A DNA stretch of 64,000 nt from Thermoanaerobaculia bacterium (GTDB lineage: Bacteria; Acidobacteriota; Thermoanaerobaculia; UBA5066). Shown piece after piece: positions 1 through 64,000 of this stretch. The position numbers and the translations under genes were made by a program. The stretch is from contig CAVRAY010000001.1 in the NCBI GenBank assembly GCA_963719225.1, positions 3,456,001 through 3,520,000 on the forward strand, in the 5' to 3' direction. Below the pieces are notes generated by a model. The model was not told the DNA's origin, made no database searches, and was given only the letters and a program-made list of their open reading frames with translations. The number at the start of each line of letters is the position of its first letter. Within the stretch, counting starts at the first letter, position 1.

Positions 1-1
1 G

Positions 2-715
2 GGCGAGACGGGCACACGGATTCATTCCTTCACCTATACGGGGAGGGAGACGGGAGAGGCCGGGCTACATTTCTATAGGGCACGGGTGATGCAGCCGGGC
101 GTCGGACGCCTGACTCAAGAGGATCCGTTGGGTTTGGGCCCGAGCGTTTATGCGTATGCCTTCAACGACCCTGCTCGCCTTCTCGACCCGCTGGGCGCGG
201 CGGGCGAGGCGCTCGACTTCTCGCCAGACAAAGGCCACCACTTCTTCCCCCGAGCTGAGTGGGGGAAAGTGCCCGGCCTTTCACAAGAGGCAAAAGACAT
301 CTTCGACCATACCAAAACAGGCGGCAAGCTTCCCACTGATATTCACTACTGGAACGGCCCGAACGGTGTGCATGGTCAATACAGCACTGCGACCCGCGAG
401 CTCTTCGACGAGTTCGTTAAGTCGCGCGGAATCGACCCTACGAAGATGACCCGCGCGGAAGCCGAGGAGTTTATTCGGACGATAATCAACTCTCGGCGCG
501 GCCCGATTAGGAGGCTGCTCGACCCAATTCGGCGCTGGATGCGGGCGAATCGGCTACGCGGGAAGACCTTCTGCTTCGGCCCGGTCGATTTCGGCCTCGC
601 GATCGCCGAGATGCTCTTGGAGGACCAGGAAGAGAGTCAACTCGACTCTGATTACATTCGCTGGAAGTACTTCCACGGGCCAATGCCGGGCGGCGCAGCT
701 GGAGCGATTTACTGA
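2..715 (+). CDS. RHS repeat-associated core protein, 3' part (open to window edge), with C-terminal putative His-rich (GHH/AHH-like) nuclease toxin domain
   Basis: Frame open from base 2: FTYTGRE..GLHFYRARVMQPGVGRLTQEDPLG..YAYAFNDPARLLDPLG is the RHS core signature. It is followed by a divergent tail with GHHFFP..H..HGQY. Confidence 0.85.
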   Translation, partial: GETGTRIHSFTYTGRETGEAGLHFYRARVMQPGVGRLTQEDPLGLGPSVYAYAFNDPARLLDPLGAAGEALDFSPDKGHHFFPRAEWGKVPGLSQEAKDIFDHTKTGGKLPTDIHYWNGPNGVHGQYSTATRELFDEFVKSRGIDPTKMTRAEAEEFIRTIINSRRGPIRRLLDPIRRWMRANRLRGKTFCFGPVDFGLAIAEMLLEDQEESQLDSDYIRWKYFHGPMPGGAAGAIY

Positions 716-1377
716 TGCTGGACAACGGGTTCGTACTCACCTACGGGCCGGGTTTGCGTGGGCCTCATCGATTTTGTGGCGTTAACGAGACCGCCGATGC
801 CCAGTGTCCGAACTGTAAGAGGCCGCTTCTGCAGCTCTTCGTATTCGACATGAACGACCGACCGTTGGAGTCGCTGGGGCACGCGCTCTCGGCTGACCGG
901 CTCCCACTTCATTGGTGCTGGACGTGCGACATTCTCAGGGGGCCGCTAACCTACGAGTTGCTGGACCGGGGTCGACGCATCAGGCTATTGACCTACAACC
1001 ACGGGCGCTTCCAACCGGATACTCCGTACCCGGACTATCCGATCTACTTCCCAGGCACCGATTCGGGACTCGAGGAGATTCCAGCCGTCGTGAGCGGGCA
1101 GGTTAGGAACCTCAATCGACGGGAAATCCGGCTCAGTACTGTTGATGGCGAAGCGTGGGCTAGACCTAGGCATCAGCTCGGGGGGGAGCCGTTCTTTTCA
1201 GGTGGCCTACCCGGCCGGCGCGTTTGTCAGCAGTGCGGAGCCGAGATGGAGTTGCTCGGGGCCGTTGCAGACAAATGCACGGACGCCCGCGGCTTCGCCT
1301 CGAATGAGTTCGTCCAGTTGCTCTTCTGGGTCTGCCCGCCTTGCCGGATCCTGCGTGGGGAACAGGATCTAGAGTAG
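715..1377 (+). CDS. Putative immunity protein, Cys-rich, YwqG/DUF1963-like
   Basis: TGATG overlap with the toxin stop; CPNC..LLQLFVFD, CWTC, HQLGGEP..CQQC..MELL, CPPC motifs. Confidence 0.65.
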   Translation: MLDNGFVLTYGPGLRGPHRFCGVNETADAQCPNCKRPLLQLFVFDMNDRPLESLGHALSADRLPLHWCWTCDILRGPLTYELLDRGRRIRLLTYNHGRFQPDTPYPDYPIYFPGTDSGLEEIPAVVSGQVRNLNRREIRLSTVDGEAWARPRHQLGGEPFFSGGLPGRRVCQQCGAEMELLGAVADKCTDARGFASNEFVQLLFWVCPPCRILRGEQDLE

Positions 1378-1819
1378 CGGCCCGCTGGGCACGTCGCGTG
1401 CGGAAGCAAGCGTGCGGTGAGCGCACCCTGGCGCACGCGCCGCGCCCGCTACCGACTCGCACGATCGTGAGCTGATCGCGACGGCCGCGCTTCGAAGAGC
1501 ACGACCGGAGAGAGCGCCCGCCCGCGGCTCCGGCGAGAGGGCAGGAGGTGCCGGGCGCGGGGCAGCGCGCGTGCCCGTAGCCTCTTCCCCGGCCCTTCTC
1601 CCGGCACGCGCGCTGCGAAGCCCGCTGGCCGATATTTCGCGCAAATATCGTCCCCGGCGCTTGCGCTTTTTTCCGCGTCGCTCACGCGCCGCGTGGCAGC
1701 CCTCTCGCCTCCGGGCTCGCGGTAGCTCGCCTTCAACGTAACGTCGAACGCTACGTTAAACCGCGGCGGGCGTAGCGAGCGCGCGACGAAGATCGCGCGA
1801 GTTCTCGGAAGTGAAGGCC

Positions 1820-1835
1820 TGGCACGCCGCGTGCT
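1820..1835 (+). promoter_or_regulatory. Candidate sigma54 (-24/-12) promoter
   Basis: TGGCACGCCGCGTGCT has exact GG-N10-GC spacing and the TGGCACG -24 box; it lies in an intergenic region upstream of the 2068-3569 genes. Confidence 0.35.
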
Positions 1836-2067
1836 GGTTTTCCGCCTCGCGCCAGGCGGGGACACGCGCTGGCATCGACGGACGGTCAGTCGGGACCACG
1901 GGGATTCTCTACGGTGGCCCTCGAAGGGACGACCCTTCGCCGGCGGACAGTTCCGGGCGAAGACACGGTCAGGATCGTCCCGGAGTGATCCGCGGCATCC
2001 TGAGGCTCATCGCGTAGGATGCGGAGCGTCCATGCCGCCCGGAGCCTTTCTCAGCGAAGGAGTCGCC

Positions 2068-2487
2068 ATGAAGAAACTGCTAGCTCTTATCGCCGCGACC
2101 TTCATTCTCGTCGGCTTCTCGGCCTCGGCGGACGACAGCGATGCCGTCGCTCAAGCCCAGATTGCCGCAAAGAGCTGGCTGGCGCTCACGGATGGCGCCA
2201 AGTACGGTAAGAGCTGGGACGACGCGGCGTCCGTCTTCAAGGCCGCCGTCACGAAGGCAGACTGGGAGAAAGCCATCAAGGGCGTCCGCGCGCCGCTCGG
2301 CGCGATGAAGGCGCGAAAGGTCAAGTCGGCCACCTTCACGCGCACTCTTCCTGGCGCCCCGGATGGGGAGTACGTCGTCATTCAATTCGACTCGCAGTTC
2401 GAGAACAAGGCCGCCGCGATCGAGACGATCACGCCCATGCGCGACAAGGACGGCGCCTGGAGGGTTTCCGGCTACTACATCAAGTAG
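2068..2487 (+). CDS. DUF4019-family secreted protein
   Basis: AAGGAG RBS, signal peptide MKKLLALIAATFILVGFSASA, motifs WLALTD..Y..SW, LPGAPDGEYVVIQF and DGAWRVSGYYIK. Confidence 0.8.
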   Translation: MKKLLALIAATFILVGFSASADDSDAVAQAQIAAKSWLALTDGAKYGKSWDDAASVFKAAVTKADWEKAIKGVRAPLGAMKARKVKSATFTRTLPGAPDGEYVVIQFDSQFENKAAAIETITPMRDKDGAWRVSGYYIK

Positions 2488-2614
2488 GCGGAGCTAGTCG
2501 ACCTCCCGTGGGGAATGCGGGAGTTCGGCGTCCGCGCGCCGGACGGACATGGATCATGTTCGGTCAGGAGTTAAGGAGAGGTTGATATCGTCGGACGGCC
2601 GGCAGGAGGACAGG

Positions 2615-2863
2615 ATGGCGCGGATCGCGTTTCGCTACTGTGCCTATTGAGTTTCGGGTTTGCATGCCGTCCGTGTGGCGGCACGGATTCGAAAAGAGCT
2701 GAAGACCGAGGTCGAGATGGTTCACGGCCGCTACGGTGAATTCAAGGTTCTCGTGGATGGAGATAGCGTGATCGATGGCGGCGCGCTCGCCGTGTTGGGC
2801 GTTCTGCCATCTGGCCGGAAGATCGTCGATGCTGTCCGGGCGCGCCTGGGAGATCGCTTGTGA
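2615..2863 (+). CDS. Rdx (SelW/SelT/SelH)-family selenoprotein, CxxU motif, UGA at 2648-2650
   Basis: AGGAGG RBS then ATG 2615: MARIAFRYCAY(TGA)VSGLHAVRVAARIRKELKTEVEMVHGRYGEFKVLVDG, a typical Rdx pattern. The stop overlaps the next start (GTGA). Confidence 0.75.
2665..2683 (+). promoter_or_regulatory. Candidate bacterial SECIS hairpin
   Basis: TGCCGTC-CGTGT-GGCGGCA: 7-bp stem (one G-U pair), G at loop position 2, loop about 21 nt 3' of the UGA. Confidence 0.5.
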
Positions 2864-3141
2864 GCGCAAAATTTCTCATCGAAGTTCCGCACGAAGGAAA
2901 CATGGTGGTCTGCGCTCGGGCCGTCGAAGTCTTCCTCACGAGCGGCTCCCATTTCCTCAGCCATGCAGACTGGGGATGCAAGGACGGGGTGCACAAGGCG
3001 TGGATCGTGGTGGAGGTCGACAGCAAGGACGAGGCCCGGGGCATCGTCCCACCGGCGTTCCGCGCCGAGGCGAACATCGTCCAGCTCAACGCGTTCACGT
3101 TGAAGGAAATCGACGAAATCCTTCAGCATCACCAGGCCTAA
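2860..3141 (+). CDS. Conserved small hypothetical protein (possible alpha/beta-barrel fold; HADWGCxDGxH motif)
   Basis: GTGA coupling to the Rdx gene; protein-like composition with clustered Cys/His. Confidence 0.65.
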   Translation: MSAKFLIEVPHEGNMVVCARAVEVFLTSGSHFLSHADWGCKDGVHKAWIVVEVDSKDEARGIVPPAFRAEANIVQLNAFTLKEIDEILQHHQA

Positions 3142-3176
3142 CCATCCGGGCCCTCCGAAGCCGGGCAGGTGATTCC

Positions 3177-3569
3177 ATGCCAGCCAGCCGCAAGCCGCCG
3201 AAAGACATCGACGAATACATCGCGGCCTCCTCTCCCGAGGTAAGGGCGATTCTCACGCGAATATGGTCGACGATCCGCAAGGCGGCACCGGGCGCCCAGG
3301 AGATGATCAGCTATCGGATGCCGGCGTTCACGCAGAAGGGCGTCCTGGTGTACTTCGCCGCCTTCAAGAACCACATCGGCTTCTATCCCCCGGTGAGGGG
3401 CGATGCGAGACTGAAAAAAGCTGTTTCGCGCTATGCGGGAGAAAAAGGCAATCTGCGATTTCCGCTCGACCAACCGATGCCCTATGGCCTGATCCAGAGG
3501 ATCGTGAAGCTTCGCGTGAAGCAGAACCTCGCGAGGGCGGCTTCCAGGGGAAAGGAGGCTAAGGGCTAG
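3177..3569 (+). CDS. DUF1801 (YdhG-like) protein
   Basis: IDEYIA..IRKAAPGAQEMISYRMPAF..YFAAFKNHIGFYP..KGNLRFPLDQPMPYGLI. Confidence 0.85.
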   Translation: MPASRKPPKDIDEYIAASSPEVRAILTRIWSTIRKAAPGAQEMISYRMPAFTQKGVLVYFAAFKNHIGFYPPVRGDARLKKAVSRYAGEKGNLRFPLDQPMPYGLIQRIVKLRVKQNLARAASRGKEAKG

Positions 3570-5167
3570 CTCCAGTCCCGCCGTCTCTCCCAGATCCCGT
3601 CCGCCGCGCGGAGCGCCAGGGCGCCGATCGTGTTCGTGGGATTGACGGCGGCGCTCGTGACGAAGGAGCTGCCGTCGACGACGTAGAGATTCGGCACGTC
3701 GTGCGCGCGGTTCCATGCGTTCACGACGCTGTGCCGCGGGTCGTTTCCCATCCGGGCCGTGCCCATGAGATGCGCGAAGACGTTCGGGCCGGGCACCTGC
3801 AGAGTTTCCACGGCGCCCGCCGCCTCCAGCACCTGCCGCGCGCGCGCGACCCCGTGGTCGAGCATGCGGAGCGTGTTCTGTGAATAGCGGTACGTGACCT
3901 TCGCCGCCGGCATGCCGTGGAGGTCGTGCTCTTTCGAATCGAGCGTGACGCGATTCGCCTCCTCCGGCAGGTCCTCGCTCATGATCGCGATGCCGATCGT
4001 GTGCGCGAAGCGGCGCCGCATCTCGCGGTGATGCGCCGCGCCCCAGGGGACCGGCTTCGCGTCGCCCCACGCCTGGCTCAAGGGACCATACGGCCCATAC
4101 ACGACCAGCGAGTAGCCGCGCGTGAAGCCGCGGCGCGTGTCGGTTTCGTAGAACTCCTGGCTGAAGCACGGATTCGAGGCGATGCCCACGTGGCCGTCGA
4201 GGCGCTCCGGGAAGATCCCCTCGACGTAATGGCTCGGATGGACCATGTAGCGGCGGCCGAGGAGGCCGCTGGAGTTCGCGAGACCCTGCGGAAAGAGCTT
4301 CGAGCGGGAGTTCAGGAGCAGACGCGGCGTGCCGATGCCGTTGCAGCAGACGACGACGACGCGCCCCCGCTGCTCGTGGAGGGCGCCCGAGCGGTCGTGG
4401 TAGAGGACGCCGCGCGCGCGGCCGGCGGCGTCGGTCGTAACCTCGCGGACGCGCGCCCACGTCGTGATCCTCGCCCCCTCGGCCAGCGCTTTCGGCCAGT
4501 ACGTGAGATCCACCGAAGCCTTCGCCCTCCGGGGACAGCCGAAGTTGCAGCGGCCCCGGCCGTCGCAGCCGAGCCGGCCGTCGGCATCGCGCGAGAGGAT
4601 CGCGTTGTCGGAAGGCCACCAGTGCCAGCCGAGCTTCTCGAAACCGCGCACCACGACTTCTCCGCGTTTTCCGAGGCCGAGCGGAGGATGCGGGCGAGGC
4701 GCGCGCGGAGGGTTCGCGGGATCGCCCGCGAGACCCGACACGCCCATCATGCGGTCGTTGAGGTCGTAGTAGCGCTCGAGGTCCGCGTAGCCCAGCGGCC
4801 AGTCGTCCCCGACGCCGTCGAGAGACCGCACGCGGAAATCCGCGGGGTGCAAGCGCGGAAAATGACCTTCCCAGTGGATCGTGCTCCCCCCGACGCCGTT
4901 GAACATCACGATCTGCGAGGGGGTGAGGCCTTCCGTCGTCACCGGGTAGTCCTCCGCGAGGCGGCGGACGTTCGGGCTGAACGTGGAGCGTCCCCGCCGG
5001 AGGAATACCTCGACGTCGCGCTGCGACGAGGGGAGCGCGTCGCGCGCGATCCAGTCGCCCTGCTCGAGACAGACGACGCGAGCGCCGCTCGCGGCGAGAC
5101 GCCAGGAGAGCGCCGCGCCGGCGGCACCCGACCCGACGACGACGACGTCCGCGATCTCGCCCGCCAT
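3566..5167 (-). CDS. GMC-family flavin oxidoreductase (gluconate-dehydrogenase-like flavoprotein subunit)
   Basis: VVVGSGAAG FAD motif, GVGGSTIHW, C-terminal HLMGTARMG..NLYVVDGS..NPTNTI; start MAGEIAD overlaps the upstream stop. Confidence 0.9.
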   Translation of the reverse strand: MAGEIADVVVVGSGAAGAALSWRLAASGARVVCLEQGDWIARDALPSSQRDVEVFLRRGRSTFSPNVRRLAEDYPVTTEGLTPSQIVMFNGVGGSTIHWEGHFPRLHPADFRVRSLDGVGDDWPLGYADLERYYDLNDRMMGVSGLAGDPANPPRAPRPHPPLGLGKRGEVVVRGFEKLGWHWWPSDNAILSRDADGRLGCDGRGRCNFGCPRRAKASVDLTYWPKALAEGARITTWARVREVTTDAAGRARGVLYHDRSGALHEQRGRVVVVCCNGIGTPRLLLNSRSKLFPQGLANSSGLLGRRYMVHPSHYVEGIFPERLDGHVGIASNPCFSQEFYETDTRRGFTRGYSLVVYGPYGPLSQAWGDAKPVPWGAAHHREMRRRFAHTIGIAIMSEDLPEEANRVTLDSKEHDLHGMPAAKVTYRYSQNTLRMLDHGVARARQVLEAAGAVETLQVPGPNVFAHLMGTARMGNDPRHSVVNAWNRAHDVPNLYVVDGSSFVTSAAVNPTNTIGALALRAADGIWERRRDWS

Positions 5168-5724
5168 CAGGTGACCTTGCGATAGAGCGGCGACAGCGCC
5201 CGGACGCGCTCGACCGCCGTCTCGTCGAAGGGCGGGATGCCCGGCCCCGGGCGGTCCGGCCCGTAGAACTCGAAGCCCAGCCGTTTCCAGACTTCGGGAC
5301 GCGTGTAGTAGCCCTCGTAGACGAAATCCCGAAGGGTCTCGAACATCGCGGGCTCCTTCGTCTCGAGCTCCGCCAGGGCGCGCGCACGGCGCTCGCCCGA
5401 AAGAGAGGCGAACCCGGACGGCTGTGCGCGCTTTTCGAGCGCGGTCGCGGCGCGCCGAAGCTGCAGCCTGACGTCCGCGTCGCGCGACGCGACGAGCTCG
5501 AGGTAGGCGTAAACCCCGGCCTCCCCCGCCGCCGGCATCCCTCCTTCGGCCGGCACGATCGCGTCCATGGCCGCGCGCAGGACCGCGCCGAGCGCCTCCG
5601 GCCACGCGGAAGAGGCGTCGGGGCGCGCCGCGAGAGGCGCCGCGACCGCGCGCACCGCACCGCTCGCGGCGGCCGTTCCGGCAGCCGCCGCCGTCAGGAA
5701 TCTCCGCCGCGTCCAGTCGCGCAT
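5167..5724 (-). CDS. Gluconate 2-dehydrogenase subunit 3 family protein with Tat signal
   Basis: TRRRFL twin-arginine motif, DAIVP..MPAA, FETLR..EGYYT; coupled to the GMC gene. Confidence 0.8.
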   Translation of the reverse strand: MRDWTRRRFLTAAAAGTAAASGAVRAVAAPLAARPDASSAWPEALGAVLRAAMDAIVPAEGGMPAAGEAGVYAYLELVASRDADVRLQLRRAATALEKRAQPSGFASLSGERRARALAELETKEPAMFETLRDFVYEGYYTRPEVWKRLGFEFYGPDRPGPGIPPFDETAVERVRALSPLYRKVT

Positions 5725-5747
5725 CAGGTGCGAGATGATAGGCCGTG

Positions 5748-6662
5748 ATGCGACTTTTCAGCTTCTCTCCTGCTCCCGGCGAAAGTATTCGCGTGGGGGC
5801 GTTCTCTCCCGGGGGCCGTGTCCTCGATCTCGGCGCGGAAGCGCGGAGGCGGAACGTCCCTCTCTCCTTCGATCCCGCCGAGATGCTTTCCCTGATCGCC
5901 GCGGGCGAGAAGGCGCTCGCCGAGGTCCGGTCGCTCGTGGACGGCTCCGCGGACGGCGGACCGCGCGTCGAGGAGGTGCATCTTTCGGCGCCGATCCCGG
6001 TCCCGCGCCGGAACGTTCATTGCGTCGGCTGGAACTACGTCGAGCACTTCGAGGAAGGCAAGTCCCTGAGGGATTCGGGCCAGACGCTGCCCGAGCATCC
6101 CGTCTTCTTCACGAAGGGCACGAACGCCGTCAACGGCCCGCACGATCCGATTCCCTACGATCCGAAGGTGTCGACGGCGATCGACTGGGAAGTCGAGCTC
6201 GCGGTGATCGTCGGACGGCGCGGCAAGAACCTTTCCGAAGAGGAGGCGATGCGCCACGTTTTCGGGTTCTGCGTCCTCAACGACACGACCGCCCGCGACA
6301 TCCAGCAGAAAAAGCACGGCGGCCAGTGGTGGAAGGGCAAGAGCCTGGACGGCCACGCGCCGATGGGCCCCTGGATCGTCACGGCGGACGGGTTCGACTG
6401 GGCATCCCGACGGCTCGTCTCGCGCGTCAACGGCGTCGTGAAGCAGGACGGGAACACGAGCCAGATGTACTTCAAGGTCCCGCGCCTCCTCGCGGAGCTC
6501 TCCCTCGGGCTGACGCTCGAGCCCGGAGACATCCTGGCGACCGGGACGCCGCCGGGCATCGGACACGCGTGCAAGCCGCCTGAATACCTGAAGCCGGGCG
6601 ACGTCCTCGAGTCCGAGATCGAAGGCATCGGCGTCCTGAGAAATCCAATCCAGGCGATCTGA
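5748..6662 (+). CDS. Fumarylacetoacetate hydrolase family protein
   Basis: CVGWNY..H, FFTK, DWEVELAVIVG, NDTTARD, GKSLD..PMGPW, LEPGDILATGTPPG. Confidence 0.9.
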   Translation: MRLFSFSPAPGESIRVGAFSPGGRVLDLGAEARRRNVPLSFDPAEMLSLIAAGEKALAEVRSLVDGSADGGPRVEEVHLSAPIPVPRRNVHCVGWNYVEHFEEGKSLRDSGQTLPEHPVFFTKGTNAVNGPHDPIPYDPKVSTAIDWEVELAVIVGRRGKNLSEEEAMRHVFGFCVLNDTTARDIQQKKHGGQWWKGKSLDGHAPMGPWIVTADGFDWASRRLVSRVNGVVKQDGNTSQMYFKVPRLLAELSLGLTLEPGDILATGTPPGIGHACKPPEYLKPGDVLESEIEGIGVLRNPIQAI

Positions 6663-6675
6663 AGAGGACGGCGGC

Positions 6676-7593
6676 CTATCCCGCCTTCGTGGCCGCCGAA
6701 AGGGCAGCCGTGGCGGTGTCATGCACGGGCGTTTCCACGCCGGCCGCGCGGCCGAGCCGGGAGACGGCTCCGCTGAGGTCGTCCAGCTCCGTGAGTCCGC
6801 CTCTCTCCAGGTCGACGAGGAAGCTGGGCTTGATGGCAGGACCTATGGAGTCGATGAAGGAGAGAATCTTCGAAGCCTCGTCGTCGTCGAGCCGGAGTCC
6901 GCGAGCGCGCGCCACCGCCAGCACCTCCTTCGCGGCCCTCTCGAGGAGGAGCCGGCCGTAAGGAGCGTCGCGCACGGGTCCGAGGGGCGCGCGCGCCAGG
7001 CCGCAAGCCGCCGCCGTGGAGGAGATGAACGCGAACTTCCGCCACAGGTCGGCCTCGATGTCCTCGGAGACTCGCGCCTCGGCGCCCGCCTGCTGAAATG
7101 CATCGACGATCCGCCGAACCCGCTCGGACGATTTGCCCGCGCACTCTCCGATCGCCACCCTTTGGAACGGGCTCTTTCGCTCGACGACCCCGGGCCCGAC
7201 CTTGACGACGCTGACCTGCGTCAGGCCGCCGAGAATCTGACTCTCGGGCACGCCGCTCTCGACGAGCCGATCCATCGCCTCCACGCCGTTCAGGAGGGGC
7301 AGGATCGCGGCGCCCGAAGCGGCGAGAAGCCGGGCTGCCGGCGCGATCTCCTGGAGCGAATACGTCTTCACGGCCACGATCGCAACGTCGCGGGTGCCGA
7401 ACGTCTTCGGGTCGTCGGAGGCCTCCACCGCGACCGTGAATCCCCCTTCCGGAGTCCGCACCTCGAGGCCGCGCGCCCTCAGCGCGTCCAGATGCGCGCC
7501 GCGCGCGAGAAACGCGACGGCGTGACCGGCGCGGGCGAGAGTGCCGCCGTAATAGCCACCGACGCCGCCTGCTCCGAGGACCGCGATCCGCAC
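6676..7593 (-). CDS. panE: 2-dehydropantoate 2-reductase (ketopantoate reductase)
   Basis: IAVLGAGGVGGYYG, AVKTY, LLNG, LWRKF, SFLVDLERG..ELD. Confidence 0.85.
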   Translation of the reverse strand: MRIAVLGAGGVGGYYGGTLARAGHAVAFLARGAHLDALRARGLEVRTPEGGFTVAVEASDDPKTFGTRDVAIVAVKTYSLQEIAPAARLLAASGAAILPLLNGVEAMDRLVESGVPESQILGGLTQVSVVKVGPGVVERKSPFQRVAIGECAGKSSERVRRIVDAFQQAGAEARVSEDIEADLWRKFAFISSTAAACGLARAPLGPVRDAPYGRLLLERAAKEVLAVARARGLRLDDDEASKILSFIDSIGPAIKPSFLVDLERGGLTELDDLSGAVSRLGRAAGVETPVHDTATAALSAATKAG

Positions 7594-7634
7594 GAGGCGA
7601 GTGTATTCCACGGGCCGCCGGACATAATCGAAGC

Positions 7635-8519
7635 GTGAACGCCACGATTCCGTTGACCGAGGCGCGGATGCTGAGCTTCGGCCTTCTTCCGGGCGTCATG
7701 GCGATCCTGAACGTCACGCCCGATTCCTTCAGCGACGGCGGGCGCTTCGCGAGCGCGGAGGCGGCCGGAGAAGAAGGCGTCCGGTTCGCCGAGCTGGGCG
7801 CCTCGATTCTCGACGTGGGGGGCGAGAGCACGCGCCCCAGAGGCAGCGCATACGGAGAGGGCGCAAGAGAGATTTCTGCGAGTGAGGAAGAGGGTCGCGT
7901 CCTGCCCGTCCTCTCTTACCTTCGCAGAAATCTTCCGTCCTTCCCCCTCTCGGTCGACACGCGGCGCGCCTCCGTGGCGCGCGCGGCGCTCGACGCGGGC
8001 GCAGACATGGTCAACATCGTCACCGGTCTCGATGCGTCCGATGAAATGCTCTCCGCGATCGCCACCGCAGGCGCGGCCGTCATCCTGAATCACTGCCGCG
8101 GAACCCCGCGGACCACCTTCGAAGAATCTTCTTTCACCGACGTCATTGCCGACGTTGCCTCGGACCTTCGCACCGCCCGTGAGCGCGCGATCTCCTCCGG
8201 AATTTCCGAGCAAAAGATCTTTCTCGACCCCGGCTTCGGATTCGGCAAGACGCCCGAGCAGAACTTCGCGCTCCTCGGCGCTCTCGATCGGCTCGCGCCG
8301 CCCGGCGTCCCGCTCGTCGTCGGCGCGTCGCGCAAGGCGTTCCTCGGAACGGTCGCTGGAACGCCCGTCACGGACCGCCTCCCGGAATCGCTCGCGGCCG
8401 CGGCCGTCTGCGCTCGGGCCGCGCGCACGCGGCCCGTTCTCGTGCGCGTCCACGACGTCGGCGAGACCGTCCGGTTCCTCGCGACCCTCGGGCGAGCGGG
8501 CCGTCCCGCACTCACGTAA
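7635..8519 (+). CDS. folP: Dihydropteroate synthase
   Basis: MAILNVTPDSFSDGG, LDVGGESTRP, SVDT, DPGFGFGK, GASRKAF, VRVHDV. Confidence 0.95.
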   Translation: MNATIPLTEARMLSFGLLPGVMAILNVTPDSFSDGGRFASAEAAGEEGVRFAELGASILDVGGESTRPRGSAYGEGAREISASEEEGRVLPVLSYLRRNLPSFPLSVDTRRASVARAALDAGADMVNIVTGLDASDEMLSAIATAGAAVILNHCRGTPRTTFEESSFTDVIADVASDLRTARERAISSGISEQKIFLDPGFGFGKTPEQNFALLGALDRLAPPGVPLVVGASRKAFLGTVAGTPVTDRLPESLAAAAVCARAARTRPVLVRVHDVGETVRFLATLGRAGRPALT

Positions 8520-8532
8520 CATCGCACGGGGA

Positions 8533-9858
8533 ATGCGCACACTTTTCGGCACGGACGGAATCCGCGGCGAGGCGGGGTCTCCACCCCTCGACGAGGGAAC
8601 GGTTTCCAGGGTCGGCGCCGCGCTCGTCGCGGCGCTCGTGGACGCCGAAATGGGGCCGCCGATCTCCGTCGTGGTCGGCTGCGACACCCGTGCGTCTTCG
8701 CCCGAGATCGTGCGCGCCCTCGCGGGCGGCGTCGCGGCCTCCGGTGGCCGAACGCGTTTCGCGGGCGTCGTTCCCACGCCCGCCGTCGCCTGGCTCGTGA
8801 CGCTCACGGACGCCGACGCCGGGGTCGTCGTGTCGGCGTCTCATAATCCGTGGAAGGACAACGGCATCAAGATCTTCTCCGGCGAGGGCCGCAAGCTGCC
8901 CGACGCCGTGGAGCTGGGTATCGAGCGCCGCATCGAGACGTCCGCCGCGGCTCCTCCCGCCGACGTCCATCGCGAGCTCCTCCTCGGAGCGGACTACGTC
9001 GCGCACCTCGTCCGGAGCCTTCCCCACCGGCTCGACGGCCTCGAGGTCGTGATCGACGCCGCGCACGGGGCGGCCTTCGAAGTCGCGCCCGCCGCGTTCC
9101 GCGCCGCGGGAGCGGAAGTCGTCGCGCGAAACGTCGCGCCGGACGGCCGGAACATCAACGATGGCTGCGGCGCCCTGCACCCCGAGGGCATGGCGCGTGC
9201 CGTCGTCGAAACCGGAGCGAGCCTCGGGATCGCCCTCGACGGCGACGCGGACCGGATCATCGTCGCCGACGACACGGGAACGCTCCTCGACGGCGACGAC
9301 GTGCTCTACCTCTGGACGCTCGAGCTCGAGCGCGAGGGCCGCAAGCCCGAGGCCGTCGTGGGAACGGTCATGTCGAACTGGGGGCTGGAGCAGGCTCTGA
9401 GGGAGAGGGGCGTTCGGCTCATCCGTGCCGCCGTCGGCGACCGCTACGTCGTCGAGGAGATGGAGAAGACCGGCGCGCTCCTCGGGGGAGAGCCGTCAGG
9501 CCATCTCATCCGCTCCGACCTGACGACGACAGGAGACGGCACGCTCACGGGCCTTCACATCGCCGCGCTCGTCGCGGCATCGGGCCGGCCGCTCTCGGCT
9601 CAGCCGCGCTTCACCCATACGCCGCAGGTCCTCAAGAACGTCAGGGTCCGCGAGAAGACGCCGTTCGAGGCGATCCCCGGGTTCGCGGCGCGGCGGCGCG
9701 TCGCCGAGGAGCGCCTCGCCGGCAACGGGAGGCTCCTCCTGAGGTACTCCGGCACGGAGGCGCTCGCCCGCGTCATGGTGGAGGGCGCGGACGCCGCCCT
9801 CGTCGATTCGGTCGCGAAGGACCTCGCCGACGCACTTCGCGAGAGCGTCGGATCGTGA
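8533..9858 (+). CDS. glmM: Phosphoglucosamine mutase
   Basis: LFGTDGIRG, VSASHNP, DGDADR, GGEPSGH, RYSGTE; follows folP. Confidence 0.93.
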   Translation: MRTLFGTDGIRGEAGSPPLDEGTVSRVGAALVAALVDAEMGPPISVVVGCDTRASSPEIVRALAGGVAASGGRTRFAGVVPTPAVAWLVTLTDADAGVVVSASHNPWKDNGIKIFSGEGRKLPDAVELGIERRIETSAAAPPADVHRELLLGADYVAHLVRSLPHRLDGLEVVIDAAHGAAFEVAPAAFRAAGAEVVARNVAPDGRNINDGCGALHPEGMARAVVETGASLGIALDGDADRIIVADDTGTLLDGDDVLYLWTLELEREGRKPEAVVGTVMSNWGLEQALRERGVRLIRAAVGDRYVVEEMEKTGALLGGEPSGHLIRSDLTTTGDGTLTGLHIAALVAASGRPLSAQPRFTHTPQVLKNVRVREKTPFEAIPGFAARRRVAEERLAGNGRLLLRYSGTEALARVMVEGADAALVDSVAKDLADALRESVGS

Positions 9859-11303
9859 GCCGGGGACTCCCTCTCGAGCCTTCGGACGACGAGCTGCGCC
9901 GCCTCTTCGACGAGGCCGTCCGGCGCGTCGTCGCGCACATCGGCTCGCTCGCCGACCAGCCTGCCGACGGGTCGGCCGGGGCCGCGGCGCTCGCACGCAC
10001 CCTGATCGAACGCGTGGCTCCGGAGGAGGGCAAGCCGGCGGGGCCGCTTCTCGATCTCCTGTTCGAGAAGGCGATTCCCGCGAGCTTCAACAATGCCGGC
10101 CCGGGATTCCTCGCTTACATCCCCGGGGGCGGGCAGCCGTACGCGGCGGTCGCGGACCTGATCTCCGCCGGCGTGAACCGCTACGTGGGCGTCTTCGCGC
10201 CGGCGCCGGCGCTCGTCCAGCTCGAGACGAACGTGGTCCGCTGGTTCGCGCGCGCCGTCGGCTATCCCCCGAGCGCCGGCGGATTCCTGACGACGGGCGG
10301 GTCTCTCGCGAACTTCTCCGCGATCGTCGCGGCCCGGCACGAGAAGCTGCCCGAGGATTTCCTCAAGGGCACGCTCTACGTGTCGGACCAGGGCCACCAC
10401 TGCATCCGCAAGGCGGCGCTACTCGCCGGCTTCCCCTCCGCGAACGTGCGCGAGATCCCCTCCGACGGCGCGTTCCGCCTCCGGCTCGACGCCCTTGCGA
10501 AGCAGGTCGCGGACGACCGGGCCGCCGGCTTCACGCCGTTCCTCGTGGCCGCGAGCGCAGGCACGACGAACACCGGCGCCGTCGACGATCTCGACGCGCT
10601 CGCCGATTTCGCCGGCCAAGAAGGCCTCTGGCTCCACACGGACGCGGCCTACGGAGGGTTCTTCGCGCTCACGTCGCGCGGCCGCGCGGTCATGAAGGGC
10701 CTCGAGCGCGCAGACTCGATCGTCCTCGATCCCCACAAGGGGCTCTTCATGCCGTACGGCACGGGCAGCCTCCTCGTGAAGGACCCCGGGACCCTGCGCC
10801 AGTCGCACAGCGTCCAGGCGCATTACATGCCGGGCATGCAGGACGACCCGGATTCCGTGGACTTCTGCGAGATCTCCCCCGAGCTCTCGCGCAACTTCCG
10901 CGGGCTCGAGGTGTGGCTCGCCGTCGAGCTCTGCGGCCTCGCGGCGTTCCGGAAGGCGCTCGACGAGAAGCTCGACCTCGCACGGGAAGCGGCCGATGCC
11001 GTGCGCGCGATCCCGGACATGAAAATCGTGGCCGAGCCGGAGCTCTCCCTTTTCGCGTTCCGGCTCGCGCCCCCGGGCGCGTCCGTCGAGGAGGCGAACC
11101 GGATGAACCGCGACTTGATGTCGCGCGTGAACGCCCGGAAGAGGGTGCTCATGACGGGCACTCTCCTCGGCGACGTCTTCGCTCTCCGCATCTGCATCCT
11201 GAACTTCCGGACGCATCGGGACCGCATCCTCATGGCCCTCGAGGACCTGCGGGCGGCCGCGCGCGAGGTCGCAGGGAATAATCCGGCCCGAAAGGGCATT
11301 TAA
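9855..11303 (+). CDS. Group II PLP-dependent (aromatic amino acid-type) decarboxylase
   Basis: GTGA overlap with glmM; TTGGSLAN, AGTTNTGAVD, WLHTDAAYGG, DSIVLDPHK (PLP lysine). Confidence 0.88.
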   Translation: MSRGLPLEPSDDELRRLFDEAVRRVVAHIGSLADQPADGSAGAAALARTLIERVAPEEGKPAGPLLDLLFEKAIPASFNNAGPGFLAYIPGGGQPYAAVADLISAGVNRYVGVFAPAPALVQLETNVVRWFARAVGYPPSAGGFLTTGGSLANFSAIVAARHEKLPEDFLKGTLYVSDQGHHCIRKAALLAGFPSANVREIPSDGAFRLRLDALAKQVADDRAAGFTPFLVAASAGTTNTGAVDDLDALADFAGQEGLWLHTDAAYGGFFALTSRGRAVMKGLERADSIVLDPHKGLFMPYGTGSLLVKDPGTLRQSHSVQAHYMPGMQDDPDSVDFCEISPELSRNFRGLEVWLAVELCGLAAFRKALDEKLDLAREAADAVRAIPDMKIVAEPELSLFAFRLAPPGASVEEANRMNRDLMSRVNARKRVLMTGTLLGDVFALRICILNFRTHRDRILMALEDLRAAAREVAGNNPARKGI

Positions 11304-11320
11304 CGGGCGTCAGGTGACCC

Positions 11321-11863
11321 ATGAGACGACGTGATTTCCTCGCCCTGACCCTCCCCGCCCTCGCGGGCGCGGGCATTCTCGCCGCGATCGGCTCCTCCGG
11401 TCCCGAGAAGGGCCCGGCCCAGAAAGGATCCGCCATGCCGGACACCGCCACCGCCGCCGATCGGCTCCCCGACCACATCGTGAAGACCGACGCCGAGTGG
11501 AAGAAGCTCCTGACGCCCGAGCAGTACCACGTCACCCGGAACAAGGGCACGGAGCGCGCCTTCACGGGCCCGAACTGGGACAACCACGCGAAGGGCACGT
11601 ACGTGTGCGTGTGCTGCGACCTGCCCCTCTTCTCGTCGGATACGAAGTTCGACTCGGGCACCGGCTGGCCGAGCTTCTGGCAGCCCCTCACGCCGAACTC
11701 CGTGAAGACGGCGGAGGACCGGAGCTTCTTCTCCGTCCGCACCGAAGTGATGTGCCGGCGCTGCGACGCCCACCTCGGCCACGTCTTCGACGACGGCCCG
11801 AAGCCCACGGGCCTGCGCTACTGCATGAACGGGACGGCGATGAAGTTCGTGGCCGCGAAGTAA
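11321..11863 (+). CDS. msrB: Peptide-methionine (R)-S-oxide reductase with Tat signal
   Basis: MRRRDFL Tat motif; GTERAF, Cxx[27 protein letters not shown]. Confidence 0.93.
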
Positions 11864-11891
11864 GAAGCATCCGGGTCCGCGGCGCTGGCTG

Positions 11892-13544
11892 TCATGGTGC
11901 CGTCAACACGCGGTCGAGGGTCTTCTGGAGGTCCGTCCCGTGCAGGTCCGTGGCGAGGATCGTGCCGTCCCGATCGACGAGGATCTGCCTCGGGATCCAG
12001 AATATCTCGAACCGCTTCAGGGCGTCGCTTTTGAACTCGCCTCCCGCCCACGCGTTCATCCAGGGGAGCTTCCATTTGTCCTTGCGAAACGACGCGACGA
12101 CCTCCGGCTTCTCGTCGATCGAAACGCTCAGGATCTGAAACGCCCTGGACGCGTACCGCTCGTACGCTCGATGGAGGCTGCCCATCTCGCCGACGCACGG
12201 CAGGCACCAGGTCGCCCAGAAGTCGATCAGGGTTACCTTTCCTTTGAGCGTGTCGGCGGTGAGGGAGACGTTCGAGTCGTTCAGGGAGGGGAGCGTGAAG
12301 CTTGGGATCCTCTTTCCGACCGCGATCTCGCCCCCGAGACCCGAGTCCTTTGCGTGCTTCGTCTCGGGATCATCGGGAAACTCCGCGAGGAGCCGGTCGT
12401 AGAAACGCCTGGCGACCGCCGAGTCGCCCGCGTCGCGAGCCCCCTTGAACGCCGCAGCCAGAACGATCGGGCGCACCGTCGGGTCTTTCTGCGCCTCGGC
12501 CACGTGCCACGCGTATTCCGAACCGCCGCTGACACGACTCTCCCTTAAGTGTGCGAAGGCGGAGCTCAGCACCCACGGGTTAAGCGTCCAGACGCGCGAA
12601 CTCGGCGGAAGGTTCTCGAGTGCGCGGTGTGCCAGGCGGGGCTCGAGCTTGCTCCCGTAGAACTCGGTGGAGAGGATGCTCAGCGCGAGCATCTGGCGCA
12701 CAAGCGGGTCTTTCTCCCGTTCCATCCGATCCGAAAGGACGGCAAGGCTGTCGGACTCCTTCCCGTGCTCCGCAGGCGCTGCTCCCCCGTTTCGAGACGC
12801 GGTATCCCGGCGGTTCATGTCGTCGTACGCCGCGGCAAGCCGGGCTGCCGGGGACGCCGGTTTGCCGAATCGGGTCTCGCCCGGCTTTGACGAGCGTTTG
12901 ACCTCCAACGGCCGGAGCGTGATCCGGACCTTCCCGTCCTTTGCCGCCACGACCGAACGGTAGTCGCCGTCGCCGTCATACTCGAAGGTGTCGGCCTGCG
13001 GGCCGTTCACCCACCTGCCGCTTTTCTCGAAGCCCATCAGCTGGTACGCAATGCGGGGCTTCGCCGTCTCCAGTTCCACGGACCAGCTTCCGTCCGGCTG
13101 CTTCTCCATCGGTCGCGCAGTCTTCGGGGAAAAATCGTTGAAGTCGCCGACAACCTTGACGTCGGAGAAGTCATCAACGTATTCGTAGCTCGCGAGGCGG
13201 ACATCCACTTGAAGCGTCTGGGGCGTCCCGGCAACGAACGGAATCGCGGCAGACATGTGATTGATCCCCGTAAACCGGATGAAGAAGGCCCCGGTCTCAT
13301 CCGCCGACAGCCGGAACCGCCCGCGCCGGTCTGGCTCGACCGACACGTCGGGCTTGTCGTGCTGAGGTCGGGTGAGGTGGACGTGCGCGACCCTTAATGG
13401 ATTTCCGTCCTGATCGAGCAGGCTTCCCCAGACGACCGTTTCTCGAGCCTTGCGACCAGCCGCGCTGGCCGGCACGCAGAGCGGGGCGCCGAGACAAAAA
13501 ACGGAAAGGAAGGTGAACGCCGACTTCAGCATCGTGCTTTTCAT
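11892..13544 (-). CDS. Secreted multidomain TlpA/ResA-like thiol-disulfide oxidoreductase
   Basis: ATGA overlap with the upstream gene; signal peptide; C-terminal [24 protein letters not shown]. The N-terminal extension of the listed 1168-aa ORF overlaps real genes and is treated as spurious. Confidence 0.8.
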
Positions 13545-13948
13545 TCTAGGAGTTCCGTCGCACCTCCGGGGAGCGCTCGCGTGACGATGGCGTACTCCTC
13601 GACGGGCCTGCCGCCGATGAGATGCTCCTGGATGATCCGCTCGAGGACGGGCGGATCGCAGGCGCGGTACCAGACGCCTTCGGGATAGACCACGGCGATG
13701 GGGCCGCCGGCGCAGATCCTGAGGCAGTTCGCCTTGTTCCGCTGAACGCGGCCGCTCGTCGAGAGGCCGAGCTCCTTCAGTCGCGTCTTCAGGTAGTCCC
13801 ACGCCGCGTTCGAGCGGTCGCGCTCGGAGCACTTCGGCTTCGTCTGGTCGCAGCACAGGAAGATGTGCCGCCGCGCCTCGGGGACGCCGATGCCTCTCGC
13901 GATCTCCGCGAGCTTTTCCGGCGAGCCCTCCCCGTTCGTGCCGTCCAC
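13541..13948 (-). CDS. Thioredoxin-like [2Fe-2S] ferredoxin
   Basis: [43 protein letters not shown]; start codon uncertain. Confidence 0.85.
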
Positions 13949-13982
13949 TTGGTTTTCCCGCTCTGAAGGATAATCCGCCCCC

Positions 13983-14879
13983 ATGAAAGTCTTCGTCACC
14001 GGGGCCACGGGCCACGTCGGATTCCGTATCGCGCACGCTTTTCGGCGGGCCGGTCATCAGGTCTGGGGACTGACGCGCTCCGACAACGGCGCCACGCGCC
14101 TCGACCGGCACGAGATCCGCCCCGTCATCGGGTCGCTGCAGGAACCCGGCTCGTGGAAGGACGCAGAGGACGCCGCCGTCCTCGTCCACGCGGCGTTCGA
14201 TTACAAGGGCGACTCGTGGGCCGTGGACCGCGACGCCGTCGTGGCGCTCCTCGCGCTCGCGACCCGCGGCGCCGCACCGAAGACCCTGCTCTACACGAGC
14301 GGCGTCTGGGTTTACGGCGACACGGGTCACGGAGTAGCCGACGAGACGACGCCCCTTTCGCCGCTTCCGATGAGCCTGCCGCGCGTCGAGACCGAGAAGC
14401 GCGTCCTGTCGGCCGGAGGCGTCAAGGGAATCGTCATGCGTCCCGGCTGTGTGTACGGCTACGGCGGCAGCCTGACCGGGATGTGGTTCGAGGGGGCCGC
14501 GAAAGGAGCGCTCGAGGTCGTCGGCGACGGCCACAACCGCTGGGCGACCGTGCACGCCGACGACTGCGCCGACGCGTACGTCCGCGCGGCCTCGAGCGGA
14601 CTCTCCGGGGAAATCTTCAACGTGACGGACCGTTCCCGCGCGCCGGTCCGCCGCCTCGTGACGGCCGCGGCGCGCGCCGCCGGTTTCAAGGGCGAAATTC
14701 GATGGATCCCGGTGGAGGACGCGCACAAGAACATGGGCGACTTCGCGAATGCTCTCGCGCTCGACCAGCACGTGGAGTCGCGGAAAGCGGTCGCACGCCT
14801 CGGCTGGCAGCCCGCGCACGGGGGATTCGAGGACGAGGTCGAGACGTACCACGCCGCGTGGAAGGCCTCCCGCGGCTGA
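13983..14879 (+). CDS. NAD-dependent epimerase/dehydratase family protein (atypical SDR)
   Basis: [37 protein letters not shown]. Confidence 0.88.
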
Positions 14880-14904
14880 TCGAGGCCCCGAGAGTCGCGC
14901 GCGC

Positions 14905-16185
14905 ATGGAAAAGGAAGTGTTTTCCTCCGAGGACCGCGCCCGGATCGAGGCGCAGGGCCTGACCGTGGAAGAGGTGCAGCGGCAGGCGGCGTTCCTTCGA
15001 GACCCGCCGCCCGCGGCGAAGCTCCTCAGGCCCTGCACGGTCGGGGACGGAATCGTACGGATCGACGAGAGCGAGCACGAGGAGCTCCTCGCTCTCTCGG
15101 ACGACGCGGCCCGCGCGGGCAGGCTTTCGAAGTTCGTGCCCGCGTCCGGCGCCGCGAGCCGCATGTTCGATTTCCTTTCCCGCGGCCCCGAGAGCCCGGA
15201 GAGAAAGAGATTCTTCGAGAGTGTGGACGCGTTCGCCTTTTCCTTCGCGGGCGACTTCGATCGCCTCGCGGCCACGCCCAAGGGCCTTCTCGCGTTCCAC
15301 CGGTATCCCGACGGCAACCGCACCGCGTTCGAGGAGCATTTCTTCGAGGCCGCGTACACGATCCGCGACGGGGCCGGGAACTGCCGGATCCACTTCACCG
15401 TCCTGCCCGCTCATCGTGCCTCGTTCGAGCGGGCGCTCTCACAGTTTCTCCCGCTCGTCGAGCGCCTGACGGGCGCGCGCTTCATCGTCTCCTTCTCCGA
15501 GCAGTCGCCGTCCACCGACACCGTCGCGATCGACGAGTCGGGACGTCTCTTCCGGGATTCGGAGGGGCGCCTGCTCTTCCGGCCGGGAGGACACGGCGCG
15601 CTCCTGAAGAACCTCGCCGAGACGGGTGGCAACGTCGTCCTCGTCAAGAACATCGACAACGTCGTTCCCGACGACCTCCGCGCGCCGACGCTCCTCTGGA
15701 AGAGGCTCCTCAGCGGCCTTCTCTTGCGGATCGAGCGTACGAGCCCGCGGGACCGACCGCTCCGCGCCTGCGGGGTCGTGCGCAACGAGGGAGAGCCTGG
15801 CGGCGGCCCGTTCTGGGTCGGCGAACCCGGCGGAGAGACGCGGCAGATCGTGGAGTCCGCCCAGGTGGATCTCGCGAATCCCGCGCAGGAGGCGATCTGG
15901 CGCGCGGCGACGCACTTCAACCCCGTGGACCTCGCATGCTCCCTGCGCGATTCGTCGGGCCGGCCCTTCGAGCTTTCGCGCTTCGTGGATGAAAGCGCCG
16001 TCTTCGTCGCGAAAAAGACGCACGAGGGGCGGACGCTTTTCGCCCTCGAGCGGCCGGGACTGTGGAACGGCGCGATGGCCTTCTGGGAGACGGTCTTCGT
16101 CGAGGTGCCGAAGGAGACGTTCGCGCCCGTCAAGACGGCCCTCGACCTCCTGCGCCCGGAGCACGCCCGCGCCGATAAAGTTTAA
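14905..16185 (+). CDS. DUF4301 family protein
   Basis: KFVPASGAASRMF, PKGL, FEEH, FRPGGHGALL, KNIDNV, GEPGGGPFW, THFNPVDL, ERPGLWNGAM. Confidence 0.85.
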   Translation: MEKEVFSSEDRARIEAQGLTVEEVQRQAAFLRDPPPAAKLLRPCTVGDGIVRIDESEHEELLALSDDAARAGRLSKFVPASGAASRMFDFLSRGPESPERKRFFESVDAFAFSFAGDFDRLAATPKGLLAFHRYPDGNRTAFEEHFFEAAYTIRDGAGNCRIHFTVLPAHRASFERALSQFLPLVERLTGARFIVSFSEQSPSTDTVAIDESGRLFRDSEGRLLFRPGGHGALLKNLAETGGNVVLVKNIDNVVPDDLRAPTLLWKRLLSGLLLRIERTSPRDRPLRACGVVRNEGEPGGGPFWVGEPGGETRQIVESAQVDLANPAQEAIWRAATHFNPVDLACSLRDSSGRPFELSRFVDESAVFVAKKTHEGRTLFALERPGLWNGAMAFWETVFVEVPKETFAPVKTALDLLRPEHARADKV

Positions 16186-16278
16186 TAAGTTATTTAATAT
16201 CAATCTGTTACGTCAATAGAGGCGGGGCCGGGCCACGCACGGGGGGCCCGGGTCGCGGTATTCTCGCGGCCCCCCGGA

Positions 16279-18534
16279 ATGCCGATGTTTCGCCGCAACG
16301 AGCTGAGACCCAGGAAGAAGCGCCCGCTGAGGCTCGTGCAGGAAGAGCCGATCGCGCCGGGATCCGCGACATCGGCCGGTCCCTCGCCCACTCTCCCGCT
16401 GCTGAATCGGGAGCTCTCCTGGCTGGCATTCAACGAGCGCGTGATCGAGGAGGCTTACGACGAGCGCTGGCCGCTCCTGGAACGCCTGAAGTTCCTGGCG
16501 ATCAGCCAGACGAACCTCGACGAATTCTTCATGATCCGCGTCTCGGGCCTCCTCGACCAGCTCTCCTCGGAGATCGTCGAGCCCACGGACGACGGCCTGC
16601 CGACGACCGATGCGCTCGCGCGCGTGCGGGTCGCGGTCCAGGGGATGCAAGGGAGGCAGATCTCCTGCCTCGTGAACGATCTCCTGCCGAAGCTCGCGGC
16701 CGAGGGCATCTCGGTCCTCACGTGGGCCGACCTCTCCGAGACGCAGCACGAGGCGGCGAGCGTGCACTTCCGTCGCAACGTGCTCCCGGTCCTCACGCCT
16801 CTCGCGGTGGATCCCGGCCATCCGTTCCCGTTCCTCTCGAACCTCTCGCTGAACCTCGCGGTCGAGGTGAAGAACACGGAGACGAGCGAGACGAAATTCG
16901 CGCGCGTCAAGGTGCCGCAGGCCATGCCGCGCCTCCTCCCCCTTCGCGAGCTCCTCGAGGGCAAGAAGAAGATCAAGCCGGAGAAGGCCGAGTACCTTCT
17001 TCTCGAGTCGCTCATCCAGGCGAATCTCGGAGAGCTCTTCCCGGGGCTCGAAATCGTCTCCTCGCACCTCTTTCGGGTCACGCGCGACGCGGACATCGAG
17101 ATCCAGGAGGACGAGGCTTCCGACCTCCTCGCGACGATCGAGCAGGAAGTGAGACGCCGCCGCTTCGGCGCGGTCGTGCGCCTCGAGGTCGCCCCGAAGA
17201 CGCCCAAGCGCGTGCGCAAGCTCCTCCAGAAGCAGCTGGAGATCTCCGAGAACGAGGTCTACGAGGTGGACGGGCCGCTCGGCGCGGGCGACCTCATGTC
17301 CCTCACACGCCTCGACCGGCGCGAGCTGAAGGATCCGCCCTTTTCTCCGGCCGTGCCCGCCGTCTTCAACCAGCCCGACCAGTCGGTCTTCTCGGCCATC
17401 CGCGCGGGCGACATCCTGCTGCACCACCCGTACGACTCTTTCTCGCCCGTCGCCGAGATGATCGAGCGCGCGTCCACCGACTCGAAGACGGTGGCCATCA
17501 AGATGACCCTGTACCGGACGAACGCGGACTCGGCGATCCTCCCCGCGCTCATCCGCGCGGCCGAGAACGGCAAGCAGGTTGCCGTCCTCGTGGAGCTGAA
17601 GGCGCGCTTCGACGAGGAAAAGAACATCGAGTGGGCGAAGTCGCTCGAGCAGGCGGGCGTCCACGTGGTCTACGGCGTCGTCGGCCTCAAGACCCACTGC
17701 AAGATCGCGCTCGTCGTCCGGCGCGAGAAGGACGAGATCCGCCGCTACGTGCACCTCGGCACGGGCAACTACAACGAGACGACCGCGCGGATCTACACGG
17801 ACTTCGGTCTCATGACCTGCCGTCCCGAGTTCGGAGAGGACGCGACGCGCCTCTTCAACGCGCTGACGGGCTTCGCGGGCCGGACCAGCTACGCGCGTCT
17901 CGTGACGGCCCCGAAGGACATGCACCGGTCCGTCCTCGAGTGGATCGCGAAAGAGACGGCGCACGCCCGCGCGGGCCGCCCCGCGGGCATCAAGGCGAAG
18001 ATGAACGCGCTCGTCGATCCGCCCGTCATCGCGGCGCTCTACGAGGCCTCGCAGGCCGGCGTGAGCATCGATCTCCTCGTCCGCGGCATCTGCTGCCTGA
18101 AGCCCGGCGTTCCTGGCGTCTCGGAGACGATCCGCGTGCGCTCCATCGTCGGGAGGTTCCTCGAGCACAGCCGCGCGTTCGTCTTCGAGAACGGCGGCGA
18201 CCGGAAGGTCTGGCTCTCCTCGGCCGACTGGATGCCGCGCAATTTCTTCCGCAGGGTCGAGACGGCCTTCCCCGTCGAGGAGCCCGCTCTCGCGCAGCAG
18301 GTCGTCGACGCGCTCGACACGATGCTGAAGGACAACGTGCGCGCGCGCCGCCTCAACGAGGACGGAACGTACGAACGCCTCAAGCCCGCCGCGGACGAGA
18401 CACCCCTCGACTCGCAGGCCGCGTTCGTCGAGGACGCGCGCCGCCGCGTCCTCAAGGCCGTCGAAGCGTTCGAGCGGCGCGGCGCCGAGGCGTTCGAGAA
18501 GTCCGAAGAGACCGTCCCGGCGGAAACCGAGTAG
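16279..18534 (+). CDS. ppk1: Polyphosphate kinase 1
   Basis: NRELSWLAFNERV, NLDEFFMIRV, HHPYDSF, ELKARFDE, KTHCK, GTGNYN, RFLEHSR, SADWMPRN. Confidence 0.97.
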   Translation: MPMFRRNELRPRKKRPLRLVQEEPIAPGSATSAGPSPTLPLLNRELSWLAFNERVIEEAYDERWPLLERLKFLAISQTNLDEFFMIRVSGLLDQLSSEIVEPTDDGLPTTDALARVRVAVQGMQGRQISCLVNDLLPKLAAEGISVLTWADLSETQHEAASVHFRRNVLPVLTPLAVDPGHPFPFLSNLSLNLAVEVKNTETSETKFARVKVPQAMPRLLPLRELLEGKKKIKPEKAEYLLLESLIQANLGELFPGLEIVSSHLFRVTRDADIEIQEDEASDLLATIEQEVRRRRFGAVVRLEVAPKTPKRVRKLLQKQLEISENEVYEVDGPLGAGDLMSLTRLDRRELKDPPFSPAVPAVFNQPDQSVFSAIRAGDILLHHPYDSFSPVAEMIERASTDSKTVAIKMTLYRTNADSAILPALIRAAENGKQVAVLVELKARFDEEKNIEWAKSLEQAGVHVVYGVVGLKTHCKIALVVRREKDEIRRYVHLGTGNYNETTARIYTDFGLMTCRPEFGEDATRLFNALTGFAGRTSYARLVTAPKDMHRSVLEWIAKETAHARAGRPAGIKAKMNALVDPPVIAALYEASQAGVSIDLLVRGICCLKPGVPGVSETIRVRSIVGRFLEHSRAFVFENGGDRKVWLSSADWMPRNFFRRVETAFPVEEPALAQQVVDALDTMLKDNVRARRLNEDGTYERLKPAADETPLDSQAAFVEDARRRVLKAVEAFERRGAEAFEKSEETVPAETE

Positions 18535-18539
18535 AGCGC

Positions 18540-18755
18540 CTAGCGCTCGACCTCGAAGCTGGGCGCGGGGCTGAGGACGGGCTCCTGCGCGGTCAGCGTG
18601 GTTCCCGTGATCGGCACCAGGATCAGGTGCGTGTTCGAGCCGTAGTTCAGGTTGATCTCGTAGAAGCCGTTGGCCGAGACGGAGATGAGCGTCCCCGGCA
18701 CCTGCTTGAGCTCCGCCATCGGACAGGTCACGTAGACCTTCATCGGAATGTCCAT
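18540..18755 (-). CDS. Small hypothetical protein (71 aa)
   Basis: GGAGG RBS before ATG 18755; MDIPMKVYVTCP..SFEVER with host-like codon usage. Confidence 0.7.
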   Translation of the reverse strand: MDIPMKVYVTCPMAELKQVPGTLISVSANGFYEINLNYGSNTHLILVPITGTTLTAQEPVLSPAPSFEVER

Positions 18756-18793
18756 CGGACCTCCTGTCCCGTGAAGGATAACCTCGGGGGCGC

Positions 18794-22455
<3,662 letters not shown>

Positions 22456-22519
22456 CTAGGGTGTGAGAGCCCGCGCGCCGGCCCCGGGGAAAGCGTCTCC
22501 CCTGCTAGCATCCGCGCTC

Positions 22520-24541
22520 GTGACGACCCTCGGCCCGCGGAAGGGTTCACTCGCCTCCGCTCTCCTCGCCGCGGTCGCGGGAATCGTTCCAGCCTTAGCC
22601 GAAGCGGGGCCACGTGTCCCTCCGGTCGCTTCGTACACGATCGAGGCACAGGTGAAGGCCGACCACGGCATCACCGGGCGGGAGACGGTGCGCTTCACGA
22701 ATCGCACCCGGTTCTCGTTCGAGGATCTCCGCCTTCACCTCTACCTGAATGCCTGGAAGAACAACCGCTCTACGTGGCTCACCGAGCAGGCGCGCGGCGG
22801 CGGCAGGAACGACCGCGGAGTGCTGACGCCCGAGGCGAGCCGCTGGGGCTTTACCGAGATCCACCGGATCGCCCTCGAGGACGGCACCGACCTCACGCCG
22901 TCGCTGCAATACCTCTCGCCGGACGACGGGAATCCCGAGGACCGGACTCTCGTCTCGGTCGCGCTGCCGCGGCCCGTGGCGCCCGGCGAGACGCTCGTCT
23001 TTCGCGTGGACTGGGAGGGCCGGTTTCCGCGTGCGGTGGCGCGCACGGGCTGGAAGGACGACTACATCCTCGGCGCCCAGTGGTTTCCGAAGCTGGGTGT
23101 CGCGACCGACACGGGATGGAACGCGCACCAGTTCCACGCCGCGACCGAGTTCTTCGCCGACTTCGGCGACTACGACGTGACGCTCACGCTCCCGAAGGCC
23201 GTCAAGGGCCGCGTCGGCGCGACGGGCGTCTTCAAGGAAGAGGCCGAGATCCCCGGCGACCTCGTGCGTGTGCGCTTTCTGGCCGAGGACGTGCACGACT
23301 TCGCCTTCACGGCCTGCCCGCGCTTCGAGGTCGTGCGGGACACTTTCAGCGCGCCCGGCCTCCCGAACGTCGAGATCGTCCTGCTCCTGCAGCCCGACCA
23401 CCGCCGCGTCCGCGACCGGTATCTCAAGGCCGTCAAGGCCGCTCTCGCGGACTACGGGACGCGGTACGTCCCGTACCCCTACCCGCTCGTCACGGTCGTC
23501 GACCCGCCCTGGGGCAGCCACACGGAAGGCATGGAGTACCCGACCCTGTTCGTGGGCGGCGCGCACTGGCTCGCACCGGCCGCCGCGCATTCCCCCGAAG
23601 GTGTCACGATTCACGAGTTCGGCCACCAGGTGTTCTACGGAGTGCTCGCCTCGAACGAGTTCGAGGAAGCGCACCTCGACGAGGGTTTCAACACCTATGC
23701 GACGCTCCGGACGCACAAGGCCGCTTTCGGCGATCCGTCTCTCGTCGTGCGGTTCTTCGGCGTTCCTGTCGTGTTCCCTTCCGTGCCCCTGCCCCTCCCC
23801 ATGGCATTCAACGAGCGCTTCCACCGCTGGACGCAGGCCTCGCGGTCGGATGCGACGGACGTGCCGACCTTCCGCCAGCTCGACGGCAACGCCGTGCGCG
23901 TGAACGCTTACAACCGCACGGCTCTCCTCCTCGCCTCCGCCGAGCGCACCTTCGGCGAGAAGACGTGGGCGAAGGTCATGAAGACGTACGCGACGCGCTG
24001 GGCCTTCAAGCACCCCACCTCGGCGGACTTCCTCGCCGTCGTCGGCGAGGTCGCGGGCGAGGCGGCGACCCGAGCGATCGCGGAGATCTGGAAGACGCCG
24101 GGATCCGTGGACTACGCCGTGACGTCGGCCTCGGCGCATCGCGTGCGACCTCCGGCGGGATACACGGGTGAAGGCGAAGCGCGCACGCTCGCGATTCCCC
24201 GAGAAGGCGCGGGAAGCTGGGAGTCGACGGCCGTCGTCCAACGGCTCGGCGAGGCATCGTGGCCGGTCGAGGTGGAGCTGCGCTTCGCGGATGGAACGCG
24301 GGTCCGCCGCCCGTGGATCGGCGACGAGCGCTGGATCCGCTACCGCGCGACGGGTCCGAAGCTCCTCTCGGTGGAGGTCGATCCGGACGGCAAGTGCCTT
24401 CTCGACTCGAACCCTCTCAACAACGGACGTCGCACGGAGGAAGCGCCCGCAGCGTCGCGCCGCTGGAGCGCCCGCCTGCGCTTCTGGGCGCAGAACGTCC
24501 TCGAGCTCTTCGCCCTGCTCGGCTTCGCGGGGGCCGTATGA
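22520..24541 (+). CDS. Secreted M1-family zinc aminopeptidase
   Basis: GMEYP, HEFGH..NEFEEAHLDEG (HEXXH-x18-E), QWFPK; N-terminal signal peptide; start uncertain. Confidence 0.88.
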   Translation: MTTLGPRKGSLASALLAAVAGIVPALAEAGPRVPPVASYTIEAQVKADHGITGRETVRFTNRTRFSFEDLRLHLYLNAWKNNRSTWLTEQARGGGRNDRGVLTPEASRWGFTEIHRIALEDGTDLTPSLQYLSPDDGNPEDRTLVSVALPRPVAPGETLVFRVDWEGRFPRAVARTGWKDDYILGAQWFPKLGVATDTGWNAHQFHAATEFFADFGDYDVTLTLPKAVKGRVGATGVFKEEAEIPGDLVRVRFLAEDVHDFAFTACPRFEVVRDTFSAPGLPNVEIVLLLQPDHRRVRDRYLKAVKAALADYGTRYVPYPYPLVTVVDPPWGSHTEGMEYPTLFVGGAHWLAPAAAHSPEGVTIHEFGHQVFYGVLASNEFEEAHLDEGFNTYATLRTHKAAFGDPSLVVRFFGVPVVFPSVPLPLPMAFNERFHRWTQASRSDATDVPTFRQLDGNAVRVNAYNRTALLLASAERTFGEKTWAKVMKTYATRWAFKHPTSADFLAVVGEVAGEAATRAIAEIWKTPGSVDYAVTSASAHRVRPPAGYTGEGEARTLAIPREGAGSWESTAVVQRLGEASWPVEVELRFADGTRVRRPWIGDERWIRYRATGPKLLSVEVDPDGKCLLDSNPLNNGRRTEEAPAASRRWSARLRFWAQNVLELFALLGFAGAV

Positions 24542-25584
24542 CGCGCGATTCCGTCCCCGTCCTCGCGATGCGAGGCCTCGTCTCGGCCCTCGAGACGTGG
24601 AAAGCGCTCCTCCTTTTCCTCGTCCTGAACGCGGCGCTCGCGTTCGCCTTCACGCATCCTCTGGCGTCCGCGCTCCGGCAAACGCTCGACAAGAGCCCGT
24701 GGGCCGAACGCCTCGCGGCGGGCAACGCCGACCTCCACACGTTCTTCACCTCTTTTGCCCGCACGCGCCCCGACGTTCTCGGCGATCTTTCGAAATGGGA
24801 AGAGGCCGTGACGGGAGAGCGCCAGGAGAGGAGGCCTTCGGGACGGCCGGCGCCCCTCGCGGGTTTCTTCGAGACGTCCGGGCTCTCGGCCTCGGCCGTC
24901 GGGTTCGGGGTGCTGACGGCTCTTCTCGCGGCCCTCTTCTCGGGCGGATTTGCCGGTCGCTTCGGCTCCGAGCGCGAGCGCGCGAGCTTCTCCGCGTTCG
25001 GCGCGGACGTCGCGCGTTTCGCGGTTCCGTCGCTGCTGCTGGGGGCGGTCTCTCTCGGGGGGATCGTCGCCGCGTACCGCTTCCTCTTCGCGGCCACGGG
25101 CACTCTCTACGAACCCGACGAGCTCCGTTACGAGTGGGAGGCCGTCGGGCTCCTCCTTCTGCGGCTCGGGCTCTTCCTCCTCGTGGCGGGATACATCCGG
25201 CTCGTCGTCCTCTACGCGCGCGCGGCACTGGGACAAGGCACGCCGAATCCGATGAACGCGCTCATGCGCGGCCTCGGCTTCGTCCTCGGGAGGCCCGCGC
25301 GCACGCTCGCGCTGGAGATCGTCTTCGGCGGCCTCGGTCTCCTGCCCCTCCTCGCCTGGCTGTTCCTCGGCCCCGTCTGGGACGGCAAGCAGGTTGGCGA
25401 CTTCGCCCTGATCCTCGCCGGCCAGCAGGTCGTCGTCCTGCTGAGGATCCTGACGCGCGCCGGGCACCTGGGCGCGGCTTCTTCCTATCTCAGACGCTCG
25501 AACGAAGCGGACGCTTCGTCCCCGGCGCCCGCCGTCCGGGGTTCCGGCACGTCGCCGGAGCCCGCCTCCGCGCCCGTCCTGTGA
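24538..25584 (+). CDS. Hypothetical multi-pass membrane protein
   Basis: ATGA overlap with the M1 peptidase; several hydrophobic helices. Confidence 0.7.
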   Translation: MTRDSVPVLAMRGLVSALETWKALLLFLVLNAALAFAFTHPLASALRQTLDKSPWAERLAAGNADLHTFFTSFARTRPDVLGDLSKWEEAVTGERQERRPSGRPAPLAGFFETSGLSASAVGFGVLTALLAALFSGGFAGRFGSERERASFSAFGADVARFAVPSLLLGAVSLGGIVAAYRFLFAATGTLYEPDELRYEWEAVGLLLLRLGLFLLVAGYIRLVVLYARAALGQGTPNPMNALMRGLGFVLGRPARTLALEIVFGGLGLLPLLAWLFLGPVWDGKQVGDFALILAGQQVVVLLRILTRAGHLGAASSYLRRSNEADASSPAPAVRGSGTSPEPASAPVL

Positions 25585-26180
25585 ACGCGATCCGCCTGAG
25601 GTCCAAGACTCCCGAGTCGTGGGCGGCGCGCGTGACGGCCGTGGAGAACCTGCCCGCCTTCGTCGCGGACCACGCGGTCTGCGAGCTTCAGGCTTCGGTG
25701 CAGGCGCTCTCCCTCGTCGGCACGTACCCGCGGAACGCGGCGCTCGTCGACCGCCTCTCGGCGCTCGCGGCCGAAGAGCTGCGCCACTTCCGCAAGGTTT
25801 CGCGCGAAGCGCGCCGCCTGGGGGCGCCGATGCTCACGACGAGGCGCAATTTCTACGTGGCTGAGCTCCGCGCCGCGTGCCGCAGGGAACGCGAGCCCGA
25901 AAAGGGCCTCGACCTCCTGCTCGTCGCCGCGCTCATCGAGGCGCGCAGCCAGGAGAGGTTCGAGCGCCTTCTCGGGCAGTTGAAGGACGCGCGCCTCGCG
26001 CGGCTCTACGCGGAGCTCGCCGAGGCCGAGGCCCGGCACGGCCCGATCTATCTCGACCTCGCGATCGCCCATGCGGGGGAAGAGCCCGCGAAGAGCCGGC
26101 TCGAGGAGCTCCTCGACGTCGAGGCGCGTGTCCTCCTGCATCCGCCGAAGGTCGAGATCGCGGTCCACGGGGCGGCGTAG
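25581..26180 (+). CDS. miaE: tRNA-(ms2io6A37) hydroxylase, ferritin-like diiron
   Basis: DHAVCE, LAAEELRHF, LLVAALIEARSQERF, EARHG; GTGA overlap. Confidence 0.8.
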   Translation: MNAIRLRSKTPESWAARVTAVENLPAFVADHAVCELQASVQALSLVGTYPRNAALVDRLSALAAEELRHFRKVSREARRLGAPMLTTRRNFYVAELRAACRREREPEKGLDLLLVAALIEARSQERFERLLGQLKDARLARLYAELAEAEARHGPIYLDLAIAHAGEEPAKSRLEELLDVEARVLLHPPKVEIAVHGAA

Positions 26181-26183
26181 GGA

Positions 26184-26519
26184 ATGTTCCTTCGCCTGCT
26201 TCCGGCGGCTCTCTCCTTCCTCGTCCTGGGCGCGCACTTCCTGCGCGCGGGACATCTTGCGCTCGTCGCCACGGCCCTGGCGGCCATCGCGCTTCTCTTC
26301 GTGCGACGGGCGTGGGCGGCGCGGATCGTTCAAGTCGCTCTCGGCCTCGGAGTCCTCGAATGGCTGCGCACGCTCGCGCTCCTCGCCGGAGAGCGCCGCG
26401 CCCTAGGTGCGCCGTACCTGCGCATGACGCTGATCCTCGCGGGCGTCGCGCTCGCGACGGCCCTCTCCCTCCTCGCGTTCCGCTCGCGCGCCGTGAAGAA
26501 GCACTTCCGGCTCCTCTGA
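26184..26519 (+). CDS. Small membrane protein
   Basis: Four hydrophobic segments, LGAHFLRAG; 3 nt after miaE. Confidence 0.7.
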   Translation: MFLRLLPAALSFLVLGAHFLRAGHLALVATALAAIALLFVRRAWAARIVQVALGLGVLEWLRTLALLAGERRALGAPYLRMTLILAGVALATALSLLAFRSRAVKKHFRLL

Positions 26520-26528
26520 GAGAACGGC

Positions 26529-26699
26529 TCAGCCGAACAGTACGGCCGGCATCGAGAGAGAGCCGAGGTCGAAGCCCGTGATCGGGAAGCGCACCGCGTC
26601 GCCTTCGTCCGCGGCGCCGGCCGCGTAGAGGATCGGCAGCCAGCGCTCCGCCGTCGGGTGCGCCCGGCGGCCGCCGTGGCCGACGAAGAGAACCGGCAT
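26529..26699 (-). pseudogene. Internally deleted remnant of a DODA/YgiD-type extradiol dioxygenase (56 aa)
   Basis: MPVLFVGHG (family N-terminus) joined directly to RRAHPTAERWLPILYAAGA..FDLGSLSMPAVLFG (family C-terminus). Confidence 0.75.
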
Positions 26700-26718
26700 G
26701 CGCTTCAGAAGCGGTCTC

Positions 26719-27861
26719 CTATCGCGCGGCGCCGACGGCGCGCGGCGAGGCTTCTCGGCTCCAGCGCGAGGACGGGAATCCCGAGGAGAGAAGCCGTCCC
26801 TTCAGGGAATACCTCACGATGTACGTGAACGGGTCGATTTCCTTCGAGAGGTAGCCGAACCGCACGTCCCGAAGCAGGACCTCCACCGAGTCGCCCCGCA
26901 CCTCCTCCCGGGCGGCGGGGAACCGTGCGAAGCGGCCGAACACGCCCGCGACGCCGTTCTCGAGCGTCGTGCGCGCCAGCGGACCGTTCGACTTCTCGAT
27001 GACCCGCGGCGCGAGGTCGTCGGGTGAACGGTAAACGCCGGCGAGATTCCGGAAGAGGTTCAGGGCGCCTCCGCGGAATCCCGTGCGCGCGAGCTCCTCG
27101 ATTTCAGCAGGACGGGAGATCTCGCGCCCCCGCTTGCCGAGATCCACGAACGTCGCGGTCACGGTGGATCCGTCGTCGGAGAGAAGGAGCCAACGGTCTG
27201 GCGATCCCGGCTGGGGAATCGCCGCGCGAGCCGACGAAAGGGGCGCGCGCTCCCGGCCGAGACGCAATGCCTCCCCATGCCGGACTCCGCAGAAAAGGAC
27301 ATACGCGGTCGCCGCGACGAGTCCCGCGCGCGCCGCGATTCTCGACCGCGGGAACGAACGTCTCGAGACGGCGCGGACCCCGACGAGGCCGAGCACGAGA
27401 AGCCCGGACAGGACCGCGTCGAGGATGAAAGTCCAGTCCAGCGAAAAGCGCGCCGAAGAGATCGGCGAGAGGAACATCGTGCCCCACGACGTGATCCAGT
27501 CGAGAAGAATGTGCGACACGAGACCGAGCGCGACGACGAGCCCCAGGCGTCTCATCGCCATTCGCCGGCCGGGGGCGCCGGGCGGGCCGAGCGCCGGCGA
27601 GAGGCGGATCGAGGCGAGAAGCGTGAGGACGACGACCCACGCCGGCAGCGTCACGAACGAGTGCGTGAACTCGCGGTGATGCGTGATGTAGAACTCGGCG
27701 GAAAAAGGCGACAGGAAGACGTCGGCATCCGGGAACGTCGCCGCGGCGAAACCCACCCAGGCCTCGCGCCGCGCGAGCGTGCGGTCGAGCGCTTCGTCCC
27801 CCGTGGACGGCACGGCGCGTGCGAGGAGGGCGCCGGCGAGGCCATGGGTGAGGGTATCCAT
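26719..27861 (-). CDS. YdjM-like metal-dependent membrane hydrolase
   Basis: MDTLTH, PDAD, HREFTHS, SHILLD..TSWG motifs. Confidence 0.85.
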   Translation of the reverse strand: MDTLTHGLAGALLARAVPSTGDEALDRTLARREAWVGFAAATFPDADVFLSPFSAEFYITHHREFTHSFVTLPAWVVVLTLLASIRLSPALGPPGAPGRRMAMRRLGLVVALGLVSHILLDWITSWGTMFLSPISSARFSLDWTFILDAVLSGLLVLGLVGVRAVSRRSFPRSRIAARAGLVAATAYVLFCGVRHGEALRLGRERAPLSSARAAIPQPGSPDRWLLLSDDGSTVTATFVDLGKRGREISRPAEIEELARTGFRGGALNLFRNLAGVYRSPDDLAPRVIEKSNGPLARTTLENGVAGVFGRFARFPAAREEVRGDSVEVLLRDVRFGYLSKEIDPFTYIVRYSLKGRLLSSGFPSSRWSREASPRAVGAAR

Positions 27862-27909
27862 CCCCGGTAACTTTAACCCCGAAGCCTGGTTGAGCGCCGG
27901 GGAGAGGGA

Positions 27910-30852
27910 TCAGAACGAGACGCGCAGTCCTGCTCGGAAAGACCGTGGTGGAGAGCGCCACGTGACTTGTCCGTACGTTGGATTGTCTTGCTTCTGTTTC
28001 GGGTCGTAGATCGTGCCCGGGTACCCGGCTGGCGGTAAATCGGACCCCCAGACCTCGTCGACCGTGGTCGCGATCTGGTTGTTGAAGACGTTGTAGACGT
28101 ATGCCTGAAGTGTCGCGGTCACCGGCCCGAAGACGATCGGATATGCCAGCTGGAGGTTGGCCTCCCAAAGGGTCGGCAGGCGCCCCGCCGAGCCGCGCGG
28201 CTCGAGATAAATGGCCGGCCCGTAATTCCCGTTGAAGTACCCCAGCTTGTTGTACGGCGCTCCCGACTCGGCGAACGCCTGGACTCCGATCGAAAGCCGC
28301 CTCGGTGTCACCCAGTAGCCATCCAGCCGAAAGCGGTTCGGCCGGTCGAGAGCGAGCGTTCCGTAGGCGTTGTGCCACTTCGCGGGATAGGAGAACGCCC
28401 CGGTGATGCCCGGAGATGTCTCATTGTGGCCAGCCTCGTTGATGCCGCCGTCGAAGTTGCCGCGCAGCGAGGAATAGACATAGCTTGCCTGGAGCCAGAG
28501 CCGATCCCCGAGAGATTGCCGCGCGACGACCTCGATGCCACGGTACAGCCGCCGTGCTGGCGGCGAAGCGGGGCCCGTAGGCGAGCACTCGTTGTCGGGA
28601 GGGTCGAGGCCGTTGCAGGTTGGAACGGCTCCGCTTGCGAACTTCCCGTTCGACCCGGGGTTGATGACGGCGAGAGAGCTGTAATTGGTCAGAGGGCTCG
28701 TGTAGTCGAGGTCGCCTCGCACCGCGATGGCGTTGTTCAGACTCCTGTAAGTCCCCTTGACGCCAACCGTCAGTCCGGGTCCGAGCACACGTTCGATGCC
28801 TACGAGGAATTCGTTCTGGGAGAAGCCCTTGAGGCCGGCATCCACCGGCAAGCTGATGCCGCCCGTCGAAACACTGGCCCTCTCGTGGTGAAGCACGCTC
28901 GGGTCCTGAACGACGCTCACGGAGTCGAGGTTGTACGACGTGACCGTTGTGTAGCTGTTGAAGATACTGGTGGCGGCGGCCGTCGGCAGCGCGTAGGAGA
29001 AGCGTCCGGCAGACGCGTACACCTTCGTGGCGCCGTTCCGCCAGGGGTCCCATGCGACGCCGATCCGAGGCTGCCACTGGGTGTTGTCCTGAAAAACCGT
29101 CTGCCCGGCGTAATTGCGCGTGGTCTCGCCGTCCCAGCGGAGCCCCAGGTTGACTGTGAGGCCCGGGGCCGCCTTCCACGTATCCTGGAGGTAGGCGCCG
29201 TAGTCGAGCACCTCGGCGCCAATGTGAAGGCTCGGAATCGGGGTCGGGTCGGCTGTGCTCGCCGCGAAAAACTGGTGCACGTAGTAGGTCTGCCCCCACT
29301 CGTTGCGCACATTCACGGCCTGCTCGCCCGTCCTGGCGACTATCTGGTCCGACCGACCGTTCATGTAATCGCCGCCTACCTTGATCTCGTGCGGGCCGAT
29401 GTAAAACGTGGCGGCGGCGCTCACCTGCCCGCGAGAGGAGACGTTGTTGTCGCCTCCGGGGATGGGTCCGTAGCCGCCCGTGATGGAGTTTGGCCGCGAA
29501 TTGGGTGGGGCCTTACAGGGAGCGCCGGGCGTACCGCCGGCGCACGTAAAGTCCTGGTACCGGACCTCGTCGGCTGCCGTCAGGCTGCTGCGGTCCCGAT
29601 GATAGGAGCCCTGCAGGTTCGTCAGGACATCAGCCCCGAAGAGCCGGGTTCCCCGGACACCGTAATCGGCGCCCCCCTGCGACCGAGTGGAATCCCAGGT
29701 GGATGGCACGGGGCTCACGGGCGGAAAGACGAGCATGAAGGCAGCGTCCCGCCGAGGGTCCGCTCCCGAAAGGCCCGAAGTCGAGGATGGATCCGCGAAC
29801 ACGCTGCCGACGACCGAGGTCGAAGCTGTGGCGTTCCAGGTGAGCTTCAGCGAATACAGGTTGTCCACGGCGGCGAACGGGAACTGGTCGTCCTTCGAGA
29901 CAAACGCCGAGGACTCGAGCCTCGACACATGGCCGTCGAGTGACACGCGGTCGTAGGCGCCGAAAAACCACAGACGGTCCTTCAGGAGATACCCGCCGAG
30001 AGCCGCTCCATAGTCGAAGCGAGACCCGTCGTCGGTCTTCATCGCGACGAGTGTCGTGTCTACGACCCCGGTCCGCCGCCGCGCCGCGGTTTCCGAAGAG
30101 TCGTAGTAGACGAAGCCGTCGCCATGAAAATCGTTGCCGCCCGACTTCGTGACGGCGTTGATCACGCCCCCGAGGGCGCGGCCGTACTCGGCCTGGTAGC
30201 CGCCCGTCTTCACCTCGACCTCCTGGACGAACTCGTTGCTCAACGCCTTGCCTTGGGTCCCCTTGTTGACGCTGGTGGTGTTGACGCCGTCGATGATCCA
30301 CTGATTCTCGGCCGAGGTTGCCCCGTAGATCGTCAGAGGGAGCATGCGGCCGTCCGTATAGCCGCGGTCGGTCGAGACGCCGGGATTCGAACGTACGATT
30401 TCGGCATAGTTGCGGTCGACGGGGAGATGGCCGATGACCCCGCTCGTGTACTTCGTGCCGGTCGTCGTCGAGGTCACATCGATCGGCGGGGCCTCGCCGG
30501 AGACGATGACCTGCGTCTCCGCCTCGAGCCGCATCGTGAGATCCACGGTCATGGCGGAGCCGAGCGACACCGTGCACGCCTTGTCGGCCGGCCGAAAGCC
30601 GGACAGCCTTGCCAGAATGCGATAGGTACCCGGTGGAATCGCCGGGATTCGGTACAGGCCGTCGTGGCTGGTCACGCTGACGCGTGCTCCCTGGAGGCTC
30701 GGGCTCGTGGCCTCGACCGCGACACCGGGAACGGGCGCCCCCGAGGCGTCGGTCACGCGGCCGGAGATGTCGCCTGTCGTCTGAGCCACCGCGACCGCCC
30801 CCGGGAAGACGATGGCCGCGGCAACAACGAGGAAAAAGTACGTCCGTCCCAT
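27910..30852 (-). CDS. TonB-dependent receptor, Oar-like, with N-terminal carboxypeptidase-regulatory-like domain
   Basis: Signal peptide, GDISGRVTD..GVAVEATSP, plug (NQWIIDG..EVEVKTGGYQAEYGRALGGVIN), YLQDTW..NLGLRWD, terminal RVSF. Confidence 0.9.
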   Translation of the reverse strand: MGRTYFFLVVAAAIVFPGAVAVAQTTGDISGRVTDASGAPVPGVAVEATSPSLQGARVSVTSHDGLYRIPAIPPGTYRILARLSGFRPADKACTVSLGSAMTVDLTMRLEAETQVIVSGEAPPIDVTSTTTGTKYTSGVIGHLPVDRNYAEIVRSNPGVSTDRGYTDGRMLPLTIYGATSAENQWIIDGVNTTSVNKGTQGKALSNEFVQEVEVKTGGYQAEYGRALGGVINAVTKSGGNDFHGDGFVYYDSSETAARRRTGVVDTTLVAMKTDDGSRFDYGAALGGYLLKDRLWFFGAYDRVSLDGHVSRLESSAFVSKDDQFPFAAVDNLYSLKLTWNATASTSVVGSVFADPSSTSGLSGADPRRDAAFMLVFPPVSPVPSTWDSTRSQGGADYGVRGTRLFGADVLTNLQGSYHRDRSSLTAADEVRYQDFTCAGGTPGAPCKAPPNSRPNSITGGYGPIPGGDNNVSSRGQVSAAATFYIGPHEIKVGGDYMNGRSDQIVARTGEQAVNVRNEWGQTYYVHQFFAASTADPTPIPSLHIGAEVLDYGAYLQDTWKAAPGLTVNLGLRWDGETTRNYAGQTVFQDNTQWQPRIGVAWDPWRNGATKVYASAGRFSYALPTAAATSIFNSYTTVTSYNLDSVSVVQDPSVLHHERASVSTGGISLPVDAGLKGFSQNEFLVGIERVLGPGLTVGVKGTYRSLNNAIAVRGDLDYTSPLTNYSSLAVINPGSNGKFASGAVPTCNGLDPPDNECSPTGPASPPARRLYRGIEVVARQSLGDRLWLQASYVYSSLRGNFDGGINEAGHNETSPGITGAFSYPAKWHNAYGTLALDRPNRFRLDGYWVTPRRLSIGVQAFAESGAPYNKLGYFNGNYGPAIYLEPRGSAGRLPTLWEANLQLAYPIVFGPVTATLQAYVYNVFNNQIATTVDEVWGSDLPPAGYPGTIYDPKQKQDNPTYGQVTWRSPPRSFRAGLRVSF

Positions 30853-30870
30853 ACATTCCCTCCTGCCGAG

Positions 30871-33744
30871 CTACGGCGACGTGGCCTGGGGTAGGAAATT
30901 CTCGAAGACCCAGATGCCTTGATCCGGGAAGCCCGACGTAAACGCAATGCGGCCCCCGTCCGGGCTTACACGCACATCGCGTAACGCGGGCATCGAGAGC
31001 CCGAGGCTGCGCGCCGGTCCCCCGTCAAACGGCACCGTCCAGAGTTCGCCATGTTGCTTTTGCTCCTTACCAACGGGGACGGTGCGAACAAACAGGACGT
31101 GTCTTCCGTCGCGCGTCCATCCTCCGGCGGCAAGCCGGCTCGGTCTGGGCACATTGACGAGCTCTCTAGAGCCGCCCCCGCGCGTCGGAATCACAATCAA
31201 CCGGGAACTTTTCGCTTGACGCATGTTGAGGTTAAAGGCGAGCCAGCGGCCATCGGGGGAGATGGATAGATTTCCCAGGATGGAATCCGGAGGCGGCTCG
31301 TAGACGAGCTCTTCCTCTCCGGTCTTCGTGTCGATTCTCGAGATGCGCTGCGGGTCGCGTCTCAAGTAGGCGTGTCTTTCATCCGGGCCCCAGGCGACGC
31401 TGTTGAACGCGGGCACATCGCCAGGCTGGGAGAGAAACGTGGACACAATGCTTCCCGACTCGGCGTCGACCAGTCGAAGTCCGTGGACTCCCCTCCGGTC
31501 TGCACCTCCGATGGCAATCGATCGCCCGTCGGGAGACCAGCGCGTCCCGTTGACGAAATCCACATCCAACTCGAGCTCTCGCTCGCGCCCCGTAGCCATG
31601 GAATGGAGTACCAGAATGTTCCGTCCCGGTCCAAACAACGTCCGCCACGAGGCAAAGACAAGGGTGTTTCCATCGGGAGACCAGTCCGGAGAGATGTTCG
31701 AGCCAAGGAAGCTGCCTGCGGCGTTGGTCGGCTTGTCTTTGATCTCCGCAGTGACTGGATCGATCGGGACTGTGTAGACATCCATCAGGCCCGTTCTGTG
31801 GTTGTAGAAGAGAGATCCTTGCCGGGTGAGCGTGATAGGACCGAAGGGTCCCATGTCTTTGTCCAGAAACCGGGGCTGCCCGTCGGGCCGCCCGTCCTTG
31901 ATCGGCTGCAGCCAGAGTCCCGGTCCGCCGGTGCGCATGCTCGCAAACACCAGGCCCGCGCCGTCCGGCGTCCACATGGGATGTGAATCGTACGTCGGCC
32001 CTGTCACGACGGCGGTCTCCTGGCTCGCGTCGGTCGTTGAAAGGTAAATCCCGCGGTTCGTGTCGCCGGAGTTTTCGGCTCGGTCGTACGCGATGGTACG
32101 GTTGTCAGGCGACAGCGTTACCTTCCAGGGGCTACGCTCGAAGGTCCGGACGGGACGTACCGAACCGTCTAGCGCGGATATCAATATGACCTCGGTTTCG
32201 CTCGCGCCGCGCTGGCGCGTTCCAAGGATCTGGCGGCCGTCGAAAGACCACTCGAGGGGAAGTATCTCGGTCCCACCCTTGCCCCTGTAAAGGACGCGCG
32301 AGTTGACGCCCCCCGCGTCTATCACGCGAAGCTGATTGCACCCGCAGGATGCGTCAACCCAGTTATAGGCAACCTGGCTGCTATCGGCCGAGAGGATGGA
32401 TTCCGTCGCATAGTTCTCGTGGCCTCCATCTCCATCTTTCGTCAGAACGCGGCTGACGCCGGTCGCGAACTCGTAGATCGCCAGGTTCCCTGTCGCCAGC
32501 TCGGAGTAGGGGAAGTACTTTCCGTCCGGGGATGGCGTGCCCGCCACCATGACGGGGGGAATCTGCACCGCGCGTTTCTCCTGAGTCACGCCGACGTAAG
32601 GCGTACGGCCTCCCCGTGAACGCCCATCCCGATCAGCGTCGCCACGCCGCAAGAACGGGGAGACCGCGAGAGCGATCGCGATCAGCGAGACGGCCCCCAG
32701 GGCGAGCCCGTAGCGCTTCTTTTTGAGCGCCTCCGTCTCGCCCTGCAGGCCCTCGAGTGCAGCGAGCATCTCGCGGCTGGATTCGAACCGCTCCGAAGGA
32801 TTGGGATGAATGGCGCGGCTGATCGTGGCCGCAAGAGCCTTGCTCACGCCGGGAGCTAGCGTCACGAGGTCCAGCCGCTCGCCCCGCACGTGTGCCGCAC
32901 CGACGTCCTTGACGGTCGCTCCTCGAACCGGGTACATGCCGGTGAGGAGATGGAAGAGCACGACGCCCGTGCTGTAGATATCGGTCCGAACCGTCGCCTG
33001 CTCACCGTTGAAAATCTCCGGCGCGAGGTACAACGGCGTCCCGGCCGCATCCACAATGCAGGACGGTGTCTCTTCCAGCTCCCGCCCCGTCCCAAAATCC
33101 ATCAGGACCAGGCGTCCGTCGGCGGCCTGCATCAGATTCTGCGTCTTGATGTCGCGGTGGAGGAGGCCGGCGTCGTGCACCGCCGAAAGCGCCCTGCAAA
33201 GCTCGATACCAATCCGCGTCACCTCGGGTTCATCGAATCTCTTTCTTTCGTTGAGAATCTGCTCGAGATTGCGGCCGTGGATGAATTCCATCCACAGACC
33301 GACTCGGCCTTCGAGCTCGTCGGCATCGTAAACGGTAACGACGTTTGGGTGGCGAACACGCGCAAGCAGGCGCGCTTCCTTGAGAACGGTGGCTCCTTCG
33401 GGTTGCACTCTGCCGGCTTGTAAGAGCTTGACCGCCACTTCGCGGTCGAGCTTTGAATCCCAGGCGCGGTAAACCTCGCCGAACGATCCCTGCCCGATGC
33501 ATTCGCGGATCTCCAGCCTTCCCCAGCGCTCCAGTCTTCCCTTCGGGACCTCGGGCCGTGCGAGCTCCGGGATGTCGTAGATCAGGTTCCGGTGAAGTTC
33601 GGCGATGCCCGCCAGGACTTTGAGTTGCCGGACAGCTTCGCGTTCCGGCCCGCCTGAAGACGACTCCGCGGAGACCCAGTCGACGGCGTGTCCTTCGAGA
33701 ACGGCTTCCGCCAGCTCGTCGAGCGGCTGGCCTTCACCTTCCAC
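30871..33744 (-). CDS. Hanks-type Ser/Thr kinase with TM helix and extracytoplasmic PD40/TolB-like beta-propeller
   Basis: IGQGSFGEV, VAVK, HRDIKTQN, DFG, GTPLYLAPE; TM helix YGLALGAVSLIAIALAV; repeated (W/L)SPDG motifs; GTG 33744 overlaps the ECF end. Confidence 0.9.
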   Translation of the reverse strand: MEGEGQPLDELAEAVLEGHAVDWVSAESSSGGPEREAVRQLKVLAGIAELHRNLIYDIPELARPEVPKGRLERWGRLEIRECIGQGSFGEVYRAWDSKLDREVAVKLLQAGRVQPEGATVLKEARLLARVRHPNVVTVYDADELEGRVGLWMEFIHGRNLEQILNERKRFDEPEVTRIGIELCRALSAVHDAGLLHRDIKTQNLMQAADGRLVLMDFGTGRELEETPSCIVDAAGTPLYLAPEIFNGEQATVRTDIYSTGVVLFHLLTGMYPVRGATVKDVGAAHVRGERLDLVTLAPGVSKALAATISRAIHPNPSERFESSREMLAALEGLQGETEALKKKRYGLALGAVSLIAIALAVSPFLRRGDADRDGRSRGGRTPYVGVTQEKRAVQIPPVMVAGTPSPDGKYFPYSELATGNLAIYEFATGVSRVLTKDGDGGHENYATESILSADSSQVAYNWVDASCGCNQLRVIDAGGVNSRVLYRGKGGTEILPLEWSFDGRQILGTRQRGASETEVILISALDGSVRPVRTFERSPWKVTLSPDNRTIAYDRAENSGDTNRGIYLSTTDASQETAVVTGPTYDSHPMWTPDGAGLVFASMRTGGPGLWLQPIKDGRPDGQPRFLDKDMGPFGPITLTRQGSLFYNHRTGLMDVYTVPIDPVTAEIKDKPTNAAGSFLGSNISPDWSPDGNTLVFASWRTLFGPGRNILVLHSMATGRERELELDVDFVNGTRWSPDGRSIAIGGADRRGVHGLRLVDAESGSIVSTFLSQPGDVPAFNSVAWGPDERHAYLRRDPQRISRIDTKTGEEELVYEPPPDSILGNLSISPDGRWLAFNLNMRQAKSSRLIVIPTRGGGSRELVNVPRPSRLAAGGWTRDGRHVLFVRTVPVGKEQKQHGELWTVPFDGGPARSLGLSMPALRDVRVSPDGGRIAFTSGFPDQGIWVFENFLPQATSP

Positions 33745-34348
33745 GGGCCATCTCCTCGGCGAGACGCACCAGAGCGCGCTTCGTCGCCTTGTGCGCGGCG
33801 CCTGAAGTCGGCTTTCCGAGCAGGCGGGCGAGCTCCTCGTACGTATAGCCCAGCTCGACACGGAGAATGATCGCTTCGCGCTCCTCCGGCCGCAGCCGGC
33901 CGAGAGCGTCCTCGTAGCGCTCGATTTCCGCCATGCCAACCGCTTCCTCGAGGGGCGACCGTGCCTTGCCGACCTCGGTCCCCTCGAGCTCCATGTGCGC
34001 GGGCCTCCTCGCCACGCGGCGAATCTCGTCGCGGATACGGTTCATCACGGCCTGCCGGAGGTAGGCCTGCAGCGCCCCCTCCCGCTCGGGTTCGAACACA
34101 TCCATCCTGTTAAACGTCTGAAGCAGGGTTTCCTGGACAAGATCCTGCGTGTCGGCCAGATCGCGCGCCCATCGCGGCAGCCGCCCCTTCGCCCAACGCT
34201 GCAGCCGGGGAAGGTGCCGCGCGAAGAGCCGCTCGAGCGCCTGCCTGTCCCCGCTGCGAAAGCGCGCAATGAGCTGGAAGGTGGATTCCGCCTCGCCTGC
34301 GGGGTCGAATTCAGAGCCCGCACTGCCGGGTTCGGGAGACTTCTTCAT
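33734..34348 (-). CDS. ECF RNA polymerase sigma factor
   Basis: DTQDLVQET, AYLRQAVMNRIRD, LRPEEREAIILR..GYTYEELA..RALVRL. Confidence 0.9.
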   Translation of the reverse strand: MKKSPEPGSAGSEFDPAGEAESTFQLIARFRSGDRQALERLFARHLPRLQRWAKGRLPRWARDLADTQDLVQETLLQTFNRMDVFEPEREGALQAYLRQAVMNRIRDEIRRVARRPAHMELEGTEVGKARSPLEEAVGMAEIERYEDALGRLRPEEREAIILRVELGYTYEELARLLGKPTSGAAHKATKRALVRLAEEMARGR

Positions 34349-34476
34349 GAATACGGGACGACTTGGCGGCGATTCTAGTCCGCGGCTCCCCCAAAGCGAT
34401 TTCCACCAGCTTTTCAGCGATTTGGTGTCCAGAAATCTCTTCGGCGTCGTTAGTAGTGGGTGCGACGGTGAAGAGA

Positions 34477-34725
34477 ATGGACAGTTCTTCGGCCCCGAGA
34501 AGCAGTGACCCCGACACTGAGCTGCGCCGGCGCTTCTCGCTTACTCCCTCGGAAGCACGTATCGCTCTCCTGCTCGCCGAGGGCCTCTCTTATGCCGAGG
34601 TGGCCGACCGCCTCGGGGTCTCCTACCACACCGTGCACACGCACGTGAAAGCGATCCACGAGAAGGTGAACGTCAAGAGCAACGGCCGGCTGCTCGCGCT
34701 CATCCGGAAGGTGGAGGAACGCTGA
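34477..34725 (+). CDS. Stand-alone LuxR-type HTH protein
   Basis: LTPSEARIALLLAEGLSYAEVADRLGVSYHTVHTHVKAIHEK. Confidence 0.8.
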   Translation: MDSSSAPRSSDPDTELRRRFSLTPSEARIALLLAEGLSYAEVADRLGVSYHTVHTHVKAIHEKVNVKSNGRLLALIRKVEER

Positions 34726-34979
34726 GGTGTCCCGAAGGCAGGCAGAAAAATCTACCCAGTTCTGGCGATGGCCTGGGCGACCGGCCGGGAATAGGGTAAG
34801 CGTCAGTCAATCGCAGAAACAACTCTGAATCCAGCCTTGGGGCTCTCGGAGCAGTGCCACCCCTCGGAAACCGGGAGGCAAACATGCACTCTGCAGGTGG
34901 ATCTTCTGACCACGAGCGGCTGAACGACAAGCGGGAATCGAACCCTCAAGAGTGCCTAACTGAGGCGCTGCCGAAGAAG

Positions 34980-37900
34980 ATGCTCAGGGTCTTTCCAGCC
35001 GCAGCGGCTTCGGCTTGCGTGGGGCTGCTCTTGTTAGCGGTCTTTCTCCTGAATCGCTCCGCCACGGACCAGGATCGAGACAACCCCGCGGCTCCTGCCT
35101 CGGGCAAGAGAGTCGCCGTGACGCGCGCTCTCGAGCGCATGCCGCTCTACTTCATCGAGAATCGCGGCCAGCTCGATTCTCGCGTGGCCTATTACGTTCA
35201 GGGACGGGACACGACTCTCTACTTCACTGCCGAAGGAATGACGCTCGTCCAGACCGAGCGAAATCGCGGAGAACAAGGTTCGAAAAGGAAGCTGGAGAAG
35301 GCGTCGTTCAGTCGAGGCACCCCAGCACCGGAGGCGGGGAAACGTTCGGTCGTCAAGCTCGATTTCGTCGGAGCAAACCCGAATCCGGAGATCACGGCGA
35401 GCGACAAACGGCCTGCAGTCGTCAGCTACTTCAAGGGACGGCAGGAGAATTGGAAGGCAGGTCTCTCGACCTACCGCTCGATTGTCTACTCCGAACTCTG
35501 GCCAGGCATTGATCTGGTCTATTCCGGGGCGGCCAACCGGCTCAAGTACAGGTTTCTCTTGAAGCCAGGGGCCGACCCAACCCAAGTGAGGCTTGCGTAT
35601 CGCGGAGTCCATAAGATCCGCTTGAACGACGTGGGGCAGCTCGAAGTCGAGACACCTGCGGGAGGATTCCGGGACGACAAGCCGTGCGCCTGGCAGGAAG
35701 TCGACGGGCGTCGCGTGGAGACCGACGTAGCGTACTCGCTCGATCGGGCCTCAGCCAACGGACCGCACGGGTACGGATTCGCACTGGGCCCCTATGACCG
35801 TAGCAAGCCCCTCGTCCTCGACCCGGCTGTGCTCGTCTATGCCGGCTACATCGGTGGCAGCAGCAACGAGAACGGCAACGCCCAGGCCGGCATCGCCGTG
35901 GACAGCTCCGGCAACGCCTATGTCACGGGCTCCACGGATTCCACCGACTTCCCCGTCACCGTCGGGCCCGATCTGACTTTCAACGGAACGCGGGACGCCT
36001 TCGTGGCGAAGGTCAATGCGGCCGGCACCGCGCTCGTCTATGCGGGCTACATCGGGGGCAGCGGGGACGACACTGGCAACGGCGTCGCGGTGGACAGCGC
36101 CGGCAACGCCTACGTCACGGGCCAGACCGGCTCCACAGAAGCCACGTTTCCCGTCACCGTCGGGCCCGGCCTGACATACAACGGCGACAACTCCGACGCT
36201 TTCGTCGCGAAGGTCAATGCCGGCGGTACCGCGCTCGTCTACTGCGGATACATCGGCAGCATCAGAAGCGATTTCGGCAACGGCATCGCGGTGGACAGTT
36301 TCGGTAACGCCTACGTCACGGGGGCAATCTTTTCGGCGACGTCCGAGTGGGACACCTTCGTGGCGAAGGTCAAGGCCGATGGCACCGCCCTCGACTACTT
36401 CAGAGGTATCGGCGGCAGCGGTAGCGAGGTTGGCTACGGCATCGCGGTGGACAGCTCCGGCAACGCCTATGTCACGGGATACACAAATTCCACGAACTTC
36501 CCGGTGACCGTCGGGCCGGGCATGACTTACCAGAACAATGTCGACGCCTTCGTGGCGAAGCTCAACGCTACCGGCACAGGGCTCGTCTACTCAGGCTACA
36601 TCGGCGGCAGCGGCCAGGATGTCGGCACCGCCATCGCCGTGGACAGTTCCTGCAACGCCTACGTCACTGGACACACCCTCTCGGACGAGAGCACGTTCCC
36701 TGTGACCGTGGGACCGGACCTCACGTACAACGGCGGCTTCGATGCGTTCGTGACGAAGGTCAACATCGACGGTAGCGCGCTCGTGTACTGCGGCTACATT
36801 GGTGGCGGTCGCACCGACGCGGCCTACGGCATTGCGGTGGACACTGCCGGCAACGCTTATGTCACGGGAGAAACGGGCTCCGATGAGACTACATTCCCCG
36901 TGATCGGAGGACCCGACCTTGCATTTCACGGGCCCGGCGACGACGCCTTCGTGGCAAAGGTGAATGCCGCCGGCACCGCGCTCGTGTACTGCGGCTACAT
37001 CGGCGGCAGCGGCGTCGATGCTGCCTTCGGCATCGCGGTGGACGGTGCCGGTAATGCCTATGTCACTGGAGAAACCGACTCCACTGAGGCCACATTTCCC
37101 GTGACCGTCGGGCCGAGCCTGAGCTTCCGCGGTGGCAACGACGCCTTCGTCGCGAAGATCGCAGAGGTCACTCCACCTACCCCTACGCCGACGGATACGC
37201 CGACGAGCACGCCATCCGTGCTGCCGACGGACACTCCGATGCTTACGCCCACTCAGACACCGACCAATACGCCGACGCCTCTTCCGTGCGGTCCGATTCC
37301 CAACGAGTATCCGGTCCCCGCGGGTGGTAGCAATCCTATCGGCATCGCCGCGGGGCCGGATGGCAACCTCTGGTTTACGGAACACAGCGGCAACAAGATC
37401 GGACGGATCACTACCGGAGGCGTCATCACGGAATTCACCATTCCCACGGCGAACAGCGGTCCTCGCGGCATCACCGCGGGGCCGGATGGCGCCCTCTGGT
37501 TCACCGAACTCGGCGGCAACAAGATCGGCCAGATCACCACCGGCGGCGTTATCACGGATTTCACAGTTCCCACAGCTGTCAGCTTTTCGTTCGGCATCGC
37601 CGCGGGACCGGACGGTGCTCTCTGGTTCACCGAGATGAACAGCAACCAGATCGGCCGGATCACTACCGCGGGTGTCATCACGGAATTCGCAATCCCCACG
37701 GCTGGCAGCAATCCTGTCGGCATCACCGCGGGCCCGGATGGAGCCCTCTGGTTCACCGAGTACAACGGCGGCAAGATCGGCCAGATCACCACCGGCGGCG
37801 TCATTACCGAATTTCCCGCCGGCAGTAATCCTTTCGCTATCACCGCGGGGTCAGATGGCACACTCTGGTTCACGCAGAACAACAAGATCGGCCAGATCAC

Positions 37901-38525
37901 TACCGGGGGCGTCATCGCGGAATTCGCGGTTGCCAGCGCTGGCGGAGGCATCGCCGGCATCACCACAGGGCCAGATGGCACGCTCTGGTTCACGGAAACG
38001 AACGCCAACAAGATCGGTCGGATCACCACCGCCGGCGTCATCACGGAATTTACGGTCCCCACGGGTGGCAGCAATCCTTTCGCCATTGCTGCGGGGCCAG
38101 ATGGCGCCCTCTGGTTCACTGAGTACATCGGCAACAAGATTGGCCGCATCTGCACGTCGGCAACGCCAAACCCGACGAGCAGTCCGACGCCGACCCACAC
38201 GCCGACTGGAACTCCGACCAACACGCCAACGTCCACACCGACGAGTACCCCGACCGCGACCGCGACTCCGACGGCCACCGCGACGAGCACGCCGACGAGT
38301 ACGCCAAGTAACACCCCCACCAACACGCCGACGCCGACCAGCAGTCCAACCATCACACCAACGAACACACCGACGAACACCGCGACACCGACCTTTACGC
38401 CGACCCGCACACCAACGATTACGCCAACGCCGGGCAACACTCCAGTGCCGACCAATACACCGAGGCCGACGCACACCCCGAAGCCGACGCACACCCCGAG
38501 GCCGACGAAGACGCCAAAACCGTGA
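34980..38525 (+). CDS. Large surface protein: N-terminal FIENRGQ domain, 7 SBBP propeller repeats, 7 Vgb-like repeats, Pro/Thr-rich tail
   Basis: [26 protein letters not shown], 7x (G/A)(I/V)AVDxxxNAYVTG, 7x GxDGxLWFT, TPT tail; start uncertain (34854-34980). Confidence 0.85.
35820..37160 (+). repeat. Intragenic tandem repeats (~7 x ~190 bp; SBBP propeller blades)
   Basis: Recurrent gcggtggacag..ggcaacgcctatgtcacgg and ttcgtggcgaaggtcaa; boundaries approximate. Confidence 0.85.
37310..38150 (+). repeat. Intragenic tandem repeats (~7 x ~120 bp; Vgb-like blades)
   Basis: Recurrent ctctggttcac..aacaagatcggcc.gatcac; boundaries approximate. Confidence 0.85.
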
Positions 38526-38556
38526 CGAAACAAATCTCAGAGAGGGGGGACTCCTC

Positions 38557-39285
38557 ATGTCAGCCATAGGTCGCGCATCCGTCATTCTCTCGGCCTGCCT
38601 CATCCTGGTTCAATCCCAGAGCAGCCTGGGCAAGGGAGGCGGGCATCCTTCGAACATCCCGCTCACGACGTATTTCAGCGACCTCGATTCGAGCGGCCTT
38701 CCCGCGGACATCGCAAGCGATGGACTCGGGGCCTACAGTGACGGCGTGGCGGGCGTCACATCGTTTCTGACGACCAATGGCTACAACGGCATCGTGTGGG
38801 GCGACTGGCAGTTCGACACCTATAGCTCCACGACCCGGGCCGTGAACCACAGCCTCGACGCGGCTGATGCAGTCCAGCCGGGAGATCCGCATTACACCGT
38901 GACGGCGAACCCGCCCTTCTGGGGAACTCAGAACCTCAAATCTCATATTGAGGTCAAGTGCACGCTCATCAACAACGACATGCTGACGATGGCCGCAGGA
39001 TCCTCGTTCACATGCCCATTGATGAATCGATTCAACACCGCGGGCAACGTTGATTACGGCCTCAGCCCGGCATATTCATTTACCGGTTACGCGGAAACGA
39101 CCGATGCCCGCATCGTCTGCAACACGGCAGACGCGGGCGGCTGCAACGACTGGTTCATCGATCCGATCGGCCCCGGACCGGCAGTGGGACGGCTCACGAC
39201 AGCATCGACTTCGAAGAAGCCGGGGCCCCCCATCAATGATGGAAATTTCTACATGAGGTTTCACATTCACTTGACGCGCCCTTGA
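38557..39285 (+). CDS. Secreted hypothetical protein
   Basis: GAGGGGGGA RBS, signal peptide MSAIGRASVILSACLILVQSQS, beta-rich body with 4 further Cys. Confidence 0.75.
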   Translation: MSAIGRASVILSACLILVQSQSSLGKGGGHPSNIPLTTYFSDLDSSGLPADIASDGLGAYSDGVAGVTSFLTTNGYNGIVWGDWQFDTYSSTTRAVNHSLDAADAVQPGDPHYTVTANPPFWGTQNLKSHIEVKCTLINNDMLTMAAGSSFTCPLMNRFNTAGNVDYGLSPAYSFTGYAETTDARIVCNTADAGGCNDWFIDPIGPGPAVGRLTTASTSKKPGPPINDGNFYMRFHIHLTRP

Positions 39286-39373
39286 GACAAGACGGCTCGC
39301 TATCCACCACGCGGTGCGCTTGCGCTGGTGGGAGAACAGATATCAGGAAACTAGCCCTGGTCGGGGTGAAGGT

Positions 39374-42300
39374 GTGACTATAAACACGGGCTTCCGCTTC
39401 CGTCAGCGGTCCTTCATAGCTGTCGCGAGGCGTCGCTGGGTTCTGTCTTTCGGTCTGGCGCCGGTCCTGCTACTAGCGACCCTTGCCCTGAACTGCTCTA
39501 CCGATCTGGCCCGGGTAAGGCCCTACAGCGATTTGTCCTTGAAGCCCGCCTCCCTTCACGAGGGGCACCAGCCCGCAGCTTCCGCCTCGGAGAAGAAAAT
39601 CGCCGTGACGCGAGTTCTCGAGCGGATGCCGATCTACTTCATCGAGAATCGCGGCCAGCTCGATTCACGGGTGGCCTACTACGTCCAGCGTGGGGACACG
39701 GCTCTGTACTTCACTGCCGACGGGATGACCCTCGTGCAAACCGACCAGAGGCATGGAGAAAACGGCCCGGAGGGCGGGCTGGAGAAGACATCGCTCGTTC
39801 GGAACGGCATGCCGACACCGGAGGCAGGGAGCCGATGGGCTGTCAAGCTCGATTTCGTTGGAGCAAACCCGAGCCCCAGTATCCAAGCAAAGGATCCAAC
39901 ACCCGCCATCGTCAGCTACTTCAAGGGCCCGAAGGAGAACTGGAAGGCGGCCCTCTCAACGTATGGCTCGATCATCTACTCCGATCTCTGGCCGGGAATT
40001 GATCTGGTCTATTCCGGAACGGCCAACCGCCTCAAGTACACCTTCCTTGTGAAGCCTGGGGCAGATTCGGCGCAGGTTAGGCTGGCGTATCGAGGCGTCC
40101 ATGGGATCCGGTTGAACGAAGCCGGGCAGCTAGAAATCGAGACACCTGCGGGACGTCTCCAGGACGACAAGCCGTATGCGTTTCAGGAGATCGATGGGCG
40201 CCGCGTCCAAATTGACGCGGCATATTCGCTCGATCCGTTGGGAGCCGCAGCGTCATACCGATATGGATTCGCAATCGGGTCCTATGACCGCGCTAAGCCT
40301 CTGGTGCTCGACCCGACAGTGCTCGTTTATTGCGGGTACATTGGTGGTAGCGGTTTCGATCAAGGCCGCAGTATCGCGGTGGACACTTCGGGCAACGCCT
40401 ATGTCACGGGACGAACCGGCTCCTCCGAGCCCACGTTCCCCGTGACCGTCGGGCCGGACCTGACCTACAACGGCGGCGGCGTAAACGGCAACACTGATGC
40501 CTTCGTGGCGAAGGTCAACGCCGCCGGCACCGCCCTCGTCTACTGTGGCTACATCGGCGGCGGCGACTATGATGAAGGCTACGGCATCGCGGTGGATAGC
40601 TCGGGCAACGCCTATGTCACGGGAGTAACCTCCTCGACCGAGGCCACGTTTCCCGTGACCGTCGGGCCGGGCCTGACCTTCGGCGGCGGCACCTATGACG
40701 CTTTCGTGGCGAAGGTCAACGCCGCCGGCACCGCCCTCGTCTACTGCGGCTACATCGGCGGCAGCGGAGGCGAGCAAGGTAACGGCATCGCGGTGGACAG
40801 CTCGGGCAACGCCTATGTCACGGGGCAAACCAGCTCCGCCGAGGACACGTTCCCAGTGACTGTGGGGCCCGACCTTACCTTCAACGGGCCCTTCGGCGGC
40901 GGTTCGGACGCCTTCGTAGCGAAAGTCAACGCCGCCGGCACCGCGCTCGTCTACTGCGGCTACATCGGCGGCGGCTATGCGGATGCTGGCTACGGTATCG
41001 CGGTGGACAGTTCGGACAACGCTTATCTCACGGGATTGACCCAATCGCCCGAGACCTTTCCCGGCCTATTCCCCGTAACCGTGGGGCCGGCCCTGACCTA
41101 CAGCGGCGGCGAGGATGCCTTCGTAGCGAAGGTCAACGCCGCCGGCACCGCCCTCGTCTACTGCGGCTATATCGGCGGCACGGGCTTGGATCAAGGCACG
41201 GGAATCGCGGTGGGCTCTTCAGGCAACGCCTATGTCATTGGGACCACTTCCTCCACCGAGACAACATTCCCCGTGACCGTCGGACCCAACCCGACGTACA
41301 ACGGCGGCCCCCATGACACTTTCCTAGCAAAGGTCAACGCAGCCGGCACCGCGCTCGATTACTGCGGTTACATCGGCGGCAGCGGCAACGATTTTGGCCG
41401 GGGTATCGCGGTTGACAGTTTGGGTAACGCCTATGCCACGGGGGAAACCACCTCCACCGAGGCCACGTTCCCAGTAATGGTCGGGCCGGACCTAACCTTC
41501 AATGGCCCTCTCGGCGGATCCAACGCCTTCGTCGCAAAGGTCAACGCCGCCGGCACTACGTTGGTGTACTGCGGCTATATCGGCGGCAGCAAAGGTGGCG
41601 AGAGTGGCCAGGGCATCGCGGTGGACAGTTCGGGCAATGCATATGTCACGGGATCCGCCGATTCCGATGAGACAACGTTCCCGGTGACCGCCGGACCAGA
41701 CCTGACCTTTGACGGCGGCAGCGACGCCTTCGTTGCGAAAATCGGGACCAGCTGTTTGCCTCGGGCCGGTCCTTTGGCATCGAACAACGGCCCGATCTGC
41801 GCAGGTCACACGCTGCAGCTTGCGGCGTCGCCAATTTCGGGGGCGACATATAACTGGACGGGGCCAAACAGCTTCACTTCGAACCTTCAGAACCCGACGA
41901 TTCTGGCCGCCACGTCGGCCGCGGCCGGAACTTACAGCGTCACGGCGACAGTCGGCGGCTGCACGTCGCCGGCCGGGACGACTGCGGCCGTCGTCAACCC
42001 GACCCCGGCTACTCCGGTCATCACGGCGCCAGCGAACACGGCCGGGGGGACGAGAGGTTTGTCAGCGTCGGTGGTTCCACACGCGGGGGGCAGCTGGTTC
42101 TGGACGGTCCAGAACGGCACCGTCACGGCGGGGCAGGGGACGAGCCAGATTACCTTCACCGCGGGGAGCATCCCCGAACCACTGACTCTCTCGGTCATGG
42201 ACACGAATGCCTCAGGATGTGTGAGCGCACCGGGAATCGCCTCCGTTGCGATTGATCCGTTCGGACCGCCGTACCTCTTCTACACGGTAACGCCGTGTCG

Positions 42301-42646
42301 AGTCCTTGACACCAGAAATCCGGCCGGTCCACTGGGCGGCCCGGCATTGCAGGCCGGCGCGATGCGGACGTTCGACGTGGCAACGTCCCGATGTGGTATC
42401 CCGTCCGGGGCGGTCGCAATCTCGGCGAACCTGACCGTCACGAATGTAGGTTCTCTCGGTGAACTCTTGGCCTTCGCGTCGGACGCGGCGCCGACAAACG
42501 CGAGCAGCCTCAGCTTCCGGCCGGGGCGCACCCGCGCTAACAACGCTATGGTTTCTCTCTCGAAATCGAGTGCGACGTTCTCCATCTTCAACAACTCCGC
42601 GTCCACTGTAGATTTCATCCTCGATGTGAACGGGTACTTCCAGTAG
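39374..42646 (+). CDS. Large surface protein: FIENRGQ domain, 7 SBBP repeats, Ig/PKD-like domains, conserved C-terminal PCR..DTR..DVNGYFQ domain
   Basis: Paralog of 34980-38525 over the N-terminal domain and propeller; YNWTGPNSF Ig-like domain; NGTVTAGQGT; start uncertain. Confidence 0.85.
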   Translation: MTINTGFRFRQRSFIAVARRRWVLSFGLAPVLLLATLALNCSTDLARVRPYSDLSLKPASLHEGHQPAASASEKKIAVTRVLERMPIYFIENRGQLDSRVAYYVQRGDTALYFTADGMTLVQTDQRHGENGPEGGLEKTSLVRNGMPTPEAGSRWAVKLDFVGANPSPSIQAKDPTPAIVSYFKGPKENWKAALSTYGSIIYSDLWPGIDLVYSGTANRLKYTFLVKPGADSAQVRLAYRGVHGIRLNEAGQLEIETPAGRLQDDKPYAFQEIDGRRVQIDAAYSLDPLGAAASYRYGFAIGSYDRAKPLVLDPTVLVYCGYIGGSGFDQGRSIAVDTSGNAYVTGRTGSSEPTFPVTVGPDLTYNGGGVNGNTDAFVAKVNAAGTALVYCGYIGGGDYDEGYGIAVDSSGNAYVTGVTSSTEATFPVTVGPGLTFGGGTYDAFVAKVNAAGTALVYCGYIGGSGGEQGNGIAVDSSGNAYVTGQTSSAEDTFPVTVGPDLTFNGPFGGGSDAFVAKVNAAGTALVYCGYIGGGYADAGYGIAVDSSDNAYLTGLTQSPETFPGLFPVTVGPALTYSGGEDAFVAKVNAAGTALVYCGYIGGTGLDQGTGIAVGSSGNAYVIGTTSSTETTFPVTVGPNPTYNGGPHDTFLAKVNAAGTALDYCGYIGGSGNDFGRGIAVDSLGNAYATGETTSTEATFPVMVGPDLTFNGPLGGSNAFVAKVNAAGTTLVYCGYIGGSKGGESGQGIAVDSSGNAYVTGSADSDETTFPVTAGPDLTFDGGSDAFVAKIGTSCLPRAGPLASNNGPICAGHTLQLAASPISGATYNWTGPNSFTSNLQNPTILAATSAAAGTYSVTATVGGCTSPAGTTAAVVNPTPATPVITAPANTAGGTRGLSASVVPHAGGSWFWTVQNGTVTAGQGTSQITFTAGSIPEPLTLSVMDTNASGCVSAPGIASVAIDPFGPPYLFYTVTPCRVLDTRNPAGPLGGPALQAGAMRTFDVATSRCGIPSGAVAISANLTVTNVGSLGELLAFASDAAPTNASSLSFRPGRTRANNAMVSLSKSSATFSIFNNSASTVDFILDVNGYFQ
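40320..41745 (+). repeat. Intragenic tandem repeats (~7 x ~200 bp; SBBP blades)
   Basis: Near-identical aaggtcaacgccgccggcaccgccctcgtctactgcggctacatcggcggc units; boundaries approximate. Confidence 0.85.
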
Positions 42647-42707
42647 GAGGCCATTCAGCATACCTGCGCGCACTCTGTGCCCTGAGGCATCCGCTATCCT
42701 CCTGCCC

Positions 42708-44585
42708 ATGCGAATCCTCGCCGGCGTCGCGCTCGGCGCGGTTCTCTTTTCGGGGCCGCTTTCCGGGCAGGACCTGTCGTCCGAGGAACCGGCCCCTCCT
42801 CACGTCAAGCAGGAGGTGGCGGTCGTCGCGACGCGCCTCGACATGGCGCCCGTCTCCGCCACGGTCCGCGTGGTCACGCGGGAGGAAATCGCCGCGATGC
42901 CGGGAGTCCGCGCGCTTTCCGACGTGCTCCAGACCGTACTCGGGCTCGACGTGAGAAGGCGCGGCGCGAACGGAACGCAGGCCGACATCGGGATTCGCGG
43001 CTCGGATTTCAACGGCGCGCTGCTCCTGGTGGACGGCCAGCCCATGACGGATCCCCAGAGCGGCCACCTCTCGGCGGACTTCGACGTCCCCCTCGGAGCC
43101 ATCGAGCGGATCGAGGTCCTGGCGGGGGGCGGCTCGGCGCTGTGGGGCTCGAACGCGATCGGCGGCGTCGTGAACATCGTGACGCGCGGCGCGGATCTCG
43201 GACGGTCGAACATGCAATGCGAGACGCGCTACTCGCACGGCAGCGACTCTCTCGACGCCGGCGGCTATCGCGCCGCGATGAAGATCGGAGAGTCCTTCTC
43301 GGCGGCGGTCGACTGGCAGCGGACCGAGAACGCGGGCTTCCGCGACGACACCGAGTCCGCGTCGGGCCTGCTGCGCGTCTCCGGGCGATGGGAGACGGAC
43401 GCAGGGCCCGTCACGCTCGGTCTCGGCTACGCGAACCGGAACTTCGGCGCTTACGCGTTCTACGGGACCGCGTTCCCGAACCAGCAGGAGTCGACGCGCA
43501 CGCGCACGGCCACGCTTTCCTCGACTCTCGCCCTCGGCGGCTGGACCGTGAGCCCCTCGGCTTCCGTGCGCGCGCATCACGACGACTTCGTCCTTGAACG
43601 CAGCAACCCCTCGTTCTACGAGAACCTTCACGACACGGTCAGCTCCGTGCTGCGCGCGGCGGCGCGACACGCGCTTCTCGAAGGGACGTTCGCGTTCGGG
43701 GCGGAGGCCGCACGCGAGACGATCTCCTCCACGAACCTCGGGAGCCACGGCCGCGATCACGGCGCGCTCTTCGCCGAGTTCGCGCGCGCCTGGATCCCCG
43801 GCTCCTCCTCGGCGGCGGGCTTGCGTGCGGGGCTGCGCGCCGATCTCTACGAAGGGTACGGGTCGCGGCTCTCCCCTTACGCGGGAGTCGCCTGGGACGC
43901 CGCCCGGAACCTCACCTTCCGGGCGTCGTTCGCGTCGAGCTTCCGCGTGCCGTCGTTCACGGAGCTCTACTACGTCGACCCGCAGAACATTGGCAACCCG
44001 AACCTGAGGCCCGAGAAGGCGTGGCAGGTCGAGGGCGGGGCGGTGCTCGCCGTGGGAGCCGCCACGCTCGATGCCGCGTACTTCCACCGGCGGGCGACCG
44101 ACCTGATCGACTTCGTCCGATCGTCCCCCGACGAGCCCTGGAGGTCGCGGAACGTGCGGGACGCCGTCGTTGACGGCATCGAGGCCTCGGCCGACTGGAC
44201 CCGGAGGCGGCCCGCGTTTCTGACCCAACTTCGTGTTCAGGCTGCGTACACGTTCGTCGATCTCGCGAGTCTCTCGGAGGCGGCCGACGGAGCGACACAG
44301 GGCAAGTACGTGCTCGACCCGCTCCATGCGAAATGGGACCTCCTCGCGGGCATCGCCCTGCCGCTCCGGATCTCCCTGGCCTCGCGCCTCTCTTACTTTT
44401 CACGGCCGAGCTTCGCCGACGGTGTCTGGCTCCTCTCCGCGCGCCTCTCGTGGCAGGCCTTCCAGGGGCGCATCCTCGAGTTCTTCGTGGACGGGGAGAA
44501 CCTCGGCAATGTCCGCTACGAAGAGGTCGCCTTCGTCCCCCTGCCGCGGCGCACGGTCGCCGGGGGGTTCAATCTGACCTGGTGA
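42708..44585 (+). CDS. TonB-dependent receptor (BtuB-like)
   Basis: IRGS..LLLVDG, IERIEVLAGGGSALWGSNAIGGVVNIVT, FRVPSFTELY, GNPNLRPE, terminal NLTW. Confidence 0.9.
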   Translation: MRILAGVALGAVLFSGPLSGQDLSSEEPAPPHVKQEVAVVATRLDMAPVSATVRVVTREEIAAMPGVRALSDVLQTVLGLDVRRRGANGTQADIGIRGSDFNGALLLVDGQPMTDPQSGHLSADFDVPLGAIERIEVLAGGGSALWGSNAIGGVVNIVTRGADLGRSNMQCETRYSHGSDSLDAGGYRAAMKIGESFSAAVDWQRTENAGFRDDTESASGLLRVSGRWETDAGPVTLGLGYANRNFGAYAFYGTAFPNQQESTRTRTATLSSTLALGGWTVSPSASVRAHHDDFVLERSNPSFYENLHDTVSSVLRAAARHALLEGTFAFGAEAARETISSTNLGSHGRDHGALFAEFARAWIPGSSSAAGLRAGLRADLYEGYGSRLSPYAGVAWDAARNLTFRASFASSFRVPSFTELYYVDPQNIGNPNLRPEKAWQVEGGAVLAVGAATLDAAYFHRRATDLIDFVRSSPDEPWRSRNVRDAVVDGIEASADWTRRRPAFLTQLRVQAAYTFVDLASLSEAADGATQGKYVLDPLHAKWDLLAGIALPLRISLASRLSYFSRPSFADGVWLLSARLSWQAFQGRILEFFVDGENLGNVRYEEVAFVPLPRRTVAGGFNLTW

Positions 44586-44628
44586 AAGCGAGTACACTCG
44601 CCAGCGAGACTCGCTCTCGAGTTCGCCC

Positions 44629-45312
44629 ATGCCGACCATTCTTCTTCTCGAGGGCGCGCGGAGGCGCCTGCCCGAGGGGCCGTCCTGGCTCCGGCGGAGC
44701 GACTGGAAGCTCATCGACGTCGCCACCGCGGAAGGCACCGTGCGCGCCGTCGCCGATCACCGCCCGTCCCTCCTGATCGTGGACCTCGAGCAGGATCCCG
44801 AAGGCGCTCTCGAGACCGTCCGCGCGGTTTGCGCCGACGCCGCCGCGCGCGCGGTCCCGCTCCTCGTCCTGGCGCCGGCGGAGCGCGCCGAAGCCGTCCG
44901 CGCCGCGGGAGCGGGCCACGTCTTTCCGGAAAGCGCACCCCCGGAAGAAGTGCTCGCCGAGGTCCGCCGTCTCCTCGCCCTTCTCGAGCGCCGGGCGCCG
45001 CGCGTGAAAGTCGAGGCGTCCGTCGCGATCTGGCGCGACGGGCATCCGACCGAGGGGCGCGTCACCGACATCTCCTCGTCGGGGTTCTTCACGGCGACGA
45101 GCGAGCCTCAACCGGTCGGCGCGCGCCTCGAGATCAGCTTCAAGCTCCCCCACGACCGGTCCGGCAAGACCGTGACGGGCGAGGTCATCGTCGTGCGGCG
45201 CGCCGAAGGGCCGGAGTCCGGGTTCGGTGCCCGTTTCTTCCGGCTGCCGCAGACCGCGAGCCAGCTCATCGACGACTACCTCGCACCGCGAACGAAACAG
45301 TCGAAGATCTAG
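44629..45312 (+). CDS. Receiver-like + PilZ domain protein
   Basis: RRAPR and DISSSG PilZ motifs; N-terminal degenerate receiver fold. Confidence 0.8.
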   Translation: MPTILLLEGARRRLPEGPSWLRRSDWKLIDVATAEGTVRAVADHRPSLLIVDLEQDPEGALETVRAVCADAAARAVPLLVLAPAERAEAVRAAGAGHVFPESAPPEEVLAEVRRLLALLERRAPRVKVEASVAIWRDGHPTEGRVTDISSSGFFTATSEPQPVGARLEISFKLPHDRSGKTVTGEVIVVRRAEGPESGFGARFFRLPQTASQLIDDYLAPRTKQSKI

Positions 45313-45755
45313 AGCGGACGCGCCGGCGGGACGGCCGACAGGTCGACGAGGCGGATGCCGACGCGGTCGGCGTAATCGTGGATGCGCGGCTCCCTATAGA
45401 ACTCGCCGAAGTAAACGGCGACGAGCCCCGCGTTCGCGATGAGCTTGAAGCAGTGCCAGCAGGGCGAGGCCGTCGTGTAGATCTCGCCACCCTCGATGCG
45501 GACACCGTTCATCGCCGCCTGGAGGATCGCGTTCGCCTCGGCGTGGACGGTCGCGATGCAGTGCCCGTCCTCCATGAGGCAGCCCACCTCGTCGCAGTGC
45601 GGCAGGCCCCGAAGCGAGCCGTTGTACCCCGTCGACAGAAGCCTCTTGTCGCGCACGATCACCGCGCCGACGTGCTTGCGCGGGCACGTGGCCCGGCTCG
45701 CCACCTCTCCGGCGATGTTCATGAAGTAGCGGTGCCAATCGACGCGCTCCGTCAT
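45309..45755 (-). CDS. dCMP deaminase / ComEB-like cytidine deaminase
   Basis: WHRYFM..RATC..VGAVIV..TGYNG, HAEANA, PCWHC. Confidence 0.9.
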   Translation of the reverse strand: MTERVDWHRYFMNIAGEVASRATCPRKHVGAVIVRDKRLLSTGYNGSLRGLPHCDEVGCLMEDGHCIATVHAEANAILQAAMNGVRIEGGEIYTTASPCWHCFKLIANAGLVAVYFGEFYREPRIHDYADRVGIRLVDLSAVPPARPL

Positions 45756-45760
45756 GTCGC

Positions 45761-47570
45761 TCACCAGCCGACCGGCTTCCCCTTGTTCTGCTCGTCCAGC
45801 CACTTCTGAAGCGGGGCGAAGTAGTCGCGGATCGCGCCGGCGTCCATCTGCTTCTGTCCCGTCAGCGTCGCGAGGGCTTCGGGCCACGGGCGGCTCGTGC
45901 CCATCGACAGCATCGCGTTCAGGCGGCTTCCCGCCTCCTTGTTCCCGTAGATCGAGCAGCGGTTGAGCGGGCCCTTGCAGCCCGCGATCCCCGCGAGCGC
46001 GCGATGAAACTGGAACTGGAGGATGTCCGCCAGAAAGTAGCGCATGTAGGGCACGTTGCCGGCCACGTGGATACTTCGCGCCCGGGTCGAAATCCTCCTC
46101 GCTCCGCGCCACCGGCGGCGCGATTCCCTGATATTTCCGCCGCAGCTCCCACCACGCCTCGTTGTATTTCTCCGGCGGAATCTGCCCGGAGAAGACCTTC
46201 CAGCGCCACTGGTCGATCACGAGCCCGAACGGCAGGAACGCGATCTTCTCGAGCGCCCTGTCGAGAAGAAGACCGATGTCCTTCGACGCGTCCGGCGCCT
46301 TCTCGAGGAGGCCGAGCTTCACGAGGTATTCCGGCGTGACGGAGAGCGCGATCGTGTCGCCGACGGCCTCGTGGAAGCCGTCGTTGGCGCTGTCGCGGAA
46401 GAGGTACGGCTGCTCGTTGTACGCGCGCTGGTAAAAATTGTGGCCGAGCTCGTGATGGATCGTGCTGAAGTCCTCGGCCGTGGGCTCGATGCACATCTTG
46501 AGGCGCAGGTCGTTGAGGTAGTCGATGTCCCAGGCGCTCGCGTGACAGACGACCTCGCGGTCCCGCGGCTTCACGAAGAGCGACCGCTTCCAGAACGTCT
46601 CGGGCAGCGGCGCGAAGCCGAGAGACGTAAAGAACCCCTCGCCGTACTTCACCATCTGCTGGTCGTTCGTCTTGCGGCCCTTGAGGATCTGCGTCAGGTC
46701 GTATCCGGGGTCCGCGCCGGCCGGCGCCACGAGCGGGTAGATGTTTCCCCACTCCTGCGCCCACATGTTGCCGAGGAGATGCGCGGGGATCGGACCGCTC
46801 GCACTGACGCGATCGCCGTACTTCTCGCGCAGCTTCGCGCGAACGTAGGCATGGAGGGAGAGGTAGAGCGGCTTCACCTGCTCCCAGAGGCGGTCGAGCT
46901 CCGCCTCGAAGGCTTCCGGCGGCATGTCGTACTTGGACCGCCACATCGCGCCGGTGTCGGCGAAGCCCAGCTCTTTCGCGCCCTTGTTCGCGAGCGCGAC
47001 GTACGTGATGAAGTCCTTCCGCATGGGACGCGAGATGGAGTGCCAGCCCGTCCAGGCGTCGAGGAGCTCGTCGTAGTTGCGACTCGACGCGAGGACCTTC
47101 GAGAGGTCGCCGAGGTCGCGGCACTCCTCCTTCCCGTCCTTTCCCTTGCGGCAGGATTTCCCCTTGCCGTAGAGGCCCTCCATCCGGGAGGCGATGCGCG
47201 TCAGCTGCTCGCTCTCCTTCGGGTCCGAGGGCGTCGCGAGCGTGAGCCCGTTCTTCAGGAGCCGCATCTTGCGGGCGAGCGCTTCCGGCAGCGCCAGCTT
47301 GTCGAACCGCACGGACTGTTTCGCGAGCTCGACGGCCGCGTTGATCGCGCGCTCGTCGGCCTTCGCCGCGAGAAGCTCGGTGTCCTCGGTGATGAAGTTG
47401 ATCTTCACCCAGTCCGCGCGCCCCGCCTCGACGAAGAGCTGCAGCAGGCGCCCTTCGGCGTTCGCCAGGAACGTCTCCGCCTCGACCGCAGTCGGGGGCG
47501 GCGCGGGCTGGGCCGCGGCGGGAAAGACGACGGACGCGAGGAGCAGGACGAACGTGCGGAAGCGCTTCAT
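45761..47570 (-). pseudogene. M2-family peptidyl-dipeptidase (ACE-like) with a +1 frameshift at ~46070 (real lesion or sequencing error)
   Basis: HLLGNMWAQ, CHASAWD, HHELGH, GFHEAVG, FDPGAKY; continues in another frame as [24 protein letters not shown]. There is an extra C in AAG TAT C CAC GTG. Confidence 0.85.
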
Positions 47571-47617
47571 GACGCGATCGTAGCAAGCCCCCGCCGGGAC
47601 TCAGTAAGATGCGGCAA

Positions 47618-48841
47618 ATGGACAACCGCCGCGTCGTCGTGACGGGCCTCGGGGCCGTGACGTCTCTCGGGAACGACCTCGCGTCGACCTGGGACTCTCT
47701 CGTCGCCGGGCGCTGCGGCATCGGCCCCATCACGCTCTTCGATGCCTCGGCCTTCCGCACGCAGCTCGCGGCGGAGGTCAAGGAGCTGCCCGGGGGCTTC
47801 GACCCCGCGCTCCGGCGCCGCCTCTCCCGCACGGACGTCATCGGCCTCACGGCGGCGGCCGAAGCGCTCGCCGACGCCGGCCTCGATCTGGGCCGCGAGG
47901 ATCCATCGCGCATCGGGGTCGTCCTCGGCGGGGGCGTGTCCGGGCTTCTCGACAGCGAGAACTATTTCCGCGATCTCGTCACGCGGGGGCCCCGCCGGGC
48001 ACGTCCCACGCAGGTCCTCAATCACCCGCCCGACCAGACGACCGACCGCATCGCCGAGCGCTGGGGCTTCCTCGGCCCGCGCTCGACGATCACGACCGCG
48101 TGCTCGTCCTCGGCGACTTCGCTCGGCTATGCCGCCGACCTCATCCGCCACGGTTTCTGCGACGTCGTCGTGACGGGCGGCGCCGACACGTTCGCGAGAC
48201 TGACGCACGGCGGCTTCAACGCGCTTCGCTCCGTCGACCCCGATCCCTGCCGCCCGTTCGACAGGCGCCGCAAGGGGCTTTCGATCGGGGAGGCCGCGGG
48301 CCTTCTCGTCTTCGAGGAGGAAGGCCGCGCGCGCCGCCGGGGAGCGCGGATCCGCGCCCGCTTCCTCGGCTACGGCGTCACGTCCGACGCGCACCACATG
48401 ACGCAGCCCGAGCCGACGGGCGAAGCCGGCGCCCGAACGATCAGCGCGTGCCTCGTGGCCTCCTCCCTGAACCCGGGCGACGTGGACTACGTGAACGCCC
48501 ACGGAACCGCGACCCCGCAGAACGACTCGGCCGAGACGGCGTCGATCAAGCGGGCGCTCGGGCCGCGCGCGCGGGAGATCCCCGTCTCGTCGATCAAGTC
48601 GATGCTCGGCCACTGCCTCTGCTCGGCAGGGGCCATCGAGGCGGTCGCGACCGTCCGCACGATCGAGACCGGCCTCGTGCCGCCCACGATCCACTGGGAA
48701 GAGCCGGACCCCGAGTGCGACCTCGACATCGTCCCGAACACGGCCCGGGAAGCGCGCGTCAGGATCGCGCTCTCGAACTCCTTCGCGTTCGGCGGGAACT
48801 CGACGGTCGTGGCGTTCGGGCAGTTCGAAGGGAGGGTCTAG
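47618..48841 (+). CDS. fabF: Beta-ketoacyl-ACP synthase II-like ketosynthase
   Basis: VVVTGLG, TACSSS (catalytic Cys), DAHHMT, NAHGTAT, KSMLGH, SNSFAFGG. Confidence 0.85.
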   Translation: MDNRRVVVTGLGAVTSLGNDLASTWDSLVAGRCGIGPITLFDASAFRTQLAAEVKELPGGFDPALRRRLSRTDVIGLTAAAEALADAGLDLGREDPSRIGVVLGGGVSGLLDSENYFRDLVTRGPRRARPTQVLNHPPDQTTDRIAERWGFLGPRSTITTACSSSATSLGYAADLIRHGFCDVVVTGGADTFARLTHGGFNALRSVDPDPCRPFDRRRKGLSIGEAAGLLVFEEEGRARRRGARIRARFLGYGVTSDAHHMTQPEPTGEAGARTISACLVASSLNPGDVDYVNAHGTATPQNDSAETASIKRALGPRAREIPVSSIKSMLGHCLCSAGAIEAVATVRTIETGLVPPTIHWEEPDPECDLDIVPNTAREARVRIALSNSFAFGGNSTVVAFGQFEGRV

Positions 48842-48844
48842 GCC

Positions 48845-49285
48845 TTACTTCTCGGCCGCCTTCACGATCTCGTCCGCCGTCATCGGGCCGCGCGCGAGCG
48901 TGTCGGTGTGCGTTCCCATGAATTGCCGGAACTCGAACGCCGCTTTGAGCCCCGTCGCGAGCCCCTTCTGCTTCGAGATCGCCTCGACCTTCTTGTCCAC
49001 CTCCGCCTGCTTCGCATCGTCGAGCTGAGGAGTGATCGCGACGAAGTCCCAGCTGGCGCCGTCCTGATGCACGTACCACTGCGTGGCCGGCCCTCCGGCC
49101 TCCTTCGCGACCGCTTCCTGCTTCGCCATCCACTTCAGGAACTCGACGTGCTTTCCGGCCGCCACCTGGTACATCGACACGATGTTCAAACCCGGCTTCT
49201 TTTCCTGGGCCATGGCCGCCGAGGTCCAGCCGCACACGACGAGCAAACAGGCCACGATCGACAGACATCCGATGACACGCTTCAT
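48845..49285 (-). CDS. Secreted hypothetical protein
   Basis: AAGGAG RBS, signal peptide ending AMA, Lys/Ala-rich body. Confidence 0.75.
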   Translation of the reverse strand: MKRVIGCLSIVACLLVVCGWTSAAMAQEKKPGLNIVSMYQVAAGKHVEFLKWMAKQEAVAKEAGGPATQWYVHQDGASWDFVAITPQLDDAKQAEVDKKVEAISKQKGLATGLKAAFEFRQFMGTHTDTLARGPMTADEIVKAAEK

Positions 49286-49397
49286 GGAAAACTCCTTTTC
49301 CGCTTTCGCGGGCCGCTTCAGATCGGGCCACCATGTCGCGGCAGAGACCCAGTGTCAACACCGAAAACGATGCCACCGCCCGTGTACGATCCTGTGA

Positions 49398-50501
49398 ATG
49401 CGCGCTCCCGTCATCACAGGAGAGTCCGCGGTCACCGCGCTCGGCCGGACTCTCGCCGAGACGCGTGCCGCGCTGGCCGCCGGGCGCTCCGCCGTGGCCC
49501 CGGTCGAGGACGACGGCGCGCCGCCGGCCTCCGAGCGATCTCCCGCCGCCCGCATCGGCGCATTCACGACGGAGCCGGAGCTGCCGAAGAGCAAGGCGCG
49601 GCGCCTCGATCGCGGCAGCCAGTACGCCGTCGTGGCGGTGAAGCAGGTGCTGGCCGACGCTCTCTACACCGTCGCGGGACGCGAGGAGCGGACCGGCATT
49701 CTCCTCGGCACCGGGTCGGCCGGCGTCGGTCCTCTCGTCGAGTTCGAAAGGCAGATGGCCGTCGAATCGCCGGACGCCGCGTCCCCGTTTCTCTTTCCGA
49801 ACACGGTGGCGAACGCGCCGGCCTCCCAGGCCGCGATCGAAGTCGGCATCAAGGGCCCGAACGTGACGATCACCCAGAAGGACCCGGCGGCGCTGAACGC
49901 GCTGTTCTACGCCCGGATGCTCCTCGCGGACGGACGGGCGGACGCCCTCCTCGTGGGCGCGGCCGACGAGTGGAACCTCGTCTACCACCGCGCGTACGAG
50001 CGCGTGCGCGCCACGCGCACCGGCACGCGCCCCGGCTTCGTCCTCGGCGAAGGCGCGGCCGTCGTCCTCGTCGAGGACGAGACGGCGGCCCGGGCGCGGG
50101 GAGCCCGGATCGACGCGCGAATCGCCGGCCTCGCGTCGCGCGGCGCGGCGCTCTCGCCCCAGAAGAGGCGTGCCGACCCGGCGATCCTCGCCGCCGCCAT
50201 TCGGGACGCCCTCGGAGAGGCCGGGATCGCGCCTTCCGGAATCGGCCTCGTCCATCTCTCGCGGAACGGCTCGCCGTTCACGGACGAGGCCGAGAGCGCC
50301 GCGCTCACGGACGTCTTCGGCGGCACGCCCCCGCGGCTTTCGGCCGTGAAGGACAGCCTCGGCGAAAACCCCGCGATCGGGGCGATCCAGATCGCGCTCG
50401 CGGCCGCGGAGCTGCGCGAGGACCCCGGACTCGGCGCGGTCCTGATCGACGCGTTCGGCGCGGGCGGCAACGTCCTCGCGGCGGTGCTCACGGCGCCATG
50501 A
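49398..50501 (+). CDS. Non-catalytic ketosynthase homolog (chain-length-factor-like)
   Basis: KS fold (RRLDR, FPNTVANAPA, GPNVTI, LGEGAA) with TQKDPAA in place of TACSS and SRNG / SLGE in place of the His motifs. Confidence 0.8.
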   Translation: MRAPVITGESAVTALGRTLAETRAALAAGRSAVAPVEDDGAPPASERSPAARIGAFTTEPELPKSKARRLDRGSQYAVVAVKQVLADALYTVAGREERTGILLGTGSAGVGPLVEFERQMAVESPDAASPFLFPNTVANAPASQAAIEVGIKGPNVTITQKDPAALNALFYARMLLADGRADALLVGAADEWNLVYHRAYERVRATRTGTRPGFVLGEGAAVVLVEDETAARARGARIDARIAGLASRGAALSPQKRRADPAILAAAIRDALGEAGIAPSGIGLVHLSRNGSPFTDEAESAALTDVFGGTPPRLSAVKDSLGENPAIGAIQIALAAAELREDPGLGAVLIDAFGAGGNVLAAVLTAP

Positions 50502-50965
50502 CGGCCCGGGCCTTCACGACGTCTTTCGACGTCCGCTTCCCCGAGGTGGACTCGTACGGGGTCGTCTGGCACGGCCACTACATCCTGTATTTCGAGGTCG
50601 CGCGAAACGCGCTGTGCGCCGCGTTCGGGCTCACCCCGGGAGACGCGCTCGCCCACGGCTACAAGGTGCCGATCACGAAGGTCGAGCTGAACCTCAAGAG
50701 GTCCGCGAAGCTCGACGACCGGCTGGAGGTCGCCGCCGTCCTCGCGCCGGCCGCGACGGCGAAGCTCGCGATGGCTTACGAGATCCGCCGCCTTCCCGAG
50801 CGCACGCTGCTCGCGACCGGGACGACGGAGCAGGTGATCCTGAATCCCGAGGGCGAGCTGCTGCTGACGCTCCCGTTGCCGGTGAAGACTCTCGTCGCGC
50901 GCGTGCTCGCGTTCCAGCGCGGCGAAGCGGATCCGGATCCCTCCAAGATCCTCCCGCCTCGCTGA
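50498..50965 (+). CDS. Hot-dog acyl-thioesterase (YbgC/4HBT-like)
   Basis: ATGA overlap; VRFPEVDSYGVVWHGHYILYFEVAR. Confidence 0.88.
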   Translation: MTARAFTTSFDVRFPEVDSYGVVWHGHYILYFEVARNALCAAFGLTPGDALAHGYKVPITKVELNLKRSAKLDDRLEVAAVLAPAATAKLAMAYEIRRLPERTLLATGTTEQVILNPEGELLLTLPLPVKTLVARVLAFQRGEADPDPSKILPPR

Positions 50966-50968
50966 GCT

Positions 50969-52351
50969 TCAGGATCTCTTCGGGAAAGTCGCGACCGCGC
51001 GCGTCGGCTCGCCGGGCGACGAGGACAGCGTCAGCGTCCCGCCGTGCGCGCGCACGATCCGTTCGGCGATCGGAAGGCCGAGCCCGGTGCCCGCGGGCTT
51101 CGTGGACACGAAGAGTCTGAAGACATCGGCGGTCTTCGCGGGCGGGACGCCCGGGCCTCGGTCGGCGATCGTGAGCCGCCAGAAGCTTCCCGCGTCCTCG
51201 ACCCTCACTTCGACCTCGCGGGCCGCGGCGCCCTCCGCCTCCACGGCATCGAGCGCGTTCCCGACGAGGTTGAGGACCACCTGGCGTACGCGCCCTGGGT
51301 CCAGGAGCGCGGGCGCGCCTTCGGCATGGGGCAAGAACGTCAGGCGGATGTGGCGGCGGGAGGCTTCCGGCTCCAGGAACGACACCGCCTCGCGCGCCGT
51401 TTCATTCAGGTCGGCGGGAACGGGGCTCAGCGGCGACGGGCGCGCGTACGAGAGAAAGTCCGTGAGCAGCCGCGCGAGCCGGCTCGTCTCGACGCGGGCG
51501 GCCTGGGCAAGCTCCGCGGCCGAAGCCGCGTGCGAACCTTCGCGGCGGCCCGCGGCCGGATGCACGAGCTTCTCCTCGAGGAGCTCGAGGTTGAGGCCCA
51601 TCGCGTTCAGGGGATTCCGGATCTCGTGCGCGAGGCCCGCCGCCACCTCGCCGAGCTCGGCGCGCCGCTCGGCCTCGACGCGTGCCTCCTCGACGCGCCG
51701 CGTGCGTCGATAGAGGAGGATCACCGCCGCGGACGCCGCGAGAATCCCGAGGAACGAAACGACGGCCGCCGCGGCCGTCTTGAGGTAGAGCTCGCGGCGG
51801 AGCTTCTCGACGCGCTCGGCCAGGACGCGGCGCGAGACGCCGAAGCGCAGCACGGCGAAGTCGCCGACGGGCACCTCCATGTCGTAGGGATCGGTCTCGG
51901 GCGCCTCGAGACTGTAGCTGCGCGCGGTCGTGCCGGGTTCGGCGGGCTTCACGTCGAGGACCCTCGACCCCTCGGCGCCGACCTGGGCCTTGCGGTCGGG
52001 GACGGTGAGCGTGCCGCGATACGAATAGAGGACTTCCTTCTTCGCGCTGTCCAGGACCTCGACCTCCGTGAGGATCTGGCGCTCCGAGAGCCCGGTCGTG
52101 ACGAGCCGGTCGATCTCCGTCTGCTTCAGCTTCAGGACGAAAGGGTCTCCCGACGAGCGCTCCGCGATGCCGCGCGCGAGCCGCTCGGCGTCGAGCTTCG
52201 TGTGGAGGATCGCGTCGTTGACGACGTCCCTGGAAAGCGACTTGAAGAGGAGATGCCCGAAGAGCACCACGGCTCCCGCCGTCAGAAAGCCGAGGACCGC
52301 GAGGACGAGGGTCAGGGAGCGCCGGAAGGACCGGGCGTCGAGATCGGACAC
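50969..52351 (-). CDS. Membrane sensor histidine kinase
   Basis: Two TM segments, LAHEIRNPL H-box, NLVGNA, DRGPG, GTGLGL. Confidence 0.9.
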   Translation of the reverse strand: MSDLDARSFRRSLTLVLAVLGFLTAGAVVLFGHLLFKSLSRDVVNDAILHTKLDAERLARGIAERSSGDPFVLKLKQTEIDRLVTTGLSERQILTEVEVLDSAKKEVLYSYRGTLTVPDRKAQVGAEGSRVLDVKPAEPGTTARSYSLEAPETDPYDMEVPVGDFAVLRFGVSRRVLAERVEKLRRELYLKTAAAAVVSFLGILAASAAVILLYRRTRRVEEARVEAERRAELGEVAAGLAHEIRNPLNAMGLNLELLEEKLVHPAAGRREGSHAASAAELAQAARVETSRLARLLTDFLSYARPSPLSPVPADLNETAREAVSFLEPEASRRHIRLTFLPHAEGAPALLDPGRVRQVVLNLVGNALDAVEAEGAAAREVEVRVEDAGSFWRLTIADRGPGVPPAKTADVFRLFVSTKPAGTGLGLPIAERIVRAHGGTLTLSSSPGEPTRAVATFPKRS

Positions 52352-52392
52352 GACCGGAGTGTATCGGGACTCCGGTCGTGCCGATGCCGCGA

Positions 52393-53562
52393 CTACTGGA
52401 AGAAGCCGTTCACGTCCAGGATCACGTCCACCATTCCCGGCGCGGTGTTCTGGATCCGGATCGTGCCCGAGCCGTCCGTCGCGAGGCGGATCAGCGCATT
52501 GTTGGCGCGCGTCTGGAAGGCGCCGAAGCTGACCGTCGAGGCATTCGTGGGCATGCCGTCCCCCGGGTACGCCAGGAGCGTGCCCGCCGCGAAAGCGTTC
52601 GTCGCCGTCATGTTCACGGAGATCGAGGTGGCGTCCGCCGGGATGCCGCAGGTGCCGGCGACCGTGAACGTACGATCCAGGACGCCTGCCGGCGCGAGTG
52701 AGGGACCGCCGAGGGGCCCGACCGGCCCGCGCGTATCGATGAGGCGGCAGCCCGCCACCGTGTAGAAGAGCACGGCGCTTCCCGAAGGCGCGACCGTCAC
52801 GAGCGCGCTCCCGTGAGACGAGTAGCAGGCCGGCGGATTGGAGACGGTGACCCCGAGGTCGAGGACGCCCGGAGCCCCCGCGGTGAAGGTGATCTGTGAG
52901 GTGCCCTGGCCGGCGGTGATCGTCCCGTTCGCGATCGTCCACGTGATGACGGAGCCGAAGCCGAACAGCAGGCTCGCCGTACGGTTCGGCGAGAAGGCCC
53001 CTACGATCTCCGGCGCGACGATCAGGATCGGCGGGGGCGGCGGCGGGGGCAGGAAGAGGATGTTCACGCTCGCGCTCGCCGTGTTGTTGCTCGCGTCGGG
53101 GTCCATGGGAGAGGCTGCCGCGACGCTCGCCGTGTTCACGATCGTCCCGGGCGACGTCGAGCATTTGACGTCTGCATCGAGCGCGATGGTCGCCGTTGCG
53201 CCCGAAGCGAGGCTCGGGAACGAGATCGTGCGCGCGTTGCCCGCGCCGCCACAGACGCCTCCCCCCGAGGCCGAGCACGAGCTGAAGGCGACCTCGGGAG
53301 GGAGGTTGTCGGTCACGACGACGCTCGCCGCGTCGTCCGGGCCGAGGTTCGTGACCGTCAGCGAGAAGGAAATCGTGGAGCCGATGAACGCGTTCGCCGG
53401 CGCCGTCATGGTCAAGGCGAGGTCGGCCGAGGGAAGCGTCGGAGGGGAGGCGGCAATGGCCGCGGGTTCGCCGAGCCACCCGAAAAGGTCAGCGAAGAGG
53501 ATGGCCGATAGGACGAAGAGGAACCTGTGCGCCCCCGCCCGGAGTTCCGGAGAAGTCGGCAT
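52393..53562 (-). CDS. Secreted DUF11-like domain protein with PKD-like and conserved C-terminal CR..DTR..DVNGFFQ domain
   Basis: GGAGG RBS; ADLALT..TVTNLGPDDA..VVTDNLP..DPDASNNTA; poly-Pro linker; NGTITAGQGT. Confidence 0.85.
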   Translation of the reverse strand: MPTSPELRAGAHRFLFVLSAILFADLFGWLGEPAAIAASPPTLPSADLALTMTAPANAFIGSTISFSLTVTNLGPDDAASVVVTDNLPPEVAFSSCSASGGGVCGGAGNARTISFPSLASGATATIALDADVKCSTSPGTIVNTASVAAASPMDPDASNNTASASVNILFLPPPPPPPILIVAPEIVGAFSPNRTASLLFGFGSVITWTIANGTITAGQGTSQITFTAGAPGVLDLGVTVSNPPACYSSHGSALVTVAPSGSAVLFYTVAGCRLIDTRGPVGPLGGPSLAPAGVLDRTFTVAGTCGIPADATSISVNMTATNAFAAGTLLAYPGDGMPTNASTVSFGAFQTRANNALIRLATDGSGTIRIQNTAPGMVDVILDVNGFFQ

Positions 53563-53615
53563 GGGACCTCCGGAATGTAATGTCCGGTTTTTCGCCGACC
53601 TAACAGACTGTCGGG

Positions 53616-55532
53616 TCAGTCTCCCCGCTTCAAGTACCGGAAGTCTTTTATGTCGTACTCCTTCATCTTCGCGATGAGGCTGCCCCGCGAGATGTTCAGG
53701 AGGCGCGCGCCGAGAGACTGGTTTCCACGCACCTTGCGCATGACGCGCTCGATGACCTGCCGCTCCACTTTTTCGACGATCTCCTTGAGATCGTCGCTCT
53801 CCTTGAGCGCGAGCTCGACGTGCTCGCCCGAGAACTTCTGGTCGAGATCGGCGAGCGTGATGGCGCCGGCCCCGACCTGCGCGGCGAGGCGGCGCACCTC
53901 GTTCTCGAGCTCGCGCACGTTGCCGGGGTACTGGTAGTTGAGGAGCGCGTTCATGGCCTCGACGTCGAAGCGCTCCGCCGCCGGGCCGGCGTGACGCGCC
54001 GCGAGCGCATCGAGAAGGGCCGGAATGTCTTCCTTTCGATCCTTGAGCGGCGGCAGCCGAAGCGTGAGCGCCGAAAGTCGGAAGTAGAGGTCGTCGCGGA
54101 AGGCGCCGTCCTCGACGGCGCGCGTGAGAGGCCGCGAGGTCGTCCCGATGACGCGCACGTCGACGGGCACCGTCCGCCCGCCCGGCGCCGTGACCTCGCG
54201 GGCCTCGAGCAGGCGGAAGAGCAGCGCCTGCGTCGGAGAGGGAAGGTCGCCCACCTCTTCGACGAGGAGAGTCCCTCCGTCGGCCTCGAAGAGCCGGCCC
54301 ACTCTCCTTCGGCGGTCACCCGCGGCCGGTGCACCGAGGAGGTCCTCCTCGAGAGCCTGGGGGCTCGCGGCCGTCGCCGAGACCCGCACGAGCGGACGGG
54401 AGCGCCGGGGCGAGAGCGCGTGGAGCGTCTCGGCCACGAGCGTCTTTCCGCTGCCGACGTCCCCGACGAGGAGAATCGGCGCGCGCGCCGCCGCGACCCG
54501 TGTCAAGGAAGCCTTGAGATTCGAGAGAGCCAGGGATCCTCCGACGAGCAGCCCGAGCGGATCCTCGAGCTGGACGGCGAGAGGAGAGGGCGTCGGCGAG
54601 GCGCCGCGCTCGCCGAAGGCCGCCTCGCTGCGCTCGCCGTGCACGAACCCGACGGCGGCCGCAGCGTGCGCGACGAAGTCGAGGAGCGCCGGATCGGAGA
54701 CCGTCTCGGCGGGAACGAGGAGGAGCCCGACGCTCTCCCCCGTGGGCCGCGGGACGGGGAAAACGCGCAGGCGGGCGCCGGCCTCGGAGACCTCCCAGGG
54801 CGCGGTTTTCTCGCGTGCCTCGGCGAGGCTTCGGGCCGAGAGACGGGGAAGAGTCCCCTTCCAGAGCGCCGCGATCGCCTCGCCCTCGTTCGGAGGGAGC
54901 AGGGACACGAACGCGAGGCTGTGCACGGGCGTCACCGACGCGACGTAAGCCGTGACCTCCTGAAGCAGCTCTTCGAACGGAACCGGCCGGTGAAGACGCT
55001 TGAAGAGTCCCGGCCAGGGATCCCTCGTGGGCCCTTCGTCCTCCCGGCGTACCGGCTCGATCGGAGCCGGGGCGAGACGCCCGGCGCCGACCGGGGCCGG
55101 CCGCGTCGCGACCGCGGCCGGAGCGTTTGCCGGAGAGAGAGCGGGAGCCGGGGCGAGAGGCGAGAGCGCGGCCGTCGCGAGCGAAAGCGCGTCGCGTCCG
55201 CGAGGCGGAGGTGCCGCGATCCGGTTCGGATTCGGAGCCGGGCCGTTCAGGAGCGTGATCGTGGCCTCCCCGATCGAGATCCGGTCCCCCGCGGCCAGGG
55301 CCGCGGTCTTGACGATCGAGCCGTTCAAGGTCACGTCGGAGCCGGGGGCGCTCCCGAGCACCTCGAGGCGCAGCTCCTCTCCGGCCACGGAAATTCGGGC
55401 GTGCCGGCCGAGTACGCCGCGGGCGCGCACAACGAGATCATTGCCCGTCGAAGCGCCAATGTGAATGACATCCCGATGGACCTTGCGAACTTCCGATTCG
55501 CCGCCCGTTTTGCGGACTTCAAAGCTCAACAT
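53616..55532 (-). CDS. FHA-like + AAA+ (sigma54-activator-like, lacking GAFTGA) + Fis-HTH regulator
   Basis: IHIG..NDLVV..GVLGRHARI (FHA-like), GDVGSGKT, FRDDLYFRL, YPGNVRELEN, GNQS..ARLLNISR. Confidence 0.85.
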   Translation of the reverse strand: MLSFEVRKTGGESEVRKVHRDVIHIGASTGNDLVVRARGVLGRHARISVAGEELRLEVLGSAPGSDVTLNGSIVKTAALAAGDRISIGEATITLLNGPAPNPNRIAAPPPRGRDALSLATAALSPLAPAPALSPANAPAAVATRPAPVGAGRLAPAPIEPVRREDEGPTRDPWPGLFKRLHRPVPFEELLQEVTAYVASVTPVHSLAFVSLLPPNEGEAIAALWKGTLPRLSARSLAEAREKTAPWEVSEAGARLRVFPVPRPTGESVGLLLVPAETVSDPALLDFVAHAAAAVGFVHGERSEAAFGERGASPTPSPLAVQLEDPLGLLVGGSLALSNLKASLTRVAAARAPILLVGDVGSGKTLVAETLHALSPRRSRPLVRVSATAASPQALEEDLLGAPAAGDRRRRVGRLFEADGGTLLVEEVGDLPSPTQALLFRLLEAREVTAPGGRTVPVDVRVIGTTSRPLTRAVEDGAFRDDLYFRLSALTLRLPPLKDRKEDIPALLDALAARHAGPAAERFDVEAMNALLNYQYPGNVRELENEVRRLAAQVGAGAITLADLDQKFSGEHVELALKESDDLKEIVEKVERQVIERVMRKVRGNQSLGARLLNISRGSLIAKMKEYDIKDFRYLKRGD

Positions 55533-55688
55533 GGAACGGATCCTCCGCCACTGGGAGACAGTTTCCTGTACAGACACCAGCCTATCACGGCTTGGGGGCT
55601 GTCCGCGCCTCGTCAACACAAATTGAACGAACGAGAGGGTCGGCCCGCAAGGCGCTTAGAATTCCAGGCGGAGGGCTGAGCGCCGCAC

Positions 55689-56675
55689 ATGCCTGTTTCA
55701 CCGCTCGATGGCCCGCCCTTCCGCGGCCGCCACGTCGCCTCGCTGACCCGGATCGTCGACACCGTCCGCTCGGTCCTCGACCCGGACTCGGTCGAGCTGG
55801 AATACCTGTTCGAGCCCTCCGGCCAGCGCTTCCGCTGGCGGGCCCGGCGCAGCCGCGTCTTCACCGCCGGGACGGTCCGCGTGGCCACCCGGCACGCGGC
55901 GACGGCGGAGTCCCTCGCCATCGAGTTCCATCTGACCGGCCTCCTTCGCGGGACCTTCACGCTGCATCGGCGGCCCCGCAGGCCGTGGACGCAGCCCGAG
56001 GTGTTGCGCTTCGAGGTCTTCCGGCCGCTGCTCGCCCAGCTTCTCGAGAGCGCGGCGGCCGCCGACATCCACGCGGCGGCCCGTCGGCGGCTGGAGAGCG
56101 CGGCCGAAGCCGCGTCCACGCCGATCCTTCTCGTCGGGCCGTCCGGCTCGGTCCTCTACGCGAACCGCGCCGCGGCGGCCTTCCTTTCCGCGCGGATCCC
56201 GCTCGTCGTCATTCCGGGCGACGGCCGCGAGACCTCGCTCGCGACCTGGATCGCGCGGCTCGGGGCCGGCGCAGCCGCGGGCGAAAAGAGATGCGCCGTT
56301 CTCGCGGATGGACGCGCGCTCGAAGCTTCCGTCGCGCGCTTCGCCGACGAGGAGGAGGACGACGTCGCCGTCCTCACGCTGAAGGTCCAGTCGGCTTTTT
56401 CCCTCGAGGACGTGCGCGAGCGGCTCGCGACGCGGGGCGTTTCCGGCCGCGAAGCCGACGTCGTGGGCGCCGTCCTCGAAGGACTCCGCAATGCGGAGAT
56501 CGCGCGCCGGCTCTTCATCACGGAGTGGACCGTCAAGGATCACCTCAAACACGTCTTTTCGAAGCTCGGCGTTGGCTCGCGCTCGGGCCTCCTGAAGGCG
56601 CTCGACGCGGCTCCCCGATCCGACGCAAAACCCCAGCCGGTTGAGTCTCAGGGTCGGCGGCACCTCAAAATGTAG
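55689..56675 (+). CDS. LuxR-family regulator with PAS-like middle domain
   Basis: ILLVGPSGSVLYANRAA; C-terminal SGREADV..GLRNAEIARRLFITEWTVKDHLKHVFSKLGV. Confidence 0.8.
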   Translation: MPVSPLDGPPFRGRHVASLTRIVDTVRSVLDPDSVELEYLFEPSGQRFRWRARRSRVFTAGTVRVATRHAATAESLAIEFHLTGLLRGTFTLHRRPRRPWTQPEVLRFEVFRPLLAQLLESAAAADIHAAARRRLESAAEAASTPILLVGPSGSVLYANRAAAAFLSARIPLVVIPGDGRETSLATWIARLGAGAAAGEKRCAVLADGRALEASVARFADEEEDDVAVLTLKVQSAFSLEDVRERLATRGVSGREADVVGAVLEGLRNAEIARRLFITEWTVKDHLKHVFSKLGVGSRSGLLKALDAAPRSDAKPQPVESQGRRHLKM

Positions 56676-56694
56676 TGGTAGGCTCTCTGCGCTG

Positions 56695-59600
56695 ATGTTC
56701 CGACTGAAGAGACTCGAGATCCAGGGTTTCAAATCCTTCGTGGACCGGACCTCCGTCACGCTTCCGTCGCGCATCACGGCGATCGTCGGCCCGAACGGCT
56801 CCGGCAAGTCCAACATCTGCGACGCCGTGCAGTGGGTGCTCGGCGAGCAGTCGGCCAAGAGCCTGCGCGGGACGACGATGGAGGACGTCATCTTCAACGG
56901 GGCCGCGCGCCGGCGGCCGCTCGGGATGGCGGAGGTCGCCCTCACGCTCGAGTCGCGCGGCGGCGACCAGTGGGCCGAGACGGGCGGCGAGGTCGTCATC
57001 ACGCGGCGCGTCACGCGCGACGGCGAGAGCGACTACATCCTCAACGGAAAGAGGTCGCGCCTCAAGGACGTCCAGGAGATCCTCCTCGGCACCGGCCTCG
57101 GCGTGCGCGCGTACTCGATCATCGAGCAGCAGAAGATCGACCTGATCCTCTCGACGAAGCCGCAGGATCGCCGCCGCCTCATCGAGGAGGCCGCCGGCGT
57201 CTCGAAATACAAGATCCGCAAGCGTCAGGCCGAGGTGAAGCTCGAGGAGACGCGCGGGAACGTCCTGCGTCTCACCGACATCGTGTCGGAGATCGACCGC
57301 ACGTGCGCTTCGCTGAAGCGGCAGGCCTCGCGCGCCGCGCGCTGGAGAGAGCAGGCCGAGCTCCTCTCGGGGCAGAAGAAGAAGCTCGCGCGTCTGCGCG
57401 CCGACCGCCTGGGGGCGGGCTTCGCGGGCGGTCGGGCGGCCCTCGAGAGCGCGACGGACGCCGAGGCCGCGGCGCTTGCGGACCTCGCCCGCCTCGAAGC
57501 GGAGGTCGTGGAAGCGCGCCGCCTCGCCGACGAGGACGAACGTTCCATGCGCGAGGCGGGAGACGCGCTCTCCCGCGCGAGAGAGACTCTCCTCGCCGCC
57601 GAGGCCGCCGTCCAGGCCGCCGCCCGCGAGGCCGAGGAGGCCGCCGCGCGAAAAGAGCTCCTGGAGGCGCAGCGCCGGGAGTCCGAATCCGATCACAGCC
57701 GCTTCGTCGAGGAGGCCGGCCGCACGGTGAAGGCCCGGGACGAGGCGGAGTCGGCTCTCTCGGAGGCCGCCGCAGCCGCCGCCGCGGCCGCCCAGGCGCT
57801 GGCCGAAGTCTCGGCCCGCGAGGCCGACGTCACGGCGCGACGCGAGACTTCGCGACGCGACCTCCTCTCCGCGGGGGCTCGGGCGGCCGAGGCGACGAAC
57901 CGGGAGCGCGACGCCGCCCTCCTCGTCGACCGCCTCGGTTTCGCGCTCGCGAAGCTCGAGGAGAGAAAGGTGCGGGCGGAATCGCTGGTGGACGAGCGGC
58001 GGACGGCCTCCGCCGAGGCCGGAGCGCTTCTGGCCTCGGCTTCTTCCGGTCTCGACGCGGCGCGCCAGAATCTCGAAAAAGCGAGCCACGGCCGCCGCGC
58101 CGCCGAGGACCGCCTCACGACCCTCAAGGCCGTCCGCGAGGCCCACGTCGCCGCCCTCCATGCGGTGGACGTGCGCGCCGCCGCCCTCGAGACCACCCTT
58201 GCCGCACGCGAAGGCGGAGGCGAGTCCGCGCGCCGCGCGCTCGAGGCGGCGAACGTCGCGCCGAAGGGCGTCCTCGCAGACCACTTCGACGCGGCGGCCG
58301 GTTTCGAAAAAGCCCTGGACGCCGCTCTCGGGGCCGCTCTCGAGGCGCCGGTCCTCGAGACGCGCTCCGCTCTCGACGCCGCGCTCGCCTCCGTGCGCGA
58401 GAAAAAGCTCGGCGCGGCGCGCTTCGTCCACCCTCTGCCCGAGACGCCGTTTCCGCTGAAGCCGAAGGACCCCCGAGTCCTCGCGATCGCGCGCGAGCTC
58501 CTCACCGCGAAGTCGGCGTCGGCGCCGGCTTCCGCCCTGCCCGACGCGGTCGTCGTCGCGAACGTGGACGACGCTCTCGCGCTCGCGGCGCTCCATCCCG
58601 AACGCACGCTCGTGACGAAGGACGGTGTCGTCGTGCGGGGCGCGGTGGTCGAGGCCGCCGGCACCGAAGTTCCCGGAGAGGGTCTCTTCACGGTCCGGCG
58701 CGATCTCGTGAATCTCGCCGCGGAACGGAAAGGCGTCGCGGCGAATTTGGCGGAGGCGGATGCCGAGATCGCCTCCCTGTCCGCACAGGTCGGAACTTTC
58801 GCGGCGACGCTCGACGCCGCGCTCGCCGCCAAAGGGGCCGCCGAGCGCGCGCATTCCGAAGCCGAGGCGAGGAGCGCGGCCGCTCGCACCGAGGAAGAGC
58901 GCGCCGTCGAGGAGCTGCGGGTCCTCGCGGAGGAGGGCGACGCTCTTCGCCAGGATCTCGCGAAGGCTGCCGAAAGCCGGACGGAGGCGGCGCGCCTCGC
59001 GGCCCAGCGGCAATCCGAGATGGCGACCGTGGAACGCACGCTCTCGGAGCTGGAGGCGGCGCTCGATGCCGCGCGCTCTCTGCGCCTCACGGCTGCGGAG
59101 GCCGACGCCGTCGCGCGCAACGGACGCGACATCCTCGTCGAGCGCTCCCGGTCCCTCGCCGCCGCCTCCACGTCGGCCGAGGAGCGCGCCCGCGACGCGG
59201 CGCGCCGTGTCGCGGACCTGGCGGACGCCCTCGTCGAGATCGAGGCTCGGCGCGCCGGGGCTCTCGCCTCCGGAGAGGCAGCGAAGGCGGCGCAGGGCGC
59301 GGCCGCGACCGCCGCCGCCGAGGCCGACCGGCTGCGCGCCGGAACGGACGAGGCGGCGACGACACGGCGCGAGGCGCGCGCCGACGCCGAGGCGCGGGCG
59401 GCCGGCCAGCGCGAGGCCCTCGACGCCGTGCGGCGGACGCGCTTCGAGGCCGAGATCGCCCTCGAGCGCCACAAGGCCGACCAGGACCACCTCGTCGAGA
59501 CGTGCCGGACCGAGTTCGGCTGCCTTCCCGGCGAGCTGCCGGCCTTCGAGATGACCGACGAGGAGGCCGCTCTCCCGTCCGAGGAGCTCGAAGCCGCGCT

Positions 59601-60234
59601 CTCCGAGGACGTCGTCTCCCGTTCCCTGGCCCTCGAGCGGCTCGGCCCCGTCAACCACGCGGCTCTCAAGGAGTACGAAGTCGAGAGCAAAAGGCTCCAG
59701 GAGCTCTCGGCGCAGAAGGCCGATCTCGACGCGTCGCTCGCGCAGATCCTCGAGACGATCCGGACGATCAACACGACCTCGTCCGAGCGCTTCCAGGAAG
59801 CGTTCGCGGCCATCAACTTCAGCTTCGGCCAGGTCTTCCAGCGCCTCTTCCACGGCGGCACCGCCTCGATGCATCTGCTCGACGAGGGGGACCCGCTGGA
59901 TTCCGGCCTCGAGATCATGGCGCAGCCGCCCGGCAAGCGGAACCAGACGATCGGGCTCCTCTCGGGCGGCGAGAAGGCGCTCACGGCCATCGCGCTCCTC
60001 GTCGCGATCTTCAAGTACAAGCCGTCGCCGTTCTGCATCCTCGACGAGGTCGACGCCCCGCTCGACGAGGCGAACATCGACCGCTTCACGTCGCTCCTCG
60101 TGGAGCTCTCCGAGGAGACGCAGTTCGTCCTCATCACGCACAACAAGAGGACGATGGAAACCGCGCAGGCGCTCTACGGCGTCACGCAGGAGGAGCCGGG
60201 GGTATCGAAGCTCGTCAGCGTGAGATTCGACTGA
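56695..60234 (+). CDS. smc: Chromosome segregation protein SMC
   Basis: GFKSF, GPNGSGKSN, coiled coils with hinge, LSGGEK, LDEVDAPLD, ITH. Confidence 0.97.
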   Translation: MFRLKRLEIQGFKSFVDRTSVTLPSRITAIVGPNGSGKSNICDAVQWVLGEQSAKSLRGTTMEDVIFNGAARRRPLGMAEVALTLESRGGDQWAETGGEVVITRRVTRDGESDYILNGKRSRLKDVQEILLGTGLGVRAYSIIEQQKIDLILSTKPQDRRRLIEEAAGVSKYKIRKRQAEVKLEETRGNVLRLTDIVSEIDRTCASLKRQASRAARWREQAELLSGQKKKLARLRADRLGAGFAGGRAALESATDAEAAALADLARLEAEVVEARRLADEDERSMREAGDALSRARETLLAAEAAVQAAAREAEEAAARKELLEAQRRESESDHSRFVEEAGRTVKARDEAESALSEAAAAAAAAAQALAEVSAREADVTARRETSRRDLLSAGARAAEATNRERDAALLVDRLGFALAKLEERKVRAESLVDERRTASAEAGALLASASSGLDAARQNLEKASHGRRAAEDRLTTLKAVREAHVAALHAVDVRAAALETTLAAREGGGESARRALEAANVAPKGVLADHFDAAAGFEKALDAALGAALEAPVLETRSALDAALASVREKKLGAARFVHPLPETPFPLKPKDPRVLAIARELLTAKSASAPASALPDAVVVANVDDALALAALHPERTLVTKDGVVVRGAVVEAAGTEVPGEGLFTVRRDLVNLAAERKGVAANLAEADAEIASLSAQVGTFAATLDAALAAKGAAERAHSEAEARSAAARTEEERAVEELRVLAEEGDALRQDLAKAAESRTEAARLAAQRQSEMATVERTLSELEAALDAARSLRLTAAEADAVARNGRDILVERSRSLAAASTSAEERARDAARRVADLADALVEIEARRAGALASGEAAKAAQGAAATAAAEADRLRAGTDEAATTRREARADAEARAAGQREALDAVRRTRFEAEIALERHKADQDHLVETCRTEFGCLPGELPAFEMTDEEAALPSEELEAALSEDVVSRSLALERLGPVNHAALKEYEVESKRLQELSAQKADLDASLAQILETIRTINTTSSERFQEAFAAINFSFGQVFQRLFHGGTASMHLLDEGDPLDSGLEIMAQPPGKRNQTIGLLSGGEKALTAIALLVAIFKYKPSPFCILDEVDAPLDEANIDRFTSLLVELSEETQFVLITHNKRTMETAQALYGVTQEEPGVSKLVSVRFD

Positions 60235-60286
60235 CGCCGAGCGCCCACAAGGGTTCTCCTCGTTGTCGCGGTGGTAACGTGTCACC

Positions 60287-60481
60287 GTGAAGGTCGTCCC
60301 ACTCGCCCGCGTGCCGAAGGACCAGCGCTGGTTCTATCACCCTGAGATGCAGGCTCGGATTGCTCAGGCTGAACGGAATTTCGCCGAAGGACGTTCGACG
60401 ACAACGAAGACCCTTGAAGAAGCCCGCGCTTTTCTCGATCGCCTCAAGAAGCGACGGGCGGGCGGCAGCAACCTTCGCTGA
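60287..60481 (+). CDS. Short protein resembling the C-terminal half of AbrB/MazE-type antitoxins (possible remnant)
   Basis: VPKDQRWFYHPEMQARIAQAERNFAEGR resembles the DQAWFW..WQ..EA..D..AGR pattern; an in-frame stop lies just upstream (60275). Confidence 0.5.
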   Translation: MKVVPLARVPKDQRWFYHPEMQARIAQAERNFAEGRSTTTKTLEEARAFLDRLKKRRAGGSNLR

Positions 60482-60498
60482 CGGCGACTCGGCTCGGG

Positions 60499-62250
60499 CT
60501 ACTCGAAGAACCCCACGACGTCCACGATCACGTGAACCCCGCCAGCGGGTGCGACCGTCTCGAACCGGACCGTGAACTCCGCGTCCGGGCCCAGCGCGAT
60601 CGTCGCGTTGTTCGCGCGCGTCTGCCCTGCGCGGAAATTGATGACCGTCGCGTCCGGCGCTCCGATGTCCGAGGCATGGATGCGCAGGAGTCCGTTCGAA
60701 GTCGCGTCCGAGACGGTCACGTTCGCGGCAATCGCGCGGGCGGTCGCCGGGATCCCGCAAACGTCCCCAACTGGAAAAAGGCGAGGCGCGTTGGCCACGA
60801 GGGCGGGCCCTCCGAGGAAGCTGGTTGACGCGCGCGTGTCAATGACGCGGCACGGATTGAGCAACGAAAGCGAGGCCGGACGAACAGGCGCGGCGAACGA
60901 GGAGCCGTTCATCGCCCAGAGCTCCGTCCCTGCCGACGGGTCCTTGCCCGCGAAAAGCGTAACGCCGCGATAAGGGAATCCCGGGCCGCTCGCGCCGATG
61001 TCCTGCTGGACGGGAACCGTACCCGATGCCGTCCCGTCGCTCGTCCAGAGGCTCGTCGAGAAGGGAGATGTGTCCTGTGCTATCGAGGCGAGAAGCCGGC
61101 CGTTCGCGACCGTGAGCGACGCGATCGTCGCGTCTTCGCCACCTGTCTTGAAATCATGGAGAAGGACCGTCCCAGGGACGCTGCCGTCGGTGATCCACAG
61201 TTGCTGGGTAGCGCCCACGATGCCGCTGGTCTGGATCGTGAAATAGACGCCCTCCCGCGTTCCCACGCCGGCAGCCAGCGCGGCGACCGAAAACGATTTG
61301 AGAAGAAACGTGCCCGCAACCGTGCCGTCGGTCCGCCACAGGTCCTTCGCATTCGCGAAAAAGAGCACTCCTCCCGCCGAGCCCAGGAACGTCCCTCCAT
61401 CCACGACACCGATGGGCACCGTACCCGCGGCTGTCCCGTCGCTTCGCCAGACATTGCACCCCTTCGAGGCGTCGTCGGCGAGGAACACGAAGATCCTTCC
61501 GAGGCGGCGGGGCGTCGTCCAGCAGGAAACCGGGCCGCTCGACGACAGCGTCTTCAAGGGACCCGTCCCCGAGGCGGTCCCGTCACTGAACCACAGCTCC
61601 GAGATGCCGGCCAGAGACCTCTCGAGGAACGCGACGCCGCTGTTGAAGGCGAGAAGCGGTCCCAATCCATATAAGTCGAAACCTCCAGCGGTGAGCGGAC
61701 GCGTTCCCAGCGCGCTGCCGTCCGTGCGCCACAGCAGGGTCACGCCGGACTGGGATCCGAAGAAGAACACCTGCTCCGCGCTTGCGACGAGGGACCCTCC
61801 GAACGAAATCGGGACGAGGTCAGGCGGCAACGACACTGGAGCCGTGCCGGCCTGCATCCCGTCGCTCGCGAAGAGCTTTGACGCCGCCGGGCACAGTCCG
61901 CAAGGGCCGGCGGGGCCCGGTAAGACCGTACCCTCGAGCCAGAACAGCTTCCGGCTCGTCGCCACCAATAAGGAGAGCGCGCCTTCGGTCGTCTGGAAGA
62001 CGCGCGTGGTTCCGGCCTGCGTTCCGTCGGTTCGCCACACATCGGCGGGGACGTTCATTGCGCCCCTCGGGAACGCGAAGAAGTACGCGCTCCCAAAGAG
62101 CTCCTGAAAGCCGCTCGGGTACGAGCCGGAGGGCCCGGCGCTGATATCCACGAGCCGAGTCGCCGGCTGCGCGGTCGCGCTCGCGGCCAGGAAGAGTGCG
62201 AGGCAGAGAGTCAGGACCGCAAGGTAGTCGCTGCTTACGTTTCGGAACAC
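60499..62250 (-). CDS. Secreted ELWxxDGT-repeat protein with conserved C-terminal PCR..DTR..DVVGFFE domain
   Basis: Signal peptide; repeated (L/V)W(R/F/I/T)(T/S)DG(T/S)xxGT; CGIP..RANNA tail. Confidence 0.85.
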   Translation of the reverse strand: MFRNVSSDYLAVLTLCLALFLAASATAQPATRLVDISAGPSGSYPSGFQELFGSAYFFAFPRGAMNVPADVWRTDGTQAGTTRVFQTTEGALSLLVATSRKLFWLEGTVLPGPAGPCGLCPAASKLFASDGMQAGTAPVSLPPDLVPISFGGSLVASAEQVFFFGSQSGVTLLWRTDGSALGTRPLTAGGFDLYGLGPLLAFNSGVAFLERSLAGISELWFSDGTASGTGPLKTLSSSGPVSCWTTPRRLGRIFVFLADDASKGCNVWRSDGTAAGTVPIGVVDGGTFLGSAGGVLFFANAKDLWRTDGTVAGTFLLKSFSVAALAAGVGTREGVYFTIQTSGIVGATQQLWITDGSVPGTVLLHDFKTGGEDATIASLTVANGRLLASIAQDTSPFSTSLWTSDGTASGTVPVQQDIGASGPGFPYRGVTLFAGKDPSAGTELWAMNGSSFAAPVRPASLSLLNPCRVIDTRASTSFLGGPALVANAPRLFPVGDVCGIPATARAIAANVTVSDATSNGLLRIHASDIGAPDATVINFRAGQTRANNATIALGPDAEFTVRFETVAPAGGVHVIVDVVGFFE

Positions 62251-62306
62251 TCGATCAGAAGTGCCGAGCCGGGGAGCGGTCTCACGCGGCCGCGGGGGCG
62301 CTCTTT

Positions 62307-62534
62307 TCAGCTTCCCCGTTCCGTGTCCTTCGGCGGCAGCGGCGTGATGAGCTCGTGCATCAGGAAGAACGCGATGACCATGAAGCCGATGAGGTACCAG
62401 AGCTGGAAGAAGAGCTGGCCCGAGCCGTTTCGATAGAAGCCGACGCCGAAGACCGGAAGGATCGAGTAGGCCACGAGCGCGAAAAGAAAGATCAGCACCG
62501 CCTTGTGGCCCTTGTGGGAGGTCTCGTCCGCCAT
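62307..62534 (-). CDS. Small two-TM membrane protein
   Basis: GAGGAGG RBS; two hydrophobic helices; divergent from the cox genes. Confidence 0.7.
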   Translation of the reverse strand: MADETSHKGHKAVLIFLFALVAYSILPVFGVGFYRNGSGQLFFQLWYLIGFMVIAFFLMHELITPLPPKDTERGS

Positions 62535-62644
62535 CGTTACGCCTCCTCGTGGAATGAGACTCTTTCCGGATTCTAGAACGAGACGCAGGCCGACTTGAAC
62601 TGAGACTCTGTTCCCTTATAGTAACCGCCCAGCGAGGGGACGAA

Positions 62645-63397
62645 ATGCATCAGTGGCCTTTTGCCTGGATGACGACCGTCGACGTCTCGAAGGACGGCTG
62701 GCGGGCGGAAGCCCTCTTCTGGTACACGACGCTCCTGTGCGTCGTCGCGTTCGCGCTCGTCGCGTTCGCGCTCGTGTACTCGTCGTGGAAGTACCGGGCG
62801 CGGCCGGGGGTGAAGGCGCTGTATACCCATGGCACGGACCGGAAGAGCTTCGCCGTCACCGGCATCCTGGCCGCCCTCGTCTTCGTGACGATCGACATGA
62901 ACCTCGTGCGGGTCTCTCAGATCGACGTCAAGGAGTACACGTACAACTGGCCCACGTCGCCCGACACCGTGAGAATCGAGGTCATGCCCCAGCAGTGGGC
63001 GTGGAACATCCGCTACGCCGGACCGGACGGCGTCTTCAACACCCCGGACGACGTCGTGACCCTGAACGAGATGCACGTGCCGGTCGGGCGTCCCGTGATG
63101 CTGAACCTCAAGGCGAAGGACGTCATCCACAGCTTCTACATCCCGAACTTCCGCCTGAAGCACGACGCGAACCCCGGCTACGTGACGCGAACGTGGTTCC
63201 AGGCGCTGAAGCCGGGCAACTTCGAGATCGCGTGCTCGCAGATGTGCGGGTGGGCGCATTACAAGATGAAGGGCGACCTCTTCGTCGAGCCTCCGGCCGA
63301 CTTCGAGCGCTGGATGAAGGAAGCCGTGGGCGACGCGAAGCGCCGGTTCGATCCGGCCGACAAGGAACAGCTGTGGGGCTGGGAGTGGGTACAGTGA
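62645..63397 (+). CDS. coxB: Cytochrome c oxidase subunit II
   Basis: Two TM helices, QQWAWNIRY, DVIHSF, CSQMCGWAHYKM (CuA site). Confidence 0.92.
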   Translation: MHQWPFAWMTTVDVSKDGWRAEALFWYTTLLCVVAFALVAFALVYSSWKYRARPGVKALYTHGTDRKSFAVTGILAALVFVTIDMNLVRVSQIDVKEYTYNWPTSPDTVRIEVMPQQWAWNIRYAGPDGVFNTPDDVVTLNEMHVPVGRPVMLNLKAKDVIHSFYIPNFRLKHDANPGYVTRTWFQALKPGNFEIACSQMCGWAHYKMKGDLFVEPPADFERWMKEAVGDAKRRFDPADKEQLWGWEWVQ

Positions 63398-64000
63398 GCG
63401 CCGTCCGGCACCTTCACGTCGGCCCCGAATTCCACGCGGAACAGCACATCCACCCGGAACCGACGTCGTTCGTCCGGAAGTACGTCTTTTCGACGGACCA
63501 CAAGGTCATCGCGAAGCAGTTCCTGTGGTACGGCCTCTTCTTCCTCGTCGTGGGCGGGGTCATGGCGATGATGATCCGCTGGCAGATCGCGTATCCCGGC
63601 ACGCCCTTTCCCGTCCTCGGGCAGCTCCTGTGGCCCCAGAGCGGCGGCGTCATGCCCCCGCAGGCCTATGCGTCGTTCTTCACGATGCACGGGACGCTCA
63701 TGATCTTCTTCGCGATCACGCCGATCCTCATCGGCGCGTTCGGAAACCTCCTGATCCCCCTGATGATCGGCGCGCGCGACATGGCGTTCCCCACGCTGAA
63801 CCTCATGTCGTTCTGGACGAACGTCCTCGCGGGCTCCTTCATGATCATCTCGTTCTTCGTCCCGATGGGTGCCGCGGCGGGAGGCTGGCAGTCGTATCCG
63901 ACGCTCTCGACGCTCGTGGGCTCTCCCGGTCACGGCCAGACGCTCTGGATCCTCGGCATCTTCTTCACGGGAAGCGCCTCGATCATGGGGGCCGTCAACT
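63394..64000 (+). CDS. coxA: Cytochrome c oxidase subunit I (5' part, runs off window)
   Basis: GTGA overlap; STDHKVI, FTMHGTLMIFF, FGNLLIPLMIGARDMAFP, GWQSYP. Confidence 0.92.
   Translation, partial: MSAVRHLHVGPEFHAEQHIHPEPTSFVRKYVFSTDHKVIAKQFLWYGLFFLVVGGVMAMMIRWQIAYPGTPFPVLGQLLWPQSGGVMPPQAYASFFTMHGTLMIFFAITPILIGAFGNLLIPLMIGARDMAFPTLNLMSFWTNVLAGSFMIISFFVPMGAAAGGWQSYPTLSTLVGSPGHGQTLWILGIFFTGSASIMGAVN

What the first reader, a model, noticed from the sequence alone, without database searches (positions are those of the whole stretch)
2615..2863. Hidden Rdx-family selenoprotein (C-A-Y-U) missed by the ORF track
Seen: strong RBS and ATG at 2615, then YCAY-TGA in the same frame as the called 2660-2863 ORF (..GRYGEFKVLVDG..). 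A hairpin TGCCGTC-CGTGT-GGCGGCA starts 14 nt after the UGA. Known: Rdx/SelW proteins have an N-terminal strand, CxxU/CxxC and a GxFEV-like strand, and bacterial SECIS elements lie just 3' of the UGA with a G early in the loop. Inference: the UGA is recoded as Sec and the organism uses selenium.
Basis: partly seen in the sequence, partly recalled or inferred. Interest (0 to 1): 0.7.

Follow-up and report, generated by a model that had tools for sequence, protein, structure and literature searches.

The report
Missed bacterial SelW-like selenoprotein gene
A small gene whose internal stop codon is very likely read as selenocysteine, giving a predicted thioredoxin-like redox protein of the already known Rdx/SelW family; it is an ordinary, well-supported annotation fix, and one relative sits in an integron cassette array.

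Summary
Confirmed. Window 2615-2863 encodes an 82-residue Rdx/SelW-like protein with C-A-Y-U; it passes the Pfam Rdx cut-off only when TGA 2648-2650 is read through. The genome has selA, selB, tRNA-Sec and a selD with its own in-frame TGA, plus RF2. All 38 distinct close copies (window included; three phyla) keep the TGA. The four wobble positions in the hairpin stem are almost frozen (0-0.39 bits against 1.18-1.94 at 23 other sites), and the loop Arg codon is CGG/CGT in 37 of 38. That fits the published bacterial SECIS model. The hairpin alone would be weak evidence: a crude scan gave 95 such hits in this genome. In a phylum sample, 40 of 40 genomes with an Rdx-like hit have selB, against 297 of 401 overall. 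The predicted fold matches solved SelW-family proteins (Z 11.3). Bacterial CxxU SelW-like proteins are long known, so this is a new member of a known kind. This branch is distinct, mostly mis-called, without fixed neighbours, and in one relative sits in an integron array. Sec incorporation and substrate are untested.

The parts
2604..2609 (+). Shine-Dalgarno AGGAGG, 5 nt before the start
   Evidence: an SD core (GGAG/GAGG/AGGA) precedes codon 1 in 32 of 38 close copies
2615..2863 (+). Full gene for the 82-aa Rdx/SelW-like selenoprotein (read-through of the internal TGA)
   Evidence: (PF10262 23.4 bits, cut-off 22.6)
2639..2641 (+). Cys9 codon, first residue of the CxxU motif
   Evidence: Cys in 38 of 38 close copies
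2648..2650 (+). In-frame TGA, inferred Sec12
   Evidence: TGA in 38 of 38 close copies; aligns with the second Cys of CxxC in 2fa8
2665..2683 (+). Predicted bacterial SECIS hairpin: 7-bp stem (6-bp conserved core 2666-2671 with 2677-2682), 5-nt loop CGUGU at 2672-2676, conserved G at 2673
2726..2761 (+). GRYGEFKVLVDG, the strand motif aligned to GGLFEITVDG of solved Rdx proteins
   Evidence: strand E43-47 in the model
2780..2809 (+). Short hydrophobic helix and loop (residues 56-65, GALAVLGVLP) typical of this branch
   Evidence: helix H56-61 in the model; G56, G62, P65 invariant in alignment A2
2660..2863 (+). The truncated ORF called by standard gene finders (lacks the first strand and the CxxU motif)
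   Evidence: no Rdx hit at E<=1 in Pfam

Best explanation
The stretch 2615-2863 is one gene whose in-frame UGA is very likely recoded as selenocysteine, giving an 82-residue Rdx/SelW-family protein predicted to act as a small cytoplasmic thiol-selenol oxidoreductase. Shown: open frame on both sides of the TGA, conserved TGA, conserved downstream hairpin, and selA/selB/selC/selD in the genome. Inferred from the known bacterial pathway: SelB with Sec-tRNA(Sec) binds the hairpin's G-containing loop 21 nt past the UGA and delivers Sec ahead of RF2, so yield would depend on selenium supply. Predicted: a beta-alpha-beta-beta-beta-alpha-alpha thioredoxin-like fold with Cys9-x-x-Sec12 at the start of helix 1. 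Inferred by family analogy and untested: the motif cycles between a selenolate/thiol pair and a selenenylsulfide to reduce oxidised protein or small-molecule thiols, as a dispensable, mobile redox-stress gene; the branch-specific hydrophobic helix would be a likely partner- or dimer-binding surface.
For: Pfam Rdx is met only with read-through: 23.4 bits against a cut-off of 22.6, and no Rdx hit for the truncated ORF; 30 of 31 aligned members hit PF10262 at E<=0.01. selA E 1.4e-108; tRNA-Sec 59.9 bits against 47; selB over the cut-off; selD over the cut-off with an in-frame TGA in SAG*ACK; an FdhA-like gene with an in-frame TGA and a hairpin. TGA in 38 of 38 close copies, and codons 2-11 vary synonymously with no indel before the TGA. 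Third-position entropy at the 4 stem codons is 0-0.39 bits against 1.18-1.94 at 23 other four-fold sites (Mann-Whitney p 0.001); Arg20 is CGG/CGT in 37 of 38 against 89 of 202 for other CGN codons. The RNAalifold consensus is exactly this hairpin; 95.9% of cells pair; the outer pair shows CG/UA/GC/UG and Val-to-Ala changes turn U-G into C-G. selB is in 33 of 35 distinct genomes with the gene, and selA or selB in 34 of 35. In the phylum sample 40 of 40 genomes with a hit are selB-positive and 0 of 104 selB-negative genomes have a hit. Model pLDDT 88; best matches 2fa8 (Z 11.3, rmsd 2.5, 79 aligned), MIEN1 (Z 8.6) and mouse SelW (Z 8.1). One Cys form (P0004/P0122) has His in place of the loop Arg, which would remove the SECIS loop G.
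Against: No expression, ribosome or proteomic data; Sec incorporation is not observed. Most stem pairs never vary, so covariation rests on one outer pair that is broken in 7 of 31; sliding the 3' arm by -3 still pairs 92.6% of cells because of the GGCGGC repeat, so the exact register is not proven. The Pfam score is barely over the cut-off, and TIGR02174 (13.6 against 34.2) and NF041051 (32.2 against 88) are not met. For the close clade alone, the selB co-occurrence in the phylum sample is 7 of 7, p 0.2, since selB is common; kin are not independent in any of these tests. One genome with the gene (G084, 2.5 Mb bin, completeness not shown) gave neither selA nor selB. No conserved neighbour points to a substrate, so the redox role rests on family analogy.
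Confidence: 0.93

Rival explanations
1. The TGA is a true stop: an 11-codon leader peptide is followed by a separately initiated 67-68 aa protein, as the gene callers predict.
For: 116 of the 120 listed database homologues are annotated without the N-terminal part; RF2 is present.
Against: Only 12 of 38 close copies have any ATG/GTG/TTG in codons 13-17, whereas 36 of 38 have one at the aligned codon 1 and 32 of 38 have an SD core before it. The short ORF lacks strand 1 and the motif and loses the Rdx match. The TGA is never TAA or TAG in 38 copies.
Confidence: 0.02
2. The gene is a pseudogene, or the TGA is a sequencing or assembly error of a Cys codon.
For: The genome is a bin with 6.2% contamination; degraded copies exist in the wider family (e.g. 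P0127, P0148 with Arg at this column).
Against: The same TGA is in 37 other distinct sequences from three phyla with synonymous variation around it, and in an independent contig.
Confidence: 0.01
3. UGA is read as another residue (Trp or Gly by a changed genetic code, or Cys by a SECIS-dependent tRNA variant).
For: Two database proteins show W at this column (P0002, P0003), probably from gene calling under another code.
Against: The genome has RF2 over the cut-off; the only intron-free UCA-anticodon tRNA found is tRNA-Sec; SelA and SelD are intact, so the tRNA would be charged to Sec. A SECIS would be needless under a global recoding.
Confidence: 0.02
4. Sec is inserted, but the CxxU pair serves to bind a soft metal or metalloid (or to store selenium) rather than for thiol-disulfide exchange. 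This rival concerns function only.
For: CxxC/CxxU also occurs in metal-binding proteins (stated in PMC1088965, passage seen); cassette-like mobility would suit a detoxification gene.
Against: The fold is thioredoxin-like with the motif at the canonical redox position; there are no other conserved Cys, His18-type ligands are not invariant (His17 in 34 of 38), and no metal-resistance neighbours recur.
Confidence: 0.15

Closest known systems
Bacterial SelW-like / Rdx family selenoproteins (PF10262; TIGR02174 SelT/SelW/SelH), listed with CxxU as a high-confidence predicted family in PMC13188914 and PMC9312934
   Same: Size, N-terminal strand followed by CxxU, G-x-F-x-V strand, predicted fold, UGA with a downstream SECIS, and scarcity of Cys forms in Sec-using organisms (stated for SelW-like in PMC1794560).
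   Different: A distinct, well-supported branch (99/96 support) that falls under the TIGR02174 and NF041051 cut-offs. It has two more residues between Sec and the SECIS than the NY(E/L)PRAAxLAA type among the distant hits, and a hydrophobic helix (GALAxLGVLP) where those have K-x-x-x-GRFP.
Solved Cys-type bacterial Rdx proteins: Agrobacterium Atu0228 (2fa8), Bordetella 2ojl, Vibrio 2p0g, Streptomyces 3dex, Pseudomonas 2obk/2oka
   Same: Top fold matches (Foldseek E 3e-5 to 1e-4, TM 0.69-0.80; VIA-align Z 11.3 for 2fa8); C9 and U12 align with their CxxC.
   Different: They use Cys at the second position and share only 18-28% identity.
Mammalian SELENOW (2npb) and MIEN1 (2ljk)
   Same: Same fold (Z 8.1 and 8.6); SELENOW has CxxU (family description in the papers read).
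   Different: The eukaryotic SECIS lies in the 3' UTR; 19-23% identity; known partners of the mammalian proteins cannot be assumed.

Membership tests
Rdx / SelW-like family (PF10262) | Score above the Pfam gathering cut-off | tested here: met
   23.4 bits against 22.6 with U scored as C, a narrow pass; the DNA-level search with the stop left in gave 15.9 bits; 30 of 31 members hit at E<=0.01
Rdx / SelW-like family (PF10262) | CxxC/CxxU directly after the first strand, at the start of helix 1 | tested here: met
   C9-A-Y-U12 lies between E4-8 and H13-29 in the model and aligns with the CxxC of 2fa8 and 2ojl
Rdx / SelW-like family (PF10262) | Second motif G-x-F-E-I/V on a later strand (motif wording recalled, not from a call) | tested here: met
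   YGEFKV aligns with TGGLFEI of 2fa8; Lys replaces Glu
Rdx / SelW-like family (PF10262) | Minimal thioredoxin-like fold | tested here: met
   Predicted model, pLDDT 88; the three chains with Z>=8 among 48,161 are all Rdx/SelW-type
TIGR02174 SelT/SelW/SelH subfamily model | Score above the curated cut-off of 34.2 | tested here: not met
   13.6 bits; NF041051 also not met (32.2 against 88)
Bacterial selenoprotein | In-frame UGA conserved and aligned to Cys in homologues | tested here: met
   TGA in 38 of 38; Cys forms P0004/P0122, P0005, P0125, P0199
Bacterial selenoprotein | bSECIS model: 3-9 nt loop, 4-16 bp stem, G in the first two loop positions, 16-37 nt from the UGA, MFE <= -7.5 kcal/mol (PMC13188914, Fig. 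2 legend) | tested here: met
   5-nt loop, 7-bp stem, G second followed by U, 21 nt, -9.8 kcal/mol; measured by hand and script, the bSECISearch program was not available
Bacterial selenoprotein | selA, selB, selC, selD in the same genome | tested here: met
Bacterial selenoprotein | Selenocysteine shown in the protein | not testable with these tools
   needs mass spectrometry or 75Se labelling
Rdx / SelW-like family (PF10262) | Oxidoreductase activity through the motif | not testable with these tools
   needs an assay
Integron gene cassette (the window's copy) | attC sites flanking the gene | tested here: not met
   no attC-like pattern or repeat beside the window gene, while the same scan found two such sites near this genome's intI about 2.3 Mb away

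The most novel reading that the evidence does not exclude
This is an unrecognised, almost Sec-only branch of the Rdx family that carries its own SECIS and moves between Acidobacteriota, Gemmatimonadota and Eisenbacteria as a stand-alone unit, at least sometimes as an integron cassette. It would be a selenoprotein spread by integrons and functional only in Sec-competent hosts, with a hydrophobic helix that gives it a partner or membrane role unlike other Rdx proteins.
Probability: 0.3. Interest if true: 0.45.

Novelty: new member of a known kind. Interest (0 to 1): 0.22.

Why it matters
It corrects a systematic mis-annotation: 116 of the 120 listed homologues lack the active-site end in the protein databases. 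It also supplies a clean natural data set for a SECIS inside a coding region, with frozen wobble positions and a loop codon restricted to CGG/CGT. It adds to evidence that Sec use is common in this phylum sample (selB in 297 of 401 genomes). It does not open a new mechanism: the recoding route and the family are known, and the physiological substrate of bacterial SelW-like proteins stays open.

Tried and rejected
Hairpin stability as evidence: weak (z -0.35 to -2.39; 95 genome-wide hits in a crude scan). The long 18-pair stem predicted for the window copy is not conserved as a whole (75% of cells paired, several lower pairs broken in 20-23 of 31), although its shuffle control was exceeded; the consensus fold keeps only the upper hairpin. 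A degenerate pattern for Cys-codon versions in JGI metagenome contigs gave one match, which on reading is not a homologue, so SECIS decay in Cys forms could not be tested at DNA level. No relative was found in viral contigs. Neighbour clustering over 38 loci found no recurring neighbour: apart from shadow frames of the gene itself, clusters had at most 2 loci. No sigma-70-like promoter and no + strand terminator were found at 1380-3700. Sequencing runs: no RNA holder listed and only small shares; nothing can be said on expression or habitat. The tree mixes phyla (8 changes, no fewer than shuffled labels) but is poorly resolved, and starred branches force only one change, so horizontal transfer is not shown. 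Earlier findings of this scan: three look-ups, nothing returned. A paper search for integron + gene cassette + selenoprotein listed 6 papers, none on this topic by title or start of abstract (listing only).

Full report
Observation. The sequence shows AGGAGG (2604-2609), ATG (2615), the codons for Y-C-A-Y, TGA (2648-2650) and 70 further sense codons to a TGA stop at 2861-2863, whose first letters overlap the GTG start of the next gene. Standard ORF calling starts at TTG 2660. The hairpin is at 2665-2683 as described. It is the centre of the best fold in three of four windows (in the fourth the same arms pair with a 4-nt loop), but folding z-scores were only -0.35 to -2.39. A crude scan for Cys-x-x-TGA plus a G-loop hairpin gave 95 hits in this 68% GC genome. 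The hairpin alone therefore proves nothing.

Family. With the TGA read through, the 82-aa product scores 23.4 bits on Pfam Rdx (cut-off 22.6); the truncated ORF has no Rdx hit. NCBIfam's SelT/W/H models match below their cut-offs (TIGR02174 13.6 against 34.2; NF041051 32.2 against 88). It is the only PF10262 match at E<=1 in the genome. A profile of 31 members ranks bacterial Rdx structures first, weakly (2fa8, E 0.008). The AlphaFold2 model (pLDDT 88, pTM 0.78; strands 4-8, 33-37, 43-47, 50-54; helices 13-29, 56-61, 67-79) matches SelW-related structures by Foldseek (top ten rows, E 3e-5 to 1e-4). By VIA-align only three of 48,161 chains reach Z 8: 2fa8 (11.3, rmsd 2.5, 79 aligned), MIEN1 (8.6) and mouse SelW (8.1). 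In the fold prediction and the profile and family searches U was scored as C.

Machinery. The genome holds selA (E 1.4e-108), tRNA-Sec with a UCA anticodon (59.9 bits against 47), selB (over the cut-off, with a second match at the C-terminal end of the model in the same frame) and selD (335 bits, one in-frame TGA in SAG*ACK). An FdhA-like molybdopterin enzyme also has an in-frame TGA followed by a hairpin. RF2 is present, so UGA is otherwise a stop.

Homologues. The protein search returned 725 hits; of the 120 listed, 116 cover only 70-84% of the query and 4 cover 95%, two with W and two with C at the Sec column. At DNA level I took 30 loci from the genome collection, 4 close loci from relatives and 6 from a phylum sample. 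I removed 3 duplicates and set aside 2 distant loci (L050, L051); with the window this leaves 38 distinct close copies. All 38 have TGA at codon 12 and Cys at codon 9, with no indel between start and TGA and free synonymous variation in codons 2-11. A start codon at the aligned first position is present in 36 of 38 and an SD core in 32 of 38, while only 12 of 38 have a possible restart codon in codons 13-17. The named records are Acidobacteriota, Gemmatimonadota and Eisenbacteria; a same-genus genome (G022) is the same assembly as a record titled Thermoanaerobaculia, which places the window's organism there by inference. The gene is patchy: 4 of 28 same-genus genomes and 7 close copies in 401 phylum genomes.

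SECIS test. At four-fold degenerate codons, third-position entropy is 0, 0.39, 0 and 0.18 bits at the four stem codons against 1.18-1.94 at 23 others (p 0.001). The loop Arg codon is CGG or CGT in 37 of 38, against 89 of 202 for other CGN codons in the same genes, matching the G[G|U] loop rule. These p-values overstate, because kin are not independent. On 31 of the sequences, RNAalifold gives only this hairpin. 95.9% of cells pair; the outer pair varies CG/UA/GC/UG but is broken in 7; three Val-to-Ala changes convert U-G to C-G; one sequence (L030) breaks two pairs. Against: three of seven pairs never vary, and a -3 slide still pairs 92.6%, so the register is not settled by covariation. The element meets all four criteria of the published bSECIS model (PMC13188914, passages and Fig. 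2 legend seen): loop 5 nt, stem 7 bp, G second in the loop, 21 nt spacing, -9.8 kcal/mol. One Cys cluster (P0004/P0122) has His for the loop Arg, the only such change besides one Leu among 120 proteins; this fits SECIS loss but is seen only at protein level.

Co-occurrence. Among 36 genome handles with the gene or a distant relative (35 distinct; G022 and G071 are one assembly), selB was found in 33, selA in 33, and either in 34. In the 401-genome phylum sample, 297 have selB. All 40 genomes with an Rdx-like hit (each with TGA inside the match) are among them, and none of the 104 others has a hit (I matched the two lists by hand; Fisher p 4e-6, but 0.2 for the 7 close copies alone). A Cys-type query would have found Cys forms too, but weak hits near the threshold may be missed. 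These tallies include G037, which the tool flags as unpublished; it counts as one selB-positive genome without a hit, and no other claim rests on it.

Context. The gene lies in a lower-GC stretch (60-65% in six of the seven 500-nt bins of 1-3500, about 70% beyond) with an Rhs-like ORF, a DUF4019 gene, a 93-aa unknown and a DUF1801 gene. No neighbour recurs across the 38 loci. No attC flanks the window copy. In L020 (Gemmatimonadales) the gene fills the space between two 137-141 nt attC-like repeats in an array that runs on to an integron integrase about 7 kb upstream. L028 has one such site downstream and L019 a partial one; 35 of 38 show none with this model, which is specific to one repeat type. 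The 40 close proteins form one branch (99/96); phyla are mixed inside it, but the tree is too poorly resolved to show transfer.

Mechanism. Shown: the gene anatomy, conservation and machinery. Inferred from the established SelB/SECIS pathway (described in PMC1794560, passages seen): UGA is decoded as Sec. Predicted: the fold, with CxxU at the thioredoxin redox position and no signal peptide, since the chain begins with strand 1. Inferred by analogy and untested: thiol-selenol redox catalysis in the cytoplasm. The substrate and reductant are unknown.

Known status. SelW-like CxxU proteins (PF10262) are tabulated as a high-confidence predicted prokaryotic selenoprotein family (PMC13188914 and PMC9312934, passages seen) and were the most abundant family in the Sargasso Sea set, function unclear (PMC1088965, passages seen). 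Six paper searches showed no paper on this branch or on a cassette-borne selenoprotein by title or start of abstract; the library lacks most subscription papers and I did not open supplements, where selenoprotein catalogues could list these sequences.

Noticed in passing
L020:2836-3385 (G066:C1, intI at 1076380-1077318): A Gemmatimonadales copy of this selenoprotein gene is flanked on both sides by attC-like repeats in an array of at least 11 such repeats within the locus, continuing to an integron integrase; L028 has one such site downstream. It looks like a selenoprotein carried as an integron cassette.
   Followed up: partly
window 1-1377: End of an Rhs-like gene (RHS-associated core hit below the cut-off) with an unassigned C-terminal domain, followed by a Cys-rich 220-aa ORF with no family hit; likely a polymorphic toxin and immunity pair.
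   Followed up: partly
window 2860-3141: A 93-aa ORF overlapping the Rdx stop (GTGA) with no family hit above cut-off; near-identical copies occur in four metagenome runs, and the three contigs with a listed flank there continue into other sequence, not the Rdx gene.
   Followed up: partly
G000:C1:736134 (- strand) and G000:C1:3641398-3642363 (- strand): Two further likely selenoproteins in this genome: an FdhA-like enzyme (ARV*HGP) and SelD (SAG*ACK), each with a hairpin after the TGA.
   Followed up: partly
phylum sample: selB is present in 297 of 401 genomes of this phylum and in all 43 listed genomes of the window's class, so Sec use looks widespread here.
   Followed up: no
G369:C10, C15, C16: One genome has three matches of identical length and score to a distant Rdx-TGA gene on three contigs: a repeated mobile unit or an assembly duplication.
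   Followed up: no
G000:C2:222382-222743 and C2:609793-610153: Two tmRNA genes with slightly different tag peptides on contig C2; could reflect the bin's 6% contamination or a real duplication.
   Followed up: no
G000:C1:1106071-1115984: The window's genome has its own integron integrase with two attC-like sites about 8-9 kb away, far from the window.
   Followed up: partly

Follow-up and report, generated by a model that had tools for sequence, protein, structure and literature searches.

A predicted sigma-binding module and a promoter-like family motif in an acidobacterial operon encoding an ECF sigma factor, a Ser/Thr kinase and a TonB-dependent receptor

Among ECF sigma factors paired with kinases, only group ECF43 is understood, in which phosphorylation supplies the negative charge that is missing, according to the accessible part of the source (PMC8999054). 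In ECF43 the acidic DAED of sigma2.2 is replaced by uncharged Ser or Thr residues and the phosphorylated Thr stands at position 3, as described in the available portions of three sources (PMC13147305, PMC8999054, supplement of PMC7826278). EcfP-PknT from Vibrio parahaemolyticus and EcfK-PknS from Xanthomonas citri are ECF43 pairs (PMC13147305, in the text available). The acidobacterial family described here is of the kind that keeps the acidic residues, which the accessible text of PMC8999054 says may work differently from ECF43. Two features of this family are new here, namely a kinase module that structure modelling predicts to bind sigma region 4 and a family motif whose copy within the sigma gene is likely a promoter.

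The window analysed was a stretch of 64,000 nucleotides, and the locus within it is one tight minus-strand operon of soil-type acidobacterial kind with the following genes in order of transcription.

33734-34348, minus strand: ECF sigma factor gene (open reading frame and translation, 204 aa)
30871-33744, minus strand: Hanks-type Ser/Thr kinase gene (GTG start at 33744, stop codon TAG at 30871-30873, 957 aa)
27910-30852, minus strand: Oar-type TonB-dependent receptor gene (ATG at 30852, 980 aa)

The reading we favour, with a probability of roughly 60%, is a three-gene operon in which the sigma factor is probably under direct control of the kinase, while the receptor probably serves as a co-regulated output. 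The tight linkage described in the earlier note was borne out by the sequence, as the kinase GTG overlaps the ECF stop codon (TGA 33734-33736) by 11 nt and the 18-nt gap between kinase and receptor genes (ctcggcAGGAGGGaatgt) contains the Shine-Dalgarno-like ribosome-binding site AGGAGGG. The three genes leave no space for another between them, and no anti-sigma Pfam domain (FecR, zf-HC2 or RskA) was found in the operon or the 12 flanking ORFs scanned, as expected from the earlier remark that an anti-sigma gene was absent.

The encoded sigma factor is an ECF (group 4) sigma-70 protein with regions 2 and 4 only (Sigma70_r2 at residues 41-114, 45.1 bits; Sigma70_r4_2 at 143-195, 36.4 bits), and scored above the cut-offs of the ECF models Sigma70_ECF PF07638 (25.6 bits, cut-off 21.1) and NCBIfam TIGR02937 (76.8 bits, cut-off 42.9). 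The sigma-kinase pair is one member of a large family in acidobacteria, which comprises 450 clusters at 50% identity (E up to 1e-30). With crude ORF calls that took the first start after a stop and gave frameshifted kinases in 16 loci, 72 of 79 mutually non-independent loci, the best 79 of 434, had a kinase ORF directly 3' of the sigma gene and on its strand. The other seven comprised two or three contig ends, one frameshift fusion and three loci with a cognate kinase nearby. Because it is repeated across these related loci, the adjacency is more than chance, which agrees with the proposal that sigma factor and kinase form a conserved functional pair. About 65 kinases were counted in this genome, and acidobacteria carry dozens of such kinases; a rule for matching kinase to sigma factor would help to interpret their genomes.

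The sigma2.2 motif was confirmed by translation to read DTQD (D66-T67-Q68-D69), and is followed by LVQE.

34148..34150, minus strand: codon of Thr67, position 2 of the DxxD motif (from the sequence)

The Thr67 position, singled out earlier as a possible switch residue, was Thr in all 22 aligned and in 149 of 151 family representatives. Thirteen of the fourteen ordinary ECFs of the same genome alignable there have Ala and one has Pro, and since V, V or A is aligned with it in solved ECFs, Thr67 may be structural. The acidic residues are kept across the 151 representatives (D or E at 66 in 136, D69 in 149), giving a consensus of [DE]-T-x-D with D or E at position 3 in 80. The suggested parallel with EcfP was not upheld, the motif not being of the EcfP/EcfK type, as D66 and D69 are kept and Thr is at position 2 rather than the ECF43 position 3 given in the accessible sources; with its acids kept, the EcfP charge-switch logic does not apply. 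Ser or Thr is conserved at residues 23 and 131 as well as 67 (151 representatives), and Ser131-Pro-Leu-Glu and Ser22-Thr23 look like helix caps.

The kinase is divided into four parts.

33577..33723, minus strand: N-terminal three-helix module, residues 8-56 (model and conservation)
32782..33510, minus strand: catalytic domain, residues 79-321 (Pfam Pkinase, E 7e-48)
32647..32709, minus strand: single transmembrane helix, about residues 346-366 (hydropathy)
30874..32562, minus strand: periplasmic PD40 beta-propeller region, residues 395-957 (Pfam PD40, E 8e-22)

The catalytic motifs, previously read as intact, include the Hanks-type Gly loop, VAxK Lys, HRD, DFG and APE, and G84/G86/G89, K106, E123, H196-R197-D198, N203, D216-F217-G218 and A241-P242-E243 were invariant in 39 aligned family kinases. 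The transmembrane helix and PD40 propeller of the earlier description were both recovered, the former as the sole 19-residue window of mean hydropathy above 1.6, while the count of a single propeller was not. In the model, residues 395-957 form an all-beta domain with about 45 strands (pLDDT 80.4) whose best Foldseek matches were double propellers, and the periplasmic region is therefore likely two propellers on this evidence.

The N-terminal module was modelled as helices 8-17, 23-29 and 32-56 (pLDDT about 86) followed by a disordered linker (57-67). It was present in all 39 aligned family kinases and, across the loci, in every cognate kinase and in none of nine unrelated kinases, while its HMM matched one of the approximately 65 kinases in this genome. 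The short helical N-extension first seen in the sequence is thus real and a hallmark of cognate kinases. A Pfam run over 39 members and a PDB sequence comparison gave no match to it. The modelling of kinase with sigma factor that had been proposed was carried out with kinase residues 1-70 and gave complex scores of 0.80, 0.82 and 0.82, with 0.01 for the best of three controls, at least 89% of contacts in common between runs and partner pLDDT of at least 74. The score expresses model confidence only, and the mark that it passed is one that 116 of 157 solved complexes also attained, as against 2 of 215 mismatched pairs; as ECF/anti-sigma complexes have already been solved, the pass may partly reflect fold likeness. 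The modelled interface on the sigma factor (residues 51-55, 132-145, 163-167 and 186-204) lies mostly in region 4 with some region 2 contact.

The module is therefore predicted, from the model, to bind sigma region 4, and such binding would keep the sigma factor at the membrane, tethered to the kinase. If the clamp is real, this family-specific module would let the kinase serve as its own anti-sigma factor, as a substrate dock, or as both. The kinase would then be switched by a signal that the propellers read in the periplasm, and phosphorylation, for which Thr67, Ser131 and Ser22/Thr23 are candidate sites, would free or activate the sigma factor.

A rather unlikely alternative is an ECF43-like switch without tethering, in which the sigma factor is intrinsically weak, phosphorylation at Thr67 or in the linker near Ser131 raises its affinity for core RNA polymerase and the module only aids kinase regulation or dimerisation. 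Such a switch would suit the conserved Ser/Thr positions mentioned above and has precedent in the direct phosphorylation shown for EcfP/PknT and EcfK/PknS, EcfK also needing the linker site T106 (PMC13147305, in the part available), and PknS too has about 81 N-terminal residues predicted as three to four helices in the accessible description, which gives them no function. The DxxDxxQE contact motif is intact here, however, with an acid already at position 3 in about half of the representatives as given above, and groups with a DAED-like motif may work differently (PMC8999054, from the text accessible). The wide margin over controls in the predicted module-region 4 complex also speaks for tethering.

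Four features around the sigma gene bear on transcription.

34372..34377, minus strand: candidate housekeeping-type -10 element, TAGAAT, 23 nt 5' of the sigma start codon
34477..34725, plus strand: stand-alone GerE/LuxR-type HTH gene, 82 aa (translation; Pfam GerE, E 7e-11)
34111..34139, minus strand and sense strand of the sigma gene: intragenic motif copy, TGTCCAGGAAACCCTGCTTCAGACGTTTA, over codons L-V-Q-E-T-L-L-Q-T-F
34426..34452, plus strand: divergent motif copy, TGTCCAGAAATCTCTTCGGCGTCGTTA, ending 24 nt 5' of the ATG of the GerE-type gene

Fifty-seven family upstream regions contained TAGAAT in 18 and TAAGAT in 14 cases, against 0.8 and 0.4 expected. The GerE-type gene is divergent from the sigma gene, with a same-place counterpart only in loci L005 and L006, and is predicted to be a local target of the sigma factor.

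The family motif, TGTCCrG-N12-16-CGTTTA, was scored with a PWM trained on family loci only, and the intragenic copy was its top match in the whole 4.75-Mb genome (score 22.6) and the divergent copy, which is kept in orthologous loci, the third-best (20.3). Regular-expression matches numbered 96 in the 79 loci (best of 434; 1.24 Mb) and five in the 4.75-Mb genome, two of the latter being in this locus. Across the 79 loci (best of 434), 46 sigma genes contain the same intragenic copy, and its codons are strongly biased, with Leu as CTT at 50 of 62 sites (background 85 of 1288), Phe as TTT at 42 of 62 (29 of 204) and Thr as ACG at 55 of 62 (149 of 363), a bias that persists in 13 representatives below 70% identity. 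Because this choice of synonymous codons preserves the motif, the intragenic copy probably acts as a promoter within the sigma gene that feeds kinase and receptor.

Where sigma factor and kinase genes stand apart (L010, L039 and L058), a motif copy is directly 5' of the kinase, and copies are also found 5' of Big_2/CarboxypepD_reg genes that flank the pair on one side or the other. Of 22 matches elsewhere in the loci, 11 are followed by an ORF in the motif direction and 5 by one in the reverse direction. The motif could be read in reverse (TAAACG-N-GGACA), so that copies upstream of sigma genes would be ordinary autoregulatory promoters and the intragenic copy antisense; just 12 of 28 such upstream copies stand within 200 nt of a divergently oriented ORF of 150 aa or more, which fits the reversed reading. 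In the favoured orientation, active sigma factor would use the motif before the GerE-type gene and inside its own gene, and the intragenic promoter would increase expression of kinase and receptor while leaving that of the sigma factor as it was. A separate motif before the receptor was found for none of ten same-strand receptors across the loci.

The receptor has the domains of an Oar-type TonB-dependent receptor, with a signal peptide-like N-terminus, an N-terminal CarboxypepD_reg domain (PF13620, 29-108), a plug (PF07715, 135-230) and a large barrel (OMP_b-brl_4 PF25183; TonB barrel PF00593). Among seven close orthologues with enough DNA, five loci (L001, L002, L003, L005 and L007; sigma identity 79-91%) keep an orthologous receptor directly 3' of the kinase (phmmer E = 0), and it is absent from L004 and L028 (83%). 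Oar-type receptors, by Pfam or orthology, were within 7 kb downstream of the sigma gene in 14 of 61 loci, plus five probable fragments, compared with 5 of 62 within 7 kb upstream, and 42 to 47 of the 61 loci had none nearby. The expectation in the earlier note that the receptor would be conserved beside homologous sigma-kinase pairs was thus not sustained by the neighbourhood survey.

These counts bear on the idea of cell-surface signalling without FecR, in which the receptor is both input and output, the propellers sense its ligand state and the kinase activates the sigma factor via Thr67. The co-transcription of the receptor across the 18-nt gap, its downstream excess, its position between sigma factor and cognate kinase in L020 and L052 and the near invariance of Thr67 all favour it. 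We nevertheless regard it as improbable, as L001 and L003 keep orthologous sigma factor (91% and 86%) and receptor with a TPR sensor in place of the propeller, the L004 and L028 pairs do without the receptor, and the 38 intact family kinases have TPR (30), PD40 (7) or neither (1). No STN signalling domain was matched by Pfam in the receptor or in 20 neighbouring proteins scanned across the loci, including all 15 neighbouring receptors with a detected barrel, and the kept sigma2.2 acids leave the EcfP charge switch inapplicable. The link to the receptor is therefore too weak to support a FecR-free TonB signalling loop, sensing of a TonB receptor through the kinase is speculative, and the receptor probably stands at the output end of the switch, as a co-regulated product, and not at its sensing end. 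About as doubtful is a fully self-contained FecR-free module, in which the kinase would grip sigma region 4, read the receptor via the propellers and release the sigma factor by phosphorylation, and the sigma factor would fire the promoter in its own gene to amplify sensor and receptor. That the receptor is merely a neighbour sharing the transcript by chance gene order, with no functional tie to the pair, is very improbable: chance adjacency is not rare given about 20 Oar-like receptor genes in the genome, two of the seven close orthologues lack the receptor and, of 12 convergent receptors in the neighbourhood, only that of L067 has the motif upstream, but the gap has its own ribosome-binding site and no room for a terminator, and the five conserved positions, the downstream excess and the sandwiched receptors all oppose it.

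The favoured reading, direct control by the kinase with a co-regulated receptor, can be set beside four known systems, the family being set apart from ECF43 and ECF62 by published group descriptions. As in ECF43, a PF07638-type sigma gene is followed at +1, here with the 11-nt overlap, by the gene of a Hanks kinase that has one TM helix and an extracytoplasmic repeat domain, and there is no separate anti-sigma gene. A helical stretch precedes the kinase domain in both (81 residues in PknS, predicted as three to four helices, in the accessible description), and the predicted ECF43 -35 likewise contains GTC (supplement of PMC7826278, in the part available). ECF43 is proteobacterial, whereas this family is acidobacterial; the N-terminal modules are different sequence families, and the module HMM matched none of five ECF43-like partner kinases here. 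Membership was rejected on the motif, since the ECF43 consensus in the accessible text is QTTA. Five true charge-less ECF43-like sigma-kinase pairs are also present in this genome. The ECF62 pairs of Planctomycetes share the +1 kinase, with its single TM helix and an extra N-terminal element, and the WD40-type propeller sensors, and the available part of the supplement reports no conserved promoter motif for them (supplement of PMC7826278). ECF62 kinases have an N-terminal zinc finger in that description, whereas residues 1-70 here contain no Cys and therefore no ECF62-type zinc site, and ECF62 was rejected on this and on the absence of a Pfam match for the module in the 39 members.

The FecI-FecR-FecA system resembles the locus in that an ECF sigma gene adjoins the TonB-dependent receptor gene it likely co-regulates. 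Here a kinase takes the middle position, and this type was rejected as Pfam found neither a FecR-like anti-sigma in the operon or the 12 flanking ORFs nor an STN domain in the receptor; the receptor is also not conserved in the family as a whole. Class I anti-sigma domains, such as RseA with sigma-E (PDB 1OR7), are helical domains that bind region 4 (and region 2) of their cognate ECF and keep it from binding core polymerase. They differ in that the module here has three helices only, is without sequence similarity to any Pfam or PDB entry and is fused to a kinase rather than released by proteolysis. Like them, the module is small, helical and cytoplasmic, forms part of a single-pass membrane protein and is predicted to lie over sigma region 4 and touch region 2, with modelled contacts at sigma residues 132-204 and 51-55 (0.82 compared with 0.01 for controls).

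Three genes were arranged head to tail on one strand, with the sigma stop and the kinase start overlapping by 11 nt and an 18-nt spacer containing AGGAGGG between the kinase and receptor genes. A GC3-based gene caller missed genes, and plain ORFs were used with GC3 as a guide. The gene layout, domains, catalytic motifs and transmembrane segment reported in the earlier note were correct by ORFs, Pfam/NCBIfam and alignment.

Genes of the operon and the divergent gene
33734-34348, minus strand: ECF sigma gene, 204 aa, with regions 2 and 4 and PF07638 (Pfam/NCBIfam)
33744 (GTG start) to 30871-30873 (TAG stop), minus strand: kinase gene, 957 aa, with a protein kinase domain (79-321) and PD40 repeats (Pfam/NCBIfam)
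30852 (ATG start) to 27910, minus strand: receptor gene, 980 aa, with CarboxypepD_reg, plug and Oar-type barrel (Pfam/NCBIfam)
34477-34725, plus strand: GerE-type gene, divergent from the sigma gene

Several other genes lie close by. A YdjM-family inner-membrane protein gene (26719-27861, minus strand) shares the receptor's strand and lies 48 nt 3' of it, and no such gene was found downstream of the receptor in orthologous loci. Downstream of the divergent GerE gene, on the plus strand (34854-38525, 39314-42646 and 42708-44585), are two very large proteins (1223 and 1110 aa) of the DUF7948 plus SBBP beta-propeller type, and a smaller second TonB-dependent receptor. SBBP-type genes are likewise divergent from sigma in the related loci L003 and L007, and the DUF7948/SBBP genes and second receptor may belong to the same regulon as the sigma. 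In the 670-aa ORF at 24168-26180 (plus strand) a MiaE (tRNA hydroxylase) domain is confined to residues 477-660; the long N-terminal part was without a Pfam match and may be the product of an over-long ORF call.

Close relatives of the sigma number in the thousands, with E values up to 1e-10 for 7979 of 8000 scored candidates, and 450 representatives clustered at 50% identity had E values up to 1e-30. One genome per species was scanned, 434 loci were confirmed and the best 79 of these were examined. Their taxonomic labels were mostly Acidobacteriota (Vicinamibacteria, Thermoanaerobaculia), and three were actinobacterial MAG labels. A same-strand kinase ORF directly followed the sigma in 72 of these best 79 loci. 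The seven exceptions comprised two contig ends, one locus where less than 1 kb of DNA remained, one frameshift fusion and three with the cognate kinase nearby in another arrangement, so that sigma-kinase pairing is a trait of the family. Two tandem kinases follow the sigma in L008, L011 and L021 (about 9560-15080), both with the N-terminal module described below.

The short helical N-terminal extension of the kinase noted earlier proved to be a conserved module, present in 39/39 aligned family kinases with the consensus L..LA.AILDG.P[VI]DW..AES.A.....R.L..QLKVLA..A..HR. It was predicted to fold into three helices (8-17, 23-29 and 32-56; pLDDT about 86), with a disordered linker leading to the kinase. 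Sequence relatives of the module were absent from the PDB (best E 0.54), Pfam returned nothing of note and an Atlas feature search returned unnamed short proteins only. The module occurred in every cognate kinase of the loci and in 0/9 unrelated kinases, and a profile search of the roughly 65 kinases of the window's genome matched this kinase alone.

Complex prediction of the sigma with kinase residues 1-70 scored 0.80, 0.82 and 0.82 against 0.01 for the best of three controls, the score being a model confidence rather than a measurement and one that solved sigma/anti-sigma complexes may help. In calibration, the mark for this score was reached by 116/157 solved complexes and 2/215 mismatched pairs. 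The runs shared at least 89% of contacts with a partner pLDDT of at least 74, and placed module helices 1 and 3 against sigma residues 132-145, 163-167 and 186-204 (region 4 and the linker end) plus 51-55. These models support a role of the module in tethering the kinase to sigma region 4. The N-terminus of X. citri PknS has been described as 81 residues with three to four predicted helices on a flexible linker. Among the representative proteins, P0139 (949 aa) joins a family sigma straight to a kinase domain and lacks the module, a single, unchecked case that fits a docking role. The long proteins P0179, P0212 and P0250 carry sigma, module and kinase in one frame and, like P0139, are candidate fusions or frame errors.

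Thr67, the second residue of the sigma2.2 motif DTQD, had been put forward as the residue through which the kinase activates the sigma, by analogy with EcfP/PknT. Threonine was found at this position in 149/151 representatives, Asp at position 69 in 149/151 and Asp or Glu at position 66 in 136/151, while position 68 was D in 62, Q in 21 and E in 18. On these counts the family signature is [DE]-T-x-D-L-V-Q-[DE], in which the acidic contact residues are retained. Among the ECFs of the window's genome DTQD occurred in this sigma gene only; the 14 ordinary ECFs aligning there had Ala (13) or Pro (1) at the second position, and solved ECFs have V, V or A opposite Thr67. The kinase-activated group ECF43 is described as having a charge-less motif, with consensus QTTA and QATE in EcfK, in which the phosphorylated Thr is the third position (PMC13147305, PMC8999054). 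By alignment Thr67 is therefore a real family hallmark and a candidate phosphosite but not the EcfP site. Further conserved hydroxyl sites were Ser/Thr23 (144/151) and Ser131-Pro132 (138/151 and 136/151).

The kinase had all catalytic residues and a single transmembrane segment near 346-366. The predicted fold of its periplasmic part contained about 45 beta-strands (pLDDT 80.4) and was matched best by double propellers. The extracytoplasmic PD40 propeller region described previously was thus confirmed, although the sensor is probably two propellers rather than one. Sensors of the 38 intact family kinases were TPR in 30, PD40 in seven and neither in one.

The earlier note had also cast the propeller as the possible sensor of the co-encoded receptor, and this was not supported. 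L001 and L003 have a TPR sensor in place of PD40 yet retain the receptor, the sigma (at 91% and 86% identity) and the cytoplasmic part of the kinase (at 73%), which argues against a propeller-specific receptor contact. The STN domain was absent from the receptor and from all neighbouring receptors scanned with Pfam. An orthologous receptor (phmmer E = 0) directly followed the kinase in L001, L002, L003, L005 and L007 but not in L004 or L028, which is five of seven close orthologues with enough DNA. Oar-type receptors, by Pfam or orthology, were present in the 7 kb downstream of the sigma in 14/61 loci, with five more probable fragments, and in the 7 kb upstream in 5/62; because a phmmer search with the receptor as query under-called, its alignments to distant receptors being largely limited to the N-domain, these counts were rechecked with Pfam. 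The receptor lies between the sigma and cognate kinase in L020 and L052. On these locus counts the link to receptors is recurrent but optional. Most simply, the receptor here would be regulon cargo, and it could also feed back on the sigma-kinase pair.

A bipartite DNA motif was enriched upstream of the sigma genes, on the favoured strand TGTCC[AG]G-N12-16-[CT]GTTT?A. An initial reading of the upstream box as TAACGA-N11-TTTCTsGAC toward the sigma gene was dropped, the wider family giving TAAAC[GA]-N16/17-[CT]GGACA; its sigma-ward orientation was also dropped when gene positions favoured the reverse strand. Regular expression matches numbered 96 over both strands of the 79 loci (1.24 Mb) compared with five in the 4.75-Mb genome, two of which were at this locus. 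Forty-six of the 96 were inside sigma genes, 28 lay immediately 5' of sigma genes and faced away from them, and the remaining 22 were elsewhere. The two copies at this locus ranked first and third in the whole genome by a weight matrix trained on related loci with the window excluded, about 2 of its 52 training sites being intragenic copies.

Motif copies at the locus
34111-34139, minus (sense strand of the sigma gene): intragenic copy, matrix rank 1
34426-34452, plus strand: divergent copy, matrix rank 3

The second-ranked match (C1:2786835) was rejected as chance and falls on the start codon of an unrelated gene. The GerE gene was likewise dropped as owner of the motif, which is not bound to it: a divergent GerE gene was found only in L005 and L006, with a weak match in L032.

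Codons beneath the intragenic copy encode L-V-Q-E-T-L-L-Q-T-F, and synonymous sites were skewed toward the motif. Leu CTT was used at the motif in 50/62 compared with 85/1288 in the background, Phe TTT in 42/62 compared with 29/204 and Thr ACG in 55/62 compared with 149/363. Among 13 representatives below 70% identity the corresponding values were 10/13 against 12/255, 9/13 against 6/42 and 12/13 against 34/75. Selection thus acts on the DNA element itself.

The motif was assigned, with moderate confidence, a putative -35 at TGTCC and a putative -10 at CGTTTA. This orientation was favoured by genes that motif copies precede. The sigma and kinase genes are separated in L010, L039 and L058, and there a copy immediately precedes the kinase. 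Copies also precede genes of about 360 aa encoding Big_2/CarboxypepD_reg proteins, either divergent from sigma (L011, L016, L021 and, 382 nt away, L027) or downstream of the kinase (L057, L069 and, some 370 nt away, L056), and in L067 such a gene, preceded by a copy, heads an operon with an Oar-type receptor. Of the 22 copies elsewhere, 11 are followed in the favoured direction by an ORF of 150 aa or more and five in the opposite direction, which also supports TGTCC as the -35. The -35 resembles TGTC/GTC-type ECF promoters in the supplement of PMC7826278. Only 12/28 of the copies before sigma genes have a clear divergent ORF; in the opposite orientation these copies would serve as autoregulatory promoters of the ordinary kind.

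With TGTCC as the -35, the sigma gene itself would be read from a housekeeping-like TAGAAT box before it (34372-34377), a box enriched across the family. The sigma-dependent divergent copy would drive the GerE-type gene, and the copy inside the sigma gene would drive the kinase and receptor. In E. coli rpoE-rseA the regulator of the sigma is likewise fed from an ECF-dependent promoter within the sigma gene, which provides a precedent. Weight-matrix searches for a separate receptor promoter found the motif in 0/10 kinase-receptor intervals of same-strand cases and upstream of convergent receptors in only 1/12.

Five sigma genes elsewhere in the window's genome carry charge-less ECF43-like motifs by alignment (TTTA, SPTT, QPTA twice and APTG), and each adjoins a Ser/Thr kinase gene.

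ECF43-like sigma genes outside the window (G000 C1, the window's own genome)
361730-362317, plus strand
2280388-2280954, minus strand
2467591-2468136, minus strand
1537569-1538162, minus strand
3608799-3609368, plus strand

The Gly loop was found for four of the five partner kinases, with N-terminal helical stretches before it; these N-termini are helical but of another sequence type than the family module. Literature searches on a kinase-ECF-TonB link in Acidobacteria and on ECF internal promoters returned nothing on this family, and the survey of Iyer et al. 2020 (Nat Microbiol) of kinase domains and S/T residues near the motif, with its supplements, may already cover part of the features described here. 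Since neither FecR nor an STN domain is present, the locus is unlike FecIRA and is not a system of that kind. It resembles ECF43 pairs in combining a sigma with a one-TM Hanks kinase without an anti-sigma gene, but the loss of the acidic motif that defines ECF43 is absent here. Compared by the published description of the group, it is like planctomycetal ECF62 in its propeller sensors and in the N-terminal element that the kinase carries, but its kinase is without a zinc finger. The locus is thus a variant of known kinase-paired ECF systems, distinguished by a module on the kinase that is predicted to bind region 4 and by a conserved, promoter-like DNA element embedded in the sigma gene, which would act as an internal promoter.

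Follow-up and report, generated by a model that had tools for sequence, protein, structure and literature searches.

Why should three secreted proteins with different passengers, encoded within a single stretch of 64,000 nucleotides (hereafter the window), all end in the same domain? A reading of the sequence alone had noticed this module of approximately 120 residues, quoted its motifs together with two conserved cysteines and likened it to sorting or surface-anchoring domains. Our comparisons bear out the description itself: a C-terminal domain of 123 residues, immediately followed by the stop codon, closes three ORFs of the window (table 1), and its copies share 45–55% pairwise identity over about 120–126 residues (BLASTP E-values of 1e-22 to 4e-37). 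Chance or artefact was rejected as the source of this likeness, the best match of the domain among the reversed ORFs of the genome reaching only E 0.31. The motifs CRxxDTR, LGGP, CGIP, TRANNA and DVxGY/FF, as well as both cysteines, are invariant in all three copies, and the passengers are those first described (DUF7948 with an SBBP propeller, DUF11 and ELWxxDGT repeats, respectively). Likewise, the Ig-like domain common to two of the proteins matches Pfam PKD_6 in cargos 1 and 2, below cut-off in the latter. Regarding the N-terminal signals, called here by eye and hydropathy rather than with SignalP, ordinary Sec-type signals were recognized on cargos 2 and 3, whereas cargo 1 displays only a hydrophobic N-terminal stretch behind an uncertain start codon.

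Table 1. Position of the three secreted cargos and their parts in the window.
Feature	Position	Strand	Composition or basis
Secreted cargo 1	39314..42646	+	DUF7948, SBBP propeller, PKD-like Ig domains and C-terminal putative anchor domain; 1110 aa; true start possibly further in
Hydrophobic signal or signal-anchor-like stretch of cargo 1	39437..39496	+	sequence, hydropathy
PKD_6-like Ig domain (NGTVTAGQGTSQITFTAG) preceding putative anchor domain of cargo 1	42014..42226	+	Pfam PF19408, E 1.5e-5
Putative anchor domain, copy 1 (Cys at 42296 and 42392)	42269..42646	+	alignment; query of the fold and trimer predictions
Secreted cargo 2	52393..53562	-	signal, DUF11, PKD-like Ig and putative anchor domain; 389 aa
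PKD_6-like stretch (NGTITAGQGTSQITFTAG) of cargo 2	52813..52944	-	PF19408, E 0.003 (sub-threshold); shares its motif with cargo 1
Putative anchor domain, copy 2	52393..52773	-	alignment
Secreted cargo 3	60499..62250	-	signal, ELWxxDGT repeats and putative anchor domain; 583 aa
Putative anchor domain, copy 3	60499..60876	-	alignment

No characterised family could be named for the domain at the outset, and this still holds for Pfam, NCBIfam and the PDB sequence searches. Indeed, no Pfam or NCBIfam model matches any copy, PDB sequence searches came back empty (two profiles gave no match at E 10) and Foldseek returned no PDB match at E 0.001 or better. In the ESM Atlas, only unnamed clusters appeared at 0.97, named ones at 0.81 or less. 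A description of the domain was not found in the literature searched, including for DUF1800/DUF1501, with most subscription journals outside the coverage. The family is nevertheless very large, as it comprises 36,472 clusters at 50% identity, distributed over Acidobacteriota and Actinomycetota. The expansion in this lineage suspected initially is thus real, with 32 copies in the genome analysed (G000), even though the domain is not specific to the lineage. A phylum scan detected it in only 10 of 251 genomes, but as 16 candidates were scored in each, the scan was not used to define the range. Annotated phage genomes gave no match to the domain.

The sequence-only reading had also stressed a strict C-terminal placement, comparable to that of T9SS CTDs and PEP-CTERM domains, which likewise close a wide range of unrelated secreted proteins at their C-terminal end. 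This placement is strict within the window, and 28 of the 32 copies of G000 sit at the exact C-terminus of their cargo, the others being N-terminal (two) or stand-alone (two). Together with the detection of LpxC in all 16 genomes tested, which suggests that cargos might have to traverse an outer membrane, it could designate the domain as a dedicated export or sorting signal, possibly cleaved, for some outer-membrane machine. However, N-terminal, internal, stand-alone and tandem forms exist across the family, and the domain is also present in monoderms: the Actinomycetota examined (Streptomyces, Arthrobacter) carry it as triples in three cases out of three. Moreover, unlike exosortase targets, it ends in a β-strand (DVxGYF-x-stop) and possesses neither a TM helix nor a basic tail, and it matches neither the T9SS CTD model (PF18962, Por_Secre_tail) nor any other entry of Pfam or NCBIfam. 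Domain-rich and SLH-rich genomes alike (5/5 each) encode two secretins and a weak exosortase-like gene; the search for PorP/SprF (0/5 genomes) is uninformative, no control genome having given a match either. We therefore regard an export signal as very improbable.

The tandem forms follow a regular pattern. Arrays nearly always comprise three, six or nine copies (146 of the 150 top representatives, the remaining four having four or five), mostly separated by linkers of 4–9 residues, and in a second set all 120 arrays comprised three or six. Such triples are found in Terriglobia and Actinomycetota, whereas chains of the lineage of G000 usually bear a single domain. In agreement with this periodicity, copy 1 was predicted to form a homotrimer (0.77 versus 0.00 for the best control; runs sharing at least 78% of contacts, pLDDT of at least 87), with a pass mark that 20 of 30 solved pairs but only 1 of 23 single chains reached, and a natural tandem triple was predicted to fold with a pTM of 0.89. 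The three-fold arrangement typical of SLH- and CWB2-like anchors is therefore observed in the arrays and recurs in both predicted assemblies.

The modelled copy 1 is an all-β jelly-roll sandwich of which DVxGYF-x-stop forms the final strand. Its best fold match is the trimeric C-terminal tip of the Bdellovibrio fibre protein Bd2133 (PDB 8ok3, 8ond; Z 9.9, rmsd 2.8, 107 of 121 residues aligned; next row Z 7.4), which is also the best match of the triple model (Z 8.8), so that the trimer prediction may owe its pass to likeness with this solved trimer. Both share a β-sandwich topology, but at 7–11% identity and with no HMM match at E 10. The Bd2133 study describes a trimeric β-sandwich on a MAT fibre with a pocket at the interface (PMC10769870). 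Such a pocket, the jelly-roll fold and the presence of CBM35/36/6/16 and phage fibre proteins among fold neighbours would suit an outward-facing lectin or adhesin module recognizing an external glycan, substrate or prey surface. Yet the CBM matches (Z 7.4 or less) lie within background, CBM families have no Pfam match to the domain, and cargos are proteases, propellers and DUF1800 proteins rather than mainly glycoside hydrolases. In addition, the domain occupies the N-terminal, proximal end of fibres and trades places with SLH (see below). A lectin role thus appears improbable. That the Bd2133 tip itself sits distally on a single fibre and is not an anchor, on the other hand, tells against the anchoring role considered below; the domain studied here moves as a module among thousands of proteins. 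C1q/TNF-like heads, jelly-roll trimers capping collagen, offer a further parallel, since the triple model aligns 207 residues to a single-chain C1q head (Z 7.4, rmsd 5.0); however, this Z is middling, neither C1q nor TNF is in the top 50 of the single-domain search, and here the domain precedes the collagen.

The domain and SLH seldom occur together. G000 has no SLH match, and among 40 relatives, 27 have at least five domain matches and nine at least five SLH matches, with no genome in both categories and four in neither. In a class-wide draw that overlaps with this set, and in which genome counts are likewise not phylogenetically independent, the 30 genomes of the order divided into 14 domain-only, 12 SLH-only, one with both and three with neither, and one of all 121 genomes held both, versus five expected. 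The contrast recurs within three families (f1, f2 and f3), and even within genera:

— In one genus, G029 displays 76 domain and 0 SLH matches, versus 2 and 98 for G039.

— In another, the values are 14 and 0 for G366, versus 0 and 53+ for G328.

G356, with 20 domain and nine SLH matches, is an exception, and the SLH-rich G031 retains two domain copies, both of the collagen type. This near mutual exclusion across relatives is new.

Homologous cargos also exchange the two modules, as members of six cargo families bear the domain or SLH depending on the lineage. Swapped cargos include SBBP proteins (the family of window cargo 1), Vgb propellers (SLH on 6/12 loci), a metallopeptidase and GSDH; on DUF1800 proteins both modules are N-terminal (Pfam SLH on 5/7 loci). 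An unnamed secreted cargo bears the domain at six of 25 loci, SLH at four and another tail at 14, one being not assignable; in G029 and G039 it has neither module. In SLH-rich genomes (three of three assessable), short Pro/basic tails rather than SLH terminate the ELWxxDGT cargo, and queries with FG-GAP, reprolysin and ELWxxDGT cargos in five SLH-rich genomes gave no match at the cut-offs used. As cargo orthologues can thus bear other tails, and as both modules are missing from many genomes of the class, the exclusion indicates that the domain and SLH are alternatives, not that their ligands are identical.

A candidate ligand is suggested by gene neighbourhood. The core gene cluster of the domain adjoins GT-C, GT2, GT4, epimerase and ABC-2 transporter genes in G000, in its genus mates and in a genome of another family (G283), as well as GT genes in G036. 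In total, it lies beside a GT/ABC-2 locus in three families, although most examples come from one genus, and the GT-C gene that lies beside the cluster was detected in only 18 of 45 genomes, several domain-rich ones giving no match. The glycan locus is absent from three of 12 regions fetched from other genomes, and most domain copies, including those of the window, lie away from it. G040 combines a locus and cargos of this kind with SLH and a pyruvyl transferase. The latter enzyme was detected at 90 bits or more in eight of nine SLH-rich versus one of 27 domain-rich genomes, and at the Pfam cut-off in nine of the 27.

Could the domain, then, merely assemble proteins, trimerizing its cargos and plugging them into a lattice or scaffold of small stand-alone copies, with no glycan binding? 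The predicted trimer would fit, as would the N-terminal copies heading collagen or S74 fibres (7/12 examples) and the collagen type of both copies kept in G031. By hand count, stand-alone copies come after one on a cargo in 19 of 25 loci. They also form their own sequence group in a FastTree tree, from which we draw neither direction nor origin, as cargo, stand-alone and tandem types separate there with weak support (126 columns; the three window copies and a random sample of 45 C-terminal locus rows, after removal of frameshifted and misclassed ones). However, the commonest multi-copy form, the single-chain triple, already satisfies the trimer internally, so that the assembled trimer must do something else, and pure oligomerization leaves the exchange with SLH and the synteny with glycan loci unexplained. 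This possibility consequently seems rather unlikely to us.

The size of the family, its predicted trimers and its substitution for SLH in relatives together point to a likely new kind of non-covalent anchor. We consider it probable that the domain is a trimeric envelope-glycan anchor analogous to SLH and CWB2 and not a secretion tag; of the initial alternative between sorting and anchoring, the near exclusion, the cargo swaps and the three-fold architecture retain the second term, and the varied positions, the monoderm carriers and the nature of the C-terminal end speak against the first. Cargos would be exported by Sec, in keeping with the signals they carry, after which three domains would assemble about a three-fold axis, within one chain for tandem triples or from three chains for single domains, as in this lineage. 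A glycan would be gripped by conserved polar residues where the subunits meet; in copy 1, R11, N54, T56, T88–N92 and D119 belong to this predicted interface. The glycan thus held non-covalently would be a polymer of the cell's own envelope, in the periplasm or on the outer surface, and likely the product of the Wzm/Wzt-type and glycosyltransferase locus next to the core cluster; the domain would thereby stand in for the SLH modules of sister lineages.

Known anchors provide close functional parallels. According to a review, three tandem SLH domains bind pyruvylated polymers non-covalently, CWB2 of Clostridioides difficile is an alternative three-repeat anchor that binds PS-II and replaces SLH in some lineages, and no anchoring domain is widespread in Gram-negative bacteria (PMC8559796). 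Like SLH (PF00395) with its CsaB-pyruvylated wall polymer, the domain is a three-fold module carried by many secreted proteins at one end or the other, fills the same slot on homologous cargos (the six families above) and may be linked to a glycan locus. Unlike SLH, a helical repeat of 44 residues, it is an all-β jelly roll with no PF00395 match, is usually single-copy per chain in this lineage, and belongs to genomes mostly lacking a strong pyruvyl transferase. It resembles CWB2 as an alternative anchor replacing SLH, but differs in fold and sequence, in its presence in LPS diderms and Actinomycetota, and in that its ligand is putative.

A more ambitious version, which we advance only tentatively and hold to be rather doubtful, would rank the domain as the fourth class of widespread three-fold anchors of the envelope and the first all-β one; it would be usable in LPS diderms. 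Single-domain cargos would be completed in trans, as mixed trimers with small stand-alone filler subunits or with other cargos, so that different combinations of enzymes and fibres would be shown on an ABC-exported surface glycan, and lineages would switch wholesale between this system and SLH/CsaB.

In any case, more than 36,000 sequence clusters are at present without a Pfam model. The domain is small (13 kDa as a recombinant protein), its carriers include culturable Streptomyces and Arthrobacter, and its function may hint at what the fold of the Bd2133 tip binds. If it is a true equivalent of SLH, it would mark which proteins make up the envelope or surface of many Actinomycetota and of major uncultured Acidobacteriota from soil, with a candidate ligand locus already indicated, and sister genomes would constitute a natural experiment in wholesale anchor switching.

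The sequence-only reading had proposed that three secreted proteins of the window end in one common domain mounted on varied passengers, and both points stand. Indeed, the three 123-aa copies display 45–55% pairwise identity (E at most 1e-22); searched with the domain, reversed ORFs of the window's own genome (G000), used as decoys, gave a best E of 0.31. When models were searched on the three proteins, Pfam/NCBIfam covered the passengers (DUF7948/SBBP, DUF11, ELWxxDGT and PKD_6), and the domain itself had no match; nor was a description of it found in the literature searched.

A profile built from these copies yielded 35 frame matches in G000, i.e. 32 copies once three frameshift-split pairs were merged: 28 C-terminal on a cargo, two N-terminal (one before DUF1800, one before a collagen stalk) and two in stand-alone proteins consisting of signal and domain. 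An in-frame signal-like hydrophobic stretch, judged by eye and hydropathy, accompanies 27 of the 32, the remaining five being frameshift-split. Among the cargos are metallopeptidases, beta-helices, BACON repeats and Vgb-type, FG-GAP and PD40 propellers. The total probably includes about five duplicates, as contig C2 carries two versions of one region, smpB and lpxC included; this duplication, alongside many frameshifts genome-wide, suggests strain mixing or assembly error.

Beyond G000, 36,472 clusters at 50% identity match the domain (E 0.001 or better), the named close homologues belonging to Thermoanaerobaculia, Holophagales and Acidobacteriota. Near-full copies number three in 129 of the top 150 representatives, six in 13 and nine in one; three more reach six or nine by including one partial copy, the exceptions being five copies in three proteins and four in one. 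A second set (n=120) comprised 116 triples and four sextuples. Ranking by summed score hides proteins with one or two copies; the rarity of four- and five-copy arrays is informative, because this score would rank them above threes. Triples are found both in Terriglobia, named Bryobacterales among them, and on plasmids of Streptomyces and Arthrobacter; of 19 such records three were examined, and all three are triples lacking the Cys pair. Arrays are C-terminal in 138 of the top 150, N-terminal in eight and internal in four. Owing to these last 12 and the Streptomyces and Arthrobacter triples, the family is neither strictly C-terminal nor diderm-only, and the strict C-terminal placement first claimed, true of the three window copies, fails for it, as it does for the N-terminal and stand-alone copies of G000.

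AlphaFold2 models the domain as an eight-stranded beta-sandwich (pLDDT 96). Compared with 48,161 chains, it most resembles the Bd2133 fibre tip (Z 9.9, rmsd 2.8, 107 aligned, 11% identity; runner-up Z 7.4), which also ranks first in the Foldseek check suggested earlier (E 1.1e-3), and tail fibres are among the viral matches. In the available part of PMC10769870, this tip is described as a trimeric sandwich of a kind not characterised before, its interface forming a pocket. Homotrimer prediction with three copies of the domain of the SBBP cargo scored 0.77 versus 0.00 for the best of three controls, the runs sharing at least 78% of contacts (pLDDT at least 87); the likeness to Bd2133 may contribute to this score. 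In calibration, which fits only roughly, the trimer mark was reached by 20/30 solved pairs and 1/23 single chains. Conserved residues (R11, N54, T56, T88-N92, D119) lie at the predicted interface, and both termini emerge at the same pole, an arrangement suited to short linkers and to extension from either end. A natural triple was modelled with pTM 0.89, and its alignment to single-chain C1q (Z 7.4) spans two domains. Collagen or S74 fibres, which are obligate trimers, follow the domain in 7 of 12 N-terminal examples.

Homologous cargos carry the domain in some lineages and SLH, a known cell-wall anchor (PF00395), in others. An unnamed cargo bears the domain at 6 of 25 loci, SLH at 4 and another tail at 14 (one undetermined). 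For DUF1800 the N-terminal module is the domain in G000 and SLH at five of seven loci by Pfam, plus a sixth by eye, implying that the uncharacterised DUF1800-DUF1501 pair works tethered to the envelope. SLH and the domain likewise swap on Vgb (SLH at 6/12 loci), SBBP (1/1, 33% identical to the window cargo), metallopeptidase and GSDH cargos. Against such swaps, ELWxxDGT proteins, present in 4/21 SLH-rich genomes (at least five matches), lacked SLH in all three assessable cases, and FG-GAP and reprolysin queries found no match in five SLH-rich genomes at the cut-offs used.

The two modules also nearly exclude each other. Copy number ranges from 0 to 76 across relatives, and those without the domain are mostly SLH-rich. 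Among 40 relatives (G025 left out), 27 have at least five domain matches, nine at least five SLH matches, none both and four neither; an overlapping class-wide draw (n=121) held 24 domain-rich and 25 SLH-rich genomes, with one rich in both (five expected). Thirty genomes of the order were domain-only in 14 cases, SLH-only in 12, both in one and neither in three (13/12/1/3 without G025). As match counts are lower bounds and kin are not independent, we place weight on repeated sister contrasts (G029 versus G039, G366 versus G328, and genera within three families). G356, which uses both, counts against exclusion.

In G000 and genus mates, a conserved cluster (peptidase, unnamed and FG-GAP cargos, then a stand-alone copy) adjoins PMT_2-like GT-C, GT2, GT4, epimerase, methyltransferase and ABC-2 transporter genes. 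In G036 the cluster adjoins GT genes, and in G283 only the stand-alone copy adjoins such a locus; the locus is absent from 3 of 12 regions outside G000 (G039, G029 and a second G013 region). G040 combines the same kind of locus with cargos of the same kind bearing SLH, beside a pyruvyl transferase-GT fusion. Strong pyruvyl transferase matches (at least 90 bits) occur in 8/9 SLH-rich versus 1/27 domain-rich genomes, and matches at the curated cut-off in 8/9 versus 9/27. The cluster-side GT-C was found in 18/45 genomes, none SLH-rich, but also not in several domain-rich ones. We infer from Pfam ABC2_membrane/ABC_tran and context that the ABC pair is Wzm/Wzt. LpxC being present in 16/16 genomes tested, the glycan of this locus, the domain's candidate ligand, could be either O-antigen or a periplasmic wall polymer.

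Features observed in the window and at related loci
Location	Strand	Feature
Window 34854-38525	+	SBBP cargo paralogue next door (DUF7948, SBBP, Vgb propeller) without the domain; long Pro/Thr-rich tail with basic tip, another candidate tail type
Window 45309-47570	-	Frame judged by its motifs to be ACE/M2-type peptidase-like, apparently frameshifted into a downstream, presumably deaminase-like gene
L001:2563-3282	-	239-aa ORF: signal and short peptidase-like N-terminal fragment running into a 5'-truncated domain copy; possibly a deletion or misassembly
L011:3890-4312; L041; L043; L044; L069; L070; L073		Conserved short stretch resembling Trp-x-Ala-Pro-Pro-Tyr-Trp between the signal peptide and N-terminal fibre-type copies
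L013:981-4396	-	DUF1800-DUF1501 pair; DUF1800 member has the domain, or SLH in relatives
L016/L064 and L018/L065 (G000:C2, about 4-31 kb and 773-805 kb)		Two divergent versions of the lpxC-smpB-cargo cluster-glycan locus
L093-L112		Unnamed secreted cargo whose C-terminal tail takes at least six forms within the class, among them short ones rich in Arg, basic ones rich in Pro and two further modules lacking annotation
L146:1-5444 (G040); L148:1187-8909 (G039)		Small secreted proteins encoded in arrays (unannotated ~150-aa domain, single SLH motif) beside a pyruvyl transferase gene; candidate S-layer-like trimers, possible counterparts of stand-alone copies
L145:13659-19253; L147-L148; L149:11655-15512; L150:13008-16607; L151:8100-13289		Very large genes (1200-1900 aa) of SLH-rich genomes starting with a pyruvyl transferase domain; two scanned are fusions to GT4, GT2 and methyltransferase

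By hand count, 19 of 25 stand-alone copies immediately follow a cargo copy, most of these cases being from one genus; coordinates reveal the same pairing in G366, G298, G352 and G320, and the only two domain copies of G039 form one such pair. This position, together with their distinct sequence group, suggests that stand-alone copies would act as filler subunits completing trimers in trans.

Three anchors, mainly helical and each a triple repeat (SLH, CWB2 and Geobacillus type), are given in the available part of PMC8559796, and no widespread one for Gram-negatives. The domain behaves like this group, but fails membership of SLH, T9SS CTD and PEP-CTERM alike; of the sorting-or-anchoring module initially suggested, the anchoring half is well supported and the T9SS CTD/PEP-CTERM half is not. 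The best explanation, which we regard as fairly probable, is that the domain is a trimeric, non-covalent anchor to an envelope glycan.
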